Origin: an uncultured Actinomycetota bacterium
GTDB taxonomy: Bacteria > Actinomycetota > Actinomycetes > Propionibacteriales > Nocardioidaceae
Length of the DNA: 64,000 nucleotides
NCBI GenBank assembly: GCA_963756795.1
Contig: CAVWPK010000012.1
Span: forward strand, 495,194 to 559,193
Direction: 5' to 3'
In this document: in pieces, positions 1 to 64,000 of the stretch
Layout: the number at the start of each line of letters is the position of its first letter
Numbering within the stretch: the first letter of the stretch is position 1
Made by a program: the position numbers and the translations under genes
The notes under the pieces: model-generated
What the model was told of the DNA's origin: nothing
Database searches by the model: none
What the model saw: only the letters and a program-made list of their open reading frames with translations

Positions 1-126
1 CGCGGGTCGCGGTGTCATAGAGCCGGAACGTCACCGCTCCAGTCTAGGGACGAGCGGCCGAGCGGCCCGCATCGGCAATCGGGTCGTCGTGTGACAGAAG
101 TGACGGATGTGACCTACCGTCATGCC

Positions 127-1386
127 ATGCGCCAGATCGCCGCCGGGCTCACGCTGCTGCTCGCCCTCACCGGCGTGAGCGGGTGCAGCACGGCCGACGA
201 GCCGGACGGCTCCGCGGTCGCGGTGGCCGCGATCAGCAACGACCGCAAGATCACCCTCACCCGCTGGGACAGCGCCCGGCAGTGGCGCCGCGGCGACGGG
301 ACCGGTACGGCGGTCCGCGACGGCCGGCTGATGTTCGACCAGCCGGTCGCGACCACGACGGCCGGCGGCCGCGCGTACGACGTCGCCCGCTGGAGCTCCC
401 CGTGGGTCGAGCCCGGCTATCCGTTCACCGAGCTGATCGCGTCGTGGTCGGCCAGCACCCCGAAGGACAGCTGGATCGAGGTGCAGGTCCGTGGCCGGCA
501 CGGCGGCGGCCGGCTCACGTCGTGGGACGTGCTGGGCCGCTGGGCGTCCGGCGACCGTCACTTCCGGCGCCGCACCGTCTCCGGCCAGTCCGACGACGGC
601 ACCAGCGTCGCCGTCGACACCTGGCGCACCACCGGGCTGCCCGCGTTCCAGATCCGCGTCTCGCTGGCCCGGCGCGCCGGCGCGTCGTACGGCCCGAGCC
701 TGGACCTGGTGACGGCGATGACCTCGCGCGTCCCTGCGTCGGCGGGCGCCACCTCCGAGCCGGGCGTCGCACGCGGGACCGTGCTCCAGGTGCCGGCGTT
801 GTCGCAGATGGTGCACCGCGGTCACTACCCGCGGTGGGGCTCCGGCGGCGAGGCGTGGTGCTCGCCGACGTCGACCTCGATGGTGCTCGCCTACTACGAC
901 CGGCTGCCCGATCCGCGCCGCTACGGCTGGGTGCCCGACGGCCACGTCGACCCGTGGGTCGACCACGCCGCCCGGATGACCTACGACCATGCCTACGACG
1001 GCACCGGCAACTGGCCGTTCAACACCGCCTATGCCGCACCGCTCGCCGGGAAGGCGTTCGTGACCCGGCTCCGGTCGGTCCGTGAGGCCGAGCGGCTGAT
1101 CGCGGCCGGGATCCCGGTGGTCGTCTCGATCGCGTTCGGACCCGGCCAGCTCGACGGCGCGCCGATCAGCTCCTCTGACGGCCACCTGCTGGTGCTGGTC
1201 GGCGTGCGCGCCAACGGCAACGTCGTGGTCAACGACCCGGCTGCCGCGTCACGCCGTGGAGTTCGCCGTACCTATGACCGCGGCCAGCTCGAGCGGCTCT
1301 GGCTGGAAGCCTCCGGCGGACTGGCCTACGTGATCACCGACCCTGCCCATCCCCTGCCGGACCCGGCCACCGCCACCAACTGGTAG
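127..1386 (+). CDS. Peptidase C39-like family lipoprotein (papain-like Cys protease/amidase)
   Basis: Lipobox-like signal (LTGVSGC). Cys in WCSPTS, His in DGHLLVL and Asp in NDP match the C39-like triad order. ATG 127 chosen over 91 because a TACCGT -10 lies 6 nt upstream. Confidence 0.75.
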   Translation: MRQIAAGLTLLLALTGVSGCSTADEPDGSAVAVAAISNDRKITLTRWDSARQWRRGDGTGTAVRDGRLMFDQPVATTTAGGRAYDVARWSSPWVEPGYPFTELIASWSASTPKDSWIEVQVRGRHGGGRLTSWDVLGRWASGDRHFRRRTVSGQSDDGTSVAVDTWRTTGLPAFQIRVSLARRAGASYGPSLDLVTAMTSRVPASAGATSEPGVARGTVLQVPALSQMVHRGHYPRWGSGGEAWCSPTSTSMVLAYYDRLPDPRRYGWVPDGHVDPWVDHAARMTYDHAYDGTGNWPFNTAYAAPLAGKAFVTRLRSVREAERLIAAGIPVVVSIAFGPGQLDGAPISSSDGHLLVLVGVRANGNVVVNDPAAASRRGVRRTYDRGQLERLWLEASGGLAYVITDPAHPLPDPATATNW

Positions 1387-1438
1387 CGGTGCCGAGACGG
1401 CGCACATGGGCACGGTTTGGCGCCGACTCGCGGAGGGG

Positions 1439-2194
1439 TCAGGCGCCGTACCCACCGTCGACGTCGAGCTTCTGACCGGAGATGAAGCCGGCCCGCGGCG
1501 AGGCGAGGAAGCAGACCGCCTCGGCGACGTCGCGGGCGGAGCCGAACCTGCGGAGCGGGATGTTGCCGCGGGTGATCTCGAGCGCTTCGTCGTCGAGCTC
1601 TCCCGAAGCGATCAGGCGCGCGGCCATGCCGTCGGTCAGCATCCCGGGCCCGACCGCGTTGACCCGGACGCCGTACCGACCCTCCTCGACCGCGAGCGCG
1701 CGCACCATCGCCTCGACGGCGGCCTTCGGTGCCGACGAGAGACCGTCCCGGATCGGGAACCGCGTCGTGGCAGCCGTCGTCACCGCGACCAGCGACCCGG
1801 CCGACGCCCGCAGCGCAGGCAGCGCGGCGTGCGCGACGGCGAAGAAGCCGGCCGCATCGGCTGCGAGCTGGTCGGCCATCGTGTTCGGTTCGACGCGGGA
1901 CAGGTGGACCATCGGCACGTGGGGGCCGGCGGCGTGGACGACCGTGTGCAGTCCGCCGAGGTCGGCGACAGCCCGGTCGATCACCCGGCCGACCTCGCGC
2001 CGGTCACCGAGGTCGACGGCGTACGACGCCTCGCCCACCTGCGACGGACGGGTCCGGTGGGTGACCGCGACCCGCGCGCCCCGCTCGAGCAGCATCTCGG
2101 CGACACAACGGCCGATACCGCCCGAGCCGCCGATGACCAGCGCCCCGCCAGGGAGCCCGGCGAAGTCCGCTGGACCTTGCTGCTGCGAGTTCAC
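1439..2194 (-). CDS. SDR family oxidoreductase
   Basis: GGSGGIG Rossmann motif, VRVNAVGPG, FISGQKLDVDGG. Only the C-terminal 251 aa of the 939-aa track ORF are real; the GTG overlaps the stop of the upstream gene (GTGA). Confidence 0.85.
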   Translation of the reverse strand: MNSQQQGPADFAGLPGGALVIGGSGGIGRCVAEMLLERGARVAVTHRTRPSQVGEASYAVDLGDRREVGRVIDRAVADLGGLHTVVHAAGPHVPMVHLSRVEPNTMADQLAADAAGFFAVAHAALPALRASAGSLVAVTTAATTRFPIRDGLSSAPKAAVEAMVRALAVEEGRYGVRVNAVGPGMLTDGMAARLIASGELDDEALEITRGNIPLRRFGSARDVAEAVCFLASPRAGFISGQKLDVDGGYGA

Positions 2195-3729
2195 GCTGAG
2201 GCCGAGAACTGGATCGAGTGCCACCCGGTGGCACCGTCGGGGAGCACGCCTGTCTCCACGCCGGTCTGCACGTCGCCGTCCTTGCCCGTCGCCCGCACCC
2301 GGAGATCGTGGTCCCCCTCGTCGACCTCGAACTCGGCCCGCCACTGCACCCAGGTGTCGTCGCCCGGCACCCGGGCGAGGGTCGCGGTCGTCCACGAGCC
2401 GCCGTCGAGGGAGACCTCGACCCGCTCGATCCCGGTGTGCTGCTTCCACGCGGCGCCCGCGCACACCAGCGGTCCGGCGGGCAGGTCGGCGCCGTCGTCC
2501 GGCACGTCGATCCGCGACGAGATCTTGACGGGGCCCTGCTCGGCCCAGCCCTTGCCGGTCCAGTACGCCTCGATCGCGTCGAAGCGGGTGACTTCCATGT
2601 CGACCACCCACTTGCACGCCGACACGTAGCCGTAGAGCCCCGGCACGATGGTCCGCACCGGGAAGCCGTGCTCGACGGTGAGCGGCTCGCCGTTCATGAA
2701 CACGGCCAGCATCGCGCTCCGGGAGTCGGTGAGCGCGGACAGCGGGGTGCCGCAGGTCCAGCCGTCCTCGGAGGTCTGCAGGACGGCGTCGGCGTCGTCG
2801 CTCACGCCGGCCTCCGCGAGGATCCCGGCCAGCCGTACCCCGCTCCACCACGCGTTGCCGATCAGGTCGCCGCCGACCTCGTTGGACACGCAGTTGAGGG
2901 TGATCCAGCCCTCGGTGATCTCGCGGGCGACCAGGTCGTCGTAGGTCAGCACCAGGTCGCGCTCGACCATGCCGTGGATGCGGAGCTCCCAGTCGTTCGG
3001 CCGGATGTTGGGTTTGAGGATCGCGGTGTCGATCAGGTAGAAGTCCTCGGCCGAGGTCTGCCACGGTCGTACGCCGTCGACGCCGATCTTCACCCCGCGC
3101 GGGATGACGGGCTTGGTCACCTCGTCGACCCGCAGCAGCCGGCGGTCCTTCTCGACCGTCTCCCGCTGGTTGCCCGCGAGCTTGCCGAGGATGGTCGACA
3201 CCGCGGCCACTCCGCCGACCGCACCCGCGGCTACGAAGAACCCGCGCCGGCTGTGCGTCGGGTCTTCGGTCTCGTCCGCGGAGGCCTCGACGAGCTCCCA
3301 GCGGCGCAGCCACTGGGCCATCACCGCCAGCCCGATCAACCAGGTGACGAAGCCGACGAAGACCGGTACGACGTTGACGCCGGTGAAGCCGGGCTTCGCG
3401 ACCACAGCGATCCCGGCGACGACAGCGAGCACGACGTAGCCCAGCACGGTGACCCACCAGCGGGTGCGGGCCACCCGGCCCAGCACGGCGAACGTGATGG
3501 CGAGGATCACGAACATCCCGAGCAGCAGCAGCGGCTTGTCGCGGGTACCGAAGGTGTCGATCGCCCACCGGGCGATCGATCCGGGCGTCAGGTCGATGAC
3601 GCCCTCGGCCACCGCGACCGCCGGCGACTCGCGCACCCGGAGCAGTCCGGCCGCCAGATAGCTGGTGGCGAGACCGAGCGCACCGACGATGACGCCGGAC
3701 AGCCACCACCAACTGCGGGAGGTCCTCAC
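2191..3729 (-). CDS. Membrane-anchored molybdopterin-dependent oxidoreductase (sulfite oxidase/MsrP-like)
   Basis: N-terminal TM helices, Tat-like SRRGFF, Moco Cys in TLNCVSN, HGFPVRTIVPGLYGYVSACKW, C-terminal dimerisation domain. Confidence 0.9.
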   Translation of the reverse strand: MRTSRSWWWLSGVIVGALGLATSYLAAGLLRVRESPAVAVAEGVIDLTPGSIARWAIDTFGTRDKPLLLLGMFVILAITFAVLGRVARTRWWVTVLGYVVLAVVAGIAVVAKPGFTGVNVVPVFVGFVTWLIGLAVMAQWLRRWELVEASADETEDPTHSRRGFFVAAGAVGGVAAVSTILGKLAGNQRETVEKDRRLLRVDEVTKPVIPRGVKIGVDGVRPWQTSAEDFYLIDTAILKPNIRPNDWELRIHGMVERDLVLTYDDLVAREITEGWITLNCVSNEVGGDLIGNAWWSGVRLAGILAEAGVSDDADAVLQTSEDGWTCGTPLSALTDSRSAMLAVFMNGEPLTVEHGFPVRTIVPGLYGYVSACKWVVDMEVTRFDAIEAYWTGKGWAEQGPVKISSRIDVPDDGADLPAGPLVCAGAAWKQHTGIERVEVSLDGGSWTTATLARVPGDDTWVQWRAEFEVDEGDHDLRVRATGKDGDVQTGVETGVLPDGATGWHSIQFSASA

Positions 3730-3760
3730 ACCATGATTGTGACTCAGGCATGATCACCAC

Positions 3761-4297
3761 GTGACCCCACCGCCCAACCCGGGTTCGATCCGGACCGGTA
3801 TCGGCACCGATGTCCACCGCCTCGTACCCCGGGCGGCCGACGACCCGCCGTTCCGGCTGGCGGGCCTCAGCTGGCCCGACGAGAGCCACCGGCTCGACGG
3901 TCACTCCGATGCCGACGTCGCCGCTCACGCAGCCTGTGACGCGCTGCTCTCGGCGGCCGGGCTGGGCGACCTCGGCAGCAACTTCGGTACGTCGGACCCG
4001 GCCTGGGCGGGCGCCGCCGGCGTCGCGTTGCTGGGCGAGACGGTGCGTCGCGTCCGCGCCGCCGGCTTCGCGGTCGGCAACGTCTCGGTCCAGGTGATCG
4101 GCAACCGGCCGCGGCTCGGAAACCGCCGTGCGGAGGCCGAGGCGGCGCTGTCGCAAGCAGTCGGGGCGCCAGTCTCGGTGTCGGCCACGACCACCGACGG
4201 TCTCGGTCTGACCGGACGCGGCGAAGGGGTGGCTGCCATCGCCACCGCACTTGTGCACGTTCGAGCCGACTTCCTCGACGACGAGGAGACGCCGTGA
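3761..4297 (+). CDS. ispF: 2-C-methyl-D-erythritol 2,4-cyclodiphosphate synthase
   Basis: [45 protein letters not shown]. Confidence 0.95.
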
Positions 4298-5211
4298 CGA
4301 CCGAGACGCTCACGACCTACGACGGCCTCCGCCTGCACGTCACCGTCCACGGACCCTCGGACGCTCGCGTCAACGTGCTGCTGTCGCACTGCTGGACGGC
4401 CGACGAGTCCGACTGGCACTACCAGGTCTCGGACCTGCTCTCGCGCTACGGCCACCAGGTCCGGCTGATCACCTGGGACCATCGCGGTCACGGCCGCAGC
4501 GACCGGACGCCGGCACCGGACTGCACCATCCCCAACCTCGCGCGCGACCTCGGCGCGGTCGTCGAGGAGTTCACGACCGACGGTCCGCTGGTGATCGCCG
4601 GCCACTCGGTGGGCGGCATGGCGATCACGGCGATCCCGGAGGAGTGTGCGCACGTCGTACCCCGGGTCGCCGGCGTACTTCTCGTCTCCACGTCGGGCGC
4701 CGACCTGCACACGGTGACGCTGGGTCTCCCCGAGGTAGGTCCGTTCCTGCGGGACCGGCTGCCGTTCGTGCTCGCCACCCGGGCCCGGATGCTGAGCCTG
4801 TCCAGGCGACAGCGCTTCCCGCTGATCGAGAGCCGGCTCGCGCGGCGGTTCCTCTTCGGCCGGCCGCAGCAGCCGCGCGACGTCGGACACGTGGTCGACC
4901 AGCTCATCCACTGCGCGCCCGAGACCTATTCCGGGTTCTACCAGGACATGATGGCTCACGACCGGATCGGCAACCTGCACGCCTTCGACGACGTCCCCAC
5001 CACGGTCCTGGTCGGCTCCCGCGACCTGCTGACGCCTCCGTCGCACGCCCGCAAGCTCTCCAACGGCATCCGGGGCGCGCGCCTGGTCGTGGCACCCGAT
5101 GCCGGCCACTACCTGCCGTTCGAGCGTCGTGAGCTGGTCACCGAGGAGCTCTGCCTCCTGGTCGACCGGGCCCTGAGCCGCAGCGCCAGGGGCCGTCGCA
5201 CAGCGAGCTGA
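4294..5211 (+). CDS. Alpha/beta fold hydrolase
   Basis: WDHRGHGRS, nucleophile elbow [20 protein letters not shown]. Translationally coupled to ispF. Confidence 0.88.
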
Positions 5212-5227
5212 CTGCGCCGTTCGGAGC

Positions 5228-5596
5228 TCAAGCCGCGTCGACCCTGCGATGTCCGATCATCACCACGCCCTCGACGACCTTGACGGCGTAGGACGGCACC
5301 GACGCGTGGGCGTCGTCCAGGCACCGGCCCGACCGGAGGTCGAAGGCGTGCTTGTGGGCCGGCGAGGCAACGAACGGTACGTCGTCGCGCCGTCCGACGA
5401 TGCCCTTGGCGATCCCGCCCGCAGCGGACCGCGCGAACGGGTCGTGGTTGCCGAGCGCGTAGACCGCGTCGTCGCCGGTCCGGAAGATGGCGATGGCTTG
5501 CCCGTGGACCAGCGCGGTGACCCCGCGATCGACCTCGAGCTCGACGATCCGGCACACCGGCTGCCACTCGTCGTCGCGCCCGGACATCCCTGCCAT
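5228..5596 (-). CDS. nirD: Nitrite reductase small subunit NirD (Rieske-like fold)
   Basis: GVTALVHGQAIAIFR, YALGNHDPF, GIVG, VASPAHKHAFDLRSGRCLDD are typical NirD features. Confidence 0.8.
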   Translation of the reverse strand: MAGMSGRDDEWQPVCRIVELEVDRGVTALVHGQAIAIFRTGDDAVYALGNHDPFARSAAGGIAKGIVGRRDDVPFVASPAHKHAFDLRSGRCLDDAHASVPSYAVKVVEGVVMIGHRRVDAA

Positions 5597-5618
5597 GGGC
5601 CGACCGTAGGTCTGCCCT

Positions 5619-5657
5619 GTTCACGCCCGCGTTTCGCCAGGTAACAGCCAGGAAAAC
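5619..5657. promoter_or_regulatory. Possible GlnR-type binding site upstream of nirD
   Basis: GTTCAC-n6-GTTTC-n5-GTAAC-n6-GAAAAC resembles the actinobacterial GTnAC-n6-GAAAC GlnR box, but spacing is imperfect. Confidence 0.35.
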
Positions 5658-5706
5658 TTGACCGCGGGAGGACGTCCTTGCGGCTGAGGTCGCTACGCTC
5701 CGCCCC

Positions 5707-6396
5707 ATGGCTGCCGCCGTCGTGATCCTCGCTGCCGGGAGCGGCACCCGTGTCGGCAGCGACGTCAACAAGGTGCTGCTGCCGCTCGACGGGACGCCGG
5801 TCCTCGCGCACTCGGTGCTGACCGTGCTCGGCCTCGACGGCGTCGACCCGGTGGTGCTGGTGTGCCGGCCGGGCGAGGAGGATGTCGTGGCCGGCGCAGT
5901 CGGCCCGCATCTCGGTGGCCGCGACGTGCTGCTGGTGCCCGGCGGAGCGACCCGGCACGAGTCCGAGCAGGCCGCGCTGGCCGTCCTCGCGTCCCGGATC
6001 GAAGCTGGTGAGGTCGACGTGGTGGTCGTCCACGACGGCGCCCGCCCGCTGGCGCCGGCCGGCCTGTTCGAGCAGGTGATCGGTGTCGCGCGGGAGGCCG
6101 GCGGCGCCGTACCCACCGTGGAGCTGACGGCTCTCCTCCCCCGCGATCCCGGTGCCGCGCTGCCCGGCGGCGAGCTGGTGGGCGTCCAGACGCCGCAGGC
6201 GTTCCGAGCCGTGCCGATGCTGGACGCCTACCGTTCTGCGCGCCGCGACGGGTTCGACGGCACCGACACGGCCGCCTGCCTGGAGCGCTACCGGCCGGAC
6301 GTCGCGACCGTGCCGGTGCCGGCCGGTCCGGCGAACCTCAAGATCACCTACGCCGAGGACCTGGAGGCGGCGTCGCGCGTCAGCGCGGCTCGGTGA
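5707..6396 (+). CDS. ispD: 2-C-methyl-D-erythritol 4-phosphate cytidylyltransferase
   Basis: LAAGSGTR, KVLLPL, GGATRHES, VHDGARP, VQTPQAF, NLKITYAED. Confidence 0.9.
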   Translation: MAAAVVILAAGSGTRVGSDVNKVLLPLDGTPVLAHSVLTVLGLDGVDPVVLVCRPGEEDVVAGAVGPHLGGRDVLLVPGGATRHESEQAALAVLASRIEAGEVDVVVVHDGARPLAPAGLFEQVIGVAREAGGAVPTVELTALLPRDPGAALPGGELVGVQTPQAFRAVPMLDAYRSARRDGFDGTDTAACLERYRPDVATVPVPAGPANLKITYAEDLEAASRVSAAR

Positions 6397-7018
6397 GCGC
6401 TTCGAGGACCCGGAGGTCCTCGTCGGACGCCACCCTGCGCGCGGTGGGCGGGGCATCCACCAGCAGGACGTCGTAGGTCGACCGCAGGTCAGCAACCAGC
6501 TCGACGAAGTCGGTCCTCGGACGACCCGGGAGCGCGGCGACCACCCGCGCCGGCAGCACGAGCGGGGAGCACACGGCCACCAGCGCATCGCGGTCGACGG
6601 TCTGACCGAGCCGGCCGTCCTCGACCCGTTTGACGGTGTCGGTGACCGGGCGGACCGCCGCCACGACGGCGTCCTGCGCGACCGCGGTCCGTGCGCACTC
6701 GGCGATGAAGGCCGGCGGCGTCATCGGGCACAGCGGGTCGTGCAGCACCAACGGCCGACCGAGGTCGGCGAGCACGTGCCAGGGCACGGTCACGTCGACC
6801 AGGTCGACGTCGGCCTCACCCATCGCCCAGGCCGCGGCCGCCACCAGCGCCTCGTCGTGGATCAGCCGGTAGGGCAGCGATCCGCGGTCCTCGTCGACGA
6901 CGAAACCCATCGGGCGCTGCGGCTCACCGGCCTCGTCGTCGTACGCCTCGGACTCCACGGCGACCACCGTAAGGCGTCGGAAAAGCGACGATGCCCCCGC
7001 CCGGTCGGACGGAGACAT
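6380..7018 (-). CDS. Degenerate IspD-like protein (carD-linked)
   Basis: Retains LHDPLCP, VRPVTDTVK and DRDALVAV..P but lacks the N-terminal AAGxGxR nucleotide-binding loop. Start uncertain. Confidence 0.65.
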   Translation of the reverse strand: MSPSDRAGASSLFRRLTVVAVESEAYDDEAGEPQRPMGFVVDEDRGSLPYRLIHDEALVAAAAWAMGEADVDLVDVTVPWHVLADLGRPLVLHDPLCPMTPPAFIAECARTAVAQDAVVAAVRPVTDTVKRVEDGRLGQTVDRDALVAVCSPLVLPARVVAALPGRPRTDFVELVADLRSTYDVLLVDAPPTARRVASDEDLRVLEALTEPR

Positions 7019-7038
7019 CGTGCACGTGCTTGAGGGAA

Positions 7039-7524
7039 CTAGCTCGCAAGAACCTCGTCGAGGATGGTCTCTGCCTTGTCCTCGTTGGTGTGCTCGGCCA
7101 GCGCCAGCTCGGAGACCAGGATCTGCCGTGCCTTCGCGAGCATCCGCTTCTCGCCGGCGGACAGGCCACGGTCACGCTCGCGGCGCCAGAGATCGCGGAC
7201 GACCTCGGCCACCTTCATGACGTCTCCGCTGTGGAGCTTCTCCAGGTTGGCCTTGTAGCGACGCGACCAGTTGGTGGGTTCCTCGACGTGCTCGGCACGG
7301 AGGACGCCGAACACGCGGTCCAGGCCCTCCTTGTCGACGACATCGCGGACTCCGACCAGATCCAGGTTGCAGGCGGGGACCCGGACCACCAGATCCTGCT
7401 GGGCTACGATCCGAAGGACGAGGTACTGCCGCTCCTCTCCCTTGACTGTCCGCATCTCGATGTCTTCAATAACTGCGGCCCCGTGATTGGGATAAACGAC
7501 CGTTTCGCCGACGGTGAAAGTCAT
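7039..7524 (-). CDS. carD: CarD family RNA polymerase-binding regulator
   Basis: [34 protein letters not shown]. Confidence 0.97.
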
Positions 7525-7736
7525 ATGTGATGAACCCCTTCCTAGGGCTCTATCTTATCACGCCCGAGCGTCGCCCCAGAATGCGTTTGCGCAGGTCAGG
7601 ACGGCAATCGCGGGCTTGACAGACGCACGGTCATGTGGTGGGGAACCTCACAGCGGCTGGGGCTCGACCCGAATCGTCACGCGACACTCACCGGACCCGG
7701 CTGCGGCGCCGGAGCCCGTGGTCAATACTGCTCGCC

Positions 7737-8612
7737 ATGGGAGTGGACCGCGACGAGGACGCGCTTGAGGATGTCGACGTGCCCGAGGTCGAGCCCGAGC
7801 TCGAGGTCGAGCCCGAGGTCGAAGTCGAGCCCGAGGACGTCGAGATCGAAGTCGACGTCGAGGTCGACCAGGAGCCCGAGAGGACCGCCGCCCCGGGCCG
7901 GTTCGGCCGGTTGCAGTGGACCCCACTGCTCCTGGCCCAGGCCGCCCACGCCAAGCAGGCGGTCATCACCGCGTTAGCGATGGGCGGCGCAGCGGTGCTC
8001 GCGGAGCGACCGGCGCAGGAGGCTGGCGTCGTACTCCTCACCGTGCTGGTCGGTCAGACCATCCTCGGCTGGCACAACGACATCGTCGACAAGGCGCGCG
8101 ACGACGCGCACCGCACGCCCCGCAAACCGATCGCGGACGGCCGCCTGGACGTCGGCGCCGCGTGGTACGCGATCGTCGTCGCCGCCCTGGTCCTGGTCCC
8201 GTTGTCGGTCACCACCGGCATCACCGCCGGCGCCATCTACCTGGTGTCGGTCTGTGTCGGCATGCTCGGCAACGTCGTCCTCCGCACCGGCTTCTTCTCC
8301 TGGGTCACCTGGGCGGTGTCGTTCGCCATGCTGCCGGCTTACCTGTCCTACGGCGGCTGGGGCGGCCAGGCGGTCGGCGAACCGCCGGAGACGGCGATCA
8401 CGATCCTCGCCGGGTTGCTGGGCATCGGCGTCCACTTCATGCGCGCCGTCTGGGGCCTGGTCGCCGACCACGAGGACGGCTGGACCTACCTGCCGCTCAA
8501 GCTCGGGCTCAAGGTGGGCGCCACCCGCCTGCTCGCGATCTCGACGCTCTACACCGTCGGGATCGTCGTGGCACTGGCTGTCGTCGGCTACAACGTCGGC
8601 CTGTCCCGATGA
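7737..8612 (+). CDS. UbiA family prenyltransferase with an acidic low-complexity N-terminus
   Basis: WHNDIVD..D...RKPIADG first Asp-rich motif and multiple TM helices. ATG 7737 is preferred over 7635. Confidence 0.8.
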   Translation: MGVDRDEDALEDVDVPEVEPELEVEPEVEVEPEDVEIEVDVEVDQEPERTAAPGRFGRLQWTPLLLAQAAHAKQAVITALAMGGAAVLAERPAQEAGVVLLTVLVGQTILGWHNDIVDKARDDAHRTPRKPIADGRLDVGAAWYAIVVAALVLVPLSVTTGITAGAIYLVSVCVGMLGNVVLRTGFFSWVTWAVSFAMLPAYLSYGGWGGQAVGEPPETAITILAGLLGIGVHFMRAVWGLVADHEDGWTYLPLKLGLKVGATRLLAISTLYTVGIVVALAVVGYNVGLSR

Positions 8613-8721
8613 CCGCCGAACCGATCCGGCGCGCGCCGGTCGATGGATGCCCACTAGAGTGAACCCGCTCCTGGCGAGCACCTTGACCCGAGTCCTCAGA
8701 TCACCTGCGGAGGCCAGCCGA

Positions 8722-9330
8722 ATGCTCCACCGACGCCCGACCGCGACCGCTCTCGTCGCGGTGCTGCTGCCCCTGGCCGCTGCGCTGACGTCCTGCGGCT
8801 TCGACTACCCGACCGACCGCGTCAACACGATCGCCGCCGGCACCAACAACCGCGACGCCGCGGTCGACGTACTCGGCGCCCGCGTGGTGGCCTATGCCGA
8901 CGGCCAGGGTCGGCTGATCGGCACGCTGGTCTACAACGACGACGACGCCGACGAGCCGGCGACGCTCGACGAGGTCGCCGGCGCCGGCGTGACCGTAGCG
9001 CCGCCGGGCGTTTCGGTCCTTCCCAACGAGCACGTCAACCTCGCTGCGGAGGACGCACCCGCGATCCCGGTCGAGGGTGACTTCGCCGCCGGTGACTTCC
9101 TCGAGCTGACCTATGTCTTCTCCACCAGCGAGTCCGTCACCCTCGAGGTGCCCGTGGTGAAGCCGTGCGGTCAGTACGCCGACATCGTGGCCCCCGGCTC
9201 CGAGCCCGGCTCGGCCGCCGAGGAAGCGGGCGAGGAGGCGGAGGACGCCGCGCACGCGGAGGAGACTGACGCCACTTACCTGTGCGAGCACCCGACCGAG
9301 AGCGCCGAAGGCGAGGAGGGCGGGCACTGA
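8722..9330 (+). CDS. Lipoprotein, LpqE-like (hypothetical)
   Basis: Signal peptide ending LTSC, then GFDYPTDRVNT; acidic C-terminal tail. The true start lies inside the 358-aa track ORF. Confidence 0.65.
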   Translation: MLHRRPTATALVAVLLPLAAALTSCGFDYPTDRVNTIAAGTNNRDAAVDVLGARVVAYADGQGRLIGTLVYNDDDADEPATLDEVAGAGVTVAPPGVSVLPNEHVNLAAEDAPAIPVEGDFAAGDFLELTYVFSTSESVTLEVPVVKPCGQYADIVAPGSEPGSAAEEAGEEAEDAAHAEETDATYLCEHPTESAEGEEGGH

Positions 9331-9348
9331 GCCCGGCCCGGCAGACCG

Positions 9349-10095
9349 ATGACCTACCCGCTGATCCTGCTCCGCCACGGCGAGAGCGACTGGAACGCGA
9401 AGAACCTGTTCACCGGCTGGGTCGACGTACCCCTCACCGACAAGGGACGCGCCGAGGCGGTCCAAGGCGGTGAGCAGCTCGTCGGCGCGGGCCTGCTGCC
9501 GACCGTCGTCCACACCAGCCTCCAGCGGCGCGCCATCAACACGGCCGTCCTCGCGCTCGACGCCGCCGACCGGCACTGGATCCCCGTGCGGCGGTCGTGG
9601 CGGCTCAACGAGCGCCACTACGGCGCGTTGCAGGGCAAGGACAAGAAGCAGACCCTCGACGAGTACGGCGAGGAGCAGTTCATGCTCTGGCGCCGCTCGT
9701 TCGACGTACCTCCGCCGCCCCTGGCCGACGACGACGAGTTCTCGCAGGTCGGCGACCCGCGCTACGCGGACCTCGGCGAGGAGATGCCACGCACCGAGTG
9801 CCTCAAGGACGTCATCGCCCGGTTGCTTCCCTACTGGGAGTCCGGCATCGTCCCCGATCTGCGGGCCGGCCACACGGTCCTGGTCGCGGCGCACGGCAAC
9901 AGCCTGCGGGCGATCGTGAAGCACCTCGACCAGGTCAGCGACGCCGACATCGCCGGGCTCAACATCCCGACCGGCATGCCCCTGGTCTACGAGCTCGACG
10001 AGGACACGCTGGCCCCGGCCACCAAGGGCGGGCGGTACCTCGACCCGGAGGCGGCCGAGGCCGCTGCCGCGGCCGTCGCCAACCAGGGCCGCTAG
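9349..10095 (+). CDS. gpmA: 2,3-bisphosphoglycerate-dependent phosphoglycerate mutase
   Basis: [34 protein letters not shown]. Confidence 0.97.
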
Positions 10096-10109
10096 GACAT
10101 CGCGCCGGG

Positions 10110-10772
10110 CTACTGCTCGGCAGCCAGCGCCGACGGGTTGTGGCCGGTGACCACGAACACCACCCGGTTGGCGATCGACACCGCGTGGTCGGCGATCCGC
10201 TCGTAGTAGCGGCCGAGCAGCGCGACGTCGACGGCCGCCTCGACGCCGTGGGACCAGTCGTCGGAGAGCAGCTCGGCGAAGCTCTGGCGACGTAGGTTGT
10301 CCATCTCCTCGTCGTCCTTGCCGAGGGCGATGGCAGCCTCGACGTCGCGGCCGGTGATCACCTCGCAGACCCGCCCGACCATGTCCTCCGCGACCACGCC
10401 CATCCGCTGGACCGTCGGCCTGATCTCGTCGGGCACCGCGATGTCCGGGACCCGCAGCCGGGCCACCTTCGCGACGTGGACGGAGAGGTCGCCCATCCGC
10501 TCGAGCTCGCTCACCATCCGGAGCGCGGCCACGATCGTCCGGAGGTCGCGGGCGACCGGCTGCTGCAGGGAGAGCAGGCTGAACGCCGAGCCCTCGACCC
10601 GTTCGCGAGCCAGGTCGATCTCGACGTCCCCGCTGATCACCTGCTCGGCGATCGCGGCATCGCCGGTCATCAGGGACTCGGTGGCAAGCCCGACTGCGGC
10701 CTCGACGCGCCGGCAGATCCCGGCAAGGTCGTCGAAGATCGAGTCGAGCTGGTCGTGGTAGGCCTCGCGCAT
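10110..10772 (-). CDS. phoU: Phosphate signalling protein PhoU
   Basis: Two PhoU repeats: LQQPVARDLR, ELERMGD, RYYERIADHA. Confidence 0.95.
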   Translation of the reverse strand: MREAYHDQLDSIFDDLAGICRRVEAAVGLATESLMTGDAAIAEQVISGDVEIDLARERVEGSAFSLLSLQQPVARDLRTIVAALRMVSELERMGDLSVHVAKVARLRVPDIAVPDEIRPTVQRMGVVAEDMVGRVCEVITGRDVEAAIALGKDDEEMDNLRRQSFAELLSDDWSHGVEAAVDVALLGRYYERIADHAVSIANRVVFVVTGHNPSALAAEQ

Positions 10773-10810
10773 GTGGGGAGCCTAGATCGGCGAGTTGTCC
10801 GAACGGGGGA

Positions 10811-10832
10811 TCCGGGTGAACGAGCGATGAAC
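10811..10832 (-). promoter_or_regulatory. PHO-box-like direct repeat pair between phoU and senX3-regX3
   Basis: The minus strand reads GTTCATCGCTC GTTCACCCGGA, two 11-nt units matching the actinobacterial PhoP/RegX3 GTTCAY repeat. Confidence 0.7.
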
Positions 10833-10893
10833 TTCTCGTTTGCCCCACGTCCGCGATCCCGGCCCCGACCTGTCATCGCCGTACGATCACACC

Positions 10894-12114
10894 GTGGATC
10901 CGACGACTCAGGCGTTCCTCGCCGGGCTTCTCGGTTCCCTCATTGCGGGCGGCGCGGTGCTCGCCTGGCACCTCTCGGACCGCCAGCAGCACCGACAGCC
11001 CGGGGTGGAGGAGCCGTTGGTGCCGCCGGGCGTGGCGACCGTGCTCTCGGTGTTGCGGAGCAGCGCGGTGGTCGTCGACGACCACGAGGTCGTGGTCAAG
11101 GCGTCCGCGCCGGCGTTCGCGATGGGCTTCGTCCGCGGCACCAGCCTGGTCTCCGAGGAGCTCAGCACGCTGGTCCAGGAGGTACGCCGCGACGGCCAGA
11201 TCCGGGAGGCGGAGCTCATCGTCAACCGTCAGTCGGGGCCCCCGCGGCACGTCAGCGCCCGGGTGGCGCCGCTCGGTTCCCGGCTGGTCCTCGCGTTGGT
11301 CGAGGACCGCACCCGGGAGCGCCGGATCGAAGCCGTACGACGCGACTTCGTCGCCAACGTCAGCCACGAGCTGAAGACCCCCGTCGGTGCGATCAAGCTG
11401 TTGGCCGAGGCCGTCCAGGACGCCGCCGACGATCCCGAGGCGGTGCACCGGTTCTCGACCCGGATGCTGACCGAGAGCGACCGGCTGACCCACCTGGTCC
11501 AGCAGGTGATCGAGCTGTCCCGGCTCCAGGGCGACGAGCCGCTCGAGTCGCCCGAGCCCGTCTATCTCGACGAGGTGGTCACCGTGGCCGTCGACACCAG
11601 CGCGATGGACGCGGCAGCCAAGGACATCAAGGTGCTCGTCGAGGACGAGCCGGGCATCGCCGTGCTCGGCAGCGAGGAGCAGGTCACCGCTGCCGTCGCC
11701 AACCTGGTCGCCAACGCCGTGCACTACTCCGACCCTGGCTCGAAGGTCCTGGTCTCGACCAGGTCCGCCGACGGGTACGTCGAGATCTCGGTGGTCGACC
11801 AGGGCATCGGCATCCCCAAGGACGAGATCGACCGGATCTTCGAGCGGTTCTACCGCGTCGACCCGGCGCGCCACCGGTCGACGGGCGGCACCGGGCTCGG
11901 GCTGTCGATCGTGAAGCACGTCGCTGCCACCCACGGTGGCGATGTCCGTGTGTGGTCGGTGGAGGGGCAGGGGTCGACGTTCACCCTCACTCTCCCGCAG
12001 CACGCGGCGTACGACGAGGAGCTGCTCATGCTCCCCGTCACCCAGACGGCCCCCGAGCCGGCGCAGGTCGCCGGCGCGGCGGATCGCCCAGAAGATCAGG
12101 AGGAACGCCCGTGA
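10894..12114 (+). CDS. senX3: Sensor histidine kinase SenX3/PhoR
   Basis: H-box FVANVSHELKTP, N-box NLVANAVHYS, G-boxes DQGIGI and GTGLGLSIV. GTG start at 10894. Confidence 0.92.
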   Translation: MDPTTQAFLAGLLGSLIAGGAVLAWHLSDRQQHRQPGVEEPLVPPGVATVLSVLRSSAVVVDDHEVVVKASAPAFAMGFVRGTSLVSEELSTLVQEVRRDGQIREAELIVNRQSGPPRHVSARVAPLGSRLVLALVEDRTRERRIEAVRRDFVANVSHELKTPVGAIKLLAEAVQDAADDPEAVHRFSTRMLTESDRLTHLVQQVIELSRLQGDEPLESPEPVYLDEVVTVAVDTSAMDAAAKDIKVLVEDEPGIAVLGSEEQVTAAVANLVANAVHYSDPGSKVLVSTRSADGYVEISVVDQGIGIPKDEIDRIFERFYRVDPARHRSTGGTGLGLSIVKHVAATHGGDVRVWSVEGQGSTFTLTLPQHAAYDEELLMLPVTQTAPEPAQVAGAADRPEDQEERP

Positions 12115-12788
12115 CCCGGGTACTCGTCGTCGAAGACGAAGAGAGCTACAGCGACGCCCTCGCCTACATGCTCCGCAAGGAAGGCTTCGAGGTGGCGATC
12201 GCTGCCGACGGCAACGCCGCGCTCGCCGAGTTCGACCGCAACGGCGCCGACATCGTGCTGCTGGACCTGATGCTTCCCGGTATCCCCGGCACGGAGGTGT
12301 GCCGCACCATCCGGCAGACGTCGAACGTGCCGGTGATCATGGTGAGCGCCAAGGACGACGAGGTCGACAAGGTGGTCGGGCTCGAGCTCGGCGCCGACGA
12401 CTACGTCACCAAGCCCTACTCCCCCCGGGAGCTGGTCGCCCGGATCCGCGCAGTGCTCCGCCGCGGAACCGACCCCGACCTGCTGCCCGACACGCTCGAG
12501 GCTGGACCGGTGCGGATGGACGTCGAGCGGCACGTGGTGACCGTTGACGGTCAGGAGCAGCGACTGCCGCTCAAGGAGTTCGAGCTCCTCGAGATGTTCC
12601 TCCGCAACCCTGGCCGGGTGCTCACCCGCGGGCAGCTCATCGACCGGGTCTGGGGCTCCGACTACGTCGGCGACACCAAGACCCTCGACGTCCACGTCAA
12701 GCGGCTGCGCGCCAAGCTCGAGCCCGAGCCGAGCGAGCCGAAGTACCTCGTCACCGTCCGCGGCCTGGGCTACAAGCTCGACGTCTGA
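12111..12788 (+). CDS. regX3: Response regulator RegX3/PhoP
   Basis: VLVVEDE, LLDLMLPG, GADDYVTKP, winged-helix WGSDYVGDTKTLDVHVKRLR. Confidence 0.95.
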   Translation: MTRVLVVEDEESYSDALAYMLRKEGFEVAIAADGNAALAEFDRNGADIVLLDLMLPGIPGTEVCRTIRQTSNVPVIMVSAKDDEVDKVVGLELGADDYVTKPYSPRELVARIRAVLRRGTDPDLLPDTLEAGPVRMDVERHVVTVDGQEQRLPLKEFELLEMFLRNPGRVLTRGQLIDRVWGSDYVGDTKTLDVHVKRLRAKLEPEPSEPKYLVTVRGLGYKLDV

Positions 12789-12888
12789 CGGTCGCTGCCG
12801 CACGTCCTGGCCGGACATGGCTGGATCTCGCCATGCGGCGTCCGAAAACCGCGCGACGAACGTCGGTGGCGCCCCGTAGCGTCGTCGT

Positions 12889-13848
12889 GTGACGACCCGC
12901 CCGACCACCCTCCCCCTGCTCGCCGTCGGGACCACGCTGGTGCTCTGGGCGTCGGCGTTCGTCGCGATCCGGCACCTGGCTCACGACTTCTCCGCCGGCC
13001 CACTCACCCTGGCGCGGATGGGGGTGGCGGCGGTGGCGCTCGGGTTCGTGGCGCTCCGGCACGGGCTGCCTCACCCGACCCGCCAGCAGTGGGTGTCGAT
13101 CGCGGTGATCGGGGTGCTCTGGTTCTCGATCTACCACCTCGCGCTCAACCAGGGCGAGGTCTGGGTCGACGCCGGCACCGCGGCGATGCTGCTGCAGGTC
13201 TCGCCGGTGCTCGTGGCCGTGCTCGCGGTGACGTTCCTCGGCGAGCGGTTCACCGCGCCGCTGGTCCTCGGCCTGCTCGTCGCGTTCTCCGGCGTGGCGC
13301 TGATCGGACTGTCCGGCTCGACCGACAGCGACGTCGACTCCGGCAAGATGCTGCTCGGCGCCCTGCTCTGCGTGGTGTCCGCGGTCACCTACTCGGTCAG
13401 CCTGGTCCTTCAGAAGCCCCTGCTCACCGACCTGTCGGCCGTCCACGTCACCTGGCTGGCCTGCACCATCGGGGCCGCCACCTGCCTGCCGTTCGGGCCG
13501 TCCCTGGTGTCCGAGGTAGCCGACGCGCCCGCCTCGTCGCTGCTCTGGTTGGTCTACCTCGGCGTCTTCCCGACCGCGATCGCGTTCACGACGTACGCCT
13601 TCGCCTTGCGGCACATGACGGCCTCCTCGCTGGGCGTGACGACCTACCTGGTGCCGCCGCTGACCATCGTGCTGGCACTGATCTTCCTCGGTGAGACGCC
13701 GCCACCCGTGGCCTACGTCGGCGGGGCGCTCGCGCTGGTCGGCGTGGCGATCGCTCGGCGTCGGCCACCGATGCGCGACGACGAGAACCGCGAGGGGTTG
13801 CCGGGAGACGGAGTCGAGAATCCGGTCGCGGCTCCGACACCCGGATAG
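12889..13848 (+). CDS. DMT/EamA family transporter
   Basis: About 10 TM helices arranged as two EamA repeats. Confidence 0.88.
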   Translation: MTTRPTTLPLLAVGTTLVLWASAFVAIRHLAHDFSAGPLTLARMGVAAVALGFVALRHGLPHPTRQQWVSIAVIGVLWFSIYHLALNQGEVWVDAGTAAMLLQVSPVLVAVLAVTFLGERFTAPLVLGLLVAFSGVALIGLSGSTDSDVDSGKMLLGALLCVVSAVTYSVSLVLQKPLLTDLSAVHVTWLACTIGAATCLPFGPSLVSEVADAPASSLLWLVYLGVFPTAIAFTTYAFALRHMTASSLGVTTYLVPPLTIVLALIFLGETPPPVAYVGGALALVGVAIARRRPPMRDDENREGLPGDGVENPVAAPTPG

Positions 13849-13908
13849 CGCGCGCCGGGCGCACCCGACCCCGGCGACGAGAGCGGGTCACGACCCGGCT
13901 CGGTCTTG

Positions 13909-14403
13909 TCAGCGGTCCCCCGGCTCGAGCCAGCCCCGGAACGCCTCCAGGTTGCGGGTCGACTCGCCCCGGGAGATCCGCCACTCCCACTCCTTGCGGA
14001 TCGACGAGGCGAAGCCGAGCTCGAGGATGACGTTGAAGGACTCGTCGGAGTAGGTCAGCACCGAGCCGAGCAGCCGGTCGAGCTCGTCCGCGTTCACCAT
14101 CGACAGCGGCAGCCGGGCGTCGAGGTAGATGTCGCCGTGGTGGTCGACGCCGAACGCGACGGCGTACATCCGCAGGTTGCGCTCGAGCAGCCAGCGGTAG
14201 ACCCGCTCGAACTCCTCGTCCGGGCGCCGGCACACGAAGGCGTGCACACCGAGCGCGTGCTGGCCGACGTCGAGCCGCACGGGCGTCTGCTGTTTCCGCT
14301 CGCCGGGGAGGGCGAAGGTGAACACGCCCGGCTCCGGCTCGTCGTAGTCGATCTGGCTGTCGGCGAGGTGCTGTCGTACGACGTCGGAAGCCTGCTGCTG
14401 CAC
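13909..14403 (-). CDS. YbjN domain-containing protein
   Basis: LPGERKQQT, FVCRRPDE, LELGFASSIRKEWEWR; conserved position downstream of mshA. Confidence 0.85.
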   Translation of the reverse strand: MQQQASDVVRQHLADSQIDYDEPEPGVFTFALPGERKQQTPVRLDVGQHALGVHAFVCRRPDEEFERVYRWLLERNLRMYAVAFGVDHHGDIYLDARLPLSMVNADELDRLLGSVLTYSDESFNVILELGFASSIRKEWEWRISRGESTRNLEAFRGWLEPGDR

Positions 14404-14408
14404 GGGCC

Positions 14409-15671
14409 TCAGCCTGCCACGGCCTCCCGCAGGAACGAATCGGCCCTCTCGTAGACCTCGAGAGTCTGCGCAGCGGTGGCGTCCCAGGAGAACAGCCGGG
14501 CCTGTGCGATCGCACCCGTGGCGAGCCGGTCGCGGTAGACGGGGTCGAGGAGGACCGGCTCGATCGCGCGCGCCCAGTCAGTCGGGTCGTGGCTGTCGAC
14601 CAGCAGTCCGCTGCGGCCGTGCCGCACGACGGTCGTCAGGCCGCCGACCGCCGCCGCGACGACCGGAGAGCCGGCCGCCTGCGCCTCGACGGCGACCAGG
14701 CCGAACGACTCGTTGTAGGAGGGCACGGCGACCAGGGTGGCCGCGGCGTACCAACCCGCCAGCTCGTGCTGGGGTACCGGCGGGACGAAGCGCACCACAT
14801 CGTCGATGCGCAGCTCCTCGGCGAGGTTGGCGAGTGCGGCCGGTCGCTCGAGACCGCTCCCGGAAGGACCGCCCACGATCGGCACGACCAGCCGGCGGCG
14901 CAGCTCAGGCCGCAGCCGCAACAGCTCCGCGGTCGCGTGCAGCAGCACGTCGGGGGCTTTGAGGGGCTGGATCCGACCGGCGAACAGCAGCACCAGCGCG
15001 TCTTCCGGGATGCCGTGCGCCGCCCGTGCCGCGGCCTGGTCCTGCGGCCGGAAGACGGTCTCGTCCACCCCCGGGTGCACCACCTCGACCCGGGCGGGCT
15101 CGGCGTCGTAGAGGTTGATCAGCTGTTTGGCCTCGAGGTCGGTGTTGGCGATCAGCACGTCGGCGGCCCCGACCACCTGCTCCTCCCCGATCACGCGGGA
15201 GTCCGGCTCCGGCGCGTCACCCTCGGCCAGCGCGTCGTTCTTGACCTTCGCCATGGTGTGCATCGAGTGCACGAGCGGCACACCCCAGCGGTCCCTGGCG
15301 AGAGCGCCGACCTGACCGGAGAGCCAGTAGTGGGAGTGGACGACGTCGTAGTGGCCGAGCGGCTGGGAGGCCTCCGCGCGCAGCACCTCGCGCGCAAAGA
15401 CGCAGAGCTGCCCGGGCAGGTCGTCCTTGGCAAGACCCTCGAACGGTCCCGCGTGCACGTTGGTCACCTGGACTCCGTCGGCCAGCTGGACCACGGGGTC
15501 GAGCAGGCTGCTGGTCGCGCGGGTGAAGATGTCGACCTCGATGCCGCGGGCGGCCAGTCGGCGGGCGACCTCGACGACGTAGACGTTCATGCCGCCCGCA
15601 TCGCCCGTGCCGGGCTGGTCGAGCGGCGACGTGTGCAGGCTGATCATCGCCATCCGGCTGATCGTCGTCAC
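14409..15671 (-). CDS. mshA: D-inositol-3-phosphate glycosyltransferase (mycothiol synthesis)
   Basis: [50 protein letters not shown] 15671 follows a GAGGAGG RBS. Confidence 0.96.
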
Positions 15672-15762
15672 GCACGCCTCCTCGGCCCCGTCGGCCAACT
15701 GGCTCGTCGAATCGGTCCACAGCGGTGAACCATCGCGAGCCGGCGTGCATTCCCCGGACCAC

Positions 15763-16290
15763 CTAGGGCTTTCGGACGGACCCCGCCTGGAGGCCGGTGC
15801 GGCGCAGGTCGATGGTGCCGACGTGCACCCGGTCCCCGCTGGCGACGTCTACCCAGGTCGCAGCCTCCGCGTCGGACCCTCCGCCGAGGAACTGCGGCTT
15901 GATCCGGGCACGGGCCCCGTCCGGGGTGACGCACTGCGCGACGTAGACGGTGTAGCGCCCGGCGGCGAGTCCGCCTGCCGTCCAGCGGCCCGAGACCGGG
16001 CTCCCCGGAACCGGCTTCAGCCTGCCGACGCGGTCGTCGACGCCGCCGTCGTCGTCGAACACCACCACGCAGATGTTGGACCGCTCGGCGGCGCCCTGCG
16101 GCCAGGAGACGGTTGCCACGATCGAGCCACCGTCCGGGGTGCGCGACCCGATGTCGATGACGGTTGCGACCCGGTCCTTGGCACCCGCCAGCAGCGTGTC
16201 GTCCCCACCGGTGGCCACCGCCGCAACACCGAGCGCGGCAACGCAGAGCGCCACCCCGAGCGCCTGACGATGCCGTTGCCCGAACTGCAT
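15763..16290 (-). CDS. Secreted/membrane-anchored single beta-sandwich (carboxypeptidase-regulatory-like) protein
   Basis: N-terminal hydrophobic helix; [32 protein letters not shown] pattern; two Cys. Confidence 0.55.
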
Positions 16291-16471
16291 CGCAACCCTC
16301 CCCCTCGGCTGCCTGAACCGCTTCACCAACGGAACTACGCCATGTAGTGCATCACGACCGAGGGTCGGTACGGCGATCCCTGTCGAGACCGCTACCGCAT
16401 CTGACAACCGGACGTCGCTGGTGGGCATTCGCTCCCGGCAGCGCCGGGCATCGGCCGACCCGCGCAGCCGG

Positions 16472-17161
16472 TCACCGAAGCGCGCGGTCGAGCGCCGCCT
16501 CGACGTGGAGCGTCGTGCACGGGAAGACCGGCAGGTCGGAGTCGGCCTGCTTCACCAGCAGCTCGAGCTCCGAGCAGCCGAGGATCACGCCGCCGGCGCC
16601 CGCGTCCCACAGCTCGTCGATGAGCGAGACGACGTACTTCCGGGAGTCGTCGACGACCCTCCCGTGCACGAGCTCGTCGTAGATGATCCGGTTGATCTCG
16701 TCGTGGTGCTTGGCCGCCGGGGTGAGGACCTCGAGCCCGTGCCGCGCGATCCGGTCGGTGAAGAAGGTCCGGGTCATCGCGAACCGGGTGCCGATCAGCG
16801 CCAGCACCTCCACGCTTTGCTCCTGGGCCGCCTCCGCGACCATGTCGGCGAGGTGCAGCAACGGGATGTCGATGGCCGCCTCGACCTGCTCCGCGACCCT
16901 GTGGAACGTCGTCGTGCAGAGCAGCAAGAAGTCCGCCCCAGCGCGCTCGACCGATTGCGCGGCCGCCGCCAGGAGGGTGGCGACGCCGTCCCAGTCCTCG
17001 GCTTCCTGGAGCGCCGTGATCTCGGCGAACTCGACGGAGGCCAGCACCGTCTTCGCGGAGTGGAGACCGCCCAGTCGCGCCTCGACACCCCGGTTCAACA
17101 GGTCGTAGTAGGCCGCGCTGCTCTCCCAGCTCATGCCCCCGACGAGTCCGATCGTCTGCAT
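16472..17161 (-). CDS. Aspartate/glutamate racemase family protein
   Basis: [28 protein letters not shown]. Confidence 0.92.
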
Positions 17162-17429
17162 CCGCGCAGTCTCCCACGGTCCGTCCCGCTCGTGCGCGAG
17201 GTGGCGCGATGTCGGGGTCAAGATCGCCGTCGAACACCTCTGCGGACGCTGCGCGCGACGAGTGCGACGACGGGCCGGCCAGCTCACCGCCCCCGGGTGG
17301 GCGGCGGGGGTCGTCACCCACTTGCCCGCCGCCTCGCCGATGTGAGAGTGACGGCGCCCCGCCGATAGTCTGGTCGGCGGCCCGAATCCGGAGCCATGTA
17401 CCCCGAACGAGAGCGACGCCGTACTCCCC

Positions 17430-19334
<1,905 letters not shown>

Positions 19335-19397
19335 CCTTCTCACCGGCGTTCCTGGTCCGGAGGAGCGCCTGACCAGGTCGCCCCTAGGCTTTCGCGG

Positions 19398-20186
19398 GTG
19401 ACTGACGAGCAGGAACTCATCGTCCACCGTGATCGGCTCGGCCCCGGCGTGGTCGAGGTGACCTTCAACCGGCCACACCGGCGCAACGCGTTCACCCGGG
19501 CGATGTACGGCGACCTCCGGTCGCTGTGCGAGGACCTGCGCGACGATCGATCCGTGGGTGTGCTCGTGCTGCGGGGCTCCGGCGGCCAGGCATTCGCTGC
19601 CGGCAACGAGATCTCCGACTTCCTCCACACCGACGTCGTGGCCTACGAGACCTGGATCCGCGAGCTGCTCGCTGAGCTGTTCGCGCTGCCGCAGGTCACG
19701 ATCGCCGCGGTCGACGGCGTGTGCGTCGGCGGCGGGCTCGCAGTGGCGACGCACTGCGACCTGCGGATCGCGACTGCGGCCAGCCGGTTCGGCTATCCGA
19801 TCGCCCGCACCCTCGGCAACGCGCTGTCGGCGTCGATCGTCTACCGCTGCGCTGCGACCTTCGGCGAGCCGCTGACCCGGGAGATGCTGCTGGCCTCCCG
19901 CCTGGTCGGCGCCGACCGGGCGTACGGCGTCGGCGCGCTCGTGTCGTGCGTCGACGACGCCGCGGCGCTGGACGCCGAGCTGGCCGCACTGGTCGACGGC
20001 ATCAGCCAGGCCTCGCGGGTGACCCTCCGGGTGACGAAGGAGCAGCTGCACCATCGCGCTCTGCTCACCGAGGCGCCGGCCGAGGACGAGGACGCCGTGC
20101 TCACCGAGGTCTACGACGGCACGGACTTCAAGGAGGGCGTGCGGGCGTTCCTCGCCAAGGAGAAGCCGGCGTTCGGGCGCGGCTAG
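19398..20186 (+). CDS. Enoyl-CoA hydratase/isomerase family protein
   Basis: FNRPHRRNAF, FAAGNEI, AAVDGVCVGGG, DFKEGVRAFLAK. Confidence 0.9.
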   Translation: MTDEQELIVHRDRLGPGVVEVTFNRPHRRNAFTRAMYGDLRSLCEDLRDDRSVGVLVLRGSGGQAFAAGNEISDFLHTDVVAYETWIRELLAELFALPQVTIAAVDGVCVGGGLAVATHCDLRIATAASRFGYPIARTLGNALSASIVYRCAATFGEPLTREMLLASRLVGADRAYGVGALVSCVDDAAALDAELAALVDGISQASRVTLRVTKEQLHHRALLTEAPAEDEDAVLTEVYDGTDFKEGVRAFLAKEKPAFGRG

Positions 20187-20788
20187 CTGTCGCCCGGCAG
20201 GATCCCCCGCAGCACCTCGTCCCGCCGGTCGCTGACCACCACCGCGGCGATCGCACCCCCGATCGCACCGAAGAGGTGGCCCTGCCACGAGATCCCCGGC
20301 TGCCCGGGCAGCACGCCCCAGAGCACGCCGCCGTAGATGAACAGCACCAGGACGCCCAGGGCGATCTCCCAGAACCGGCGGTTGACCACGCCGCGAACCA
20401 CGACATAGACCAGGAAGCCGAAGACCAGCCCGGAGGCACCGATGTGGTTGGTGTTGCTACCGGCCACCAGCCACACGCCGACCCCGCCGACCACCCAGAT
20501 CACCGCGGTCGCCGCGAGTCCGCGGAGCAGGCCGGCGGCCAGGGCGAGGAAGCCGAGCACCAGCAGCGGCCCGCTGTTGGCCGACAGGTGATCCCACCCA
20601 CCGTGCAGCAGCGGCGCGAACAGGATGCCGAGCAGGCCCTCGTCCGACCGGGGCTGGACGCCGTACTGGTCGAGCCGGTTGTCCACCGCCACGTCGACGA
20701 TCTCGATCACCCACAGCAGCGCCGTGAAACCGACGACGACGACGGCCGCCTGCTGCCAGGACGGTATCTCCCGGCCCCTGATCTCCAT
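20183..20788 (-). CDS. Rhomboid family intramembrane serine protease
   Basis: PLLHGGWDHLSAN, HIGASG, SWQGHLFG. Confidence 0.92.
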   Translation of the reverse strand: MEIRGREIPSWQQAAVVVVGFTALLWVIEIVDVAVDNRLDQYGVQPRSDEGLLGILFAPLLHGGWDHLSANSGPLLVLGFLALAAGLLRGLAATAVIWVVGGVGVWLVAGSNTNHIGASGLVFGFLVYVVVRGVVNRRFWEIALGVLVLFIYGGVLWGVLPGQPGISWQGHLFGAIGGAIAAVVVSDRRDEVLRGILPGDS

Positions 20789-20815
20789 GCCCTCAGTGTG
20801 GCGGGTCGGACCTGG

Positions 20816-21316
20816 TCACGCCCACTGAATGACCCAGTACTGCACCCCGAAGGGCGCGCCGTCGTAGGCCACCTCCGCGGTCTGCGCCGGCGTGAGCAGC
20901 TCTGCGAGCCTCCGGATGCCGGCCACGTCAGCCCACATCTCCTCGGCCAGCTGCTCGTCGAGCGTGGCCAGCGCACCGGGGAGCGGCTCGAGCAGCGCGC
21001 GACGTAGGTCGTCGTCATAGACCTCGGCCCGTTCGTCGAAGTGACCGGGCGCCTTGGGCGTGCGCTTTGCCGAGCCGCTGCCGACCACCAGGACACCGGT
21101 CGCGCCGTCCGCGCCAGCCGCCACCTCCGCCGTACCGGCCTGGTCCAGCAGGGATCGGGCGACCCGCAGCCCGGCGCCGTCTGCCAGCACCCGGACCCGC
21201 GGCCCCAGTGCGGCGACCGCGGCGCTGCAGGCCGTGCGCAGGTCGGTGACCGGGTCGTCGAGCGAGGAGTACGACGGCAGCAGTGCGGGCGCGCCCGGCA
21301 CCAGCGCGATCCTCAT
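20816..21316 (-). CDS. Conserved hypothetical protein linked to folP2 (extradiol dioxygenase-like fold fragment)
   Basis: VPGAPALLP, VVGSGSAKR..KAPGHFD, YDGAPFGVQYWV; coupled to the folP stop. Confidence 0.7.
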   Translation of the reverse strand: MRIALVPGAPALLPSYSSLDDPVTDLRTACSAAVAALGPRVRVLADGAGLRVARSLLDQAGTAEVAAGADGATGVLVVGSGSAKRTPKAPGHFDERAEVYDDDLRRALLEPLPGALATLDEQLAEEMWADVAGIRRLAELLTPAQTAEVAYDGAPFGVQYWVIQWA

Positions 21317-22188
21317 GTGAGCCCCCGGATCGCGCGCCGCGGCGGTCGGCGCCCGGCGATGGACCACACCATGTCGACGACCTGGCGGGTCTCGACCACC
21401 TCGTGCACCCGGTAGATGCGCGCTCCGGCCTGCGCGCACACCGCCGTCGCCGCCAACGTGCCGATCAGCCGCTCGCCGACCGGCAGGTCGAGGGTCTCGC
21501 CCACGAAGTCCTTGTTGGACAGGGACACCAGCACCGGCCAGCCGGTGTCGACCATCTCGCCCAGCCGTCGGGTGATCTCGAGGGAGTGGAAGGTGTTCTT
21601 GCCGAAGTCGTGCGCCGGGTCGATGACGATCGACTCGCGAGCCACACCGGCCGCCAGCGCCCGCTCGGCGTAGCGGACGGTGTCGTCGATCGCGGCCGCG
21701 ACCACGTCGTCGTACTCGATCCGGTGGGGGCGGGTCCGCGGCGTCACTCCGCCGGTATGGGTGCACACGAGCGCGGCGCCGTACTCAGCCGCGACGTCGA
21801 CGAGCTCCGGGTCCGCGCCGCCCCACGCGTCGTTGAGCAGGTCGGCCCCCGCCTCGCAGGCGGCCGCGCCGACCTCGGCGCGCCAGGTGTCGACCGAGAT
21901 CACGAGCGAGGGGTAGTCCGCCCGCAACCCGGCCACGAAGTCGACGACCCGCCCTTTCTCGTCGGCCGCCGAGATCTCCTCACCCGGCGCTGCCTTGATG
22001 CCCCCGATGTCGACGATCTCGGCTCCCTGCGCGACCACCGTGGCGACCCGCTCGAAGGCCGCCTGCTCCGACCAGGTCGCGCCCTGGTCGTAGAACGAGT
22101 CGGGCGTGCGGTTGACGATCGCCATCATCAAGGTGGCGTCGTCGGAGAAGGTCTGGCGACCGAGCTTCAACATCGCGGGCTTCACCAT
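21313..22188 (-). CDS. folP: Dihydropteroate synthase (FolP2 type)
   Basis: MAIVNRTPDSFYD, VDIGG, ISVDTW, DPAHDFGKN, LSNKDF, RVHEV. Confidence 0.93.
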   Translation of the reverse strand: MVKPAMLKLGRQTFSDDATLMMAIVNRTPDSFYDQGATWSEQAAFERVATVVAQGAEIVDIGGIKAAPGEEISAADEKGRVVDFVAGLRADYPSLVISVDTWRAEVGAAACEAGADLLNDAWGGADPELVDVAAEYGAALVCTHTGGVTPRTRPHRIEYDDVVAAAIDDTVRYAERALAAGVARESIVIDPAHDFGKNTFHSLEITRRLGEMVDTGWPVLVSLSNKDFVGETLDLPVGERLIGTLAATAVCAQAGARIYRVHEVVETRQVVDMVWSIAGRRPPRRAIRGLT

Positions 22189-22201
22189 CGAGGCTCCACC
22201 A

Positions 22202-23134
22202 TCACAGGACCGTCTCGGCCGGCGGTCGTTCCAGCGTCTCGACGACGCGGTCGAGCGGCACCGGGCCCGGCAGGAACTGCCGCAGGATCGCCGAGTCGGC
22301 TGTTGGCTGCGCGGGCCGACTCGGCGCATCCTCGGCGCTCGTTCGCGCCGACTCGACGCGCGACCTCACCGCCGCGAAGAGCTGGACGGCCATCGCCCCG
22401 AGGTCGAGCAGCGGTTGGTGGCCGTGGGCGCGGCTCCCGAGGTCGACCTGGGCGATCGCGGCCTGGCCGTGCGCGGCCACCGTGTCGATGAGGGCCGCCA
22501 GCTCGACGGCATAGCCGGTCGGGACCGACAGTGCGGCGAACAGCGAGCGCCGGACTGCCCACTCGCCGGCGAGCGGCTGCACCAGGTCCTGCAGTTGTGG
22601 GTAGAGCAACGAGATGAGCGGCCGCGCGACCAGTTCGGTGACCCGGCCACCGTCCAGCGGTCCGGTCTCACCGGGCCGCTCGTAGAAGCCCTTGACCAGC
22701 TGCACGTCCGGCCAGGTCAGCAGCGGACCGAGCAGCCCGGGCACGAAGTGGGTGTCCCAGTCGGTGAGGTCGGCGTCCATGAAGACCACCAGGTCGCCGC
22801 TGGTCACGAACAGCGACTTCCACATCGCCTCGCCCTTGCCGGGGTGGGTGCCGAGGTCGGGACGGATCTCCGAGGACCGGTGCACGTCCGCGCCGGCGGA
22901 GACGGCTGCGTCGTACGTCCCGTCGGTCGAGTCGCTGTCGATGACGACCACCTCGTCGACGAGTGCGACCGTCTCGACGAGCCGCTCGCGAACCCGCCCC
23001 ACGACGTCGCCGATCGTGCCGACCTCATTGCGCGCAGGTACGACGAGGCTCACCCGGGTCCCGCCCTTGGCGTCGAGAAGGCCGCCGACCGACCAGTCGT
23101 CCCAGTGCGCGGTCCGGATGCCGCTCACGAGCAT
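22202..23134 (-). CDS. gpgS: Glucosyl-3-phosphoglycerate synthase
   Basis: PARNE, IDSDSTD, GKGEAMWKS, FMDAD, GGRVTELVARP, QPLAGE; syntenic with folP2. Confidence 0.92.
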   Translation of the reverse strand: MLVSGIRTAHWDDWSVGGLLDAKGGTRVSLVVPARNEVGTIGDVVGRVRERLVETVALVDEVVVIDSDSTDGTYDAAVSAGADVHRSSEIRPDLGTHPGKGEAMWKSLFVTSGDLVVFMDADLTDWDTHFVPGLLGPLLTWPDVQLVKGFYERPGETGPLDGGRVTELVARPLISLLYPQLQDLVQPLAGEWAVRRSLFAALSVPTGYAVELAALIDTVAAHGQAAIAQVDLGSRAHGHQPLLDLGAMAVQLFAAVRSRVESARTSAEDAPSRPAQPTADSAILRQFLPGPVPLDRVVETLERPPAETVL

Positions 23135-23298
23135 CCCGGGGAATCGGCGGGCATGGCCGCGACCCTACCCACCGTCCGCCCGGGCCGCGGAAGTGCGCCA
23201 TTGCAGCAGAACCGAGGACGTTTCGGCGAGGACGAGGCACACTGGGGCCGTCGGGAACAACGACCGGGAAACTCTCAGGAGAAAGTCCGAGGATCCAG

Positions 23299-23523
23299 AT
23301 GCGAGCTCTCCGCAGATGGATGAGGAAGGTCCGGTGCCGGGCCAAGTACGGTCCGGCGTGCCCGCACGGCGGTCACTACGGCGGCAAGCGCCGCAACTCC
23401 CTCACCGCTGCGCACACCCACGTGCACAAGTCGCCCGATGAGGAGAGCGACTCCAAGGACCACCAGGCCCCGGGTCATCGCGCCGAGAACCGCACGATCG
23501 ACCCGACGAGGGCGGACGCATAG
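23299..23523 (+). CDS. Small basic Cys/His-containing hypothetical protein (74 aa)
   Basis: GGAGAAAG RBS-like site upstream and GC-rich third codon positions; the 3' end overlaps the convergent amidase by 49 nt. Confidence 0.45.
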   Translation: MRALRRWMRKVRCRAKYGPACPHGGHYGGKRRNSLTAAHTHVHKSPDEESDSKDHQAPGHRAENRTIDPTRADA

Positions 23524-24356
23524 TGACGTCGTCCCATCGGGCTCGTCATCAGGTCGGCGTCACCCGGGTCCCGCATGTTGCCGAGCTCGACCAGAACGGT
23601 CGGGATGTCGGCCAAGTTGAGGGTGCCGAGGTCGCCGCGTACGTCGACCCCGTCGCTGCCGGCGTACGTCGATGGCGCGAAGCCCTCCTCGACCAGGACG
23701 TCGCGGACCACCTCGGCCAGCTCGAGCGACGGGGCAGCGATGTCGGTCGTCCATGGCGCGACCGCGGCTGGGGCGATCACGTGGAATCCGTGGGCACCCG
23801 TCACCAACGACCCGTCCGCGTGGATGCTGACCTTCAGGTCGGCGGTCGGTCCGGGGCCGCCGGGGTTGCCGGCGCGGCCGCGCTCGTCGACGCACGGGCC
23901 CCACGCGGCCACCGAGTTGGAAGTCCTCGTCAACCCGACCCGGGCTCCGAGCCGGAGCAGGATCCGCCGGGCAGCACGTGCCACCTCCCAGGTGAAGGTC
24001 GCCTCGGGATAGCCGCTGTCGGTCGCCGTACCCGTGGTGTTGCACGGCTTGGTGAAACCGCCGGCGTCGACGGGAGCGTTCACCTCGGCCGGGAAGGCGG
24101 CGTTGCCCAGCTGGTGGCCCGGATCCAGTACGACGACCAGGCCCGCGAGCGGCCGCTCCGGGTCGACGTCCGGAGCGGGCACCGTCGTCCGGCGAGTGGG
24201 CCCTGCGTCACCCGGCTGGGCCGACCGCGACGTCGCCCGTCCGGACTGGCCGGAGTCGCCGGCCCGGTCGTCACACCCCGCCCCGAGCAGCAGCACGAGC
24301 GTGGGCGCGATCACCGCACCGAGGATTCGCCGAGGAAGCAGTGGGGCGAGGAGCAT
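23475..24356 (-). CDS. N-acetylmuramoyl-L-alanine amidase (Amidase_3), lipoprotein
   Basis: LGAGC lipobox; VLDPGH, EA (Zn ligand), VSIHAD, VELGNM. Confidence 0.92.
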   Translation of the reverse strand: MLLAPLLPRRILGAVIAPTLVLLLGAGCDDRAGDSGQSGRATSRSAQPGDAGPTRRTTVPAPDVDPERPLAGLVVVLDPGHQLGNAAFPAEVNAPVDAGGFTKPCNTTGTATDSGYPEATFTWEVARAARRILLRLGARVGLTRTSNSVAAWGPCVDERGRAGNPGGPGPTADLKVSIHADGSLVTGAHGFHVIAPAAVAPWTTDIAAPSLELAEVVRDVLVEEGFAPSTYAGSDGVDVRGDLGTLNLADIPTVLVELGNMRDPGDADLMTSPMGRRHYASALVGSIVRFSAR

Positions 24357-24599
24357 AGGGCCCTGAGCCTAGGCTGTCCGGCCCGCGGCGTCCGTTCCCA
24401 CAGGGTCGGTACTCCCGTCCGCCGGTCTAGACCAGAAGGTGCGCGGGAGATAACGGTTGCTGTTTCAGGTCGTTGGTCCTGCATACCGAGGCTGGGGAAC
24501 TCGGAACATGCGCCGCGGCGCTCCCCTGCGATGGATATGACGGCTGAGGTGATCTCGTGACACTGGCGATCGGGCACTCTGCCGCATCGCGCTACGAGT

Positions 24600-26027
24600 G
24601 TGCTGTCGGCGCCGTCGAGCCGCTCGCTGCGGCTCGTGCCGTTCTTCCTCGTCCTTCTCGACGTCGTGGTGATCGCCGCCGGCTCCGGGCTCGCGTCGTT
24701 CATCGACAGCAGCATGCCGATGTTCGACGCCGACGCCGCTGACAACCTGGCCAGTCGGACGATGGGCCCGGTGCTGACGCTCGGCTGGGTCCTTGTCATC
24801 GCGCTCGGCGGCGGCTACCGCAAGCAGGTGCTCGGCGGCGGCAGTGATGAGTACAAGCGGGTGCTCAACGCCACCCTCGCCTACACCGGTCTGCTGGCCC
24901 TGATCCTGCTCGTCGCCGAGGCCGACGTCTCTCGTGGATTCTTCCTCCTGCTCTTCGTCCTCGGGCTGCCGAGCCTGCTTCTTTCTCGCTGGGGCGCTCG
25001 GAACCTGCTCCACCGTGCGCGCAGTGCCGGCCACCTCGGTCTACCTGTGCTCATCGCCGGGTCCCCCGAGCACGTCGACGAGATTCACGGCGTACTCGAC
25101 CGCTCGCGGTGGCTGGGCTATCGAGTGGTCGGCGCGGTGACGCCGCCCGGCGACGCGAGCCACACCGTCGGCGGCGTGCCGGTCGTCGGCACCACCGACG
25201 ATCTCTCGACCGCCGCCCTGCAGGCCGACGCACAGCTCATCTTGTTCGCCGGCGGCTCGTCGACCTCGGCGCAGGATCTCCAGGAGAAGGTCTGGCAGGT
25301 CGAGGAGCGAGGAATCGGTGTCGTCGTGGCGCAGAGCGCCACCGGCATCATCATGAGCGACCGCGCGTCGTTCCGGCCGGTCGGTGGCCTCCCCCTGATG
25401 CACCTCGGTGCGCCGGCCTGGGCGCAGGCGACCCGCATCGGCAAGCGCACCTTCGACGTCGTCGGCGCGACGACCCTCCTGGTCGCCTTCAGCCCGCTGT
25501 TCCTCTTCATCGCCCTGCGGATCAAGCTGCACGACCGCGGCCAGGTGTTCTTCCAGCAGTCACGGGTCGGCCGGCAGGGCGTGCCGTTCCGCTGCGCCAA
25601 GTTCCGCACCATGGTCCCGAACGCCGAGGAGCTGCTCGCCGCACTCCACGCAGAGACGGGCTACGACGGCGGCCTGTTCAAGATGGAGGCCGACCCGCGG
25701 ATCACCAAGCCGGGTCGGTGGCTGCGTCGCTTCTCCTTCGACGAGCTCCCCCAGCTGTGGAACGTCGTACGCGGCGACATGAGCCTGGTCGGCCCCCGGC
25801 CGCCACTCCCCCACGAGGTGGCGCGCTACGACGTCGCCGCGCGCCGCCGCCTCCATGTGCGCCCCGGCATGACCGGTCTCTGGCAGGTCTCCGGCCGCTC
25901 GGACCTCTCCTGGGAGCACGCCATCCGGCTCGACCTCTACTACGTCGACCACTGGTCGATGCTCCAGGACCTGCACATCCTGTGGCGCACCCTCGGCGTC
26001 GTCATCCTCGGCCGGGGCGCCTACTAG
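24600..26027 (+). CDS. Priming polyprenyl glycosylphosphotransferase (WcaJ/WbaP-like sugar transferase)
   Basis: Five N-terminal TMs, KRTFDV, KFRTM, DELPQLWNV.RGDMSLVGPRP, RPGMTGLWQVSGRS, DLYYV. Confidence 0.95.
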   Translation: MLSAPSSRSLRLVPFFLVLLDVVVIAAGSGLASFIDSSMPMFDADAADNLASRTMGPVLTLGWVLVIALGGGYRKQVLGGGSDEYKRVLNATLAYTGLLALILLVAEADVSRGFFLLLFVLGLPSLLLSRWGARNLLHRARSAGHLGLPVLIAGSPEHVDEIHGVLDRSRWLGYRVVGAVTPPGDASHTVGGVPVVGTTDDLSTAALQADAQLILFAGGSSTSAQDLQEKVWQVEERGIGVVVAQSATGIIMSDRASFRPVGGLPLMHLGAPAWAQATRIGKRTFDVVGATTLLVAFSPLFLFIALRIKLHDRGQVFFQQSRVGRQGVPFRCAKFRTMVPNAEELLAALHAETGYDGGLFKMEADPRITKPGRWLRRFSFDELPQLWNVVRGDMSLVGPRPPLPHEVARYDVAARRRLHVRPGMTGLWQVSGRSDLSWEHAIRLDLYYVDHWSMLQDLHILWRTLGVVILGRGAY

Positions 26028-26149
26028 CCGAAGTGTCACGGTTGGCTGGCCGAAGTGTCACGGTTGGCTGGCCGAAGTGTCACCGTTGGCTGGCCGAAGT
26101 GTCACGGTTGGCTGGCCGAAGTGTCACGGTTGGCTGGCCGAAGTGTCAC
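26027..26149 (+). repeat. 22-bp tandem repeat, 5 full copies plus a partial copy (GCCGAAGTGTCACGGTTGGCTG)
   Basis: Read directly; units start at 26027, 26049, 26071 (one G>C change), 26093, 26115 and 26137 (partial). Confidence 0.97.
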
Positions 26150-26202
26150 ACCTCGCGGCACCAACACCGACACCTCGCGGCACCAACACCGACACCTCGC
26201 GG
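26148..26202 (-). repeat. Second 22-bp tandem repeat, 2.5 copies (ACACCTCGCGGCACCAACACCG)
   Basis: Units start at 26148, 26170 and 26192 (partial). Its reverse complement shares GAxGTGTC and GTTGG with the first array. Confidence 0.92.
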
Positions 26203-26207
26203 GGGGT

Positions 26208-27212
26208 TCACTCGTAGCCGAGCACTGACTTCCGCTTTTCGCCCCAGGCCAGCGCGGACGCGATCGCGTCGTCCAGGGAAGCCTCGGTCCGCCAGTCCAG
26301 CAGTTCGGCGGCCTTCTCTGCGTTGGCGAACGCGCCGACGGCGTCACCCGGCCGGGGTGGCGCCTCGGTCACCGGTACCGGCTTGCCGACCACACGCTCG
26401 ACGGCCGCGATCAGCTCCTTGACAGTGACGCCGTCGCCGCCGCCGAGGTTCAGGTAGGAGTACGGCGCACCCTCGGCCGCGATCACGTCGTCGAACCTCT
26501 CGACTGCGCGGACGTGCGCCTTCGCCAGGTCCCACGCGTGGATGTAGTCACGGATGCCGGTCCCGTCGCGGGTCGGCAGGTCGGTGCCGGTGATGGTGAA
26601 CGAGTCGCGGTAGCCCAGCGCGGTCTGCGCGAGCAGCGGTACGACGTGCGTTGCGTCCTTGACGTGGTAGCCCGTCTCGAGCTCCGGGTCGGTCCCGATC
26701 GGGTTGAAGTAGCGCAGGATGATCGCCCGCAGGCTGGTGGCCCGGGCGATGTCCTCCAGGCACATCTCCATCATCCGCTTGGTGCGGGCGTAGGGCGACG
26801 TCGGCTCGACGGGATCGGTCTCCCGGACCTCGAAGGCCGGCTGCAGCGCATAGAGCGACGCCGTCGACGAGAAGAGGATCCGCGGCTTGCCGAGCTGCTC
26901 GAGCTGGTCGAAGAGCTCCAGCGACTTCGCGACGTTGTCGCGGTAGTACTCGTAGGGCAGCTCGACGGACTCCGGTACGACGATCCGCGCCGCCATGTGA
27001 ATGGTGGCCTCGATCTCGGGGTGCTCCTCGACGATCCGGCTCAACAGCGCCCGGTCTGAGATGTCGCCCTCGTAGAAGGTCCGGTTCTCGGTGAACTTGC
27101 GGGGCCCGACGAGCAGCGAGTCGAGCAGCACCGGGGTGTGCCCCGCCTGCTCGAGCGCTTTCGAGGTGACCGAGCCGAGGTAGCCGGCGCCGCCGGTGAC
27201 GAGAACCTTCAT
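26208..27212 (-). CDS. galE: UDP-glucose 4-epimerase
   Basis: VTGGAGYLGS, YYRDNV, PYARTK, LRYFNPIG, TGIRDYIH, RRPGD-like PRPGD. Confidence 0.93.
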   Translation of the reverse strand: MKVLVTGGAGYLGSVTSKALEQAGHTPVLLDSLLVGPRKFTENRTFYEGDISDRALLSRIVEEHPEIEATIHMAARIVVPESVELPYEYYRDNVAKSLELFDQLEQLGKPRILFSSTASLYALQPAFEVRETDPVEPTSPYARTKRMMEMCLEDIARATSLRAIILRYFNPIGTDPELETGYHVKDATHVVPLLAQTALGYRDSFTITGTDLPTRDGTGIRDYIHAWDLAKAHVRAVERFDDVIAAEGAPYSYLNLGGGDGVTVKELIAAVERVVGKPVPVTEAPPRPGDAVGAFANAEKAAELLDWRTEASLDDAIASALAWGEKRKSVLGYE

Positions 27213-27236
27213 GGAGCGAGAGCCTAGTAGGGAGTG

Positions 27237-29129
<1,893 letters not shown>

Positions 29130-29130
29130 C

Positions 29131-29487
29131 TCAGCTGACCTCGACCCGCCCGTAGTCGTCATCGAGCCGGCAGATGTCGTCCTCGCCGGTGTAGGTGCCG
29201 TGCTGCACCTCGATGATGATCAGCGGCTCGTCGTGCTCGTTGGCGATCCGGTGCGGTTCGCCGACCGCGACGTTGACGGAGTCCGCGACGTAGAGCACCC
29301 GGACGTCGTCGTCGATCACGCAGGTCGCGATGCCGGAGACGACGGTCCAGTGCTCGGCCCGGTGCGCGTGGGTCTGGTAGGACAGCCGGGCGCCGGGTTC
29401 GACGACGATCCGCTTCACCTTGAAGCCGTCGCCTTCGTCCAGCACCTGCCACGAGCCCCACGGTCGAATTGCGCTGTCACCGATCAC
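29131..29487 (-). CDS. Stand-alone mannose-6-phosphate isomerase type II cupin domain
   Basis: RPWGSW, VKRIVVEPGARLSYQTH.HRAEHW, EVQHGTYTGEDDICR..DDYGR. Confidence 0.9.
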   Translation of the reverse strand: MIGDSAIRPWGSWQVLDEGDGFKVKRIVVEPGARLSYQTHAHRAEHWTVVSGIATCVIDDDVRVLYVADSVNVAVGEPHRIANEHDEPLIIIEVQHGTYTGEDDICRLDDDYGRVEVS

Positions 29488-29610
29488 GTCTTGTCCCTCC
29501 CTGTGTCCCTTGACCCGCCGGCGCCCCCCAGCCCGTCGGCGTCTGTGACGTCAACGAACGCCGAGCCGTCGAGGGTACGGACGAGCAGACGGAAAGTTTC
29601 TCAGGCGCGA

Positions 29611-29892
29611 TCACCGGCGCCGTAGACCAGCAAGTGCCGGCCTGACGTCGGCCAGGTAGACCAGCGAGGCAACCGTCATCGCCAGGTTGACGATCGTCAG
29701 CGGCAACGGCAGCAGCTGGAGCAGCACCGCGACGCCGAGCAGGATGCACCAGGTCGGCTTGTTGAGCTTGCCGGCCGCGAGGTAGGCCTCCGCCGAGTAG
29801 AGCAGCGCGTTGGCGAACGCGAAGATCTTGATCACGAGCAGCACGAAGAACACGGCCAGCTGCACATAGCCCTCGAACACGAACACATCCAT
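29611..29892 (-). CDS. DUF2516 family membrane protein
   Basis: AYLAAGKLNK..W..IL, VYLADVRPA; syntenic with hbhA. Confidence 0.88.
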   Translation of the reverse strand: MDVFVFEGYVQLAVFFVLLVIKIFAFANALLYSAEAYLAAGKLNKPTWCILLGVAVLLQLLPLPLTIVNLAMTVASLVYLADVRPALAGLRRR

Positions 29893-29978
29893 GGTGCGCT
29901 GATCCTATCGGTGCCTCGGGTTTCGAGGCTCGCCGCGCTCGCAACTCAACCAGCGGGGTGAAAATGGGCAAAGTGGGA

Positions 29979-30015
29979 ACGAGGCCCCGAGGGGGTTCAC
30001 CCCTCGGAGCCTCGT
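29979..30015 (-). terminator. Intrinsic terminator-like hairpin downstream of hbhA
   Basis: ACGAGGC CCCGAGGGG gttca CCCCTCGG A GCCTCGT long stem. Confidence 0.7.
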
Positions 30016-30032
30016 CGACGTGGAGCCTCAGC

Positions 30033-30614
30033 TCAGTTGGCAGCAGCCTTCTTGGCCGAGGACTTCTTGGCGGCGGTCTTCTTGGCCGGAGCCTTCTTGG
30101 CGGGCGTCTTCTTGGCCGGCGCCTTCTTGGCCACGGAGCCGGGGACCGAGGCCGGGGCCTTCACCGAGTCGCCCTTGCGGAGCTTGGTGACGACGCTCTC
30201 GCCGCGCTTGGCGAGGTCGGCGTAGGTGCCGGTCACGGTCGCGACGTTCTCGTCGTACTGCTTCTTGACGGTCGTCTGGACCTTGGTCGGCAGCGCCTTG
30301 GCGTCGGCCTGGAGCTCGGAGAGCCTGGTCTCGAACTTCGCGCGGGTGTCGTTGAGCTGAGCGGCGGCCTTGTCCTGCAGGTTCTTGGGCTGCGGAACCT
30401 CGAACTCCTTGACGGACTTCTGGACGTCGGCGACGCGAGCGTTGACCTTGGTCTGGACCTCGGCGACGTAGACCTTGACCTTCTCGACGGCCAGGTCGGT
30501 GACGCCGACGCCGGCGTAGAGCGGCTTGGCGGCAACCTCAGGGACCTCGGGGAGGTCGATCGACTTCAGGTCCACCTTCGGGACCTCGAACTTCGGGAGC
30601 TCGAATTTCGGCAT
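30033..30614 (-). CDS. hbhA: Heparin-binding hemagglutinin-like (HBHA/TadA) protein
   Basis: [14 protein letters not shown], coiled coil, [10 protein letters not shown]-terminal (K)KAPAKK repeats; XRE-hbhA-DUF2516 gene order. Confidence 0.8.
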
Positions 30615-30658
30615 GGTGAGATACACCCTTCGTTTGGTGTTGCGGGTTGGTGGTTTTT

Positions 30659-31084
30659 TCAGAGCGGGGCGGTCGTCGCGTCGGACACACTGGACTCGCC
30701 GGCATCGACGGGTGCGGGCACCGCGTCGGAGTCGTTGAGCGCCAGGAACGACGCGTAGACATCGAGGAGCGACTGCTTCTGTCGCTCGGTGAGGCCGGTA
30801 TCGCCGAGTACGGCGAGCTCGACCGACCCACCTACGCCGTCGTCCGGGCTGAGAATGCCAGCCCGGATGTAGAGCTGCTCCGCGGAGATCCGGAGCGCCT
30901 TGGCGATCTGCTGCAGCACCTCGGCGGAGGGCTTGCGAAGACCGCGCTCGATCTGGCTCAGGTAAGGATTCGAGACGCCGGCCTGCTCGGCGAGCTGCCG
31001 CAGGGAGAGGCGAGACTGCGTGCGCTGCTCCTTGAGGTATTCACCCAGAGCACCGACCGTCTCGGTCACCTTTACCTTCACCAT
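30659..31084 (-). CDS. XRE family HTH transcriptional regulator (Rv0474-like)
   Basis: LSLRQLAEQAGVSNPYLSQIERGLRKPSAEVL. Confidence 0.93.
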   Translation of the reverse strand: MVKVKVTETVGALGEYLKEQRTQSRLSLRQLAEQAGVSNPYLSQIERGLRKPSAEVLQQIAKALRISAEQLYIRAGILSPDDGVGGSVELAVLGDTGLTERQKQSLLDVYASFLALNDSDAVPAPVDAGESSVSDATTAPL

Positions 31085-31091
31085 GCCGCCC

Positions 31092-31121
31092 AGTGTGCTA
31101 GCAATAGTTAGCATTTTGCAA
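31092..31121 (-). promoter_or_regulatory. Sigma-A-like promoter of the XRE gene with overlapping TGCTA..TAGCA inverted repeats
   Basis: Minus strand TTGCAA-18 nt-CACACT-7 nt-ATG; plus strand TGCTAGCAATAGTTAGCA is AT-rich and palindromic. Confidence 0.5.
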
Positions 31122-31249
31122 GCTGGGGCAACGTGAACTGGTTCACACCGGTTCCCGCGCCGGTCGACGAGGTCGCTCCGGGGACCGCCACGAGACCAGA
31201 GCCCAAGGCAATTCCTAGTGTCTTGCGTGGGTTTGGCAAGATACGGCGT

Positions 31250-33148
31250 GTGTCGCGCCCCCCTCTCCCCCAGCACTGCCCGTCGCCGCGGGAGCTGGAC
31301 GACCTCGAGCTGCTGTCGGTCGGGGCGATGGCGCCGACGCTCGGGTTCAACGAACCGGGCAGCCCGGTCACCCTCGCCCTTCCTGACGAGCGGGCGTCGG
31401 AGGTCGCCGCCGGCGGCTCGGTCGAGCTGGTCGACCCGGAGGGCCTGCCCCTGGCCACGGTCACCGGCCGTGGGTCGGGCTGGTCGGTCCGGCCGCTGAC
31501 CCACGCGCAGTACGGCCCGTTCCGCCGCCTCTACCTACGTCCGGCCGACGTCCGGCAGCGGTACGCCGGCCGCACCTTCGTCACCGTCACCGATGCGACC
31601 AGCGACGAGCAGCTCGCCCAGCTCAAGGGGCTGGGCGCCATCACCCTGCTGGCCCTCGTCGGTCGGGGCACCCCCGCGCTGTCCCCCGTCGGTCTGCTCC
31701 GGGCCACGCTGCGCGTGGCCCGCCTGGTCGCCGAGGACGGTCCCGCGGCCGACGTGGTCGCCGTACCCCTCGCCGCGCACGGCGACGTCGCGGCGGACGC
31801 GACCCTGCGCGCACAAGTGATCGCCAACTACGCCGGACCGGATCGCGTCGTTGACCTCGCTCCCGGCGGGGTGCCCACCGCCGCCGTCGCCGACATCGTC
31901 CGCGCCGACCGGCCCACGCCGGACGAGCAAGGTCTGGTTCTCTTCTTCACCGGCCTCTCCGGGAGCGGCAAGTCGACCCTCGCCCAGGCGCTGATGGACC
32001 GCCTGCTCGAGCGCGGTGGGCGGTCCCTGACCAGCCTCGACGGCGACGTCGTCCGCCGGAACCTGTCGGCCGGGCTGACCTTCTCCAAGGAGGACCGGGA
32101 GACCAACATCCGCCGGATCGGCTGGGTCGCCGCCGAGGTCGCGCGGCACGGCGGTGTCGCGGTCTGCAGCCCGATCGCCCCGTTCGACGACACCCGCCAG
32201 CAGGTGCGGCAGTACGTCGCCGACGCCGGCGGCGCGTTCTTCCTGGTCCACGTCGCGACGCCGCTCGAGGAGTGCGAGCGTCGTGACCGGAAGGGCCTCT
32301 ACGCCAAGGCACGCCGCGGCGAGATCCCGGAGTTCACCGGCATCTCCTCGCCCTACGAGGAGCCCCACGACGCCGACGTACGCGTGGACACCACCGGCCG
32401 CTCGATCGACGAGGCGCTGGACGACGTACTCGTCGCGCTCCGCGACGCGGGCTACCTCAACCTGGTCGATGACGCCGCCCCGACGGCCGGCCGGACCGAG
32501 CCGGCGCCTGCGGTGGTCGAGATGCGGCCCGCGCCGACACCGCGCGCCGAACCGGCCGACCGCGCCGGCGACGGAGTCCGTGCCGGGGCCGCCCATCTCA
32601 GCGTCCTCTTCGTCTGTACGGCGAACATCTGCCGCTCGCCCTACATGGAGCTGCGGGCGGGCACCCTCCTGCTGCCCGACGGCCCGGTCACGATCGAGCT
32701 CGCCAGCGCGGGCACCCACGGCTTCCGCAAACGCGGTGTCGACGAGACCATGGCCGGCGTCCTCACCGACCGCGGCGTGAGCGGCGAGCGTATCGCCGGG
32801 TTCCGCAGCCAGCCGCTGACCCGCGCGCTGGTCGAGGTCGCCGACCTGGTGCTGACCGCCGAGTCCAGCCATCGCGCCTACCTGCTCGAGGAGGCGCCGG
32901 GCGCCTTCCGGAAGGTCTTCACCCTCGGCCAGTTCGCGGACACCGTGGCCCGCGTCGACGCCCAGGTCGTCGGCCCGGACCTGGTCGCCTTCGCAGGCCA
33001 CCGCAGGGCGGCCGCGGACCCCCGGCACGAGATCAGCGACCCGTTCAGCCGCGGTCGGGCTGCTGCCAACCGGGCAGCCGACCAGATCGACGGCCTGTTG
33101 CGCGTCGTCATGCCCCGTCTGACGGGCTCAGGAAGGATCCACCGATGA
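31250..33148 (+). CDS. cysC: Adenylyl-sulfate kinase fusion: degenerate Sat-like N-terminus + APS kinase + LMW protein-tyrosine phosphatase
   Basis: FTGLSGSGKST, LDGDVVRRNLS.GLTFSKEDR, RDRKGLY.KAR.GEI..FTGIS.PYEEP; C-terminal LFVCTANICRSP and ISDPF. Confidence 0.9.
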   Translation: MSRPPLPQHCPSPRELDDLELLSVGAMAPTLGFNEPGSPVTLALPDERASEVAAGGSVELVDPEGLPLATVTGRGSGWSVRPLTHAQYGPFRRLYLRPADVRQRYAGRTFVTVTDATSDEQLAQLKGLGAITLLALVGRGTPALSPVGLLRATLRVARLVAEDGPAADVVAVPLAAHGDVAADATLRAQVIANYAGPDRVVDLAPGGVPTAAVADIVRADRPTPDEQGLVLFFTGLSGSGKSTLAQALMDRLLERGGRSLTSLDGDVVRRNLSAGLTFSKEDRETNIRRIGWVAAEVARHGGVAVCSPIAPFDDTRQQVRQYVADAGGAFFLVHVATPLEECERRDRKGLYAKARRGEIPEFTGISSPYEEPHDADVRVDTTGRSIDEALDDVLVALRDAGYLNLVDDAAPTAGRTEPAPAVVEMRPAPTPRAEPADRAGDGVRAGAAHLSVLFVCTANICRSPYMELRAGTLLLPDGPVTIELASAGTHGFRKRGVDETMAGVLTDRGVSGERIAGFRSQPLTRALVEVADLVLTAESSHRAYLLEEAPGAFRKVFTLGQFADTVARVDAQVVGPDLVAFAGHRRAAADPRHEISDPFSRGRAAANRAADQIDGLLRVVMPRLTGSGRIHR

Positions 33149-34533
33149 GCGAGCTGCTCACACTCACGGCGTTGTCGATCGTCGCCGCCGGCTTCTTCGT
33201 CGGCGTGGTCGTCGGCCTCACCGGCATGGGCGGCGGCGCGCTGATGACGCCGGCGCTGATCTTCCTCGGGGTGGGCCACACGGCGTCCATCGTCACCGCG
33301 GACCTGACCGCGGCCGCGATCTACAAGACCGGCGGTGCGATCACCCACGCCCGGGAGGGCTCGCCCAACCTGCGGCTCGCCGGCTGGCTGATCGCCGGCT
33401 CGGTGCCGATGGCGTTCGTCGGGCCCTATCTCGTCGACGCGCTGACCGATGACACCGAGCAGCTGGAGAAGACCCTCAAGCTCTGCATCGGCATCGCCCT
33501 GCTGTTCGCCGCGTCGACCTACGCGTTGCGGCTCTACATCAACCTGCGCCGGGTGCGGAGCGGTGCGGCGACCCCGGCGGAGAACCCGCGGATCCGCCCG
33601 GTGCCGACGCTGCTGGTCGGCATGCTGGGCGGCCTGCTGGTCGGCATCACCAGCGTCGGCTCGGGCTCGGTCATCATGATCGCCCTGCTCATGCTCTACC
33701 CGGGCCTGTCGGCGGTGAAGCTGGTCGGCACCGACCTGGTCCAGGCGGTCCCGCTGGTGCTGAGCGCGGCGATCGCCAACATCCTCCTGCACGGCCTCGA
33801 CTGGAACCTGCTGATCCCGCTGGTGATCGGCTCGGTCCCCGGCACCATCATCGGCAGCCGGATCGCGCCACGAGTGCCGCAGTCCTTCATCCGCCGCGGG
33901 ATCGTCGTGGTGCTGACCATGTCCGGCGTTGCCCTGCTCTTCAAGGCCGGGCTGCACCCGTTCGGCGAGGGCCACGACACCCTCGAGGCGATCACGGTCG
34001 CCGGCGTCGGCGTCGTGATGCTCGCCCTGGTCCCGATCGTGTGGGGGATGCTGCGCAAGCAGCACGGACTGCCGATGTTCGGAGCGCCCACGGTGGCCGA
34101 GCTGGAGAAGATCCCGGGCGACCGGCGGGCGAGGAAGGCAGCCCACAAGTCAGCCCACAAGCCAGACCAGACCTCGGACCAGACCAGACCAGACCTCAGG
34201 CCCGAAGCAGCCCGAGTCGCGACCGTAGCTGTCGCGAGGTCCCGGCCGACGACCTCGGGGGTCTGCCGCGCGGTGAGCTGCGGAGGCGTCCGGTCAGGGA
34301 CGGAGGGGCGATCGACACGTGCACAGCTGCCGGCACCGGCCGGTGCCGCTCACCACTCCCACAGGGCCGAGATCGGGAGGCCCCACATGCCGGGGCGGTA
34401 CTTGAACCCCACGGACGCGGTGTTGAGCACGATCCCGCCGCGGAACCGGGAGCCCGCGCGGGCCGCGAGCGACTCGAGCGCCCGGAACTGGTGCGGGCGG
34501 AAGCCGGCCGCCGTCCGGATCTCGACCCCGTAG
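33145..34533 (+). CDS. TauE/SafE family sulfite/sulfonate exporter with a long low-complexity tail
   Basis: VGLTGMGGGALMTP, GITSVGSGS, LVGTDL, GSVPG..IGSR. The last ~140 aa look non-homologous. Confidence 0.85.
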   Translation: MSELLTLTALSIVAAGFFVGVVVGLTGMGGGALMTPALIFLGVGHTASIVTADLTAAAIYKTGGAITHAREGSPNLRLAGWLIAGSVPMAFVGPYLVDALTDDTEQLEKTLKLCIGIALLFAASTYALRLYINLRRVRSGAATPAENPRIRPVPTLLVGMLGGLLVGITSVGSGSVIMIALLMLYPGLSAVKLVGTDLVQAVPLVLSAAIANILLHGLDWNLLIPLVIGSVPGTIIGSRIAPRVPQSFIRRGIVVVLTMSGVALLFKAGLHPFGEGHDTLEAITVAGVGVVMLALVPIVWGMLRKQHGLPMFGAPTVAELEKIPGDRRARKAAHKSAHKPDQTSDQTRPDLRPEAARVATVAVARSRPTTSGVCRAVSCGGVRSGTEGRSTRAQLPAPAGAAHHSHRAEIGRPHMPGRYLNPTDAVLSTIPPRNREPARAASDSSARNWCGRKPAAVRISTP

Positions 34534-35132
34534 ACCGTGTCGTCGGGCAGTTCGACGAGGAGGTCGACCTCGAGCCCGTTGCGCTCGCGCAGGTGGCTGA
34601 GCCGGTAGTCCACCTCGCTGGCCTCGCGCTGCCGCAGCAGCTCGGCGATGGCGATGCCCTCGAGCAGGGGCGCGAGTCGGCTCCGGCCCTCGAACGCGGT
34701 CAGCCGGTCCGTGGACACGCCGGCCAGGTGGCGGGCGACGGCGGGGTCGGTGAAGACCACGCGCGGACGCTGGACCGCCCGCTTCGCCACCGGCGACCGC
34801 GATCCGGGCAGCAGCCGGACCAGACCGAGCCGTTCGACGACGTCGAGGTACGGCGAGATCGTGGTGGCCGGGATGCCGGCGAGGTCTGCGAGCCGCGCCT
34901 TGTTGAGCTCCGTCGACGGCGGTCGGGCGAGGGCCGCGGCGAGCGCCAGCAGGCGAGCGGGTTCCAAGCGGCGCAAGGACCGGGCGGCGCCGTACGCCAT
35001 CCGGTGGAGCTCGTCGTCGATCCCGTCGTCGCGGGCCATCAGCGCGACGTACTCCCCCACACCCCACCGCGAGTGCACCTCGTCCGGCACCGATGCCCGC
35101 GACCCGAGCCGGGCGACGAGATCGGCGGTCAC
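34350..35132 (-). CDS. DUF4143-domain protein (AAA+ ATPase/PD-(D/E)xK C-terminal part; no Walker A)
   Basis: YLDVVERLGLV, RPRVVFTDP, LLEG....ELLRQ, HLRERNGLEVDLLVE, GVEIR. Start uncertain. Confidence 0.7.
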   Translation of the reverse strand: MTADLVARLGSRASVPDEVHSRWGVGEYVALMARDDGIDDELHRMAYGAARSLRRLEPARLLALAAALARPPSTELNKARLADLAGIPATTISPYLDVVERLGLVRLLPGSRSPVAKRAVQRPRVVFTDPAVARHLAGVSTDRLTAFEGRSRLAPLLEGIAIAELLRQREASEVDYRLSHLRERNGLEVDLLVELPDDTVYGVEIRTAAGFRPHQFRALESLAARAGSRFRGGIVLNTASVGFKYRPGMWGLPISALWEW

Positions 35133-35232
35133 GGGCAGCAGCCTATGCGGAGGAGGGGACAAACTCGTAGATTTGTCTACGTCGTTCGCGCCGATGTCAC
35201 GCTGAAAGCCGGTGCATGGCACGATGCTCCGC

Positions 35233-36147
35233 ATGTCCCAGACCCACGCTGACTACCGGTTGAGCCAACTCGACCAGCTCGAGGCCGAGTCGATCCACAT
35301 CTTCCGCGAGGTCGCGGCCGAGTTCGAGAAGCCCGTCCTCATGTTCTCCGGCGGCAAGGACAGCATCGTGATGATGCGCCTCGCCGAGAAGGCCTTCTAC
35401 CCGGCCAAGATCCCGTTCCCCGTGCTGCAGGTCGACACCGGCTACGACTTCCCCGAGGTGCTCGCCACCCGCGACAACTGGGTCAACCGGCTCGGCGTCC
35501 GGCTGATCGTGGCGTCGGTCGAGGAGGCGCTGGCCAACGGCGTCGTCGTCGACGACGGCAAGACCAGCCGCAACCGCCACCAGATCGGCACCCTGCTCAA
35601 CGCCATCGAGGAGAACGGCTTCACCGCCGCCTTCGGTGGTGGCCGCCGCGACGAGGAGAAGGCGCGGGCCAAGGAGCGGGTCTACTCGCACCGCGACGAG
35701 TTCGGTCAGTGGGACCCGAAGATGCAGCGCCCCGAGCTGTGGAACCTCTACAACGGCCGGATCCACGAGGGCGAGCACATGCGGATCTTCCCGATCTCCA
35801 ACTGGACCGAGCTCGACATCTGGGACTACATCGGTCGCGAGGGCATCGAGATCCCGACCATCTACTACTCCCACCAGCGCCGGGTGTTCGAGCGCGACGG
35901 CATGCTGCTCACCGAGAGCGAGCACAACCCGTGCCGTCAGGGCGAGGTGGCAGCCGAGCGGACCGTCCGGTTCCGCACCGTCGGTGACCTGACCCTGACC
36001 GGCTGCGTCGAGAGCACGGCGTCCACGATCGACGAGATCATCGCGGAGGTCGCGATCGCCACCGTCACCGAGCGTGGCGCGACCCGTGGTGACGACCGGT
36101 TCTCCGAGGCCGCCATGGAAGACCGCAAGAAGGAAGGCTACTTCTGA
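35233..36147 (+). CDS. cysD: Sulfate adenylyltransferase subunit 2
   Basis: LEAESIHIFRE, FSGGKDS, GGGRRDEEKARAKER, VRFRTVGD, MEDRKKEGYF. Confidence 0.97.
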   Translation: MSQTHADYRLSQLDQLEAESIHIFREVAAEFEKPVLMFSGGKDSIVMMRLAEKAFYPAKIPFPVLQVDTGYDFPEVLATRDNWVNRLGVRLIVASVEEALANGVVVDDGKTSRNRHQIGTLLNAIEENGFTAAFGGGRRDEEKARAKERVYSHRDEFGQWDPKMQRPELWNLYNGRIHEGEHMRIFPISNWTELDIWDYIGREGIEIPTIYYSHQRRVFERDGMLLTESEHNPCRQGEVAAERTVRFRTVGDLTLTGCVESTASTIDEIIAEVAIATVTERGATRGDDRFSEAAMEDRKKEGYF

Positions 36148-37418
36148 TGAGTACCACCAACCAGGGAATGGGCATGGACCTTCTGCGGTTCGCGACGGCC
36201 GGCTCGGTCGACGACGGCAAGTCCACCCTCATCGGCCGGCTGCTGCTGGACTCGAAGTCGATCTTCGAGGACCAGCTCCAGGCCGTCGAGGCGACGAGCA
36301 CGTCGAAGGGCTACGACTACACCGACCTCGCGCTGCTGACCGACGGGCTGCGCTCGGAGCGGGAGCAGGGCATCACCATCGATGTCGCCTACCGCTACTT
36401 CGCGACGCCCAGCCGCAAGTTCATCATCGCCGACACCCCGGGCCACGTGCAGTACACCCGCAACATGGTGACCGGCGCCTCGACCGCCGACCTCGGCCTG
36501 GTGCTCGTCGATGCCCGGCAGGGCCTCACCGAGCAGTCCCGCCGGCACGCGGTCATCTTGTCGCTGCTCCGGGTCCCGCACCTGGTGCTGTGCGTCAACA
36601 AGATGGACCTCGTGGACTTCTCCGAGGAGATCTACGAGAAGATCCACTCCGAGTTCACGCAGTTCGCGACCAAGCTGAACATCCCGGACCTCGAGGTCAT
36701 CCCGATCTCGGCGCTCAACGGCGACAACGTGGTCAACCGCTCCGAGAACATGGACTGGTACTCCGGTCCCACGCTGATGCACCACCTCGAGCACGTCCAC
36801 GTGGCGTCCGACCGCGATCTGATCGACGCGCGGTTCCCGGTGCAGTACGTCGTACGGCCCAAGTCCGACGAGTTCCACGACTACCGCGGCTACGCGGGCC
36901 AGGTCGCCGGCGGTGTGCTGAAGCCCGGCGACGAGGTCGTGGTCCTGCCCTCCGGCATGACCTCGCGGATCTCCCGGATCGACCTGTTCGACCAGGAGGT
37001 CACCGAGGCGTTCCCGCCGATGTCAGTGACCGTGCACCTCGAGGACGACGTCGACGTGTCGCGGGGCGACATGATCGCCCGGGTCAAGAACGCGCCGGAG
37101 CCCCTCCAGGACATCGACGCGATGGTCTGCTGGATGACGACGACGCCGCTCAAGCCGCGGCAGAAGCTGGCCATCAAGCACACCACCCGCACCGGTCGCG
37201 CTCTGGTCAAGGACATCCAGTACCGCCTCGACGTCAACACGCTGCACCGCGACCAGGAGACCAAGGAGCTCGGCGTCAACGAGATCGGCCGCGTCCAGCT
37301 GCGCACCACGGTGCCGCTGCTCAGCGACCCCTACGCCAAGAACCGCGCCACCGGATCGTTCATCCTGATCGACGAGGCGACCGGCGTCACCGTCGGCGCC
37401 GGCATGATCAACGGCTGA
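36147..37418 (+). CDS. cysN: Sulfate adenylyltransferase subunit 1 (no fused APS kinase)
   Basis: TAGSVDDGKSTLIGRLL, EREQGITID, DTPGH.QYTRNM.TGAS, NKMD, GSFILID. Confidence 0.97.
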   Translation: MSTTNQGMGMDLLRFATAGSVDDGKSTLIGRLLLDSKSIFEDQLQAVEATSTSKGYDYTDLALLTDGLRSEREQGITIDVAYRYFATPSRKFIIADTPGHVQYTRNMVTGASTADLGLVLVDARQGLTEQSRRHAVILSLLRVPHLVLCVNKMDLVDFSEEIYEKIHSEFTQFATKLNIPDLEVIPISALNGDNVVNRSENMDWYSGPTLMHHLEHVHVASDRDLIDARFPVQYVVRPKSDEFHDYRGYAGQVAGGVLKPGDEVVVLPSGMTSRISRIDLFDQEVTEAFPPMSVTVHLEDDVDVSRGDMIARVKNAPEPLQDIDAMVCWMTTTPLKPRQKLAIKHTTRTGRALVKDIQYRLDVNTLHRDQETKELGVNEIGRVQLRTTVPLLSDPYAKNRATGSFILIDEATGVTVGAGMING

Positions 37419-37423
37419 CCTCC

Positions 37424-37476
37424 GAGCCTCGGGGCCGAGGCTCCTCGCACAGGGGGAGCCCGAACCCGGGGCTCAC
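37424..37476. terminator. Two hairpins between convergent cysN and the methyltransferase gene
   Basis: GAGCCTCGG gg CCGAGGCTC (perfect 9-bp stem) and GAGCCC..GGGCTC. Confidence 0.65.
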
Positions 37477-39500
37477 ACCACCTTGAAGATGTTGTCGTTG
37501 GAGATCTGCCGCACGGCGCGGTCCAACCGGAACTGCTGTCCTCGCACGACGTCGTTGTCACCGAGCAGGTCGGCGTACTCGGACTCGATCTCCCGAAGGG
37601 TGTCCAGCGCGTCGTCCTTGTGACCCTTGAGCGTCATCAGGTAGGCACGGGACACGCGCATCCGGAACTCGAAGCGCCGGTGGATCCCCGGGAACTGCAC
37701 CGCGTCGTGCAGGGCGAGGCACTCCTCGTAGGTGCCCTCCTTGAACGGGTCGTAGGCAGCCACGTCGGCCGGTACCGCCTTGACGGTGCGGTAGATCGAG
37801 CTCGACTGGACCTGCCCCTCCCAGCTGAAGTAGTCCTTGAGGTAGCCCATGGTGACCTTGATCCAGGGACACCGGTCGAAGAAGAAGTCCTGGTTGATGA
37901 GAGTCGACCCGCCCGGGATCAGCGCCGGGTAGAACTCCTTCGACACGTGCGCGTTGAGGTCGATCGTCTTGCACACGTCGATGAAGGCGACCTCGATCGG
38001 CGCGTCGGCCGGCCAGGTCTCCTCGTTCAGGTCACCGATGTGGAGCTGGATCAGGTCGGGATAGGGCTCGACCGCCTTCTCCAGGATCGGCACGAAGCTC
38101 TCGCCGGTGCGGTACTCGATGCCGAACCAGGTCCGGACCTGCTCCTGCGCGCCCTCGGGACGCGGGAAGTAGCCGAGCTCGTAGCCGTGGATCGGCTTTC
38201 CGTCGGGGAAGCGGTCCGCGCGCACGACGTCGGACCGGTCGATGGCCCGGACACCCTCCGCCGAGGCCACGATCGAGGACCCGAAGAAGCTTCCGCCGTC
38301 GATGATGGCGCCCTCACCCCGCCAGGTCCTGGTGACCAGGTTGGTCAGCATCGACCGCTCGAGGTAGGAGAGCATCCCCGGGGCGACCTCTGTCGTCCGA
38401 AGCGTCTCGGCCGTCTCCACGACGTCGAGCTCCTTCAGGAACTGGCTCCCGATCACATCGGGGCTCAGCCACTCTCCCGCAGCCGGGACGTCGACGGTCT
38501 CGGCGATCACCTTGGCCGCCTTCTGCACCGCCTTGTCGAGCCGGAACTGCTGGCCGCGTTCGGTGTCGTCGTCGCCGAGCAGCTCGGCATGGATCGTCTC
38601 GATCTCCTCGAGCGCGTCCATGGCGTCGTAGCCGTGTCCCTTGAGCACCATCAGGTGTGCCCGGGACAGGCGCATCCGGAAGTCGTACTTGGGGTCGAGG
38701 CCTGGGAACTCCACAGCGTCGTGCAAGGCGAGGCAGTCCGCGTAGCTCGCATTCTTGAAGGGGTCGTAGCCCGCGATGTCGGCGGGCACCGCCTTGACGG
38801 TGCGGAAGACCGCACTCGACTGGACCTGCCCCTCCCAGCTGAAGTAGTCCTTGAGATACCCCATGATGACCTTCAGCCATGGGGATCGGTCCGCGAAGAA
38901 GTCCCGGATGATCAAGGTCGAGCGACCCGGGATCAGCGCCGGGAAGAACTCGTTCACCATGTGGGCGTTGAGGCCGGCGGCCTTGGAGACGTCGATGAAG
39001 GCGACCTCGATCGGCGCATCGGAGGGCCAGGTCTCCTTCTTCAGGTCCCCGATATGGAGCTCGACGAGGTCGGTATACGGAGAGACCGCTTTCTCAAGGA
39101 TCGGCACGAAGCTGTCCCCGGTGCGGACCTCGACGCCTTGCCAGGTCCGGACCTCCGCCTTCGCGCCCTCGGGACGGGGGAGGTAGCCCAGGTCGTAGCC
39201 GTGGATCGGTTTCCCGCCAGGAAACCGCTCTGGTGTCAGCTGATCGGCCTGCTTCCCGCCTCGGACACCTTGCGCGAGGGCGGTGATCGAGGAGCCGAGG
39301 AAGCTGCCTCCGTCGATGATGGCGCCGTCACCCTGCCACGTCGTGGTCACCAGGTTCTCGAGCAGCGCCCGCTCGAGGTAGGACAGCATCCCCGGCACGA
39401 CCTCTGTCTGCCGCAGGGCGTTCGCCGTCTCGGGGATGCTGAGACTCTGGACGAACGGGGTCCCGAGCACGTCCGGGGTCAATCTCGCCACCGCGGTCAT
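37473..39500 (-). CDS. Internally duplicated class I SAM-methyltransferase-like protein (2 x ~338 aa)
   Basis: Each half has IIDGGSFxGSS, IHGY(D/E), HIGDL, FIDV.K, ALIPG..L..(R/Q)DF. Confidence 0.7.
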   Translation of the reverse strand: MTAVARLTPDVLGTPFVQSLSIPETANALRQTEVVPGMLSYLERALLENLVTTTWQGDGAIIDGGSFLGSSITALAQGVRGGKQADQLTPERFPGGKPIHGYDLGYLPRPEGAKAEVRTWQGVEVRTGDSFVPILEKAVSPYTDLVELHIGDLKKETWPSDAPIEVAFIDVSKAAGLNAHMVNEFFPALIPGRSTLIIRDFFADRSPWLKVIMGYLKDYFSWEGQVQSSAVFRTVKAVPADIAGYDPFKNASYADCLALHDAVEFPGLDPKYDFRMRLSRAHLMVLKGHGYDAMDALEEIETIHAELLGDDDTERGQQFRLDKAVQKAAKVIAETVDVPAAGEWLSPDVIGSQFLKELDVVETAETLRTTEVAPGMLSYLERSMLTNLVTRTWRGEGAIIDGGSFFGSSIVASAEGVRAIDRSDVVRADRFPDGKPIHGYELGYFPRPEGAQEQVRTWFGIEYRTGESFVPILEKAVEPYPDLIQLHIGDLNEETWPADAPIEVAFIDVCKTIDLNAHVSKEFYPALIPGGSTLINQDFFFDRCPWIKVTMGYLKDYFSWEGQVQSSSIYRTVKAVPADVAAYDPFKEGTYEECLALHDAVQFPGIHRRFEFRMRVSRAYLMTLKGHKDDALDTLREIESEYADLLGDNDVVRGQQFRLDRAVRQISNDNIFKVV

Positions 39501-39601
39501 AGGTACCTCTCATCGAACGGGGCGCGACCACGACCAGCCGTGGGACCCCCCGTGACCATCACTCGCCGAGATCCTCGTCGCTCGCCGCTGAGCCCGGCAT
39601 C

Positions 39602-40978
39602 TCAGCCGACAACGGTACCCGGCTCGCCGCCCGGCCCGTCCTTGGGGCGCGCCACGCAGAAGACGTTGGTGACGGTCAGGTCGCGCTCAGTGATGTCCGG
39701 CACCACCTCGCGAACCCGTTCGACCACAGCGGGGGTGAGCCGGGCGCAGGTGGCGTCGTCCGACAGGTCGTCGTCCCACCGGGCGATGGTGAAGTGCCGC
39801 TCGATCGCGTCTCGCAGCTCGTCGAGCCGCAGCCGGTTGAGGTTGACGATCAGCTCGTGATCATCGGGCAGGTCAGGCACGGCGTTGATGTGCCGCCAGT
39901 CGTAGACCTGCTGGTGTTCGGCGCTCTTCTCGTCGTACTGGTCAGGGCGACGCGGCTGCCGCTTGTGACCGCTCCAGCTGTAGAAGTTGTGGTGGAGGAA
40001 GATGACCTGGGTCTGCGGATGGCACAGGGTGGTGACGGACGCCAGGATCCGGTCGAGATCAGGCACGTGCTCGGACACGTTGTGAAGGACGATCGTGTCG
40101 AAGGTCCGGTCGAACTGATGGTCCTCGACCGTGCTCGGGATCACCTGGAGGGCGGGGACCGCCTCGCTGACCTGCCGGGGCGTCAGCCCCATGTCGTCCC
40201 ACCGGCGGGCCCGCTTGTTGCGCAAGCGCGAGCTGTCGAGCTCGACGGCGGGGTCGATCCCGGTGTAGGTCACCGCACCGGCGACCAGGTAGCCGATCCC
40301 GAGACCGCCCAGCCCGCACCCGACGTCGAGCACCGACTCGCCGAGGTGGTCCTGGATCCGCCTGGGCCAGGACAGGTAGTCGAACCGGGTGGCGACGTCG
40401 ATCAAGTGGGGGTCGTAGCTGCGCAGCGCCACGCCGAGATCGCGAGCGTGATGGAGGTAGGCGATCTTCGCCTGCGCGGTGTCGCGGACCCAGTCGGGTC
40501 CGGGCTCGATCTCGCGCAACCTCGCAGCGGCCTGCAGCAGGTCGGGACTCGGGGCTCCGGCGCGGGCCTCGAGGTAGTGGGCGTCGACGATTGCGATCTG
40601 CCCTGCCAGCTCCCGCGCGACGGCTGCGGCCTCGATCCGATCGAGGAGCCGGGGGGCCACCGCGTTGTCCGGCTCGAGCTCCAGCACGGTCCGCACCAGG
40701 TCCTCAGCCTGCTCGAGACTGCCGGCTGCGAGGTGCACCCGCGCCGCGAGAACGGCCGACCCGACGTGACGCGGCCGATGAGCGCGGAACGCCGTGACGA
40801 GCGGCGCGGCCAGCTCAGGACGCCCGAGCTCGAGCTCTGCTCGAGCAAGGAAGAACGTGGGCACGCCGTACGGGTCATCGGCAACCAGGGGCGCGAGGAG
40901 CCGGCGCGCGGTGTCCCAGTCCTTGACGGCCACCGCCTTCTTGGCGGCCTCGAGTTCGCTTGTGTTCGCCATTGTCAT
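39602..40978 (-). CDS. TPR-containing class I SAM-dependent methyltransferase
   Basis: N-terminal TPR-like helices; VLDVGCGLGG, YTGID, LHNVSEHV, HHNFYSWSGH. Confidence 0.8.
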   Translation of the reverse strand: MTMANTSELEAAKKAVAVKDWDTARRLLAPLVADDPYGVPTFFLARAELELGRPELAAPLVTAFRAHRPRHVGSAVLAARVHLAAGSLEQAEDLVRTVLELEPDNAVAPRLLDRIEAAAVARELAGQIAIVDAHYLEARAGAPSPDLLQAAARLREIEPGPDWVRDTAQAKIAYLHHARDLGVALRSYDPHLIDVATRFDYLSWPRRIQDHLGESVLDVGCGLGGLGIGYLVAGAVTYTGIDPAVELDSSRLRNKRARRWDDMGLTPRQVSEAVPALQVIPSTVEDHQFDRTFDTIVLHNVSEHVPDLDRILASVTTLCHPQTQVIFLHHNFYSWSGHKRQPRRPDQYDEKSAEHQQVYDWRHINAVPDLPDDHELIVNLNRLRLDELRDAIERHFTIARWDDDLSDDATCARLTPAVVERVREVVPDITERDLTVTNVFCVARPKDGPGGEPGTVVG

Positions 40979-40988
40979 CGCACGCCGT

Positions 40989-43900
40989 TCATCGTTTGCT
41001 CCACCAGCGCCTGACGGCGGGGGTCGGCGTCGCCGCGGTCGCCCCAGCCCCTTCGAGCACCGCCTGGCCTTGGTCCTCCCGGACCCTTCTCAGCCGCGGC
41101 ACGTTGCCCTGCGTGACGTAGAGGCGCCCGCGGTAGACCGCACCCTTGGTCTCCCACACCCGCAGCTGCAGGTCCCCGCCGGTGAGGAACTCCGGGAGGA
41201 CCGGGATCCGGTAGGCATGCGCCCCGCGCCCCGGCACGTCCTCGAGCGACCGGTCGGCAACGTCAGCCGAGACGACGAGGAGCGGCTTGCCCTCCCGCAT
41301 GACTGCGACGTGCAGCACCCGGTCGTGGTCCTCGCGGTCCCAGGCCCAGCCGTTGAGCCAGTCGCCCTCGGCCCAGCCCTCGGCCCGCTCCGGCGGCTTG
41401 AGCCCGGACCGGGCGGTGATCGGCCGCGGTCCGTCGGGTGGGTTCCTCAGCAGGTCGCTGCTGCGCAACACGACGCGCTCCGGGTCGAGCTTGCCGTCGA
41501 CCACGTCCATCGCTGCTGCGACCGCCTGGCTGACCAGCTCGTCGGTCATGTCGTTCTCCGGCTCCGCGACCAGGTCGGGGCGGCCGTACTGCCGATCCAT
41601 CAACTCCGTCAGGACCCGGGAGGAGAGCACCGAGTTGCGACCCGACAGGGCGAACGTCTTGGAACCGATCTTGTTGACCCGCAGGAAGACGCTGCGCAGC
41701 TTCTCCTCCTCGTCGTACAGCCCCCAGATCATCGGGTACGACGTCGACGGGGTCCAGTCCTCCGGCACCGGGAGGACCGAGAGGGTGATGTAGTCCTCGG
41801 TCCCCTCGACCCCGCGGGTGGCGACGAGGTCGACGGGGACCTCCTCGCCGCGGACGAGCAGGCGACGTTCCCCCGGTCCGCGAGCGTAGAACCAGAGCTC
41901 GTCCTGGGCAGCGTTGAGCCCGAGGATGACCCGCCGCTGGTGGGCGCCGGTCGCGTTCTCGGGGTCCCACGTCGCCGGCATCAGCCAGTGCGTGTCGGCC
42001 TCGTCGACCGAGTCGGTGCGGAGCAGGCGCTCGTCGACACCGCCCGGGCCGCCACCGGATCCGCCGTGCAGCGCCGCGAGGAGCACCTTGCGCTGCGAGA
42101 GCGGCGAAGCGTCGATGAGGGGCTTGGCCTTGAGGTAGGCGTACATCTGGTCGGACTTGAACGTGCGTCCGGTCGCGTCCGCGGCCGGCCACGCCAGCAG
42201 CTGCTCGGGGAGCACCAGCAGGTCGTGACCGATCTCCGTCGCGCGGGTGACGTATTCGTGGACGATGCCGTGGCGGACGTCGTACGGCTCGAAACCGCCG
42301 ATCACGTCGAACAGCTCCTTGCGGAGCGCGACCACCTCGGAGCCGTAGGCCCGCGAGGTGAGGATCTGGGACGCGACGTCACCGCCGAGCGGCATGCCGA
42401 GCAGGGCGTCATCGGTCGAGAAGAACGTCGTGAACATGGTGGACGGTCGATGGCTGAGGGCCTGTCGCGCCGCAGCGAAGAACCCGAACTGCGGCAACGT
42501 GCTGAGCCCGTCGGCGACGAACATCGCGTCCGACGACTGGGCGGCGACCAGGGTGTTGAGCGCGGTCCCCGCGGTCTGGCCGAGACAGTTGACGATCGTC
42601 ACGCTGGGGCATGCGTCGTCGAGGAGGCCGTGGACCTTCTCGAGCGCGGTCCGGACGCTCACGTCCGTGTAGCCGAGCACGAGCTCGTCCGGGGCCTCGG
42701 TGTGGCAGGCCTTGACGAGGTCTTCGAGCGAGTCGCCCCGGCGGACCAAGGCGACGTAGCTGATCGTGTCCGCCGGATCGGCCGGCTTGTCGATGCCCTC
42801 GATGATCTGGGCAACGGCGTCGGTGCTGCCGTGCTGCTCGATCAGCTCGCCGAGGTAGGCGTGGAAGCCGTACCAGACGTCGAGGTTGTCGTCGTTGGAG
42901 AACTGGGGGTGGGCGATCGCCTGCCCTTCTCGGAGCGCGACGGCCAGCCGGTCGGCGAGGTCCTGCGCCGTGGGCTCGACCAAGCAGGTGGCGTGGTCCC
43001 GTTCGGCAACCAGTTCCGGCGTGCCACCGACGGCCGTGGCGATGAAGGGCACGCGTTGCTCGAGGGTCTCGTAGACGGCCATCGTCGAGTTCTCGATCAG
43101 GGACGGCATGACCGCGATCAGGTCGCGCTCGGTGAGGAAAGTCAGCGCCTCGGGCTGGTTCTTGCCGGTGACCGTGACGACGGGGCACTCCCACGTCTCG
43201 GCCTTCTCGGCGAGGTAGTCCTCGGGCGTCATCCCGCCCTGTGCGGGCAGCTTGCCGCCCCACTTGCCGAGGAAGGTGACCGAGTCCGGGATCTCGCCGC
43301 GCTCGTGCAGCAGGTCGATCGCGTTGCAGAAGATCTCGATGCCCTTGCGCGCCTCCAGTCGCCCGAAGAACACGAGGTCGCGGCTCTTGACCACGTCGCC
43401 GTGCTGGCGCGGCAGACCGGGACGGTTGTCGATGACGGGAACGTTGGAGAAGTCCACGATGTTGGGCTGGACGAAGACGTTCGTCTCGGGCAACCGGTAG
43501 CCGATCCGCTCCATGAACGAGAGCAGGTGGGCAGAGCCACCGATCACGACGTCGGCGAGCTCGACGCACTTCTGCTCGGCGTACGCCGCGGCCACCAGGT
43601 TGGTGTCGGTGATCGGGAGCATCTGGTAGTGACGGTTCCAGATGTGGGGTGAGGACGTCTTGACCAGGAACAAGGTGTCGCGGAACGCCAGGCCGAGCCG
43701 CTTGGCCATCAGTGCGTAGACCAGGCCACCGCGCCATTCGGAGGTGTGCACGACGTCGAACGGCTCCTGGTCGCGGAGCCAGTCGTAGGCGCTGGCGTAG
43801 CGACGCTGCCAGTTCGGGGAGGCGCACCACACGGGCGTCTCGGAAACGTCGAGGTAGTGCAGGGTGACGCCGAACTCGGCGTAGCGCGTGACCCAGAACT

Positions 43901-44132
43901 CGGGCGTCTCGTCCTGCACGACCGGGCCCTTGAGGAAGAGCACGTGCACCTCGTGACCCTGGGCCGCAAGACCCTTGGCCAGGTGGTAGTAGGTGGATGC
44001 GATGCCGCCGTTGCGGACCGGGCCGATGATCTCCTCGGTCACGATGGCGACCCGAAGTCGGCTGGGCACATCGCTCAGCCCCACGGACTCGATGCCAGGG
44101 AAGCGCCTTACTTTGAAGTCGTCGCGTTGCAT
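40989..44132 (-). CDS. Large multidomain glycosyltransferase (GT4 + degenerate GT2-like + C-terminal domain)
   Basis: GPVRNGGIAS, VVHTSEW, FFGRLEARKG, PSLIEN, VGGTPEL; second module with GGFEP...HEYV; C-terminal GWAWD module. Confidence 0.85.
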   Translation of the reverse strand: MQRDDFKVRRFPGIESVGLSDVPSRLRVAIVTEEIIGPVRNGGIASTYYHLAKGLAAQGHEVHVLFLKGPVVQDETPEFWVTRYAEFGVTLHYLDVSETPVWCASPNWQRRYASAYDWLRDQEPFDVVHTSEWRGGLVYALMAKRLGLAFRDTLFLVKTSSPHIWNRHYQMLPITDTNLVAAAYAEQKCVELADVVIGGSAHLLSFMERIGYRLPETNVFVQPNIVDFSNVPVIDNRPGLPRQHGDVVKSRDLVFFGRLEARKGIEIFCNAIDLLHERGEIPDSVTFLGKWGGKLPAQGGMTPEDYLAEKAETWECPVVTVTGKNQPEALTFLTERDLIAVMPSLIENSTMAVYETLEQRVPFIATAVGGTPELVAERDHATCLVEPTAQDLADRLAVALREGQAIAHPQFSNDDNLDVWYGFHAYLGELIEQHGSTDAVAQIIEGIDKPADPADTISYVALVRRGDSLEDLVKACHTEAPDELVLGYTDVSVRTALEKVHGLLDDACPSVTIVNCLGQTAGTALNTLVAAQSSDAMFVADGLSTLPQFGFFAAARQALSHRPSTMFTTFFSTDDALLGMPLGGDVASQILTSRAYGSEVVALRKELFDVIGGFEPYDVRHGIVHEYVTRATEIGHDLLVLPEQLLAWPAADATGRTFKSDQMYAYLKAKPLIDASPLSQRKVLLAALHGGSGGGPGGVDERLLRTDSVDEADTHWLMPATWDPENATGAHQRRVILGLNAAQDELWFYARGPGERRLLVRGEEVPVDLVATRGVEGTEDYITLSVLPVPEDWTPSTSYPMIWGLYDEEEKLRSVFLRVNKIGSKTFALSGRNSVLSSRVLTELMDRQYGRPDLVAEPENDMTDELVSQAVAAAMDVVDGKLDPERVVLRSSDLLRNPPDGPRPITARSGLKPPERAEGWAEGDWLNGWAWDREDHDRVLHVAVMREGKPLLVVSADVADRSLEDVPGRGAHAYRIPVLPEFLTGGDLQLRVWETKGAVYRGRLYVTQGNVPRLRRVREDQGQAVLEGAGATAATPTPAVRRWWSKR

Positions 44133-44279
44133 GTGTCTCCCGGATCACAACCAGGCGAAGTCCCAGCCGACCTGGCCGGGCCCCGCACCGTCTCATGGCG
44201 CCTATGCCGCCATGAGACTATAGGAGGGACGCCGGGGGCATTGACGCTCCTTCCAAATAGACGCTGAGAGAGACGCCAC

Positions 44280-45323
44280 GTGGACCTGCGCCAAGATGAC
44301 GCCCCGGTCGAGGGAACCACCTCGCGCAAGGGTCGCCGAGGTCGTGTTCCAGGCCTGATCCGCCGCCACAAGGCGCTGTCGGTGCTGCTGGCCCTGGCCC
44401 TGCTCCTGTTGATCGGAGTCGGGTCGTGGGCGTGGATGCTCAACAACAAGATCGACGACATCCCGCGGTTCGAGGCCAGCTTCGACCGCGACGACCGCCC
44501 GGTCCGGTCCCAGCCCACCGAAGCGCTGAACGTGCTGCTGGTCGGAGTCGACGGGCGAGGGACCGACGTCCGGGAGCGTCTCGAGAGCGGCGACACCGGG
44601 CTCCTCAGCGACACGATGATGATCTGGCACCTCGACAAGGACCATCAGAACAGCCAGGTGGTGTCGTTCCCGCGCGACTCGTGGGTCGACATCCCCGGTC
44701 ACGGCCAGGCGAAGCTCAATGCGGCCTTCTCCTGGGGCGGTCCCGAGCTCCTCGTCGAGACGTTGGAGGACACCCTCGACATCTACATCGACCATGTCGC
44801 GGTGGTCGACTTCGAAGGCTTCAAGGACATCACCGACACCCTCGGCGGCGTCGACCTCGAGACAGCCGGTGGTGGCACTGAGCACTTCGACGGCGACGAG
44901 GCCCTGGAGTACGTCCGCGAGCGCAAGACGCTCCCCGGCGGCGACTTCGACCGGATCGACCGGCAGCAGAACTTCCTGCGCACCGTCCTCTTCGAGGTCA
45001 CCCGCACCGGCACCCGGATCAACCCGCTGACCGTCACCAACCTGATCGGCGACCTCGGCAAGCTGCTGGTGCTCGACGACGACTTCACCAACGACGAGAT
45101 CCGCGACCTCGGCTTCGACGTCATCCGCCGCGGCGCCGGCGAGGTCGAGTGGATGACCGCCTTCACCGACGGCACCGGCACTTCCGCCGACGGACAGAGC
45201 ATCGTCCTGCTCAACATCGAGAAGTCCCGAGAGCTGATGGGCGCGATCTCGCGCGACGAGTTCAAGGACTACCTCAAGGACAACAGGATCGACCGCCTCC
45301 CCAAGCCGGAAGAGGTCCCCTGA
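44280..45323 (+). CDS. LCP (LytR-CpsA-Psr) family glycopolymer-peptidoglycan ligase
   Basis: Single TM, NVLLVGVD, SDTMM, SFPRDSWV, KLNAAF, VDFEGF, YVRER, GDFDRIDRQQ. Confidence 0.95.
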   Translation: MDLRQDDAPVEGTTSRKGRRGRVPGLIRRHKALSVLLALALLLLIGVGSWAWMLNNKIDDIPRFEASFDRDDRPVRSQPTEALNVLLVGVDGRGTDVRERLESGDTGLLSDTMMIWHLDKDHQNSQVVSFPRDSWVDIPGHGQAKLNAAFSWGGPELLVETLEDTLDIYIDHVAVVDFEGFKDITDTLGGVDLETAGGGTEHFDGDEALEYVRERKTLPGGDFDRIDRQQNFLRTVLFEVTRTGTRINPLTVTNLIGDLGKLLVLDDDFTNDEIRDLGFDVIRRGAGEVEWMTAFTDGTGTSADGQSIVLLNIEKSRELMGAISRDEFKDYLKDNRIDRLPKPEEVP

Positions 45324-45380
45324 CCCTGCGCTTCTCGATCCGGACGTCCGGCACCATCGACCGAGGAGGCGGCCCCACCG

Positions 45381-46316
45381 TCAGCGGCGGAAGTGGAGGC
45401 CGACCTCGGGGTCGACGATGACCTCCTGCGCGGCAGTCAGGGTGTCAGCGACGAGGGGCGCGTCGGTGGACAGGTTGCGCTTGACGAGGGCCAGGGCGAT
45501 CGGGCCGAGCTCGTGGTGGCGGGCCGACGAGCCGATCCGGCCGACGACCTTGCCGGACTCGTCGGTCACGTCGGAGCCGACGGTGGGCAGCCGATTCTCC
45601 GAGCCGTCGAGGTGGAGGAGGGTGAGACGGCGTGGGGGACGGCCCAGGTTGTGCACGCGGGCGACCGTCTCCTGCCCGCGGTAGCAGCCCTTGTCGAGGT
45701 GGACGGCAGGGCCGATCCAGCCGACCTCGTTGGGGATGGTGCGGTGATCGGTGTCGACGCCGAACCGCGGCTCGCCACGCTCGATCCGCAACGCCTCGAA
45801 CGCCCAGTGGCCGGCGGCGGGACCGGCGGCGGCGGCGTACGCCGTCAGCTGGTCGCGCGGCACCAGGTCGTACTTGCCGGCGGGGCGCCAGGCGACCCCG
45901 ATCTCGGACGTCGCGTCGACGACCTCGACCCGCATCATGAACCGCATCCGGTCGAGGAAGTCGATCAGGGCCGCGGCGGCACCCGGCTCGGTGTGAGCCG
46001 TGAACGAGTCACCGTCGTCGACACCGGCGAACGCGTGCTCGACGTGGCCCTGCGGGCTGAGGACCAGCGCCTGGGTCCAGACACCGACCCCCAGACCCTC
46101 GAAGAGCTGGGTCGTCAGGGAGTGCAGCCAGCCGAGCCGGTCGGGCCCGGTGATCCGTACGACGTCGCGGTGGGACAGGTCGACGAAACCCTCACCCGCG
46201 GCGAGCGCCCGCTGCTCGCCGTACAGCGAGCCGTAGTGCGCGGCGACCGGCGCGTCGATCCCGTCGCCCGCGACGGCGCCGTCGAGCTGCAGCAGTGGGC
46301 TCTTCGCGGTGGTCAT
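45381..46316 (-). CDS. ygfZ: Folate-binding protein YgfZ
   Basis: ITGPDRLGWLH, HLDKGCYRGQETVAR signature. Confidence 0.93.
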   Translation of the reverse strand: MTTAKSPLLQLDGAVAGDGIDAPVAAHYGSLYGEQRALAAGEGFVDLSHRDVVRITGPDRLGWLHSLTTQLFEGLGVGVWTQALVLSPQGHVEHAFAGVDDGDSFTAHTEPGAAAALIDFLDRMRFMMRVEVVDATSEIGVAWRPAGKYDLVPRDQLTAYAAAAGPAAGHWAFEALRIERGEPRFGVDTDHRTIPNEVGWIGPAVHLDKGCYRGQETVARVHNLGRPPRRLTLLHLDGSENRLPTVGSDVTDESGKVVGRIGSSARHHELGPIALALVKRNLSTDAPLVADTLTAAQEVIVDPEVGLHFRR

Positions 46317-46753
46317 CAGGTTCCTTCGCAGTCGTGGCACAGGCCGAACACCGTCAGGTGCCCCAGGTCTGGGGAGAACGCATAACGGGCACCCAGGGAT
46401 TCCACGAACGGCGCGGCAACTTCGGCGTCGACCGAGAGCACCGTGCGGCAGGTGCGGCAGACGAGGTGGAAGTGCTCGTGCCCTCGGGTGGAGTGGTACG
46501 TCGGAGCCCGGTCGCTCAGATGGGCGTGCCGGACCAGCCCGAGCTCCTCGAGCACCTCGAGGGTGCGGTAGACGGTGGAGGCGTTGACGGTCGCCGTGTG
46601 CTGCTGGACCTGGGCCAGCACCTCGTCGGGTGTTGCGTGGCCGAGCTCGTCGACGGCGGCGAGGATCAGCTCGCGTTGTGGCGTGAGGCGGTAGCCCTTC
46701 TCCCGAAGAGTCTGCCGCCAGTCCGCCGGTTTCGAGGCTCGCTCCGCCCGCAC
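46316..46753 (-). CDS. nur: Fur-family regulator, Nur (nickel uptake regulator)-like
   Basis: GYRLTPQR, HATPD, STVYRTL, HAH, HEHFHLVC..C, GHL..FG.C..C correspond to Streptomyces Nur metal ligands as I recall them; syntenic with FABP and ygfZ. Confidence 0.8.
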   Translation of the reverse strand: MRAERASKPADWRQTLREKGYRLTPQRELILAAVDELGHATPDEVLAQVQQHTATVNASTVYRTLEVLEELGLVRHAHLSDRAPTYHSTRGHEHFHLVCRTCRTVLSVDAEVAAPFVESLGARYAFSPDLGHLTVFGLCHDCEGT

Positions 46754-46754
46754 G

Positions 46755-47255
46755 TCAACCTCCGGTGCGCTGGAGTCTCGCCCACAGGTGCGGTTGGAGC
46801 TGCTGCCCCATCGCGGCCATGTCGTAGGCGTAGAGCAGGTCGCCGTCGACGTTGCCGTAGAGGCGCTTGCCGGCGACGTACTCCTTGGCCGAGTCGGTGC
46901 GGGCGACCGCGTCGGTGACGACCTCGAGCTTGCCCCCGCCGGCATCGCCGTACCAGATCTCGACGAAGCCGGTCATGTGCGCGAGGAGCACCTCGACCTT
47001 GCCCTCGGGACGGGCCCGGATGAAACCGGTCTCCTGTGCTGCGTCACGGACCTTGTTGCCTTCTCCGTCGACGATCCACGAGCGGGCGAGGTAGTGGAAG
47101 AAGGGCCGTCCGTCCTGCTGGAAGATCAGCTCCTGGCCGAACTGGAACGGCTCGATCGTCGGGTAGTCACCGTGGCCGTTGCCCTGCCACGTGCCGAGCA
47201 TCCAGGCGATCGGCCCGCAATCGGGGTGCAGGTTCTGAGGGATCTCGAAGGCCAC
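46755..47255 (-). CDS. FABP family / nitrobindin-like (DUF1794) protein
   Basis: WMLGTWQGNGHGDYPTI, ETGF, RLYG, MAAMGQ.LQPHL. Confidence 0.9.
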   Translation of the reverse strand: MAFEIPQNLHPDCGPIAWMLGTWQGNGHGDYPTIEPFQFGQELIFQQDGRPFFHYLARSWIVDGEGNKVRDAAQETGFIRARPEGKVEVLLAHMTGFVEIWYGDAGGGKLEVVTDAVARTDSAKEYVAGKRLYGNVDGDLLYAYDMAAMGQQLQPHLWARLQRTGG

Positions 47256-47295
47256 AGTCGTCAAGTCTAGAGAACCGCCCTCTAGGCTGGCCGCC

Positions 47296-47658
47296 ATGGC
47301 GCGTGAACTGGTGGTCAAGGTGACGTGTGGGACCGATGCTCCGGAGCGGGCGAACCAGGGTTTCACGGTGGCGGCGACCGCAGCCGCGTCCGGCGCGTCC
47401 GTCTCGCTGTGGCTCACCGGCGAGGCAGTGTGGCTCGCCGTGCCCGGCCGTGCCGCGGAGCTTGCGCTGCCGCTGGCGACACCAGTGTCGGACCTGCTGG
47501 CCAGCGTCCTCGATCTCGGCACGGTCACCGTGTGCTCACAATGTGCCGCACGCCGTGAGCTCGGCCAGGCCGATGTGCTGTCGGGCGTCCGGATCGCCGG
47601 CGCTCCCGTCTTCATCGAGGAAGCGCTGCGTGACGGCGCGCAGGCGCTGGTCTACTGA
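47296..47658 (+). CDS. DsrE/DsrF-like family protein
   Basis: LWLTGEAVWLA, VCSQCAARR, IAGA. Confidence 0.85.
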   Translation: MARELVVKVTCGTDAPERANQGFTVAATAAASGASVSLWLTGEAVWLAVPGRAAELALPLATPVSDLLASVLDLGTVTVCSQCAARRELGQADVLSGVRIAGAPVFIEEALRDGAQALVY

Positions 47659-47685
47659 CCTCCGGCTGAGCCGTAGGGTCTTGCC

Positions 47686-48555
47686 GTGAACCGGCCGTTC
47701 GTCACTGCTGTGTCCGGCCTTGCTCTGCTGAGCGTGCTTTCGGCCAACGCCGGGTGCGACAACAAGCCCCAGCAGGACGGTCTCGAGGTCGGTCCTGGCG
47801 ACCGCTACGTCGCACTCGGCGACTCCTACACCGCTGCGCCCGGGACCGGCGACCTGGTGGTCGCCGACGGCTGCTCGCAGACCGTCAACAACTACCCACA
47901 CCGGGTCGCCGAGGCCACGGGGGCCGCGTTGCAGGACAACAGCTGCAGCCGCGCCAACACCGGCCACCTGACCGAAGCGCAGGACGGCACCACGCGCGGG
48001 CCGCAGATCGAGGACATCGATGAGGACACCGACCTGGTGACCATGCGGTTGGGCGCGAACGACTACAACCTCTTCTTCCGGGTCATCGAGTGCGCCCGCC
48101 GTTTCGGTCCGGACCTGCCGGGTACGCCGTGCGCCGACCTCGATGCCACCGGAGGTGACCAGAGCCTCGACAACCGGCTACCGAAGGTGCAGGACAACCT
48201 GGACCGTGCGGTCGACCGGATCCAGGGCCGGGCGCCGGACGCGCGGATCATCCTGATCGGCTATCCCCACCTGGCGCCGGCGGAAGGAACCTGCGACCTG
48301 CTCCCGCTGTCGGCCGGGGACTACGCCTACGCACGCCGGATCATCGACGGTCTCAACGAGGCGCTCGCGGCGGTCGCGGACGCCCACGACCTGACCTTCA
48401 TCGACATGGAGGACCCGAGCGAGGGCCACGACACCTGCGGCGCAGAGCCGTGGATGGCCGGACCTGTCCCCGGGCCCGGCGCGACCCCGTGGCACCCCTA
48501 CGCCGCCGAGGGCGAGGCGGTGGCCGAGCTGGTGCTCGAGGAGCTGGGCCGATGA
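47686..48555 (+). CDS. SGNH/GDSL hydrolase lipoprotein
   Basis: NAGC lipobox, YVALGDSY, CS.A, GAND, GYP, GHDTC, WHP. Confidence 0.9.
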   Translation: MNRPFVTAVSGLALLSVLSANAGCDNKPQQDGLEVGPGDRYVALGDSYTAAPGTGDLVVADGCSQTVNNYPHRVAEATGAALQDNSCSRANTGHLTEAQDGTTRGPQIEDIDEDTDLVTMRLGANDYNLFFRVIECARRFGPDLPGTPCADLDATGGDQSLDNRLPKVQDNLDRAVDRIQGRAPDARIILIGYPHLAPAEGTCDLLPLSAGDYAYARRIIDGLNEALAAVADAHDLTFIDMEDPSEGHDTCGAEPWMAGPVPGPGATPWHPYAAEGEAVAELVLEELGR

Positions 48556-49427
48556 GGCGGCGGTTGCTCCCCGTGGTTCTGGTCAGCCTCGTCGCGCCGC
48601 TCACCGCGTGCCAGGACGAGCCGGCGGGCGACAGCCCGGCGCCCGTCCTCGGAAGCGGGGATCAGTACGTCGCCCTCGGCGACTCCTTCACGGCGGCGCC
48701 CCGCACCGGCCCCGAGGTGGGCGACAACGGCTGTCTCAACACGACCGTCAACTACCCGCACCGGATCGCTCAGGCGACCGGTGCGGAGCTCGTCGACAAC
48801 AGCTGCAGCGGCGCCACCACGAAGAACCTGACGGTGCCGCAGCCCACCCTCGCCGGGCCGCACCGTCCCCAGCTCAGCGGTGTCGACGCCGGAACGGAGC
48901 TGGTGACGATCCGTCTAGGTGCCAACGACAGCAACCTCTACGCGCGGATCGTCAACTGTGCGCGCTTCTTCGGCCGGGACGCGCCGGGCACACCTTGCGC
49001 GGACTTCGACGCGACCAGGGCCCGGGTCCGCGTGGCTCCAGCCCTTGCCGGCCTGGAGGTCGACCTGGTCCGCGGGCTGGAGGAGATCGAGGAGCGCGCG
49101 CCGCACGCCCAGGTCTTCGTGATCGGCTACCCGCAGGTGATCCCGGAGGAGGGCACCTGCGGGCTGCTGCCGCTGCCCGAGGGGGATCACGCGTACGCAC
49201 GGCGGATCATCGACGGTCTCAACAACGCACTCGAGTCAGCGGCAGCAGAGGTCGGGGCCACCTTCATCGACATGTACGGGGTCAGCGCGGGTCACGACAT
49301 CTGCGGCGACGACCCGTGGATCGCCGGTGCGTCGATCGCCGCGAAGGGCGCGACCCCGTGGCACCCCTACGCCGCGGAGGCGCGAGCCGTCGCCGAGCTG
49401 GTCCTGGCGGAGCTCGACAAGGCGTGA
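48552..49427 (+). CDS. SGNH/GDSL hydrolase lipoprotein (tandem paralog)
   Basis: LTAC lipobox, YVALGDSF, CSGATT, GAND, GYP, GHDIC, WHP; ATGA overlap with the first copy. Confidence 0.9.
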   Translation: MRRRLLPVVLVSLVAPLTACQDEPAGDSPAPVLGSGDQYVALGDSFTAAPRTGPEVGDNGCLNTTVNYPHRIAQATGAELVDNSCSGATTKNLTVPQPTLAGPHRPQLSGVDAGTELVTIRLGANDSNLYARIVNCARFFGRDAPGTPCADFDATRARVRVAPALAGLEVDLVRGLEEIEERAPHAQVFVIGYPQVIPEEGTCGLLPLPEGDHAYARRIIDGLNNALESAAAEVGATFIDMYGVSAGHDICGDDPWIAGASIAAKGATPWHPYAAEARAVAELVLAELDKA

Positions 49428-49431
49428 CCGC

Positions 49432-50616
49432 TCAGCTCGCGACGCGGAGCAGGATCTCTTCGAACTTCGTTGCGCACAGGGTGAGCTCGAACTCCCGCTC
49501 GGCAAGCTCGCGAGCACGGCGACCGAGCTTGTCCCACAGGTCGTTGTCGGAGATCACCTCGGTCACCCAGTCCGCGGCGGCCGGGATCGAGCCGCGGTCC
49601 GGCGCCAGCACGCACCCACCAGCAGCGTCGATGAGGTGCGCGGCGAGGTTCTCGTCGGGCATCAGACCGAGGATCGGGCGGGCGGCGCAGAGGTAGGACA
49701 GCGTCTTGGACGGCACCGAGAAGGCGCCGGCCGACTTGTCGAGGACCACCAGCAGGACGTCGCCCGACCCCAGAACCTCGGAGAGTCGCTCGTAGGGCTG
49801 GAACGGCAACAGCGTGATCGGGACGTCGAGCTTGCGCGCCTCGTCGGCGAGCTCGGCGACGGCGTTGCCCTCGGTGATCACGGTCAGCCGGGCCGGGGTC
49901 CCCCGGTCGCGCACCGCGCGCGCCAGCTGCACGAGCAGCCGAGGGTTGTGCTTGAGCCCGAGGGTGCCCGAGTAGACCAGGTTGGGCGCGTCGGCCAGGT
50001 CCTGCTCCTGTGCCCAGGCGTTGTCCCGCGGGGTCGGGACCAGCTCGTCGAGGGGCGCCCAGTTGGGAATCACCGTGGTCTTGTCGGCCGTGCCCCACTT
50101 GCGGTGGACGTCGACGAACGCCTCGGCGATCACGACGATCTCGTCAGCACGCCGGTTGCACCACCGCTCGACCCAGCCCGCGACGTGGGCGAAGACGAGG
50201 AAGCCACGGCTGAGCTTGGTGCCCGCGAAGGAGCGCATGGCGATGCCCTGGACGTCTTGCTGCCAGGAGACCCACGGCGTGCGGGTGACGAAGAGGAAAA
50301 GGGTGACGACTGCCATCATCGGAACCGGCACGTTGCCGAAGAGGAGTACGTCGGGCCGTCGGCGTCGGACCTGCTTGGCCAGCTGGACGCCGTACCGGAG
50401 CTCCTGGACGAGCCGCCGCGCGAAGCTGAGCTTCTCGACCACCTCGCCCTGGCCGATGGCCTCGAACATGACGTGGTCGTGGCCGCCGAGGTTGCCCTTG
50501 CCGGAGACGTGCGCTTCACACCAGGAGTGCGTCACGTCGTGACCGCGGCGCGCGAGCTCGGCGCTCAGCTCGACCTGGAAGGGGTGGCCGCTGTAGTCGT
50601 GCACAAGAAGACGCAC
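49432..50616 (-). CDS. Glycosyltransferase family 4 (WcaI-like)
   Basis: HDYSGHPFQ, WQQDV, IPNWAP, YSGTLGLKH, FSVPSK.LSYL. Confidence 0.9.
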   Translation of the reverse strand: MRLLVHDYSGHPFQVELSAELARRGHDVTHSWCEAHVSGKGNLGGHDHVMFEAIGQGEVVEKLSFARRLVQELRYGVQLAKQVRRRRPDVLLFGNVPVPMMAVVTLFLFVTRTPWVSWQQDVQGIAMRSFAGTKLSRGFLVFAHVAGWVERWCNRRADEIVVIAEAFVDVHRKWGTADKTTVIPNWAPLDELVPTPRDNAWAQEQDLADAPNLVYSGTLGLKHNPRLLVQLARAVRDRGTPARLTVITEGNAVAELADEARKLDVPITLLPFQPYERLSEVLGSGDVLLVVLDKSAGAFSVPSKTLSYLCAARPILGLMPDENLAAHLIDAAGGCVLAPDRGSIPAAADWVTEVISDNDLWDKLGRRARELAEREFELTLCATKFEEILLRVAS

Positions 50617-50710
50617 AGCTCGCCTCTTCCTGGAGTGTCGGGATCAACGGGGTCTGGGCAGACCGAGCTACTCCGGCTCTCCAACGAGCGATATCACTTG
50701 AGGTCACACC

Positions 50711-51565
50711 TCAGTCGGCTCCAATCTGCAGCAGGGTGCGTGCTTCGGCGGGCGTCATCGCGCGCCGCTGGGCGATGTCACCCATGACGACTGCCCGCTC
50801 GACCAGCTCCTTGTTGTTCGCGACGGGCACTCCCTTGCGGATCGTGAGCACGTCCTCCATGCCGACCCGGAGGTGGCCGCCCTTGCTGAGCGCAGCGAGC
50901 GCGACCGGCAACGTCGACCGGCCGATCCCGGTCGCCGACCAGCTGGTGACCTGGGCGGGGAGCCCGGCCACGGCCGCGACGAGGGCGTCGGCGGTCCCGG
51001 GCATGCCGCCCGGGACGCCCATCACCAGGTCGCAGTGGACGCTGCCGCCATGGGGCAGCCCGTAGCGGTCGAGCAGTCGGTGCAGGGCGGCGACGTGGCC
51101 GAGGTCGAAGAGCTCGAACTCCGGCACCACTCGGCGCTCCTGGCTGAGCTGGTAGAGGTCGCAGACGAACGGCCACGGGTTGCTGAAGACGTCGTCGCCG
51201 AAGTTCGTCGTACCCATGGTGAGGCTGCACGAGTCCGGGGCCGCGTCCAGCACCTTCAGCCGGTCCGAGAGTGGGTCATGGACCGAGCCACCCGTGGAGA
51301 GCTGGACGACCAGGTCAGTGCTCTCCCGCAGCGCCTGGACGGTGTCGGTGAGCCGGGCCAGGTCCAGGGTCGGCCGGTGCGCCTCGTCGCGGATGTGCAC
51401 GTGGATCATGGCCGCGCCGGCCGCCTCGCACTCCTGGGCGGTCTGCACGAGCTCCTCGAGGGTGGTCGGGAGCTGCGGGAAGTCCGCCTTCGAGGTCTCC
51501 GCGCCGGTCGGGGCCACGGTGATCAGCAATGCTTGCGGGTCGACGGCGCTGTTCCTCTGTTCCAT
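50711..51565 (-). CDS. 3-keto-5-aminohexanoate cleavage (BKACE/DUF849) family protein
   Basis: [38 protein letters not shown]. Confidence 0.92.
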
Positions 51566-51628
51566 CCGGTCATCGTGTCAGATCGCCGGATGATCTGCCG
51601 CCTCGCCGGGGCCGCGAGAATGGTCGGC

Positions 51629-52072
51629 ATGCGAGCAGTCGTGCAGCGGGTCCGGTCGGCATCGGTGAGCGTCGGCGGCGAGGTGGTCGGCGCCATCGAC
51701 GTGCCCGGCCTGCTGGTCTACCTCGGCATCACCCACGACGACGGCCCCGCCGACGTCGCCTGGATGGCGCGCAAGGTCCGCGACCTACGGATCCTTCGCG
51801 ACGAGGAGTCGGCAGCCGCCGCTGGCGCCCCGGTGCTGGTGGTCAGCCAGTTCACCCTGTACGGCGACGTCCGCAAGGGTCGGCGGCCGACCTGGACCGC
51901 GGCTGCGCCGGGCACCGTGAGCGAGCCGCTGTACGACGCGGTCTGCGCCGAGCTCGAGCGCCTGGGCACTCACGTCGAGCGCGGGGTGTTCGGCGCGATG
52001 ATGCAGGTGTCGTCGGTCAACGACGGACCGTTCACCCTGCTGCTCGAGCGAGGTACGCCGTTCGAGCGCTGA
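51629..52072 (+). CDS. dtd: D-aminoacyl-tRNA deacylase
   Basis: [38 protein letters not shown]. Confidence 0.96.
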
Positions 52073-52120
52073 CCAGCGCGCGGCGACAGCTCGCGCCAGA
52101 CGGGTCTCGTCCGCTCCGGG

Positions 52121-52552
52121 TCAGGCAGGACGACGCGAGGCGCGGGCACCGAGCAGGTAGAGCTCGCAGCCCAGGCAGAGCCCGAAGACCGCGTTGAGCA
52201 GGGCGGCCAGCAGCGCGAACCCGACGGCGACCTGGGCCACCACCACGGCGCCGGTGAGGTAGCCGACGAGGGCGACCACCGCGAACGCCAGACCGACGAG
52301 CTGCGCGAACCGCGGGGGCGCCGGGTCCTCCAGGTCCGCCGGCGGCGTGAGCCGGGGTCGGATCAGGGTGCGGAAGAAAAGGCCGGTCGGGGTGCGCTGC
52401 ACACCCATCCCGACGCCGATCGCGAAGAACAGCGCCTGGACGGCGACCAGCGCGGTCGCGACCGGCTCGGACACGACGAGCACGACCGCGAGGAGGACGG
52501 CGGTGACCGATGCCGTGAAGCGAGGGCCCCGAGGATCGATCCCGCCGGTCAT
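52121..52552 (-). CDS. DUF4395 domain membrane protein
   Basis: IDPRGPRF, EDPAPPRFAQLVG, FGLCLGCELY. Confidence 0.9.
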   Translation of the reverse strand: MTGGIDPRGPRFTASVTAVLLAVVLVVSEPVATALVAVQALFFAIGVGMGVQRTPTGLFFRTLIRPRLTPPADLEDPAPPRFAQLVGLAFAVVALVGYLTGAVVVAQVAVGFALLAALLNAVFGLCLGCELYLLGARASRRPA

Positions 52553-52983
52553 CGGAGCACCCCCGCGGAGCGCGCGAGCGCGGCCAGCACCTGTTGCTTC
52601 TGCGGCGCCCCGGCCGCCCGCAGCACCTCGTGCCCGGCGCCGTCCAGGACCAGGGTCGTCGGCGTGCGTCGTACGTCGAGGGCCCGAACGAGCTCGAGGT
52701 GCTGTTCGGCGTCGATCTCGACGTGGTGTACGCCGTCCTCCTGGGCCGCCACGTCGCCGAGCACCACGCGTGCGGTGCGGCAGGGCGCGCAGAACGCAGA
52801 CGAGAACTGCACCAGGGTCGCGCGCTCGCCCTTGACGATGTCCGGCGCGGCGGCGAGCACGCGGTCCCAGGCCGTGGGCGTCGCACCGGCGTGCGGCACG
52901 AACCGGCCGTCGACCTGGCGCCGGTAGAGGCCGAAACCGACGGCGACGACAGCAGCCAGGGCGAGGATCGTGAGTCCGGTCAT
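52549..52983 (-). CDS. Membrane-anchored thioredoxin-family protein
   Basis: N-terminal TM; FSSAFCAPC; RTPTT. Confidence 0.88.
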   Translation of the reverse strand: MTGLTILALAAVVAVGFGLYRRQVDGRFVPHAGATPTAWDRVLAAAPDIVKGERATLVQFSSAFCAPCRTARVVLGDVAAQEDGVHHVEIDAEQHLELVRALDVRRTPTTLVLDGAGHEVLRAAGAPQKQQVLAALARSAGVLR

Positions 52984-53043
52984 GTCAGTCCTCAACCACG
53001 ACGGTGGGCCCGGGCATTCCGCGAGCCACGACGGTCATGTCCA

Positions 53044-53340
53044 TCACAAGGAGATGTCGACCTCGGCGATGCTGCCCACCGCCGCCTGCACGGTGCGGTC
53101 GACCGGCTCGACGCCGGGGACCAGGGTGCGGAGGGTCCACTCGCCGTCGCCGGCGAAGAACCGGAAGTGACCGGTAGCGGACACCGGAACCTCCGCGGTG
53201 AACTCGCCGGTCCGGTCGAGCAGCCGGACGTAGCCGGTGCTGACCGGCTCACCGCTCCTGGTCACCTGACCCTGGACGATCGCCTCGACCTTGGTGTTGA
53301 CGCCGTCGAGCGACAGGCCGCCCTCGGTTGCTCCGCACAT
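53044..53340 (-). CDS. DUF1416 (SseC-like) protein
   Basis: MCGA, GYVRLLD..GEFTAEV, G.FRFFA..GEWTLR; follows sseA. Confidence 0.88.
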   Translation of the reverse strand: MCGATEGGLSLDGVNTKVEAIVQGQVTRSGEPVSTGYVRLLDRTGEFTAEVPVSATGHFRFFAGDGEWTLRTLVPGVEPVDRTVQAAVGSIAEVDISL

Positions 53341-53341
53341 C

Positions 53342-54190
53342 TCAGGCCTCACCCGGTTCGTCGCCCAGCGCGATCGGGACGCCGACCAGAGATCCGTACT
53401 CGGTCCACGATCCGTCGTAGTTCTTGACGTTCTCCTGGCCGAGGATCTCCTTGAGGACGAACCAGGTGTGGCTCGAACGCTCGCCGATCCGGCAGTAGGC
53501 GATCGTGTCCTTGGACCAGTCGACACCGGCCTCGGAGTAGATCTCCTTCAGCTCCTCGTCGGAGCGGAAGGTGCCGTCGTCGTTGGCCGCCTTGCTCCAC
53601 GGCACGTTGGCCGCAGTGGGGATGTGGCCCGCGCGCTGCGCCTGCTCCTGGGGGAGGTGGGCCGGAGCGAGGAGTCGGCCCGCGAACTCGTCGGGCGAGC
53701 GGACGTCCACCAGGTTCTGGGTGCCGATGGCCGCCACCGTCTCGTCGCGGAACGCCCGGATGGACAGGTCCTGCTCCTGAGCGGTGTACGACGTCGCGGC
53801 CCGGTCCGGTAGGTCGCTGACCAGTTCGCGGGAGTCGAGCTCCCACTTCTTGCGGCCGCCGTCGAGAAGCTTGACGTCCTGGTGACCGTAGAGCTTGAAG
53901 TACCAGTAGGCGTAGGCGGCGAACCAGTTGTTGTTGCCGCCGTACAGGACGACGGTGTCGTCGTTGGCGACGCCTCGCTGGGAGAGCAGCGCCTCGAACT
54001 GCGCCTTGCTGACGAAGTCGCGGCGCACCTGGTCCTGCAGGTCGGTGGTCCAGTCGAGCTTGATGGCGCCCTTGATGTGGCCCTTGTCGTAGGCGGTGGT
54101 GTCCTCGTCCACCTCGATCAGCACCACCTTCGGGTTGTCGAGGTTCTCCTCCACCCACGCGGCGGGGACCAGCGAGTTCTCGCGGCTCAT
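53342..54190 (-). CDS. sseA: Thiosulfate/3-mercaptopyruvate sulfurtransferase (CysA/SseA type)
   Basis: GHIKGA, YGGNNNWFAAY, DVRSPDEF, YCRIGERS, NYDGSWTEYG. Confidence 0.95.
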   Translation of the reverse strand: MSRENSLVPAAWVEENLDNPKVVLIEVDEDTTAYDKGHIKGAIKLDWTTDLQDQVRRDFVSKAQFEALLSQRGVANDDTVVLYGGNNNWFAAYAYWYFKLYGHQDVKLLDGGRKKWELDSRELVSDLPDRAATSYTAQEQDLSIRAFRDETVAAIGTQNLVDVRSPDEFAGRLLAPAHLPQEQAQRAGHIPTAANVPWSKAANDDGTFRSDEELKEIYSEAGVDWSKDTIAYCRIGERSSHTWFVLKEILGQENVKNYDGSWTEYGSLVGVPIALGDEPGEA

Positions 54191-54348
54191 GAGATGTGTT
54201 CCTTTGGTCGGTTCTTGGGGGACGAAAGCGGCTGACCCAGCACGACGCGGGAAGTCGAGGGCGCGGTCGGCAACCGAGCAGCAACGGGTGCCGGAGACGT
54301 ACGCCGGGTGTCAGCCAGGGCGGTGGAACCCGCCGGGATCAGACCCGC

Positions 54349-54426
54349 TCAGCGCAGCGGACACAGCGCCGAGCTGACGCGGCAGTTGTCCACCGCGCGT
54401 CGCTTGGTCAGCCAGGTCGTCCACAT
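54349..54426 (-). CDS. Leaderless Cys-containing leader peptide (Ms5788A-like), 25 aa MWTTWLTKRRAVDNCRVSSALCPLR
   Basis: Translated by hand. LTKRRAVDxCR motif, upstream of sseA, TAGGGT -10 located 7 nt before the ATG. Confidence 0.85.
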   Translation of the reverse strand: MWTTWLTKRRAVDNCRVSSALCPLR

Positions 54427-54595
54427 GACGGCCACCCTACGGCCGAGGCGCAGCCGATCCCACGCGTTGTCTCGCTAAGCGAGACTCGTGTCCGAATGAT
54501 GGGATGAGTCGCCGCCCATGGCTGTCGCCAGCATCGGTTCCGTTCGACCTCGGCAACCGAAGCGCGCCCGCAGGCTACCGCTGCGCCGGCAGCCG

Positions 54596-56428
54596 TCAGC
54601 AAGCGCTGCGCAGCGTCGTGGCCGACGAGCCCAGGAAGGCTCCTGGAGTCACGTCGAGCTCCACCGGGCCGGTCTGGCCCGGACCGGTGCGGAGCACGAA
54701 CTCGATCTCCTGCGTCTCGCCCCGGTCGAGCACCGTGACGACCTGGGCGACCGGTCGCCCGTCGAAGTCCTCGGTGACCACCGGGTCGAACGACCGCGAC
54801 TCGAGCGAGAGGTCCTCGATCTTCCCGTCGACGGGAGCCATCACGTAGACGGCGATCCGTTGCTGTCCGGGGTCGATCTCGTCGAAGAACCGGCCCCCGG
54901 GGAAGATGCCGGAGACCGACGGCGGAACCTCCAGCCCCTCGGGAACCGCATTGGTCAGCCGGATCGACCCGGCGACCTCCTGGGTGTACCCGGAGCAGGA
55001 GCGCGCGACCGCGACGGCTTCGTAGTCCAGGTAGTAGGTCATCTTGGACTCGAGCGCGTCGTTGACGTAGATCCCGACCTGGGCCTGCCCGTCCGCGGTC
55101 TCCAGCTCGCCGGCGATCTCGGTGTCGGCGATGTGCTCCTGCTCGGCGTCGACGAAGCTGTGCATCCGGATCCGACCCTCCGTGACGGCGGTGACCAAGG
55201 CACGGATCACTTCGACCGGGTCGCCGCGACCGGCAGCGAACGCGTTGAAGACCGCCTTGGCGACGGCGTTCTGGAAGTCCTCCTGCTTCGCCCGGTCGGT
55301 CACGGTGAGATAGATCTGGTTCTCGACCTTGGCGACGACGTCGACCGAGGTCACCGGCCCGTAGCCCGGTACGCCGACCGGGCCGGTCGCGGCGAGCAGG
55401 TAGGACACCGCGACCGGGTCGATGAAGAAGACGCCGTCGACGCGCCCGCCGAGCTCCTGCTGCCAGCGGGCCGCAGCGAACTTCGCTGCCCGGGTCGCGT
55501 CAGGAGTCATGCTGGCGTTCATGAACCACTGACCGAGAGTGGGTCCGAAGACCGCCTTCTCCCCGGGGGTGAGCGGGATGACGGGGCGGTTGATGGCGCC
55601 GTACTTGGAGGTTCCCTCCTGCTGGACGATCTCCACCTCGCCGGCGTCGGCGTGGATGAGCGAGATCGATCCGGCCAGGCCGCCCATGCTCCGCAGCTCC
55701 GCGTTGTTCTCGAACACGAGCAGGTGATCCCGCGCGGTCTCGGCGCCGAGCAGGCTGGGCATCAGGTCGGCGGCACGATAGGCGGAGCCGAGCGTCGCGC
55801 GGGCATCGAGGACGATGGACCGCAGCTCGGTGAAGCTGGTCGCGACGGGTCCGAGGAGTCCGCCCTCATCCACCGCCTCGAGCGCCGCGGCCGCGTCGTC
55901 GAACGCCTCCTCGCTCTCGCGGGCCGGCTCCCCGACAGACGAGATCGTCTCGAGAGGGAACCGGTTGTCCGCCGGGTTGAAGGAGCGTGCAGCGACCAGC
56001 TCGGCAGCGTCGACCAGCTGGGGGATGCCGTCGTTGCCGAGGTCGTCCAGCACCCGCGCGGCCGTGGCGACTGCCTCGGCATCGTCCCCGAAGCCCGGCA
56101 GCCGCTCGAGGGTCCACCACGTCGGACCGTCGGTGTGGCCGCGCGCACTGCCCGCGGCCGCCTGATAGCGCTCCAGCGCCCGGCTCGCACCGTCCGCGTC
56201 GCCGTTCTGGAGCTCCTGGCGCAGCAGCCGGGCGCTCCGCTCGACCTCGGTGAGGTCCTCGGCCGCTGACCACGCTGTCCAGCCGGCCCACATCAGAAAG
56301 AGGGCCACGACGACCGCTCCGCCGGCCAGCACCATCCGCGACGGGCGCTCCCGCAGCCAGGGCCAGAACGCCCGCAGTCCGCGTGGACGGCTGCGACGGC
56401 GGACCACGGGAGACACGCGGCACAGCAT
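54596..56428 (-). CDS. DUF4012 domain-containing membrane protein
   Basis: N-terminal TM, long helical region, FENNAELRSMGG..GS, IDPVAVSYLL..GPV, N....K..YYL. Confidence 0.88.
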   Translation of the reverse strand: MLCRVSPVVRRRSRPRGLRAFWPWLRERPSRMVLAGGAVVVALFLMWAGWTAWSAAEDLTEVERSARLLRQELQNGDADGASRALERYQAAAGSARGHTDGPTWWTLERLPGFGDDAEAVATAARVLDDLGNDGIPQLVDAAELVAARSFNPADNRFPLETISSVGEPARESEEAFDDAAAALEAVDEGGLLGPVATSFTELRSIVLDARATLGSAYRAADLMPSLLGAETARDHLLVFENNAELRSMGGLAGSISLIHADAGEVEIVQQEGTSKYGAINRPVIPLTPGEKAVFGPTLGQWFMNASMTPDATRAAKFAAARWQQELGGRVDGVFFIDPVAVSYLLAATGPVGVPGYGPVTSVDVVAKVENQIYLTVTDRAKQEDFQNAVAKAVFNAFAAGRGDPVEVIRALVTAVTEGRIRMHSFVDAEQEHIADTEIAGELETADGQAQVGIYVNDALESKMTYYLDYEAVAVARSCSGYTQEVAGSIRLTNAVPEGLEVPPSVSGIFPGGRFFDEIDPGQQRIAVYVMAPVDGKIEDLSLESRSFDPVVTEDFDGRPVAQVVTVLDRGETQEIEFVLRTGPGQTGPVELDVTPGAFLGSSATTLRSAC

Positions 56429-56566
56429 GCCATCCGCACAGCGATGTCCTCGCCCGCCCAGTCATCTCGTAGTATGCGTGAGCGGCGGGGAGGGCCCGCG
56501 TGACCGATCCGGAGTCGCCGCGTTCTTCAGATGCGGACGCAGTTGGTCGTCGAAGATTGAGGTGCC

Positions 56567-58087
56567 GTGGATTTCAAGCAGTTCTTGCTGGTACTGCGTC
56601 GTCGCTGGCGAAGTGTCGTCCTCGTCTTCCTGCTCGCCGTCGGAGTGGCCGGCGGGATCTCCTACGCCCTCACGCCGATGTATGAGTCGACGGCCAAGGT
56701 CTTCCTGTCCGTCAACACGAAGAGCGCCACCGACGCCTCTGCGGTGACGTACTTCCTCAACACCCGGGCCCAGTCCTACGCGGACCTCGCCCAGAGCTCT
56801 GAGCTGGCCGGGCGCGTGATCGAGGTGCTCGACCTCGACAAGACGCCGGCCGAGCTGTCGAGCCAGGTCTCGACCGAGGTGGTCGAGGAGACGTCCCTGA
56901 TCATGATCACCATCTCCGACGAGAACCCCAACGAGGCGCAGACGATCGCCGACGTGGTGACCAGCGAGTTCCAGGCCTACACCGAGGAGCTCGAGACTGT
57001 CGGCGACAGCGGCGAGTCGCAGGTGGTCGTCCACATCACCGACCCGCCCGAGTACGACGGCAGACCGGTCAGCCCCAACTGGCTGCTCAACATGCTCGCC
57101 GGTGGGCTGATCGGGCTGCTGGTCGGCCTGGCACTCGCCGTCTCCCGGGAGCTGCTCGACCGCACGGTGCGCACTGCCGACCACATCGCCGAGGTCACCG
57201 ATGCGCCCGTCCTCGCGAGCATCGGCTTCGACTCCGACATCCGATCCGCGCCGCTCCTCACGGACCTCGGCGCGTTCGCCGTCCGGACCGAGGCGTTCCG
57301 CCTCCTCCGCACGAACCTCCAGTTCATCGACCTCGACCAGCGGGCACGCGTGCTCGTCGTCACCAGCGCGGTGCCGGGCGAGGGCAAGACGATGACGTCG
57401 ACCAACCTGGCGGTCGCACTGGCCCAGACCGGTCGCACCGTGCTGATCATCGACGCCGACCTCCGACGGCCACGGGTGGCCAGCTCGCTCGGCGTCGACC
57501 CGGCCATCGGTCTGACGACCGCACTGGTCGGCAAGACCCAGATCGAGGACGCGATCCAGGTGCACGAGCCCAGCGGGCTGCACGTGCTCGCGAGCGGCGC
57601 CAAGCCGCCGAACCCGACCGAGATCCTCCAGTCGCGGGTGACCCACGACCTCATCCGGCGGTTGCGGCAGTCCTACGACATGATCATCATCGACGCGCCG
57701 CCGCTGCTGCCCGTCGCCGACGCCTCGGTGCTCTCGACGCTCGCCGACGGCTCGATCCTGGTCGTCCGGCACGCCCAGACCACGCGCGACCAGATCAAAG
57801 AAGCAGTCAACCGCGTCAACCAGGTCGGCGGTCGGTTGTACGGAGTCGTCGTCAACATGGTCGCGAAGCGGGCGATCGGCAGCTACTACTACTACTACTA
57901 CGAGGAGACGTCCCCGATGCGGGACGGCAAGGGCCGCAACAACACGCCGAAGGCCAAGGCGAAGGCCAAGGCGACGCCCAGGAGCACCGGCGGCACCCGC
58001 AAGGCGCTGACTCCCTCATCGTCCTCATCGTCATCTCCCGCTGAGGACAGCGCCCCGGAGGACGGCGGCAGGCGCAAGGCCGAGTAG
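56567..58087 (+). CDS. Polysaccharide co-polymerase / tyrosine autokinase (Wzc/CpsCD fusion)
   Basis: Wzz-like N-terminus, EAFR.LRTNL, Walker A SAVPGEGKT, IDADLRRP, IIDAPP, Tyr cluster SYYYYYYEE. Confidence 0.95.
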   Translation: MDFKQFLLVLRRRWRSVVLVFLLAVGVAGGISYALTPMYESTAKVFLSVNTKSATDASAVTYFLNTRAQSYADLAQSSELAGRVIEVLDLDKTPAELSSQVSTEVVEETSLIMITISDENPNEAQTIADVVTSEFQAYTEELETVGDSGESQVVVHITDPPEYDGRPVSPNWLLNMLAGGLIGLLVGLALAVSRELLDRTVRTADHIAEVTDAPVLASIGFDSDIRSAPLLTDLGAFAVRTEAFRLLRTNLQFIDLDQRARVLVVTSAVPGEGKTMTSTNLAVALAQTGRTVLIIDADLRRPRVASSLGVDPAIGLTTALVGKTQIEDAIQVHEPSGLHVLASGAKPPNPTEILQSRVTHDLIRRLRQSYDMIIIDAPPLLPVADASVLSTLADGSILVVRHAQTTRDQIKEAVNRVNQVGGRLYGVVVNMVAKRAIGSYYYYYYEETSPMRDGKGRNNTPKAKAKAKATPRSTGGTRKALTPSSSSSSSPAEDSAPEDGGRRKAE

Positions 58088-58089
58088 CC

Positions 58090-58674
58090 GTGCTGAGCAC
58101 GATCGAGGCAGACCTCCGCGCGAACGTCGACCACACGATCCGCACCGGGCTCGGTTTCTGGGTCTGGGTGATGGGCAAGGCGATCGTGGCACCGCAGGTG
58201 CAGGTCGTCGTACTCCACCGGTTCGCCTCGGCGCTGGCGCACACACCGCTGCGTCCGCTCGCCTTCCTCCTCCGCTCGATCGGCCTGGTGTGGTCCGGGG
58301 CGGAGATCCACCCCGACGCCGAGCTCGGACCGGGCCTCGCGCTGGTGCACTCCAACGGCGTGGTGATCGGTCCTGGCGTCCGCACCGGTGTCGACTGCCG
58401 GATCAACCCGGGCGTCGTCCTGGGGGAACCCGGCCGGGGCAGCTCGGGTGACTACGGCTTCCCCGTGCTCGGCGACCACGTGACGATCGGCGCACATGCC
58501 GTCGTGCTCGGCACCATCCACATCGGCGACGGCTCCGTCGTCGGCGCCAACTCCGTGGTCCGCGGTGACGTCCCCGCCAACGTTGTCGTCATCGGGTCGC
58601 CGACCAAGATCGTGCGCCGACTGGTGCCCTACGAGGACGACCCGACCCGCGCGACGGCGGCACCCGCCGGGTAA
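58090..58674 (+). CDS. Hexapeptide-repeat O-acetyltransferase (CysE/WcaB-like)
   Basis: EIHPDA.LGPGL...H, P.LGDHV.IG, IGDGSVVGANSVV..DVP. Confidence 0.88.
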   Translation: MLSTIEADLRANVDHTIRTGLGFWVWVMGKAIVAPQVQVVVLHRFASALAHTPLRPLAFLLRSIGLVWSGAEIHPDAELGPGLALVHSNGVVIGPGVRTGVDCRINPGVVLGEPGRGSSGDYGFPVLGDHVTIGAHAVVLGTIHIGDGSVVGANSVVRGDVPANVVVIGSPTKIVRRLVPYEDDPTRATAAPAG

Positions 58675-58716
58675 TCACCCGCCAATCACCCGCCAATCAC
58701 CCGCCAGTCGCCCGCT
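58673..58716 (+). repeat. 11-bp tandem repeat AATCACCCGCC x3 plus one degenerate copy
   Basis: Read directly; lies between convergent genes. Confidence 0.9.
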
Positions 58717-58726
58717 CATCGCCGGC

Positions 58727-59935
58727 TCAGCGAACGGCGAGCAGCTCCTCGAGCACGTCCTCCACCACGTCGACCGGGATGTCGATGTCGTCGACGATGC
58801 CCGTCGGCTCCCGGCCCTCGGGCAGCGTGCCGGCACCGACCAGGTAGCGGTAGTGGATGCCGCCGATCGCCTCGGCGATCGTCCAGAGTCCGAGGTGGAC
58901 ATAGCTGCCCGCGAACAGCTCGAGTACCCGGACCCCGGGGCGGCTCCAGGTGAGGTTCGTGAGCGCCGCGCCGTGGGGCGCGATGATCACCTCGGCGCCG
59001 AAGAAGACGTCGATCTGCTCCTGCACGGTCAGCGTGCCGGGGTCGAGCATGACGAAGCCCCGCGCCTCGAGCCGCGGCCAGAGCACGGACTCTTGGAGAT
59101 AGCGCCGCCCGCCGGGCTGCTGCCCGCGGGAGAGGTAGAGCCGGGCGGGGGTGCCGGTCCGTCCGCTCGGGGGCAGTCGCTTACGCAGCCACTCGGTGGC
59201 CGAGCGAGGCGCGTCGAGGTCCTGGTTGGGCGTGCTCGGGACCAGGAGCCGGTCGGCTCGGATGGTCCGGTCTGCGCGGGGCTGGACGAAGGGGCCGGTG
59301 ATCCCGGCCAGCTCCAGGATCTGGCGCTGGTAGCCGCTCTGGTGCGGCACCACGATCGCGTCGACCCGCTCGCCCGGAAGGGTCTCCTCGAAGATGCCGT
59401 AACGGGCGACCGCGTCGTAGAGGAAGTGGTAGTAGTTCACGGCCGTGCCACGGGCGGTGAGGCTCAGCACGGTGCCGGCGACATGCTCGATCTGGGGCAG
59501 CCGCGGCCCCAGGAAGACCGGGTGCTCGCGCCAGCCGGCGAGACCGAAGTAGCCACTGGTCTGGTAGTCGAGGATGCCGCCGGGCGTCACGGTCGCCGCG
59601 TAGTCGCCGACCAGCCGGCCGTCACGTACGTCGAGCAGATAGCGGGCCGGGATCTCGGCATGGCGACCGCGCTCGAAGACCCAGTGCCGGGGTGGCCGGC
59701 CCGAAGCGGGGCCGCGCTCGACGATCTCCGCCGGGCCGTCCGGGTGGAGCGTGACCGCGCCCGGCTCCCGTGCCGCCGTCTCGGCGGAGGCGACGGTCGC
59801 GGTGCGGGGCAGGCCGCGATCACCGAGCAGCCGGCCGAGTGGACGGAACACCACGCCGGCGAGCACGGACAGGAAGCGGTGCACCCGCTTGAGGACCGGC
59901 CACGCGGGCTGCAGCCTGGCGGGAAGTCTGCTCAC
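58727..59935 (-). CDS. Glycosyltransferase family 61 (DUF563) protein
   Basis: NYYHFLYD, LYLSR, EQIDVFFGAEVII.PHGAALTNL.W, VLELF. Confidence 0.9.
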   Translation of the reverse strand: MSRLPARLQPAWPVLKRVHRFLSVLAGVVFRPLGRLLGDRGLPRTATVASAETAAREPGAVTLHPDGPAEIVERGPASGRPPRHWVFERGRHAEIPARYLLDVRDGRLVGDYAATVTPGGILDYQTSGYFGLAGWREHPVFLGPRLPQIEHVAGTVLSLTARGTAVNYYHFLYDAVARYGIFEETLPGERVDAIVVPHQSGYQRQILELAGITGPFVQPRADRTIRADRLLVPSTPNQDLDAPRSATEWLRKRLPPSGRTGTPARLYLSRGQQPGGRRYLQESVLWPRLEARGFVMLDPGTLTVQEQIDVFFGAEVIIAPHGAALTNLTWSRPGVRVLELFAGSYVHLGLWTIAEAIGGIHYRYLVGAGTLPEGREPTGIVDDIDIPVDVVEDVLEELLAVR

Positions 59936-60975
59936 TGCCCCACCAGCCGGCGTACGACGCGCCAGACGACCGGGATCTCCAGCACCCGGCGCACCACGGC
60001 TCGCATCCAGAGCGGCCGGATCAGCCTGCGGGCCAGCCGCGAGAGCCGGCCGTCGGTCCGGAGCAGCACCAGCTCGAGCTCGCCCTCGGCGTCGCGGTTG
60101 AGCTCGACCACCGGCGGGTGCTGGAGCGGGAAGTCGAGCGACTCGGCCGGCACCGGCAGCTTGTCGGCCCGGGTGTGGGTCGCTCCCTCGCCGTACCCGT
60201 CGTGCTCGACGAGGTTGACGCACGGCATGACCGACAGCCCCTGGCGGGACATGATCGTCACCCACCAGTGGTGGTCCCAGCCGTAGCGGTCGCCGTCGGG
60301 CTCGGTGGACACGAACGTGAAGTGCCGCAGCGCGGCCTCGGTGACCAGCGCGTCGGGGTGGGGTACGGCGGGGTGGGTGCGCTGGGCGGGCGCGGTGCGG
60401 GGGATCTCGTCGACCCGGTCCTCGGCACCGGCATGGTCGCGGTTGAACTCGGCCCGGTGGTCGTGCCAGCGGTCCGCCCAGGTCGCCCAGCCCCACACGC
60501 TCGCCCAGGTGCTGAAGCCGTAGCTGTGGCCACCGAACATCTCCTTCGGGACCAGGTGGGTGTCCCCGCCGATCTGCCAGATCCGCTTCTCCTCGGCGTA
60601 ACGGCCGAGCAGCTCGTCGGCGTACCGGAAGAACGACGGGTCGGGGATGCAGTCGTCCTCGAGCACGATCGCCCGGTCGACCTGGGAGAACACCCAGTCG
60701 AGGCCGAGCTCGACGTTGGCCTCGAGCCCGAGGTTGCGCTCGGCGTACTTGCGCTCCACCTTGCACGGCCAGTCGATCTCGCCGACGAGGTCGCGTACGG
60801 CGGCGCACCGGGCAGCCTCGTCGGGCCGGTCGGGGCGCGGCCCGTCGGCGACGATGAACAGCTGCTCGGGCCGCACCTGTCGCAGCACCTCGAGGTTGCG
60901 CCGGGTGACGTCCGGGCGCCGGAAGACGATCAGGACGACCGGCGTCTGCAGCCCGTCAGCGGGCACGATCAGCAC
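59932..60975 (-). CDS. GT-A-fold nucleotide-diphospho-sugar transferase-like protein (HlpA-like)
   Basis: FRRPD, ADGPR, LEDDC.PDPSFF, WGWATWADRW, WDHHW. Confidence 0.75.
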   Translation of the reverse strand: MLIVPADGLQTPVVLIVFRRPDVTRRNLEVLRQVRPEQLFIVADGPRPDRPDEAARCAAVRDLVGEIDWPCKVERKYAERNLGLEANVELGLDWVFSQVDRAIVLEDDCIPDPSFFRYADELLGRYAEEKRIWQIGGDTHLVPKEMFGGHSYGFSTWASVWGWATWADRWHDHRAEFNRDHAGAEDRVDEIPRTAPAQRTHPAVPHPDALVTEAALRHFTFVSTEPDGDRYGWDHHWWVTIMSRQGLSVMPCVNLVEHDGYGEGATHTRADKLPVPAESLDFPLQHPPVVELNRDAEGELELVLLRTDGRLSRLARRLIRPLWMRAVVRRVLEIPVVWRVVRRLVGQ

Positions 60976-61996
60976 TCCTCTGTGTCATCCGGGAAGCGAC
61001 GCGCGCGGCACTGGTGGCGGCGCGGCTGTTGACCGCCGCCCGAGCGGCGCGGCGCAGTCTAGGCGACCTGATCAGCCTGCGGCCCAGTCGGGCCGCCGGG
61101 CCGCCGACCCGGTTGAGGTGGAGCTCCAGCTCGCGCTCGACGTCGACGTCGAGCGCCACCTGTTCCGGGTGGCGCAGCGGGAAGTCCATCGGCTCGGCCG
61201 GGTCGTCCTCGCGGCCCGGCGAGTACCCGTGGGTCGCGTCCTCCCCGAACCCGCTGTTGACGACCAGGTTCCCCGACGGTGCGATCGCCAGTCCCCCCTC
61301 GGACATGATCGTGATCCACCAGTGCTTGTCCCACCCGTGGGTGACCACGTCGGACGACCGAGCGGCCTCGGCGAAGTGCCGCTGACCGGCCCGGGTCACC
61401 AACGTCCCTGGCGCCGGTACGGCGGCCACGGTGCGGGTGGGCGCGTCACCGGCATCGGCGGCGGAGCGTCGTACGTGATCGCGCGGGAAGACGGCGCGGT
61501 GCCGCTGCCAGCGGTCGGCCCAGGTCGCCCAGCCCCAGACGCTCGCCCAGGTGCTGAAGGCATAGCTGTCGCCCTTGTAGAGCCTGCGTGGTACCCCGTG
61601 CCGGTTGCCGGCGATCTGCCACACCCGGTCGTCGTCGCGATAGCGGTCGAGGAGCTCCTCGGCGAACCGGAAGAAGGTCGGGTCCGGCGTGCAGTCGTCC
61701 TCGAAGATCATCGCCGCGGACACCTGCGAGAAGACCCAGTCGAGGCCGAGCTCGACGTTGCCCTCGACGCCGAGGTTGACCTCCGAGAAGCGCCGCCGGA
61801 CGTCGCACGGCCAGTCGATCTCGTCGAACACCGCTCGGGTCTCGGCGCACAGCGCCGCATCCTCGGGCCGGTCGTCGCGCGGTCCGTCCGCCACGAGGAA
61901 CACCTGCTGGGGTGCGGCTTCCCGGATCGCGGCGAGGGTGCGGCGAGCCAGGTGGGGGCGATTGAACGCGATCAGCACGACGGGCGTGGAGAGCAC
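60956..61996 (-). CDS. GT-A-fold transferase-like protein, paralog of the adjacent gene
   Basis: FNRPH, ADGPR, FEDDC.PDPTFF, WGWATWADRW, WDKHW. GTG 61996 follows an AGAAAGG RBS. Confidence 0.75.
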   Translation of the reverse strand: MLSTPVVLIAFNRPHLARRTLAAIREAAPQQVFLVADGPRDDRPEDAALCAETRAVFDEIDWPCDVRRRFSEVNLGVEGNVELGLDWVFSQVSAAMIFEDDCTPDPTFFRFAEELLDRYRDDDRVWQIAGNRHGVPRRLYKGDSYAFSTWASVWGWATWADRWQRHRAVFPRDHVRRSAADAGDAPTRTVAAVPAPGTLVTRAGQRHFAEAARSSDVVTHGWDKHWWITIMSEGGLAIAPSGNLVVNSGFGEDATHGYSPGREDDPAEPMDFPLRHPEQVALDVDVERELELHLNRVGGPAARLGRRLIRSPRLRRAARAAVNSRAATSAARVASRMTQRSADRAR

Positions 61997-62081
61997 GAAG
62001 GCCCCCGCCTTTCTGTCAGCCTTCCGGTCAGGTCGTGGATCATTCCACCAGACGCACGACCCTCGTTTACAGTTGCCCACT

Positions 62082-63158
62082 GTGCCCCCCTCTGAGAGCC
62101 AGCTCGTCGCAAAGCTGAAGCGTGCCAACCCTTCCCTCGCGAGCTCCTGGGCCAAGCGTCAGGTGCGGTCGGTGGCCGCTCGCGGCGGCTACCTGGTCAC
62201 CAAGATGGACGACGAGGCCCGCCGCTACGCGCGGGTCTCCCACAACGACGCGGTGCCGCTGCCCGAGGGCGCGGAGGAGACCCTCCGCGTGGACAACCCC
62301 AAGCTCGTGGAGCTGCAGGCGAAGTACGACGCCCTCGACGTGTCGGCGACCGCGCACACCCAGTGGCGCCAGTCCTTCCTCAAGCGCAACCTGTCACTCG
62401 CCTGGTTCCGCGGCGACAACGCCTACGTGTGGCAGTTCCGCCAGCTGCGCAACGCCGCCAACGCCCGGATGTACCTCACGCTGCTCGACGTGGAGTCCCG
62501 CGACCGGCTCGGCCTGCTCAAGCGGCTGGAGGAGGACGGGAAGTTCGGCGCGTGGACCTTCACCTACGGCAACCGGTCCCCGGTGAGCCGCGACCTGCTC
62601 GACAGCGTCAACGAGATCAGCTACCTCGACGCCCAGATGGGCCTGAGCAGCATCGACTCGCTCAAGGTCCTCGACATCGGCGCCGGCTACGGCCGGCTCG
62701 CGCACCGGGCGTCGGCCGCGCTGCCCAACCTGTCGGCGTACGACTGCATCGACGGCGTCGCCACCTCGACGTTCCTGTGCGACTACTACCTCGACTACCG
62801 CAAGGTCCCGAAGTCGGTGCGGGCGGTGCCGCTGCCCGAGTGGGAGACTCTCGCCGACGACTACGACATCGCGATCAACGTCCACAGCTTCTCGGAGTGC
62901 TCGCTCGAGGCGATCGGCTGGTGGCTGGACCGGATCGCGGAGCGCAACATCGACTGGCTGTTGATCGTGCCGAACACCCCGCACCAGCTGCTCAGCACCG
63001 AGCTCGACGGCTCGATGCAGGACTTCGCCCCGATGGTCCGCGCGGCCGGCTACGTGCAGGTCGACGAGCGGCCGGTCTTCGAGAACGACGAGCTCCGTGA
63101 GCTGATCGACCTGCACGACACCTTCCACCTGTTCCGTCGGTCGGGGTCCGGTTCGTGA
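62082..63158 (+). CDS. Putative sugar O-methyltransferase
   Basis: SRDLLDSVNEI, VLDIGAGYGRLA, INVHSFSEC. Start approximate. Confidence 0.82.
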   Translation: MPPSESQLVAKLKRANPSLASSWAKRQVRSVAARGGYLVTKMDDEARRYARVSHNDAVPLPEGAEETLRVDNPKLVELQAKYDALDVSATAHTQWRQSFLKRNLSLAWFRGDNAYVWQFRQLRNAANARMYLTLLDVESRDRLGLLKRLEEDGKFGAWTFTYGNRSPVSRDLLDSVNEISYLDAQMGLSSIDSLKVLDIGAGYGRLAHRASAALPNLSAYDCIDGVATSTFLCDYYLDYRKVPKSVRAVPLPEWETLADDYDIAINVHSFSECSLEAIGWWLDRIAERNIDWLLIVPNTPHQLLSTELDGSMQDFAPMVRAAGYVQVDERPVFENDELRELIDLHDTFHLFRRSGSGS

Positions 63159-64000
63159 GGAAGGTCGTCGGCGACGACGAAAGGGCTCGATCCACCCTCT
63201 GGATGGAGGAGAGGCTGCGGCGCTACTCCGCAGCGACCACCCACCGGATCCTCGCGAGACGGGGACAGTCGCTGGGCATGTGGATGGGAGTCGGGTTCCC
63301 GAAGTCCGGCACCAACTGGCTCTGCGAGCTGATGGGCACGACCCTCGGGCTGCCGGTCCCGGTCGACTACCAGCTGCCGATCATGTTCAAGTCAGTCGTC
63401 CACTCGCACTACACCTACAACGAGCGGTTCCCCAACGCGGTCTACATCCGACGCGACGGACGCGACGTGATGACGTCGTTCTACTTCTACTGGACCCGCG
63501 CGACGCAGATGAACAAGAACCCCCGGTTCTCCCGCGGGATCCGCGAGATCTTCGACCACCTCTACGGACCGGCGTTCGACGCGGCGGACGTGCAGGGCAA
63601 CCTGCCGAAGTTCATCGAATACCAGATGACCGTCGCCCCGACGACGATCGGCATCCCGTGGCACGCCCACGTGCGGGAGTGGTGGGACCGTCCTCGGGTC
63701 GGTCACGTGACGTTCGAGGGCCTGCTCGCCGACCCGGTCGAGGAGATGGTCCGGGCGCTCCGTGCCGCGAGCGGCGAGGACCCGCGCCGGGACCTGGTCG
63801 AGCTCGCCGTGCAGCGGCACGACTTCTCCAACAGTGCCGGCCGCACCTCGGGCGAGGAGGACCGGCGCGCATTCCGGCGCAAGGGAGCGTCGGGCGACTG
63901 GCGCAACCACTTCACCCGCGAGGCGGGCCAGGTCTTCGACTCCTACGCCGGCGCCGAGCTGGTCGAGTTCGGCTACGCCGCCGACCGCACCTGGTTCGAA
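63155..64000 (+). CDS. PAPS-dependent sulfotransferase (Sulfotransfer_1), 3'-truncated by the window edge
   Basis: Translated by hand: 5'-PSB GFPKSGTNW, 3'-PB RDGRDVMTSFY, C-terminal RKGASGDWRNHF. The GTG overlaps the previous TGA. Confidence 0.92.
   Translation, partial: MRKVVGDDERARSTLWMEERLRRYSAATTHRILARRGQSLGMWMGVGFPKSGTNWLCELMGTTLGLPVPVDYQLPIMFKSVVHSHYTYNERFPNAVYIRRDGRDVMTSFYFYWTRATQMNKNPRFSRGIREIFDHLYGPAFDAADVQGNLPKFIEYQMTVAPTTIGIPWHAHVREWWDRPRVGHVTFEGLLADPVEEMVRALRAASGEDPRRDLVELAVQRHDFSNSAGRTSGEEDRRAFRRKGASGDWRNHFTREAGQVFDSYAGAELVEFGYAADRTWFE

Follow-up and report, generated by a model that had tools for sequence, protein, structure and literature searches.

Sulfate-activation genes, a CysC-phosphatase fusion and a sulfotransferase cassette among glycan genes of a soil Nocardioides

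Gene content of the window and comparison with related genomes

The window analyzed here is a stretch of 64 kb from the genome of a soil Nocardioides. Third-position GC was used to define the genes, and Pfam and NCBIfam to assign them to families, with start codons being approximate. Every gene named in the initial annotation, from the priming glycosyltransferase (GT) to the PAPS sulfotransferase and including three methyltransferase genes with four domains, was recovered near its expected place (Table 1). Two paralogues of the priming GT are encoded elsewhere in the genome. RmlA aligned over 289 of 289 residues with its relatives, its start again being approximate. Neither rmlC nor rmlD is present in the window, none of them following rmlB, and the RmlCD fusion of relatives used as query yielded only a weak, distant RmlC-like match at C12:292752.

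Table 1. Features of the window and of the sequence following it (window positions; TM, transmembrane segments).
Feature	Position	Strand	Evidence and remarks
Priming GT, polyprenyl-phosphate sugar-phosphate transferase	24600-26027	+	CoA_binding_3 + Bac_transf, PF02397 4.6e-67, 5 TM
GalE-like NAD-dependent epimerase	26208-27212	-	PF01370 3.7e-46
RmlA, glucose-1-phosphate thymidylyltransferase	~27237-28105	-	PF00483 4.7e-64, C-terminal 290 aa of a long ORF
RmlB, dTDP-glucose 4,6-dehydratase	~28137-29129 (start approximate)	+	PF16363 8e-66
Three-domain CysC	31133/31253-33148	+	PF01583 7.2e-58, PF01451 8.4e-15, TIGR00455
TauE/DUF81 membrane protein	33145-34533	+	PF01925 3.8e-44, 9-10 TM
CysD	35212-36147	+	NF003587 1.5e-134
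CysN	36147-37418	+	TIGR02034 2.7e-169
Duplicated Methyltransf_24 protein (two methyltransferase domains)	37473-39500	-	Pfam
TPR + methyltransferase	39602-40978	-	Pfam
GT4 protein, 1047 aa	40989-44132	-	Pfam
LCP ligase	44280-45323	+	Pfam
GDSL/SGNH hydrolase, first	47686-48555	+	Pfam
GDSL/SGNH hydrolase, second	48450-49427	+	Pfam
GT4	49432-50616	-	Pfam
DUF4012 protein	54596-56428	-	PF13196 1.1e-37, 1 TM, large extracytoplasmic part
Wzc-type BY-kinase/polysaccharide co-polymerase	56567-58087	+	Wzz, GNVR and AAA_31 domains
Hexapeptide-repeat O-acetyltransferase	58090-58674	+	PF00132 7.8e-12
GT61	58727-59935	-	PF04577 5.5e-21
GT-A-like	59932-60960	-	Pfam searched, no match
GT2	60980-61996	-	PF00535
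Putative sugar O-methyltransferase, NanM-like	~62088-63158	+	TIGR04371 2.6e-10 (slightly below cut-off), VLDIGAGYG motif
Sulfotransferase 1 (ST1), SULT-like, 284 aa, soluble	63155-64009	+	Sulfotransfer_1, PF00685 8.2e-18; ends 9 nt beyond the window
Sulfotransferase 2 (ST2), heparan-3-OST-like	64016-64846 (window-equivalent)	-	Beyond the window
9-TM flippase-like protein	64836-~66080 (window-equivalent)	-	TM prediction; beyond the window
Two SGNH-like unknowns, then Methyltransf_23 protein	to ~69.4 kb		Beyond the window

Housekeeping genes (ygfZ, fur, nitrobindin, dsrE, dtd, BKACE, thioredoxin and rhodanese) divide the stretch, which, judged from gene order, is a mosaic of a conserved backbone and variable islands and not one self-contained locus. 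Genus-wide, the segment cysC-tauE...cysDN is a core locus with conserved synteny, CysC being strongly matched in about 104 of 121 Nocardioides genomes (79 of 82 high-quality ones), and sulfotransferases of PF13469 occur in 115 of the 121. The galE-like gene is syntenic in all four relatives examined and belongs to the backbone. The priming GT is variable, being found in N. bizhenqiangii and N. thalensis and missing from N. kongjuensis and WS12. After cysN, positions 37473-45323 constitute a variable glycan island with a GC content of 0.678 vs 0.70. Its site harbors two Stf0-like sulfotransferase genes together with 2xMT24 and GT4 genes in N. bizhenqiangii, and in N. kongjuensis and WS12 the island is missing and ygfZ directly follows cysN. 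This organization does not fit the earlier description of the region as one dispersed locus. Between 47686 and 50616, one GDSL gene is backbone and the others are probably inserted.

Sulfate activation and the three-domain CysC

By tblastn, cysD, cysN and cysC were each found in a single copy in the genome, and no Sat-type ATP sulfurylase (PF01747) was found in it. The GTP-driven ATP sulfurylase encoded by cysDN, whose genes overlap at TGATG, is the sole sulfate-activating enzyme of the genome. As initially annotated, neither cysH nor sir lies in the window; the genome search located both on a different contig (C14), in the order sir-cysH-cbiX. The encoded CysH contains CC-X~80-CXXC and a C-terminal ECGIH, a pattern typical of bacterial APS reductases (PMC1175818), although Fe-S CysH enzymes of the B. 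subtilis type also accept PAPS (PMC1175818). In mycobacteria, CysC is a branch enzyme serving sulfotransferases (PMC4373884). Since CysH carries the APS-reductase motif, CysC would be a side branch toward sulfotransferases, which supports the idea that cysteine synthesis here needs no PAPS and agrees with the earlier proposal that PAPS is used for sulfation. M. tuberculosis, with CysD-CysNC and CysH, likewise directs APS either to a Fe-S APS reductase or to CysC, PAPS and sulfotransferases (PMC4373884; PMC1175818). There, however, CysC is fused to CysN (PMC4373884), whereas it is a separate three-domain protein in Nocardioides, and sulfation in mycobacteria is known for lipids and small molecules and not for Wzc-type glycans (PMC4373884; PMC1175818).

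Because cysDN is the only ATP sulfurylase, it must also feed reductive assimilation; on gene content, the cysDN of the window must thus be common to cysteine and PAPS synthesis and not a private supply. The genome searches show the single CysC to be its only predicted route to PAPS. At least ten sulfotransferase genes, of which a second Wzx/Wzy locus contains three, are distributed over at least five places, and one PAPS pool must serve them all. The tauE gene is coupled to cysC by an ATGA overlap and encodes a C-terminal extension of about 120 aa compared with relatives. TauE is probably a sulfate/sulfite permease resembling CysZ of C. glutamicum, a DUF81 protein required for growth on sulfate (PMC1266029).

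CysC, with its longest ORF starting at 31133, consists of an ATP-sulfurylase-like (Sat-like) N-domain, an APS kinase and a C-terminal low-molecular-weight protein tyrosine phosphatase (LMW-PTP) domain of the Wzb/YwlE type. The N-domain has no ATP-sulfurylase catalytic motifs and was modeled by AlphaFold with pLDDT values of 85-95. Both in sequence (3.9e-66; YwlE and Wzb were also matched) and in fold (Foldseek, about 500 columns), the best match was PDB 3cr8, the hexameric two-domain APS kinase of Thiobacillus denitrificans, in which an ATP-sulfurylase-like N-domain likewise precedes an active APS kinase. The N-domain of 3cr8 is inactive. Unlike 3cr8, the Nocardioides protein has the additional LMW-PTP domain, whose CX5R(S) and DP motifs are intact and invariant among 22 homologues. 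When the Wzc-adjacent Wzb of Arthrobacter castelli was used as query, the fused domain was the best match in the Nocardioides genome. Two further LMW-PTP genes exist in the genome, one with a far better Pfam match than the fused domain, so that we can only infer a role of the latter as Wzb-type partner of Wzc. No description of a CysC-LMW-PTP fusion was found in the searchable literature.

The sulfotransferase cassette

The actual unit for the predicted sulfated glycan is the cassette at 54.6-69.4 kb, which comprises DUF4012, Wzc, the acetyltransferase, GT61, GT-A, GT2 and the pairs O-methyltransferase/ST1 and 9-TM protein/ST2. Wzc has Walker A, A' and B motifs and a YYYYYY tail cluster, and the genome encodes no other BY-kinase of this type; the acetyltransferase gene begins 2 nt past wzc. 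The GTG start of ST1 overlaps the stop of the O-methyltransferase gene (GTGA, 4 nt) and ST2 overlaps the end of the 9-TM gene by 11 nt, supporting translational coupling of both sulfotransferases within the Wzc-type glycan cassette. In ST1 all three PAPS-binding motifs are present, and PKSGTNW, RDGRDVMTSFY and RKGASGDWRNHF align to estrogen sulfotransferase. ST2 matched heparan sulfate 3-O-sulfotransferases (8.6e-16) with 5'-PSB, 3'-PB and an aligned catalytic Glu. The product is probably a sulfated, methylated and acetylated surface glycan. Extending the reading past 64 kb, as initially proposed, added ST2 and the flippase-like 9-TM protein; no Wzy polymerase or ABC exporter was found within 1-72 kb, so that the formation of a polymer is uncertain. 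No Pfam family matched the 9-TM protein, and by BLAST it matched neither Wzx nor Wzy. The priming GT, 30 kb away, is only a candidate for the cassette's own primer.

The cassette is rare, ST1 orthologues being found in 2-3 of 120 genomes. Its orthologues in N. panacisoli are 46-81% identical (GT61 69%, GT-A-like 80%, GT2 76%, O-methyltransferase 75%). DUF4012 is a conserved Wzc partner in Nocardioides, adjoining Wzc in N. panacisoli and two further genomes (G042 and G074). The cassette recurs, together with a Wzy_C gene, on a soil metagenome contig, and the ST1 family also occurs in a capsule-type cluster of A. castelli with LCP, Wzc, Wzb, Wzx, Bac_transf and four sulfotransferases.

Among known sulfated exopolysaccharides (EPS), synechan of Synechocystis PCC 6803 is made by a Wzx/Wzy-dependent system. 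Like the cassette, its xss cluster includes sulfotransferases (PMC8205485). It differs in being cyanobacterial, in an outer-membrane export component and in its GT set, and it is not known to include a CysC-phosphatase fusion. Similar in content is wps-1 of Actinoplanes missouriensis (PMC13390465, 2026), an actinobacterial EPS cluster with Wzz/Wzc-like, Wzx and methyltransferase genes, whose two sulfotransferases belong to different families, one being heparan-sulfate-like. Its product is predicted from the genes to be a sulfated EPS, as here. However, wps-1 has a recognizable Wzy and a GH26 enzyme, whereas the cassette has no Wzy and contains DUF4012, GT61 and the acetyltransferase; cysC and PAPS have 0 occurrences in that paper (PMC13390465). 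In Cobetia marina KMM 1449, where the structure of the sulfated capsule is solved, rml genes, GTs, a sulfotransferase and PAPS-synthesis genes also lie together, but export is of the Gram-negative ABC/Kps type (PMC11766843). Moreover, cysNC, cysD, cysQ and a permease are inside the Cobetia cluster (PMC11766843), whereas in Nocardioides cysDN and cysC occur once each, belong to the core of the genus and are shared with assimilation.

Linkage of wzc and cysC and its interpretation

Among the 62 other Nocardioides genomes with cysC and wzc on the same contig, 55 encode a Wzc homologue no more than 40 kb from cysC (median 19.6 kb). About 2% of random gene pairs would lie this close in a genome of 4.2 Mb, and the clustering exceeds chance. 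It largely reflects shared ancestry and inherited synteny in one genus, not many independent events. Either flank of cysC can carry wzc, about ten genomes having it 2-3 kb away and most others 10-40 kb away, so the linkage has outlived rearrangements. In G074 and G055, cysC, tauE and wzc are colinear; G055 encodes the phosphatase in a gene of its own and has the order cysC, ptp, tauE, wzc.

We favor, with moderate confidence, an envelope-glycan neighborhood around the genus core sulfate-activation genes into which strain-specific glycan islands were inserted. APS made by cysDN can be used by the Fe-S type APS reductase and sulfite reductase encoded on the other contig, or be converted to PAPS by CysC. 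The cassette would assemble the repeat unit of a heteroglycan on undecaprenyl phosphate, and the soluble O-methyltransferase, the acetyltransferase and the two sulfotransferases would decorate it at the cytoplasmic face with PAPS drawn from the shared cellular pool. The 9-TM protein might then flip the decorated unit, Wzc and DUF4012 might control assembly and export, and the LCP enzyme may attach the glycan to the wall. If the LMW-PTP fused to CysC indeed acts as Wzb-type phosphatase on Wzc, PAPS production would be tied to polysaccharide assembly throughout the genus.

That 24.6-64 kb is instead one dispersed locus, with cysDN, cysC and TauE as dedicated PAPS supply for one polymer, was the initial proposal. 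All parts lie within 40 kb, the Cobetia cluster provides a precedent (PMC11766843) and the linkage of wzc and cysC is genus-wide. Yet this is very improbable, as the sole ATP sulfurylase must serve cysteine synthesis, the PAPS pool is common to all sulfotransferases, cysC is core to the genus and the ST1 cassette is not, and housekeeping genes separate segments whose islands vary among relatives. A second alternative is that the cassette sulfotransferases modify a small molecule or, in the manner of mycobacterial sulfolipids, an acylated glycolipid. ST1 is closest to cytosolic small-molecule SULTs, Wzy was not found, genes for SDR, methyltransferase and AMP-binding proteins lie beyond the cassette, and at this site N. 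panacisoli has a PapA_C acyltransferase gene. The Stf0-type genes beside cysN in N. bizhenqiangii and one conserved sulfotransferase of the genome located among P450, SDR and luciferase-like genes, a small-molecule context, point in the same direction. Nevertheless, we regard this as unlikely: ST2 resembles carbohydrate sulfotransferases and has a multi-TM transporter-like gene as its coupled partner; for ST1 the coupled gene encodes a sugar O-methyltransferase, and the flanking genes encode three GTs, Wzc and DUF4012; and the ST1 family recurs in clusters with Wzc, Wzx and Wzy.

Finally, the co-location could be meaningless, with housekeeping sulfate genes, an LMW-PTP unrelated to Wzc (regulating CysC, for example, or acting on another phospho-substrate) and a cassette that landed in a recombination-prone glycan region. 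Synteny is broad in the genus; for instance, about 175-220 kb separate a conserved Sulfotransfer_3 gene from cysC in the four compared relatives for which coordinates were listed. The other two LMW-PTP genes fit this explanation, and the fusion also occurs in genomes without detected Wzc (32 of 121 gave no match). We assign it a low probability, because the linkage survived rearrangements, the phosphatase of G055 stands as its own gene between cysC and tauE-wzc, and a bona fide Wzb encoded beside Wzc has its closest homologue in the fused domain.

Gene content and the sulfotransferase cassette

In this genome (4.14 Mb, 70% GC, 14 contigs), genes were called from third-position GC and typed with Pfam and NCBIfam. 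Named Nocardioides species are closest to its CysC protein (N. bizhenqiangii, 87% identity). All genes listed by the initial annotation were found: a Bac_transf priming glycosyltransferase (GT), a GalE-like epimerase, RmlA, RmlB, CysD, CysN, an APS kinase, TauE, three methyltransferase genes with four domains, two GT4 enzymes, a GT61, a GT-A-like enzyme, a GT2, a hexapeptide acetyltransferase, Wzc, LCP and a Sulfotransfer_1 gene (ST1) whose stop lies 9 nt beyond the window. This observation is confirmed. The interpretation attached to it, a sulfated-glycan locus with its own PAPS supply, is partly supported: a sulfated glycan is a probable product, and a PAPS supply of its own is not supported. 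Coordinates are compiled in the table.

Coordinates of the features discussed (window positions unless a contig is named; C11 and C12 are contigs of this genome, G000)
Feature	Position	Remark
Window	G000:C12:495194-559193	
Priming Bac_transf gene	24600-26027	
cysC	31253-33148	three-domain protein
tauE	33145-34533	
DUF4143 gene	34350-35234	
Hairpin	37419-37472	GCCTCGGGGCCGAGGC
Variable island	37473-45323	GC 0.678 vs 0.70
Cassette	54.6-69.4 kb	
ST1 gene	63155-64009	
Second glycan locus	C12:209000-227000	
Tyrosinase gene with DUF7868 domain	C12:572276-573736	about 13 kb past the window
Sulfotransfer_3 gene	C12:702137-703339	E 1e-58
PAPS_reduct-epimerase fusion	C11:346092-348563	single 823-codon frame
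Stf0-like sulfotransferase gene	C11:364465-365253	about 17 kb from the fusion
Second APS kinase copy, Nocardioides genome G076	G076:C18:21502-24254	2 kb from a Sulfotransfer_3 gene
Paralogous Stf0-like gene pair, N. bizhenqiangii	CP141059.1; L029:17435-19038	

The cassette encodes two different sulfotransferases. ST1 matches PF00685 with 65.2 bits (cut-off 22) and carries PKSGTNW, RDGRDVMTSFY and RKGASGDWRNHF, which align to the matching segments of estrogen sulfotransferase (1hy3) and correspond to the 5'-phosphosulfate loop PKxGTxW, the 3'-phosphate motif RxxxDxxxS and RKGxxGDWxxHF. The start of the gene overlaps the stop of a NanM-like sugar O-methyltransferase gene (GTGA), and the gene context suggests a sugar as the predicted acceptor. 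Reading on past 64 kb for further sulfotransferases, as had been proposed, revealed ST2 immediately beyond the window (PF00685, 48.8 bits). This protein is of the heparan sulfate 3-OST/NDST type (3bd9, 8.6e-16; 1t8t, 3.1e-15), and its GAQKSGTT, RDPVARAYS and KEIFFF align to GVRKGGTR, REPTTRAIS and QEIHFF (5'-PSB, 3'-PB and catalytic Glu, respectively). The GTG start of ST2 lies 11 nt ahead of the stop of a gene for a protein with nine transmembrane (TM) segments. Wzc of the cassette has the features of a BY-kinase of the PCP-2 type, with an N-terminal Wzz domain and its flanking TM segments, GNVR and AAA_31 domains, the motifs GEGKT, IIDADLRRP and IIIDAPP (Walker A, A' and B) and a C-terminal tyrosine cluster (GSYYYYYYEE).

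Orthologues of the cassette genes are present in N. panacisoli, also beside a rhodanese gene (identities: DUF4012 52%, Wzc 67%, GT61 69%, GT-A 80%, GT2 76%, O-methyltransferase 75%, ST1 73%, TM protein 46%, SDR 81%), and the same cassette, extended by a Wzy_C gene, lies on a soil metagenome contig. The ST1 family is further represented in a cluster of Arthrobacter castelli that comprises LCP, Wzc, LMW-PTP, CapD, Wzx, Bac_transf and four sulfotransferases. A search of public sequencing runs for 56.6-64 kb returned soil metagenome DNA only, with no more than 16% of the sampled words matched; RNA was not among the matches.

We favor, with some reserve, a sulfated glycan as the product of the cassette. 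The product may instead be a glycolipid or a glycan that stays short and unpolymerised. Neither Wzy nor an ABC exporter was detected in about 1-72 kb (TM scan of 1-80 kb, Pfam scan of the upstream genes), and the search for wzx, wzy and ABC export genes past 64 kb that had been suggested yielded the 9-TM gene but neither Wzy nor an ABC exporter. No other multi-TM protein that would qualify as Wzy lies in 24-72 kb, nor does any upstream. The 9-TM protein is conserved in the cassettes (46% identity to the N. panacisoli and metagenome orthologues), had no Pfam match even at E<=1 and gave no BLAST match to the Wzx or Wzy proteins of the second glycan locus of this genome or of A. castelli. Both the undetected polymerase and exporter and this protein without a family match are consistent with either of these products. 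The SDR, methyltransferase and AMP-binding genes that follow the cassette, and a PapA_C gene at that place in N. panacisoli, would fit a glycolipid. A Wzy_C gene is present in the related metagenome cassette and in the second glycan locus of this genome. The priming Bac_transf gene, which only some relatives share, is separated from the cassette by 30 kb, and two paralogues of it exist in the genome. Should the polymer carry no sulfate, or should lipids be the substrates of the enzymes, the region would be an ordinary variable glycan locus beside housekeeping sulfur genes. Beyond the SDR, methyltransferase and AMP-binding genes, a tyrosinase gene is located further downstream.

Sulfated polysaccharides have value as biomaterials, and in bacteria they still count as rare. 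With its two different sulfotransferases, the cassette of this genome is a compact Gram-positive system that lends itself to testing. Bacterial examples have been described as essentially cyanobacterial, with one in actinomycetes only predicted (PMC13390465, of 2026); synechan of Synechocystis is a further sulfated example (PMC8205485). The nearest precedent is wps-1 of Actinoplanes missouriensis, which encodes two sulfotransferases of different families, a methyltransferase, Wzx, Wzy and Wzz; its sulfated product is predicted and unverified (PMC13390465). Among papers that mention both Nocardioides and sulfotransferases, titles and abstracts contained nothing on such loci, and one of these papers cites Nocardioides for a teichoic acid only.

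Sulfate activation and the demand for PAPS

The genome encodes three PAPS_reduct domains, namely CysD in the window, CysH on contig C14 and the PAPS_reduct-epimerase fusion on C11. The genome search for a separate cysH/sir locus that had been called for located both genes on C14, where CysH is flanked by sulfite reductase (Sir) and CbiX. CysH contains DLCCKLRKV ... GCWPCT ... ECGIH, and thereby the CC-X~80-CXXC signature and the C-terminal catalytic cysteine of APS reductases; this Fe-S signature distinguishes bacterial APS reductases from PAPS reductases (PMC1175818). On the basis of the CysH motif, a role of cysC in reductive assimilation was rejected, and CysC, as judged from these sequences, stands on a side branch that leads to PAPS only. 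An equivalent branch-point logic at APS is described for M. tuberculosis (PMC4373884).

cysD, cysN and cysC are each present in one copy, and no Sat-type sulfurylase is encoded in the genome. A hidden second cysDN was considered and rejected, as the third PAPS_reduct match is the fusion and not CysD. The fusion combines the PAPS_reduct domain with a NAD-dependent epimerase/dehydratase domain, and GT2 genes lie on its flanks. Given the single cysD and cysN and the lack of Sat, the cysDN pair of the window is the sole sulfate-activating enzyme of the cell and must supply cysteine synthesis. CysH and Sir on C14 depend on it, and a dedicated PAPS supply of the Cobetia type is therefore not supported: in Cobetia marina, for which the sulfated structure has been solved, the PAPS genes lie inside the capsule cluster (PMC11766843), whereas here the sulfate-activation genes are single-copy, with no extra set beside the housekeeping one.

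The distribution within the genus likewise speaks against a PAPS supply belonging to the locus. A strong APS-kinase match was obtained in about 104 of 121 Nocardioides genomes (79 of the 82 of high quality) and PF13469 sulfotransferases in 115 of 121 (80 of 82), while ST1 orthologues are restricted to 2-3 of 120. The PAPS genes are thus not co-distributed with the cassette, which is a rare accessory island drawing on a genus-wide PAPS branch. Presence and absence of cysC and sulfotransferases gave no correlation signal within the genus, both being near-universal; nearly every Nocardioides genome retains sulfotransferases and an APS kinase that is not needed for cysteine synthesis. With its second APS kinase copy, G076 may have a PAPS supply that is truly dedicated.

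Family scans detected about nine sulfotransferase genes in the genome, in addition to the Stf0-like gene on C11. One adjoins GDP-mannose dehydratase and GT4 genes. The Sulfotransfer_3 gene on C12, with a strong orthologue in about half of the Nocardioides genomes, is located among luciferase-like monooxygenase, alpha/beta hydrolase, SDR and P450 genes and probably encodes a small-molecule or lipid sulfotransferase. These scattered contexts argue that several glycan sinks, and probably at least one sink other than a glycan, draw on a common PAPS pool. The second glycan locus comprises Wzy_C, Wzx (Polysacc_synt), two GT4 genes, a Bac_transf paralogue, three sulfotransferase genes and two genes for large surface proteins with DUF5122, PA14 and Big domains.

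The neighborhoods of cysC orthologues were compared in N. bizhenqiangii, N. kongjuensis, N. thalensis and strain WS12. They share a common backbone (variable members in parentheses) of amidase, (priming GT), epimerase, (rml/PMI), DUF2516, HTH, CysC, TauE, (UDP-glucose dehydrogenase), DUF4143, CysD, CysN, YgfZ, Fur, nitrobindin, DsrE, GDSL and Dtd. The rmlC, rmlD, UDP-glucose dehydrogenase and PMI genes that neighbor cysC in relatives were not detectable near cysC here. Since ygfZ directly follows cysN in two of the four relatives, the segment between them in the window, with a duplicated MT24 methyltransferase, a TPR-methyltransferase, a 1047-aa GT4 and LCP, is a variable island. In N. bizhenqiangii cysN is followed directly by the Stf0-like pair and then by orthologues of MT24 and the long GT4, so that its island has its own sulfotransferases; N. 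thalensis carries other GTs at this site. The cysN and MT24 genes converge with 55 nt between them, and the GC-rich hairpin located there is likely a bidirectional terminator.

The start of tauE overlaps the stop of cysC (ATGA). By analogy with the DUF81-family CysZ of C. glutamicum, which is required for growth on sulfate (PMC1266029), the likeliest role of TauE is that of a sulfate or sulfite permease. Compared with the 333-344 aa of its counterparts in relatives, its frame is extended by about 120 codons and runs into the 3' end of the DUF4143 gene. At this spot relatives have the UDP-glucose dehydrogenase gene that is missing here, and the frame was probably lengthened by a deletion.

The three-domain CysC protein and Wzc

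CysC (about 630 aa) consists of three domains. Its N-terminal domain (predicted model, pLDDT 85-95) and its kinase domain superpose on the two-domain APS kinase of T. denitrificans (3cr8) and on ATP sulfurylases. Of these two, the kinase is canonical; the N-terminal domain has a Sat-like fold minus the catalytic motifs QxRN and HxxH. This likeness to Sat is evident from the fold comparison, but in a profile of 22 sequences it amounted to no more than an insignificant 0.4-bit stretch. The C-terminal domain is an LMW-PTP (PF01451, 55.7 bits), nearest to YwlE and Wzb, whose VCTANICRS (CX5R(S/T)) and ISDPF (DP loop) are invariant in 22 homologues and also present in three further Nocardioides genomes (G042, G074 and G035). 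More than 100 Nocardioides and Pimelobacter proteins have this architecture, all annotated just as adenylyl-sulfate kinase, and a literature search retrieved no description of an APS kinase/LMW-PTP fusion. Some CysC frames in the genus span only about 400 aa, and a split form of CysC and phosphatase may be common.

Wzc homologues were found in 89 of 121 Nocardioides genomes. In 62 other genomes cysC and a Wzc gene share a contig; the distance from cysC to the nearest Wzc is below 40 kb in 55 of them and below 10 kb in 16 (median 19.6 kb; 24.6 kb in this genome). In G074 the order is cysC-tauE-wzc, then DUF4012, between cysC and cysDN, and in G055 cysC, a separate LMW-PTP gene, tauE and wzc, while G042 and G035 have wzc on the opposite side of cysC. 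As the genomes are related, the linkage is largely one inherited state. When the Wzc-adjacent Wzb of A. castelli was used as query, the CysC-fused domain was its best and sole match in this genome, which has two further LMW-PTP genes. Linkage and match together point to the fused phosphatase as a putative Wzb partner of Wzc. In the genus scan, many Wzc matches of relatives showed one in-frame TGA or TAG within the aligned stretch, probably caused by the alignment overrunning a shorter C-terminus into a low-complexity tail.

In a broader and rather doubtful reading, sulfated envelope glycans would be a general trait of Nocardioides that has been overlooked until now, and PAPS synthesis would be wired through the CysC-borne Wzb phosphatase to Wzc-controlled assembly, with cysC-(ptp)-tauE near or adjoining wzc-DUF4012. 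One polypeptide would then co-regulate sulfate-donor supply and polymer export. The locus itself is a known kind of system, and it is the CysC-Wzb fusion with its linkage to Wzc that looks new; if the fusion serves Wzc, it would tie the metabolism of the sulfur donor to the control of capsule or EPS assembly in a new way.

Follow-up and report, generated by a model that had tools for sequence, protein, structure and literature searches.

Two fused methyltransferase-like units in a surface-glycopolymer cluster, one of them marked by a recurrent Gln-to-Arg change

A single gene in the window, the 64,000-nucleotide stretch of Nocardioidaceae DNA analysed here, encodes two closely similar methyltransferase-like units whose signature residues differ. 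The locus raises the question of how and when the two units came together, and of what the altered unit contributes to the protein. Its overall layout is as follows.

37473..39500, minus strand: whole gene, two fused methyltransferase-like units, 675 aa (open reading frame list and translation)
38487..39500, minus strand: N-terminal unit, aa 1–338, a derived "R-type" module (faster evolution; no Pfam match alone)
37473..38486, minus strand: C-terminal unit, aa 339–675, a canonical "Q-type" module (nearest to single-domain homologs; structure model; Foldseek)

An earlier note on this DNA had described two repeats of about 338 aa at an offset of 1014 bp, and both translation and ungapped alignment bear this out. 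Specifically, the 338-aa halves align without a gap at an offset of 1014 nt, with 222/338 residues (65.7%) and 75.5% of nucleotides identical (77/82/67% at codon positions 1/2/3), and a repeat search of the DNA returns the same 1014-nt spacing. This similarity is far beyond what chance could produce, and the view that a methyltransferase-like unit was duplicated in tandem is supported. The 675-aa gene has a GC3 of 0.91 and a Shine-Dalgarno-like GAGAGG 6 nt upstream of its ATG, and a promoter/terminator scan across its region found none. Homologs of the two-unit protein reach about 70% identity.

With respect to fold, AF2 modeling combined with Foldseek searches identifies each unit as a class I SAM methyltransferase fold that ends in a TPR-like helical tail. 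The models have a pLDDT of 92.9 for the full-length protein and 95.5 for a single domain (the C-half), and a pTM of 0.62 for the full-length protein, in which the linker between the halves is of low confidence, versus 0.93 for the single domain. Essentially all top Foldseek matches in the PDB are class I methyltransferases, and the best match to each unit falls among metal-dependent sugar O-methyltransferases (target-normalised TM 0.54–0.68, probability 1.0). These are MeT1 of Mycobacterium hassiacum (PDB 6g80), the enzyme of methylmannose polysaccharide synthesis with 1-O-methyltransferase activity, along with SpnH (4ce0) and MycF (4xvy), both members of the TylF/MycF sugar O-methyltransferase group. 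All of these known enzymes act on sugar hydroxyls.

The resemblance to these enzymes is nonetheless structural rather than close in sequence. Identity to the units is only 12–17%, the known enzymes are single-domain, and the units here exceed them by about 100 aa apiece and carry the helical tail. PF05711 gave no hmmscan match to the whole protein or to either half, and searching its profile against the whole genome from which the window comes found nothing. An hhalign comparison with eleven TylF proteins aligned 23 columns, covering motif I only (E 0.075), and residue-level mapping onto TylF through profile comparison was dropped on account of this limited alignment. The TylF proteins compared show D-x-D ... 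D-D (LDTDWYES ... IDDY), whereas the family of the two-unit protein has D-x-x-K ... Q-D (FIDVCKT ... NQDFF); of the acidic residues at the TylF site, the first Asp and one of the later ones are retained, and Cys/Lys and Gln occupy the remaining positions.

The residues that distinguish the two halves are located at the following positions.

39288..39320, minus strand: IIDGGSFLGSS, glycine-rich SAM loop (motif I) of the N-half, intact
38274..38306, minus strand: IIDGGSFFGSS, motif I of the C-half, the stretch that hhalign pairs with TylF motif I
38979..38999, minus strand: FIDVSKA, Asp170...Lys173, the D-x-x-K after strand beta4 of the N-half
37965..37985, minus strand: FIDVCKT, Asp508...Lys511, the D-x-x-K of the C-half
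within 38892..38912, minus strand: IIRDFF of the N-half (translation)
within 37878..37898, minus strand: INQDFF of the C-half (translation)
38904..38906, minus strand: codon CGG, Arg199 of the N-half, in place of the family Gln
37890..37892, minus strand: codon CAG, Gln537 of the C-half, the ancestral residue beside Asp538

Translation verified the contrast between FIDVSKA/IIRDFF and FIDVCKT/INQDFF to which the earlier note had drawn attention, and comparison with 281 family domains gives it a direction. Motif I, the acidic residue after beta2 (E441 in the C-half, D103 in the N-half; strands by DSSP on the model) and the G-D after beta3 (G489-D490 and G151-D152, respectively) are invariant or nearly so in these domains. 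The Asp of the D-x-x-K is found in 279/281 and its Lys in 261/281, and the second conserved Asp, beside Gln537, is near-invariant. Position 537 itself is Gln in 260 domains, Arg in 19, and Ala and Lys in one each. The Q/R asymmetry is therefore real and derived: Gln is ancestral (260/281), and Arg is fixed at the equivalent position in 8/8 N-domains examined, where it is encoded by CGG or CGC and has been retained through this synonymous change. Across the 60 family columns with at least 93% conservation, every N-domain departs at Q537, and R543 and L544 are variable among them. The accompanying Cys/Ser difference proved not to be systematic, as this site reads S,S,S,C,C,C,C in the N-domains and also accommodates Ala and Leu elsewhere in the family. 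Parallel SAM-loop changes at Gly402/Ser408, which first seemed significant, were likewise set aside, Ala and Gly both being frequent at these sites in the wider family.

In terms of function, motif order places Gln537 at, or adjoining, a probable metal-ligand position. In COMT/CCoAOMT enzymes, beta4 is followed by a metal Asp with the catalytic Lys three residues away, and beta5 by a pair of metal-binding residues (D-x-x-K ... D-N), a spacing that agrees with D508-x-x-K511/Q537-D538. These enzymes are the relatives covered by the Pfam models Methyltransf_3/Methyltransf_24, the latter of which touches the two-unit protein; they differ in that the substrate here is presumably a sugar rather than a catechol, and in lacking the extra helical tail. 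The placement of Q537-D538 30 residues on from D508-x-x-K511 also matches the spacing of Asp275/His278/Asp304 in MycE (PMC9275233).

Within this core signature, the N-half of the window protein departs only by Gln to Arg199, and retains Asp170, Lys173, Asp200 and the entire SAM loop. Its wider sequence has been held less tightly: roughly 21/140 conserved family columns deviate in the N-half versus about 5/140 in the C-half, and homologs are 65% identical between N-domains versus 79% between C-domains. Omega is 0.48 for the N-half, still a sign of purifying selection, and 0.26 for the C-half; as both were obtained by simple Nei-Gojobori counting at a genomic GC3 of 0.91, it is their ratio alone that can be relied upon.

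The substitution is also recurrent. A Gln-to-Arg replacement at this position likewise distinguishes one of the domains in five further two-domain lineages, such that one copy is affected in 6/11 two-domain lineages counted versus 1/246 single-domain proteins (Fisher test, p about 8e-9, a rough value). Two- or three-domain proteins hold 17 of the 19 Arg domains; the others are P0116, which looks like a fragment of a class B C-domain, and P0074, a true single-domain protein. In the tree, the Arg domain of P0150 pairs with its own Gln-type partner (99, starred), that of P0140 lies beside its partner in a starred 99 group of three that includes a single-domain relative, and that of P0225 does so with an SH-aLRT of 86, unstarred, on a very long branch. 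An AU test rejects a single origin for the N-domains of the group that includes the window protein and the C-domains of the paralog group at 45% identity (p 0.04, or 0.008 after removal of seven trait columns), and one ancient Arg-type lineage behind both Nocardioides two-domain groups was ruled out by the tree, this test and the opposite domain order. Older Arg-type domains in other lineages have also lost Lys511 and often Asp538. As CAG to CGG is the sole non-stop transition from the Gln codon CAG, mutation bias helps to choose the first residue.

The explanation that best accommodates these observations, and one that we consider reasonably probable, is a fused pair of the sugar O-methyltransferase type in which a canonical C-module is joined to an altered N-module that acts as its built-in partner. 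The C-module, with the full family signature (a glycine-rich SAM loop, an acidic residue following beta2, and G-D, D-x-x-K and Q-D following beta3, beta4 and beta5, respectively), would be the canonical and probably metal-dependent catalytic unit, and the protein would O-methylate the surface glycan of its cluster. The N-module, with its SAM-loop residues all retained and under purifying selection, yet evolving about 1.7 times faster, would no longer bind metal in the canonical manner, its catalysis having presumably been lost or changed. It could serve as a single-chain dimer mimic, or as an acceptor- or SAM-binding module, instead of providing another active site equivalent to the first.

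A more tentative extension, to which we give somewhat less than even weight, is that tandem duplication leads repeatedly to Gln-to-Arg at the probable metal site, followed by loss of the catalytic Lys/Asp and by an obligate non-catalytic partner. The guanidinium would replace the cation between two Asp residues, and the window protein would represent the youngest stage, with its altered copy as yet almost intact. If true, the family would offer a natural time course in which a homodimeric enzyme becomes a single chain with one live and one dead module, beginning with a step that can be predicted. Lineages differ in the decay of the altered copy, such that a handful of point mutants could test the order in which a pseudo-enzyme evolves.

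Fused enzyme pairs with one live and one altered copy are already known, as in PRMT7. PRMT7 and PRMT9 carry tandem methyltransferase modules, one of them inactive, in a single chain that resembles a homodimer, and PRMT7 resembles the present protein in that its modules were fused by duplication, one being canonical and the other divergent, with single-module relatives elsewhere (PMC8399567). It differs in belonging to another methyltransferase family, in its protein arginine substrate and in its eukaryotic setting. Moreover, the dead module of PRMT7 has lost its SAM-binding motifs, whereas the N-half here keeps them and has one substitution as its hallmark, and the homodimer-like packing is solved for PRMT7, compared with a full-length pTM of 0.62 here.

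A less favoured reading, possible though in our estimation unlikely, is that both modules are active and divide the work, the N-half having been re-specialised such that two positions or two substrates are methylated. The Arg would then confer metal independence or the binding of an anionic acceptor, for example a sulfated sugar. The intact SAM loop, Asp170, Lys173 and Asp200 of the N-half, its still purifying omega, and an Arg that is conserved rather than drifting would all fit such a division, but the Lys511 equivalent is Arg in 3/8 N-domains and the Asp is Glu in 1/8, and the older Arg-type domains without Lys and Asp resemble catalytic decay after the Gln-to-Arg step. P0074 also speaks for two active modules: it combines Arg with otherwise canonical residues in a normal locus (GT4, X, TPR-MT, LytR), and as it is the only copy seen on its 5-kb contig, Arg is evidently tolerated, which argues against simple inactivation. 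A precedent is provided by the phosphoethanolamine N-methyltransferases of plants and parasites, which likewise have two class I domains per chain and use them for different steps. These are small-molecule N-methyltransferases with no common motif beyond the fold, and one of them, AtPMT2 (PDB 5wp5), is among the Foldseek matches to the full-length model, though with poor similarity over the whole chain (TM about 0.2, rmsd about 24 A).

The question of an anionic acceptor leads to the neighbouring genes, two of which are partners of the two-unit protein.

39602..40978, minus strand: TPR-methyltransferase partner, 458 aa, N-terminal TPR plus Methyltransf_23/12 (upstream gene; Pfam)
40989..44132, minus strand: GT4 glycosyltransferase partner, 1047 aa, with a long unclassified C-terminal region (Pfam)

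The TPR-methyltransferase adjoins family members in N. antri, TF02-7, HM23, Tropicibacter and Microbulbifer records, and the GT4 (~1050 aa) is a conserved neighbour of family members; in P0006, the last 170 aa of the GT4 are fused to the two-domain protein (60% identity, E 5e-58). The resulting three-gene module of GT4, two-unit-protein family and TPR-methyltransferase is conserved in Actinomycetota, Alpha- and Gammaproteobacteria, and is echoed by the small cluster in which MeT1 works alongside a mannosyltransferase of the GT4 type and another methyltransferase (PMC9883506). In the window, the module lies within a surface-glycopolymer cluster that also contains LytR-CpsA-Psr genes and genes for PAPS synthesis and sulfotransferases. 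The last two kinds of gene count in favour of two active modules, and the 45%-identity paralog group with the same Arg change, which has no sulfation genes nearby, counts against. The module points to an unstudied pathway for surface glycans that are O-methylated and, in this cluster, perhaps sulfated as well; as far as this genome is concerned, the gene is an ordinary accessory gene of glycan modification.

Considerably less probable is a methyltransferase-like fold put to another use, such as SAM or sugar binding without methyl transfer, in which case the asymmetry would be uninformative on methylation. Such a use would suit the marginal Pfam support: Methyltransf_24 (PF13578), the sole Pfam model to touch the two-unit protein, scores 29.8 bits over the whole protein from two stretches, 19.2 bits for the C-half and no match for the N-half, and the gathering cut-off of 26.3 bits is cleared only with both halves summed. 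An NCBIfam search of the two-unit protein gave no match, a PDB sequence search with the protein and a 62-sequence profile returned no methyltransferase and only weak matches to the TPR-like tail, and a separate conventional methyltransferase is always next door. Set against this, the near-invariant residues coincide with the SAM-loop, adenine, D-x-x-K and post-beta5 Asp positions, and every one of the closest structural matches is an active sugar O-methyltransferase. The analysis draws attention to a large methyltransferase-like family (2146 cluster representatives) that has no Pfam family of its own. Most of its members are single-domain (~336 aa), and the single-domain homologs for which the earlier note had proposed a search are thus the norm.

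Returning to the fused pair that we favour, the duplication behind it is neither "fairly recent" nor, it appears, intragenic, as had been suggested. The two-domain architecture and its asymmetry are common to seven homologs, and dS between halves (0.43–0.68; 0.49 in the window protein) about equals dS between homologs. In an IQ-TREE phylogeny, the seven homologs contribute all their N- and C-domains to a single starred clade (99/96), outside of which fall the single-domain proteins P0047 and P0046, and the C-half is nearest to single-domain homologs, with up to 84% identity. Because younger relatives retain the C-terminal ...IFKVS tail of the first copy, followed by a linker, the event looks like a whole-gene tandem duplication and subsequent fusion rather than an internal repeat. 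A single-domain gene of ~336 aa would have been duplicated in tandem at the window locus, and its copies fused, before the seven known two-domain homologs diverged. A syntenic N. antri locus carries a single-domain gene in the order GT4, TPR-MT, 214-aa ORF, single domain, cysN, cysD; the 214-aa ORF has no similarity to the N-domain and was ruled out as its remnant.

The longest identical run between the halves is a 41-nt tract, at exactly the coordinates that the earlier note gave.

38815..38855, minus strand: 41-nt tract, copy in the N-half, encodes LKDYFSWEGQVQS
37801..37841, minus strand: 41-nt tract, second copy (C-half), encodes LKDYFSWEGQVQS

The run is mildly unusual (P about 0.01–0.03 in codon-column shuffles), and the LKDYFSWEGQVQS codons are nearly invariant across all homologs and the single-domain outgroup. 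Conserved residues and codon bias account for it with no recent event required, and gene conversion or recency was ruled out because the tract codons recur in all of these proteins. That the duplication is instead recent and unstable, able to collapse through this tract and with one half freshly inactivated, is very improbable and largely refuted: the run exceeds that in 97–99% of shuffles and relatives do contain tandem copies of genuinely recent origin (G069, inter-domain dS 0.08; P0002, domains 2 versus 3, dS 0.19), but the halves here stand at a dS of 0.49, seven homologs retain both halves with the same asymmetry, the tract codons are shared with the outgroup, and no collapsed form was seen in the assembled sequences compared. 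A 336-aa protein nested among the C-domains, P0045, may be a secondary single-domain form.

The protein is encoded by a single open reading frame:

37473..39500, minus strand: two-unit methyltransferase-like gene (ORF, 675 aa)

Its GC3 (0.91) is similar to that of its neighbours, a GAGAGG ribosome-binding motif is present, and homologs at ~70% identity were found; this frame is a real gene and not an assembly artefact. The two halves (338 aa each) align without gaps at 65.7% protein and 75.5% DNA identity, with only 67% of third codon positions identical, and the 41-nt identical stretch singled out in the earlier note is indeed the longest identical run between them.

With respect to family assignment, Pfam returned only a marginal Methyltransf_24 match (29.8 bits for the whole protein; 19.2 for the C-half alone, under the cut-off). 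The N-half alone matched nothing in Pfam, and an NCBIfam search and sequence searches of the PDB gave nothing useful. AlphaFold models were confident for both the whole chain (pLDDT 92.9) and a single unit (pLDDT 95.5, pTM 0.93); the full-chain pTM was 0.62, with the packing of the halves uncertain. The closest PDB neighbours of both models are three metal-dependent sugar O-methyltransferases, MeT1 of M. hassiacum, SpnH and MycF; the final ~100 residues of each unit form helical hairpins with weak TPR-like matches. Across 281 family domains, conserved residues occupy canonical positions (D401-G-G-x-x-x-G, E441, G489-D490, D508-x-x-K511 and Q537-D538, in C-half numbering). The D-x-x-base ... 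D spacing is that found in COMT and CCoAOMT. It equals the spacing of Asp275/His278/Asp304 in MycE as outlined in PMC9275233. PF05711 (TylF) did not match the protein and a profile comparison with TylF proteins aligned motif I alone; this is a separate, undescribed family within the methyltransferase fold. A profile search with an E cut-off of 0.001 recovered 2146 cluster representatives, and 541 of these remained at a cut-off of 1e-30; most are single-domain proteins of ~310-350 aa. The searches made turned up no experimental study of any member.

The two halves have diverged unequally. Between homologs, N-domains share 65% identity and C-domains 79%, the Nei-Gojobori omega is 0.48 versus 0.26, and across 140 family columns with at least 70% conservation there are ~21 deviations in N-domains and ~5 in C-domains. 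Specifically, at the 60 columns where conservation reaches at least 93%, the sole universal N-domain change is Gln537 to Arg (Arg199 in our protein), present in 8/8; Lys511 is Arg in three N-domains and Asp538 is Glu in one. The Arg codons are CGG or CGC, and the residue has therefore been kept through synonymous change. The Gln/Arg asymmetry proposed from the initial reading is thus borne out, Gln occupying this position in 260 of the 281 family domains. The accompanying Cys/Ser difference did not hold up, being inconsistent among homologs at a site where Ala and Leu are also tolerated across the family at large.

The same initial reading considered the duplication fairly recent, which our data contradict. 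In a careful tree, the N- and C-domains of the protein and six homologs, which share the duplication, form one starred clade that leaves outside the single-domain proteins P0047 (from N. antri) and P0046; the N-domains form a single group (support 85/92). N. antri carries a single-domain gene at the same locus, and dS between halves (0.43-0.68) is of the same size as that seen between homologs (0.27-0.79, mostly 0.4-0.7). On these grounds the duplication is older than the split of the two-domain lineages, and neither recent nor an ancient family feature. The 41-nt tract encodes LKDYFSWEGQVQS, and conservation plus codon bias explains it, since its codons are nearly identical in all homologs and the outgroup. 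A 214-aa ORF beside the N. antri gene, considered as a possible N-domain remnant, proved unrelated. P0045 (336 aa, on a 1490-nt JGI contig), apparently complete and single-domain, nests in the crown group formed by the C-domains of two-domain proteins; either its N-half was lost secondarily or the short contig has affected the gene call.

Independent, very young tandem duplications occur in relatives. The complete genome G069 of the genus has two near-identical Gln-type domains (L008:409-2577; dS 0.08), and P0002 (L006:8001-11117) has three, one Arg-type and two Gln-type, the last two at dS 0.19. In these young duplicates the first copy retains its C-terminal ...IFKVS tail, after which come a linker of ~25-30 residues and a complete second copy. 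This arrangement points to whole-gene tandem duplication, then fusion, as the likely mode. The NCBI record of the similar P0008 is partial, probably owing to an assembly break inside the repeat.

Replacement of Gln537 has recurred. Besides the 260 with Gln, the 281 domains include 19 with Arg, one with Ala and one with Lys, and 17 of the Arg domains lie in two- or three-domain proteins, the others being P0116, apparently a piece of a class B C-domain, and P0074, a true single-domain protein. The Arg-bearing lineages are the group of our protein (Arg in the N-terminal domain), a Nocardioides paralog group at 45% identity (Arg in the C-terminal domain), P0140, P0149, P0150 and P0225. Starred branches require at least seven state changes, and the AU test rejected a shared origin of the two Nocardioides groups (p 0.04, and 0.008 once the trait columns were removed). 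In P0150 the Arg-type and Gln-type domains are each other's sisters (99*), and both domains of P0140 group with one single-domain relative (99*); the pairing in P0225 is less supported (86, very long branch), and the P0149 Arg-type domain is not paired with its partner. By our own count, an Arg-type domain occurs in 6/11 two-domain lineages versus 1/246 single-domain proteins (Fisher p ~8e-9, uncorrected for relatedness), and most of the two-domain lineages that lack Arg are duplicates of very young age. In older Arg-type domains Lys511 is gone as well (replaced by P, A, N, E or D), and Asp538 often is too; apparently Gln-to-Arg came first and other catalytic residues decayed later. The genome that carries the window holds a second two-domain gene:

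contig C2:518358-520356 (loci L003, L004): paralog of the 45%-identity group

The second domain lies in another frame (the protein, P0017, runs out in frameshifted sequence, with one TGA counted) and has Gly in place of the near-invariant Asp after the Arg (VVRGIY). The gene is a pseudogene, or else the sequence contains an error.

Taken together, the C-half is predicted to be the conserved catalytic unit and the N-half an early-stage Arg-type module, which has probably given up canonical use of the metal site and would serve as a built-in partner of the C-half. An N-half that is re-specialised and still active is a serious rival, as four points oppose a flat "inactive" label: it retains the SAM loop and the Asp, Lys and Asp residues; purifying selection acts on it; the single-domain, Arg-bearing P0074 sits in a normal locus; and CAG to CGG is the route by which mutation most readily removes Gln.

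Within the genus the family is rare, occurring in 4/81 genomes sampled. In the window, the gene, a GT4 glycosyltransferase and a TPR-methyltransferase lie within a surface-glycan cluster that also contains cysD/cysN, an APS-kinase fusion, LytR-CpsA-Psr, a priming sugar transferase, a Wzz/tyrosine-kinase-like protein and a sulfotransferase. The TPR-methyltransferase (~450 aa) accompanies the family gene in the N. antri, TF02-7, HM23, Tropicibacter and Microbulbifer records, as does the GT4 (~900-1070 aa) except at the HM23 paralog locus. The relevant features are:

40989-44132, minus strand: GT4 protein, 1047 aa, Pfam matches in the first ~400 residues only
L017:2501-5071: metagenomic homolog P0006, its tail compared with window 40989-41500

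After two methyltransferase-like domains, P0006 has a 170-aa tail sharing 60% identity with the GT4 C-terminal end (E 5e-58), a fusion which suggests that the two proteins work together. Its locus lacks a GT4 gene and has Tad-pilus genes instead. The other ~640 residues of the GT4 protein are unclassified, yet they are conserved in the versions that neighbour the family in Nocardioides, Tropicibacter and Microbulbifer. Sulfotransferase domains are also fused to methyltransferase-like ones, a hint that sulfation is functionally linked with this kind of methylation: P0042 (Parasphingopyxis marina) combines Sulfotransfer_1/3 with one family unit, and a 556-aa gene on the P0002 contig (L006:17049-18719) joins Sulfotransfer_3 and Methyltransf_24. 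Two further window frames overlap on opposite strands:

27237-29162, minus strand: 641-aa ORF, NTP_transferase match at residues 354-586 only
27870-29129, plus strand: 419-aa ORF with coding-like GC3

For the first ~350 codons of the 641-aa ORF, the listed start and strand may be wrong. A third architecture (P0018-P0041; G006, L037:5820-7304, which is not a glycan cluster) places one family unit before a C-terminal TPR domain (~480 aa), mirroring the TPR-then-methyltransferase order of the neighbour gene.

Follow-up and report, generated by a model that had tools for sequence, protein, structure and literature searches.

The window analysed here is a stretch of 64,000 nucleotides (contig positions 495194-559193) that ends inside a sulfotransferase gene, hereafter ST1. 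This gene overlaps a methyltransferase gene (MT) and lies beside glycosyltransferase genes, and genes for the synthesis of PAPS are found farther upstream. The genes and their junction are, in window positions:

31133..33148 (+), APS kinase (CysC) with a C-terminal low-molecular-weight phosphatase domain, the PAPS-forming step (PF01583, 195 bits; PF01451, 56 bits)
35212..37418 (+), sulfate adenylyltransferase, which makes APS: CysD at 35212-36147 (PF01507) and CysN at 36147-37418 (PF00009 with PF22594)
54596..56428 (-), DUF4012 membrane protein beside the tyrosine kinase, syntenic (PF13196, 130 bits)
56567..58087 (+), Wzz/PCP protein fused to a BY-type tyrosine kinase ATPase (Wzz-BYK; PF02706, PF13614, PF13807)
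58090..58674 (+), hexapeptide-repeat O-acetyltransferase, EpsC/CysE-like, below equivalog cut-offs
58727..59950 (-), GT61-family glycosyltransferase, syntenic (PF04577, 77 bits)
59932..60975 (-), GTx1, paralogue of GTx2 (53-57% cross-identity by tblastn)
60956..61996 (-), GTx2, GT2-like glycosyltransferase of 346 aa, syntenic in 12+ loci (PF00535, 23.5 bits, at the cut-off)
62082..63158 (+), MT, class I SAM-dependent methyltransferase of 358 aa, GTG start at 62082, motif I VLDIGAGYGR
63155..63158 (+), GTGA overlap of the ST1 start (GTG 63155-63157) and the MT stop (TGA 63156-63158)
63155..64000 (+), ST1, predicted PAPS-dependent sulfotransferase of 284 aa, true end at window-equivalent 64009 (ORF, PF00685, SULT1E1 match, AF2/Foldseek, dN/dS)

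The ORF listing gives ST1 as a frame that opens at the GTG and remains open at the 3' window edge, with 282 aa inside. The initial annotation called the gene unannotated, which is right as far as its absence from the ORF track goes, a consequence of the window edge, but its orthologues carry the NCBI name "sulfotransferase domain-containing protein". When the sequence is extended into the genome, two codons and a stop follow (…WFEGL*), 9 nt beyond the edge. The frame that had been described as running off the window is now a full protein of 284 aa, and its C-terminus coincides with the end of its homologues in the alignment. These two observations rule out a frameshift or a truncation of ST1. 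An alternative start at ATG 63203 was likewise discarded, since residues 5-16 (VGDDERxRxTLW) and the GTG of the GTGA overlap are both conserved. With a GC3 of 0.93 the gene resembles others in this genome (70% GC), and dN/dS values of 0.15-0.33 point to purifying selection.

ST1 matches PF00685 (Sulfotransfer_1) with 65.1 bits and an E-value of 8.3e-18, well above the gathering threshold of 22 bits; a whole-genome scan with the same profile gives 53.7 bits at this position. The score for PF13469 is 16.9 bits, under the cut-off of that family. The best match in the PDB by phmmer is SULT1E1 (E 1.4e-12). The residues expected to bind PAPS are placed as follows:

63296..63319 (+), 5'-phosphosulfate-binding (PSB) loop FPKSGTNW, residues 48-55, including K50; aligned to SULT1E1 PKSGTTW
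63407..63409 (+), His85 (VVHSH), candidate catalytic base at the end of strand 81-84
63449..63484 (+), 3'-phosphate-binding motif RRDGRDVMTSFY, residues 99-110, including R100 and S108; aligned to SULT1E1 RNAKDVAVSFY
63875..63913 (+), C-terminal PAPS motif RRKGASGDWRNHF, residues 241-253; aligned to SULT1E1 motif RKGITGDWKNHF

All three PAPS-binding motifs proposed beforehand are present in the translation, and their key residues do not vary among 19 homologues with identities down to 30%. The invariant positions are P49, K50, G52, W55, H85, R100, D101, G102, R103, D104 and S108, together with R242, G244, G247, D248, W249 and F253; H83 is nearly invariant. R100, D104 and S108 fit RxxxDxxxS, the consensus defined for the 3'-phosphate-binding strand-turn-helix (PMC11625862). 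His85 would be the counterpart of the histidine of the SULT "KTH" motif, an equivalence drawn across a HMMER alignment that skips the segment holding SULT His107/108.

The AF2 model of ST1 has a pLDDT of 86.9 and a pTM of 0.85, with low confidence at residues 228-244, a loop that overlaps the first residues of the RRKGASGDWRNHF motif. Sulfotransferases make up all of the 50 best Foldseek matches of this model in the PDB, led by SULT1E1 (E 4.9e-8), and the top SULT matches have a probability of 1.00 and TM scores of 0.55-0.59. Together with the Pfam and PDB sequence matches and the invariant PAPS residues, the modelled fold upholds the sulfotransferase identity given in the initial annotation and supports the assignment of ST1 to PAPS-type sulfotransferases that resemble cytosolic SULTs. 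With SULT1E1 (estrogen sulfotransferase, PDB 1hy3/1aqu) and other eukaryotic cytosolic SULTs it shares the fold, the PKSGTxW, RxxxDxxxS and RKGxxGDWxNHF motifs and a histidine after a beta-strand. ST1 differs from them in its bacterial origin, an additional helix at the N-terminus (residues 12-36), an identity of only 17-21% with an rmsd of 5-6 Å, and a much shorter segment from the PSB loop to the histidine (35 residues versus about 60). His83 stands where the SULT "K-T-H" has a lysine, if the two positions are indeed equivalent. Among 185,579 species genomes the ST1 subfamily has 347 relatives, mostly in Actinomycetota and Planctomycetota.

The start of MT was set by homologues of 356-359 aa that begin with MPPSESQ. 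Its motif I (VLDIGAGYG) and the stretch D198-G204 are invariant in the homologue alignment. The AF2 model has a pLDDT of 75, and the C-terminal 190 residues find many class I methyltransferases with Foldseek at a probability of 1.00, none of them sugar-specific. MT had been described as a sugar O-methyltransferase. The class I methyltransferase part of this description stands; the sugar specificity is unsupported, since NCBIfam, PDB sequence and fold searches all lead to a generic class I enzyme. The NCBIfam model of putative sugar O-methyltransferases (TIGR04371) gives 39.8 bits at full length and 40.3 bits when truncated, below its curated cut-off of 44 bits, and the sugar label comes only from this sub-threshold match and from the name that NCBI gives to MT orthologues ("putative sugar O-methyltransferase").

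The GTGA overlap reported between the two genes is present in the sequence and is kept in 8 of the 13 other Nocardioides-type loci examined. MT adjoins ST1 in every Nocardioides-type locus where ST1 identity exceeds 73%, and a related contig has two further methyltransferase genes between them. From this arrangement, we infer that MT and ST1 form a two-gene unit carried on one transcript, in which the 4-nt overlap probably couples their translation. A scan for promoters and terminators around the pair found no consensus.

The pair is part of a conserved cluster. GTx2 is divergent from MT over an 85-bp spacer. Just past the window end, a second sulfotransferase (ST2) and a Wzx-like, flippase-like gene converge on MT-ST1. 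ST2 carries the PF13469 signature, and the two sulfotransferases are not recent duplicates, as BLASTP finds no significant similarity between them. The genes for DUF4012, Wzz-BYK, the acetyltransferase, GT61, GTx1, GTx2, MT-ST1 and the Wzx-like protein are syntenic in 12+ genomes, and in the source genome as in the orthologue loci ST1 is embedded among the flippase-like gene, the PCP/tyrosine kinase and the glycosyltransferases. Bearers of the cluster include N. pelophilus, N. antri and N. panacisoli. More distant homologues of ST1 also lie in Wzx/Wzy polysaccharide clusters: with LCP, Wzz-BYK, LMW phosphatase, Polysacc_synt, Bac_transf and 4 sulfotransferases in Arthrobacter castelli, with Wzy_C, GT61 and methyltransferases in a metagenome contig, and with Wzy_C, a WecA-like gene, GT4 and 3 sulfotransferases in an Acidobacteriota MAG. 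Pfam and NCBIfam searches gave no matches for the Wzx-like gene, GTx1 and the downstream proteins of 342 and 323 aa. Within the immediate cluster of ST1 neither a priming transferase nor a Wzy was recognised, and a scan of the genes between 31 kb and window-equivalent 73 kb showed no ABC transporter. Downstream of ST1, at 6-9 kb, comes a lipid-type module with an ACP, a ketoreductase, a CMAS-like methyltransferase and an acyl-AMP ligase.

The initial annotation saw in ST1 the likely consumer of the PAPS made upstream. The PAPS genes are indeed there, at 31133-37418, and the sulfate donor would come from their products, CysDN and APS kinase, encoded 26-32 kb before ST1. Their role as a dedicated supply for ST1 is ruled out by their distribution: APS kinase occurs in 31 of 36 genomes of the genus, versus 3 of 36 for ST1 (and 1 of 36 for MT), and the source genome has 8 PF00685 matches. 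With an APS kinase in nearly all genomes of the genus and several candidate users in this one, ST1 would be one consumer of PAPS and not the sole one. Housekeeping genes lie between the cys genes and ST1. Both CysH-like proteins of the genome have the CC...CxxC iron-sulfur motif of APS-type reductases, and on this basis cysteine synthesis would probably not require PAPS.

Considering these elements, we find it likely that ST1 is an active cytoplasmic PAPS-dependent O-sulfotransferase, expressed on the MT transcript, that decorates a cell-envelope glycan together with ST2 and the enzymes of the cluster. ST1, ST2, the acetyltransferase, GT61 and the two GT2-like glycosyltransferases would jointly decorate this glycan. 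The sulfate would be added at the inner face of the membrane to a lipid-linked repeat unit, or to its sugar; O-sulfation of the lipid-linked unit ahead of export is the most likely role of ST1 because PAPS exists only in the cytoplasm. The Wzx-like neighbour may then flip the sulfated unit, with the Wzz/tyrosine kinase controlling assembly or export. Points against this reading are that no priming transferase or Wzy was recognised in the immediate cluster, that Pfam finds no match for the Wzx-like protein, that no promoter or terminator consensus turned up, that the literature search brought up no sulfated glycan from Nocardioides, and that the lipid-type module lies downstream.

One alternative, which we regard as rather unlikely, is that ST1 sulfates a small molecule or a lipid, for instance the product of the downstream lipid-type module, by analogy with mycobacterial sulfolipids and sulfated polyketides. 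Every one of the nearest solved structures is a small-molecule SULT, an enzyme that acts on small hydroxylated molecules, and this counts against a glycan acceptor. In most Nocardioides loci the lipid-type genes keep their synteny with the cluster, and in N. panacisoli a PapA_C acyltransferase adjoins them. However, these genes belong to other transcription units, on the far side of ST2, Wzx and two divergent genes, and the distant homologues of Arthrobacter, Acidobacteriota and the metagenome contig are in glycan clusters that lack them. The tightest conserved partners of ST1 are the glycosyltransferases and MT.

The tight overlap of MT and ST1, and their adjacency in the Nocardioides loci, would also suit a pair that adds a methyl and sulfate cap to the non-reducing end, ending chain growth and setting polymer length, so that not all repeat units are decorated. 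In O-antigen systems such as that of E. coli O9a with WbdD, a methyl or phospho-methyl group at the chain end is known to stop growth. Yet the known capping systems are ABC-transporter pathways, of which the scanned region has no sign; what it does have is a Wzx-like protein and a Wzz/tyrosine kinase. The related contig where two methyltransferase genes separate MT from ST1 also argues against a cap, and we judge this reading quite improbable. That ST1 is a protein (tyrosine) sulfotransferase or a non-catalytic relic is very improbable: Pfam alone does not define the acceptor and relatives of GT61 include protein O-glycosyltransferases, but every PAPS-binding residue is invariant, ST1 is under purifying selection, and the context is consistently glycan-related, with neither a peptide precursor nor RaxST-like genes.

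The proposed decoration of a glycan by ST1 has two precedents. In the xss cluster for synechan of Synechocystis PCC 6803, the sulfotransferases XssA and XssE are part of a Wzx/Wzy EPS cluster and modification was proposed to occur at the cytoplasmic face before flipping (PMC8205485). As there, the ST1 locus has two sulfotransferases of distinct subfamilies in a Wzx/PCP cluster, and ST1 and ST2 are mutually dissimilar. The likeness is one of cluster content: synechan is cyanobacterial, its sulfated product has been shown chemically, and regulators of the XssQRS type were not seen at the ST1 locus. Closer in taxonomy, the wps-1 cluster of Actinoplanes missouriensis encodes the sulfotransferases WpsB and WpsH, the methyltransferase WpsF, Wzx/Wzy/Wzz and an adjacent sulfate adenylyltransferase/APS kinase gene, and a sulfated polysaccharide was proposed as its product, with chemical verification pending (PMC13390465). 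Both loci are actinomycete Wzx-type clusters with two sulfotransferases of different families, a methyltransferase and PAPS-pathway genes nearby. Their likeness is again by cluster content, as wps-1 belongs to Micromonosporaceae, is tied to the sporangium matrix and has GH26 and a kinase where the ST1 locus has GT61 and DUF4012. A literature search for sulfated glycans in Nocardioides or in actinomycete cell walls found nothing beyond the Actinoplanes prediction. NodH (PF13469) and mycobacterial Stf0 sulfate a carbohydrate hydroxyl in the cytoplasm with PAPS, in bacteria with a dedicated APS kinase (PMC11625862). ST1 is predicted to share the donor, the compartment and the carbohydrate acceptor, although both enzymes are absent from its PDB and Pfam matches and the PF13469 signature is on ST2. 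At the ST1 locus, the type of enzyme, the overlap within the operon and the logic of the cluster all follow convention. Its genomic context points to a glycan, unlike the steroid or phenol acceptor of SULT1E1, and ST1 probably marks a bacterial SULT-like subfamily with a carbohydrate acceptor.

Sulfated polysaccharides are of value as biomaterials, and there is good documentation of them from animals, algae, cyanobacteria and a small number of marine bacteria. Those of actinomycetes have so far only been predicted from gene clusters (PMC13390465), and a 2026 paper stated that their production in these bacteria has yet to be verified by experiment. The present locus hints at a sulfated envelope sugar polymer in soil Nocardioides. 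More broadly, and tentatively, some soil Nocardioides and other Actinomycetota may make an envelope glycan that depends on Wzx and bears O-methyl groups and, at two different positions, sulfate added by the SULT-like ST1 and the NST/NodH-like ST2 acting on the lipid-linked unit. If so, actinomycetes would have a sulfated polysaccharide that can be verified chemically, and the "cytosolic-type" SULTs would include an uncharacterised bacterial clade, shared with Planctomycetota, whose members act on glycans. Through the conserved overlap of their genes, MT and ST1 would then be held to equal amounts, perhaps to modify one and the same sugar. The locus adds cultured and tractable candidates, among them the three Nocardioides species named above, which share a compact conserved cluster that joins two unrelated sulfotransferases to a methyltransferase and has PAPS genes nearby.

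The sulfotransferase gene ST1 occupies 63155..64000 (+) of the window (C12:495194-559193 of a 4.14 Mb, 70% GC host genome); it starts with GTG and is open at its 3' end. The initial annotation held that it runs off the window, and named a downstream frameshift or stop as a refuter. Neither was found: the flanking DNA (L004; add 60806 to obtain the window position) extends the frame by two codons to a stop at window-equivalent 64009, giving a protein of 284 aa (…DRTWFEGL) that ends where its homologues end in the alignment. Its GC3 (0.93) is typical for real genes in this genome. All three PAPS-binding motifs quoted earlier are present in the translation:

Residues 48-55, FPKSGTNW
Residues 99-110, RRDGRDVMTSFY
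Residues 241-253, RRKGASGDWRNHF

In an alignment of 19 homologues, with identity down to 30%, the invariant residues are P49, K50, G52, W55, H85, R100, D101, G102, R103, D104, S108, R242, G244, G247, D248, W249 and F253. They span the PAPS 5'-phosphosulfate loop, the 3'-phosphate motif RxxxDxxxS (as defined in PMC11625862) and the C-terminal nucleotide motif. H85, positioned just after strand 81-84, is a likely candidate for the catalytic base, by inferred equivalence. The proposed Pfam check was positive (PF00685, 65.1 bits for a cut-off of 22, E 8.3e-18), and every phmmer hit among PDB sequences is a sulfotransferase, in nearly all cases one named as a cytosolic SULT; the top match, human estrogen sulfotransferase (E 1.4e-12), aligns over all three motifs. 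The 50 best PDB matches of the AlphaFold2 model (pLDDT 86.9, pTM 0.85) in Foldseek are all sulfotransferases, SULT1E1 being first (probability 1.00), with TM of 0.55-0.59 and identity of 17-21%. The dN/dS against seven orthologues is 0.15-0.33. Together, the Pfam and PDB matches, invariant residues, model and dN/dS argue that ST1 encodes an intact, selectively maintained sulfotransferase that belongs, as had been claimed, to the "cytosolic" SULT type.

The gene directly upstream, MT, encodes a class I methyltransferase whose stop (TGA, 63156-63158) overlaps the ST1 start (GTG, 63155-63157). This GTGA junction, also noted initially, recurs before a conserved (I/V)VGDD(E/D)R coding sequence in 8 of the 13 other loci examined (both N. 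panacisoli records, N. pelophilus, N. antri, N. stalactiti, N. humilatus and two MAGs). In three more, from a MAG, N. sp. MH1 and N. silvaticus, a short insertion follows the MT stop. Overlaps of four bases are frequent in the operons of actinobacteria, and it is reasonable to infer that MT and ST1 are co-transcribed and translationally coupled. A scan for promoter and terminator consensus sequences around MT-ST1 gave no match. An internal ATG at 63203 was rejected as the ST1 start because residues 5-16 are conserved among homologues.

The true MT start is GTG 62082 (358 aa), since homologues of 356-359 aa begin MPPSESQ…. That MT is a methyltransferase is solid: SAM motif I (VLDIGAGYG) is invariant, and the C-terminal 190 residues of its AF2 model (pLDDT 75) match many class I methyltransferases. 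The "sugar O-" part of the initial label stands less firmly. NCBI names the orthologues "putative sugar O-methyltransferase", yet TIGR04371, of that name, scores 39.8-40.3 bits, under its cut-off of 44, and no sugar-specific enzyme occurs among the fold matches; the label thus draws on context and a sub-threshold match. The MT family is far larger than that of ST1 (at least 2801 matches among scored candidates versus 124).

The genes for PAPS supply lie upstream in the window:

31133-33148 (+), APS kinase with a C-terminal low-molecular-weight (LMW) phosphatase domain
With the PAPS genes, TauE-family sulfite exporter homologue
35212-36147, CysD
36147-37418, CysN

The first of these has its kinase domain at residues 266-419 and its phosphotyrosine-phosphatase domain at 491-607; free-standing LMW phosphatases are the usual partners of BY-kinases in polysaccharide clusters. 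Housekeeping genes (YgfZ-like, nitrobindin-like, Dtd, thioredoxin, rhodanese) separate the cys genes from the glycan cluster. ST1 was expected to consume this PAPS. The PAPS genes are indeed present, and ST1 and the neighbouring ST2 are the sulfotransferases nearest to them, but they are not the sole clients: the genome has eight PF00685 matches over cut-off, all on C12, and APS kinase occurs in 31 of 36 genomes of the same GTDB genus, including every one at least 90% complete. These eight matches suggest extensive sulfation capacity in the host Nocardioides; those besides ST1 and ST2 lie at C12:582001, 283241, 212014, 213991, 225706 and 702461.

The CC…CxxC motif that marks APS-type reductases is present in both CysH-like proteins of the host, which suggests that PAPS is made for sulfation, not for cysteine synthesis, with the caveat that the TIGR02055 score of 226 falls just short of the cut-off of 235. 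Outside the window, an uninterrupted frame at C11:346092-348563 (+) joins a CysH-like APS/PAPS reductase (CC, CxxC and ECGIH motifs) to a UDP-sulfoquinovose-synthase-like domain (NF041015, 334 bits, below cut-off); this fusion may channel sulfite into the making of sulfoquinovose.

From 54.6 kb onward, the cluster around ST1 reads:

(-), DUF4012
(+), Wzz/PCP fused to a BY-kinase ATPase (Wzz-BYK)
(+), hexapeptide acetyltransferase
(-), GT61
(-), GTx1, paralogue of GTx2
(-), GTx2, GT2-like
(+), MT-ST1, after an 85-bp divergent spacer
64016-64846 window-equivalent (L004:3210-4040) (-), ST2, PF00685 49.5 bits, PF13469 43.9 bits

GTx1 and GTx2 (59932-61996) are tandem paralogues with 53-57% cross-identity (tblastn), kept with GT61 in all related loci; only GTx2 reaches the GT2 Pfam threshold, and barely. 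They appear to form a poorly described glycosyltransferase family. ST2 (motifs GAQKSGTT and VLRDPVARAYS) is convergent on ST1, with 6 nt between stop codons, and BLASTP finds no significant similarity between the two. It overlaps the end of a gene for a multi-pass membrane protein, which is Wzx flippase-like and has no Pfam match.

We propose that CysDN and CysC would produce PAPS in the cytoplasm, where GT61, GTx1 and GTx2 would build a lipid-linked unit and ST1 (K50, H85, S108) would transfer sulfate to one of its sugar hydroxyls. MT, ST2 and the acetyltransferase may add further decorations before the Wzx-like protein flips the unit, with assembly presumably controlled by Wzz-BYK and DUF4012. 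This follows the synechan model (PMC8205485) and the Actinoplanes wps-1 prediction (PMC13390465). Alternatively, the acceptor could be a small molecule or lipid, or ST1 could add a chain-terminating cap; a protein acceptor is a further rival, as is an inactive relic, against which stand the invariant PAPS-binding residues and dN/dS. The ST1 observation is confirmed, and its reading as part of a sulfotransferase operon is supported, with caveats. The locus is chiefly of value because it offers a tractable candidate for what would be the first sulfated glycan of actinomycetes to be proven chemically.

The syntenic block (DUF4012, BYK, acetyltransferase, GT61, GTx1, GTx2, MT-ST1) is found in N. 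pelophilus (ST1 identity 90%), N. antri (89%), N. panacisoli, N. stalactiti, N. humilatus, N. silvaticus, N. sp. MH1 and several MAGs; of these, only N. pelophilus, N. antri and N. humilatus have a detected ST2. In the 36-genome sample of this GTDB genus, three genomes have ST1-like genes and one has MT, and the cluster is therefore an accessory island. ST1 relatives are encoded in 347 of 185,579 species genomes, mostly Actinomycetota and Planctomycetota, and those from actinobacteria group together in a single clade (SH-aLRT 95). Remoter homologues likewise lie within polysaccharide clusters, often with several sulfotransferases: in Arthrobacter castelli with LCP, Wzz-BYK, LMW phosphatase, Polysacc_synt, Bac_transf and four sulfotransferases; on a metagenome contig with Wzy_C, GT61 and methyltransferases; and in an Acidobacteriota MAG with Wzy_C, a WecA-like gene, GT4, a sulfatase and three sulfotransferases.

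Beyond the Wzx-like gene lie two paralogous GDS-motif proteins, a methyltransferase and a lipid-type module:

66444-68639 window-equivalent (L004:5638-6666 (-) and 6862-7833 (+)), two divergent paralogues, ~25% identity
70146-73360 window-equivalent (L004:9340-12554) (+), 85-aa ACP-like protein, SDR ketoreductase, CMAS-like methyltransferase, acyl-AMP ligase

The paralogues, which match nothing in Pfam or NCBIfam, contain FGDSA and VSDSS motifs and may serve the cluster as SGNH-type esterases or acyltransferases. In most Nocardioides loci the genes for ACP, ketoreductase and ligase keep their synteny with the glycan cluster, and the CMAS-like gene does so in only four; a PapA_C acyltransferase is present at the position of the module in N. 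panacisoli.
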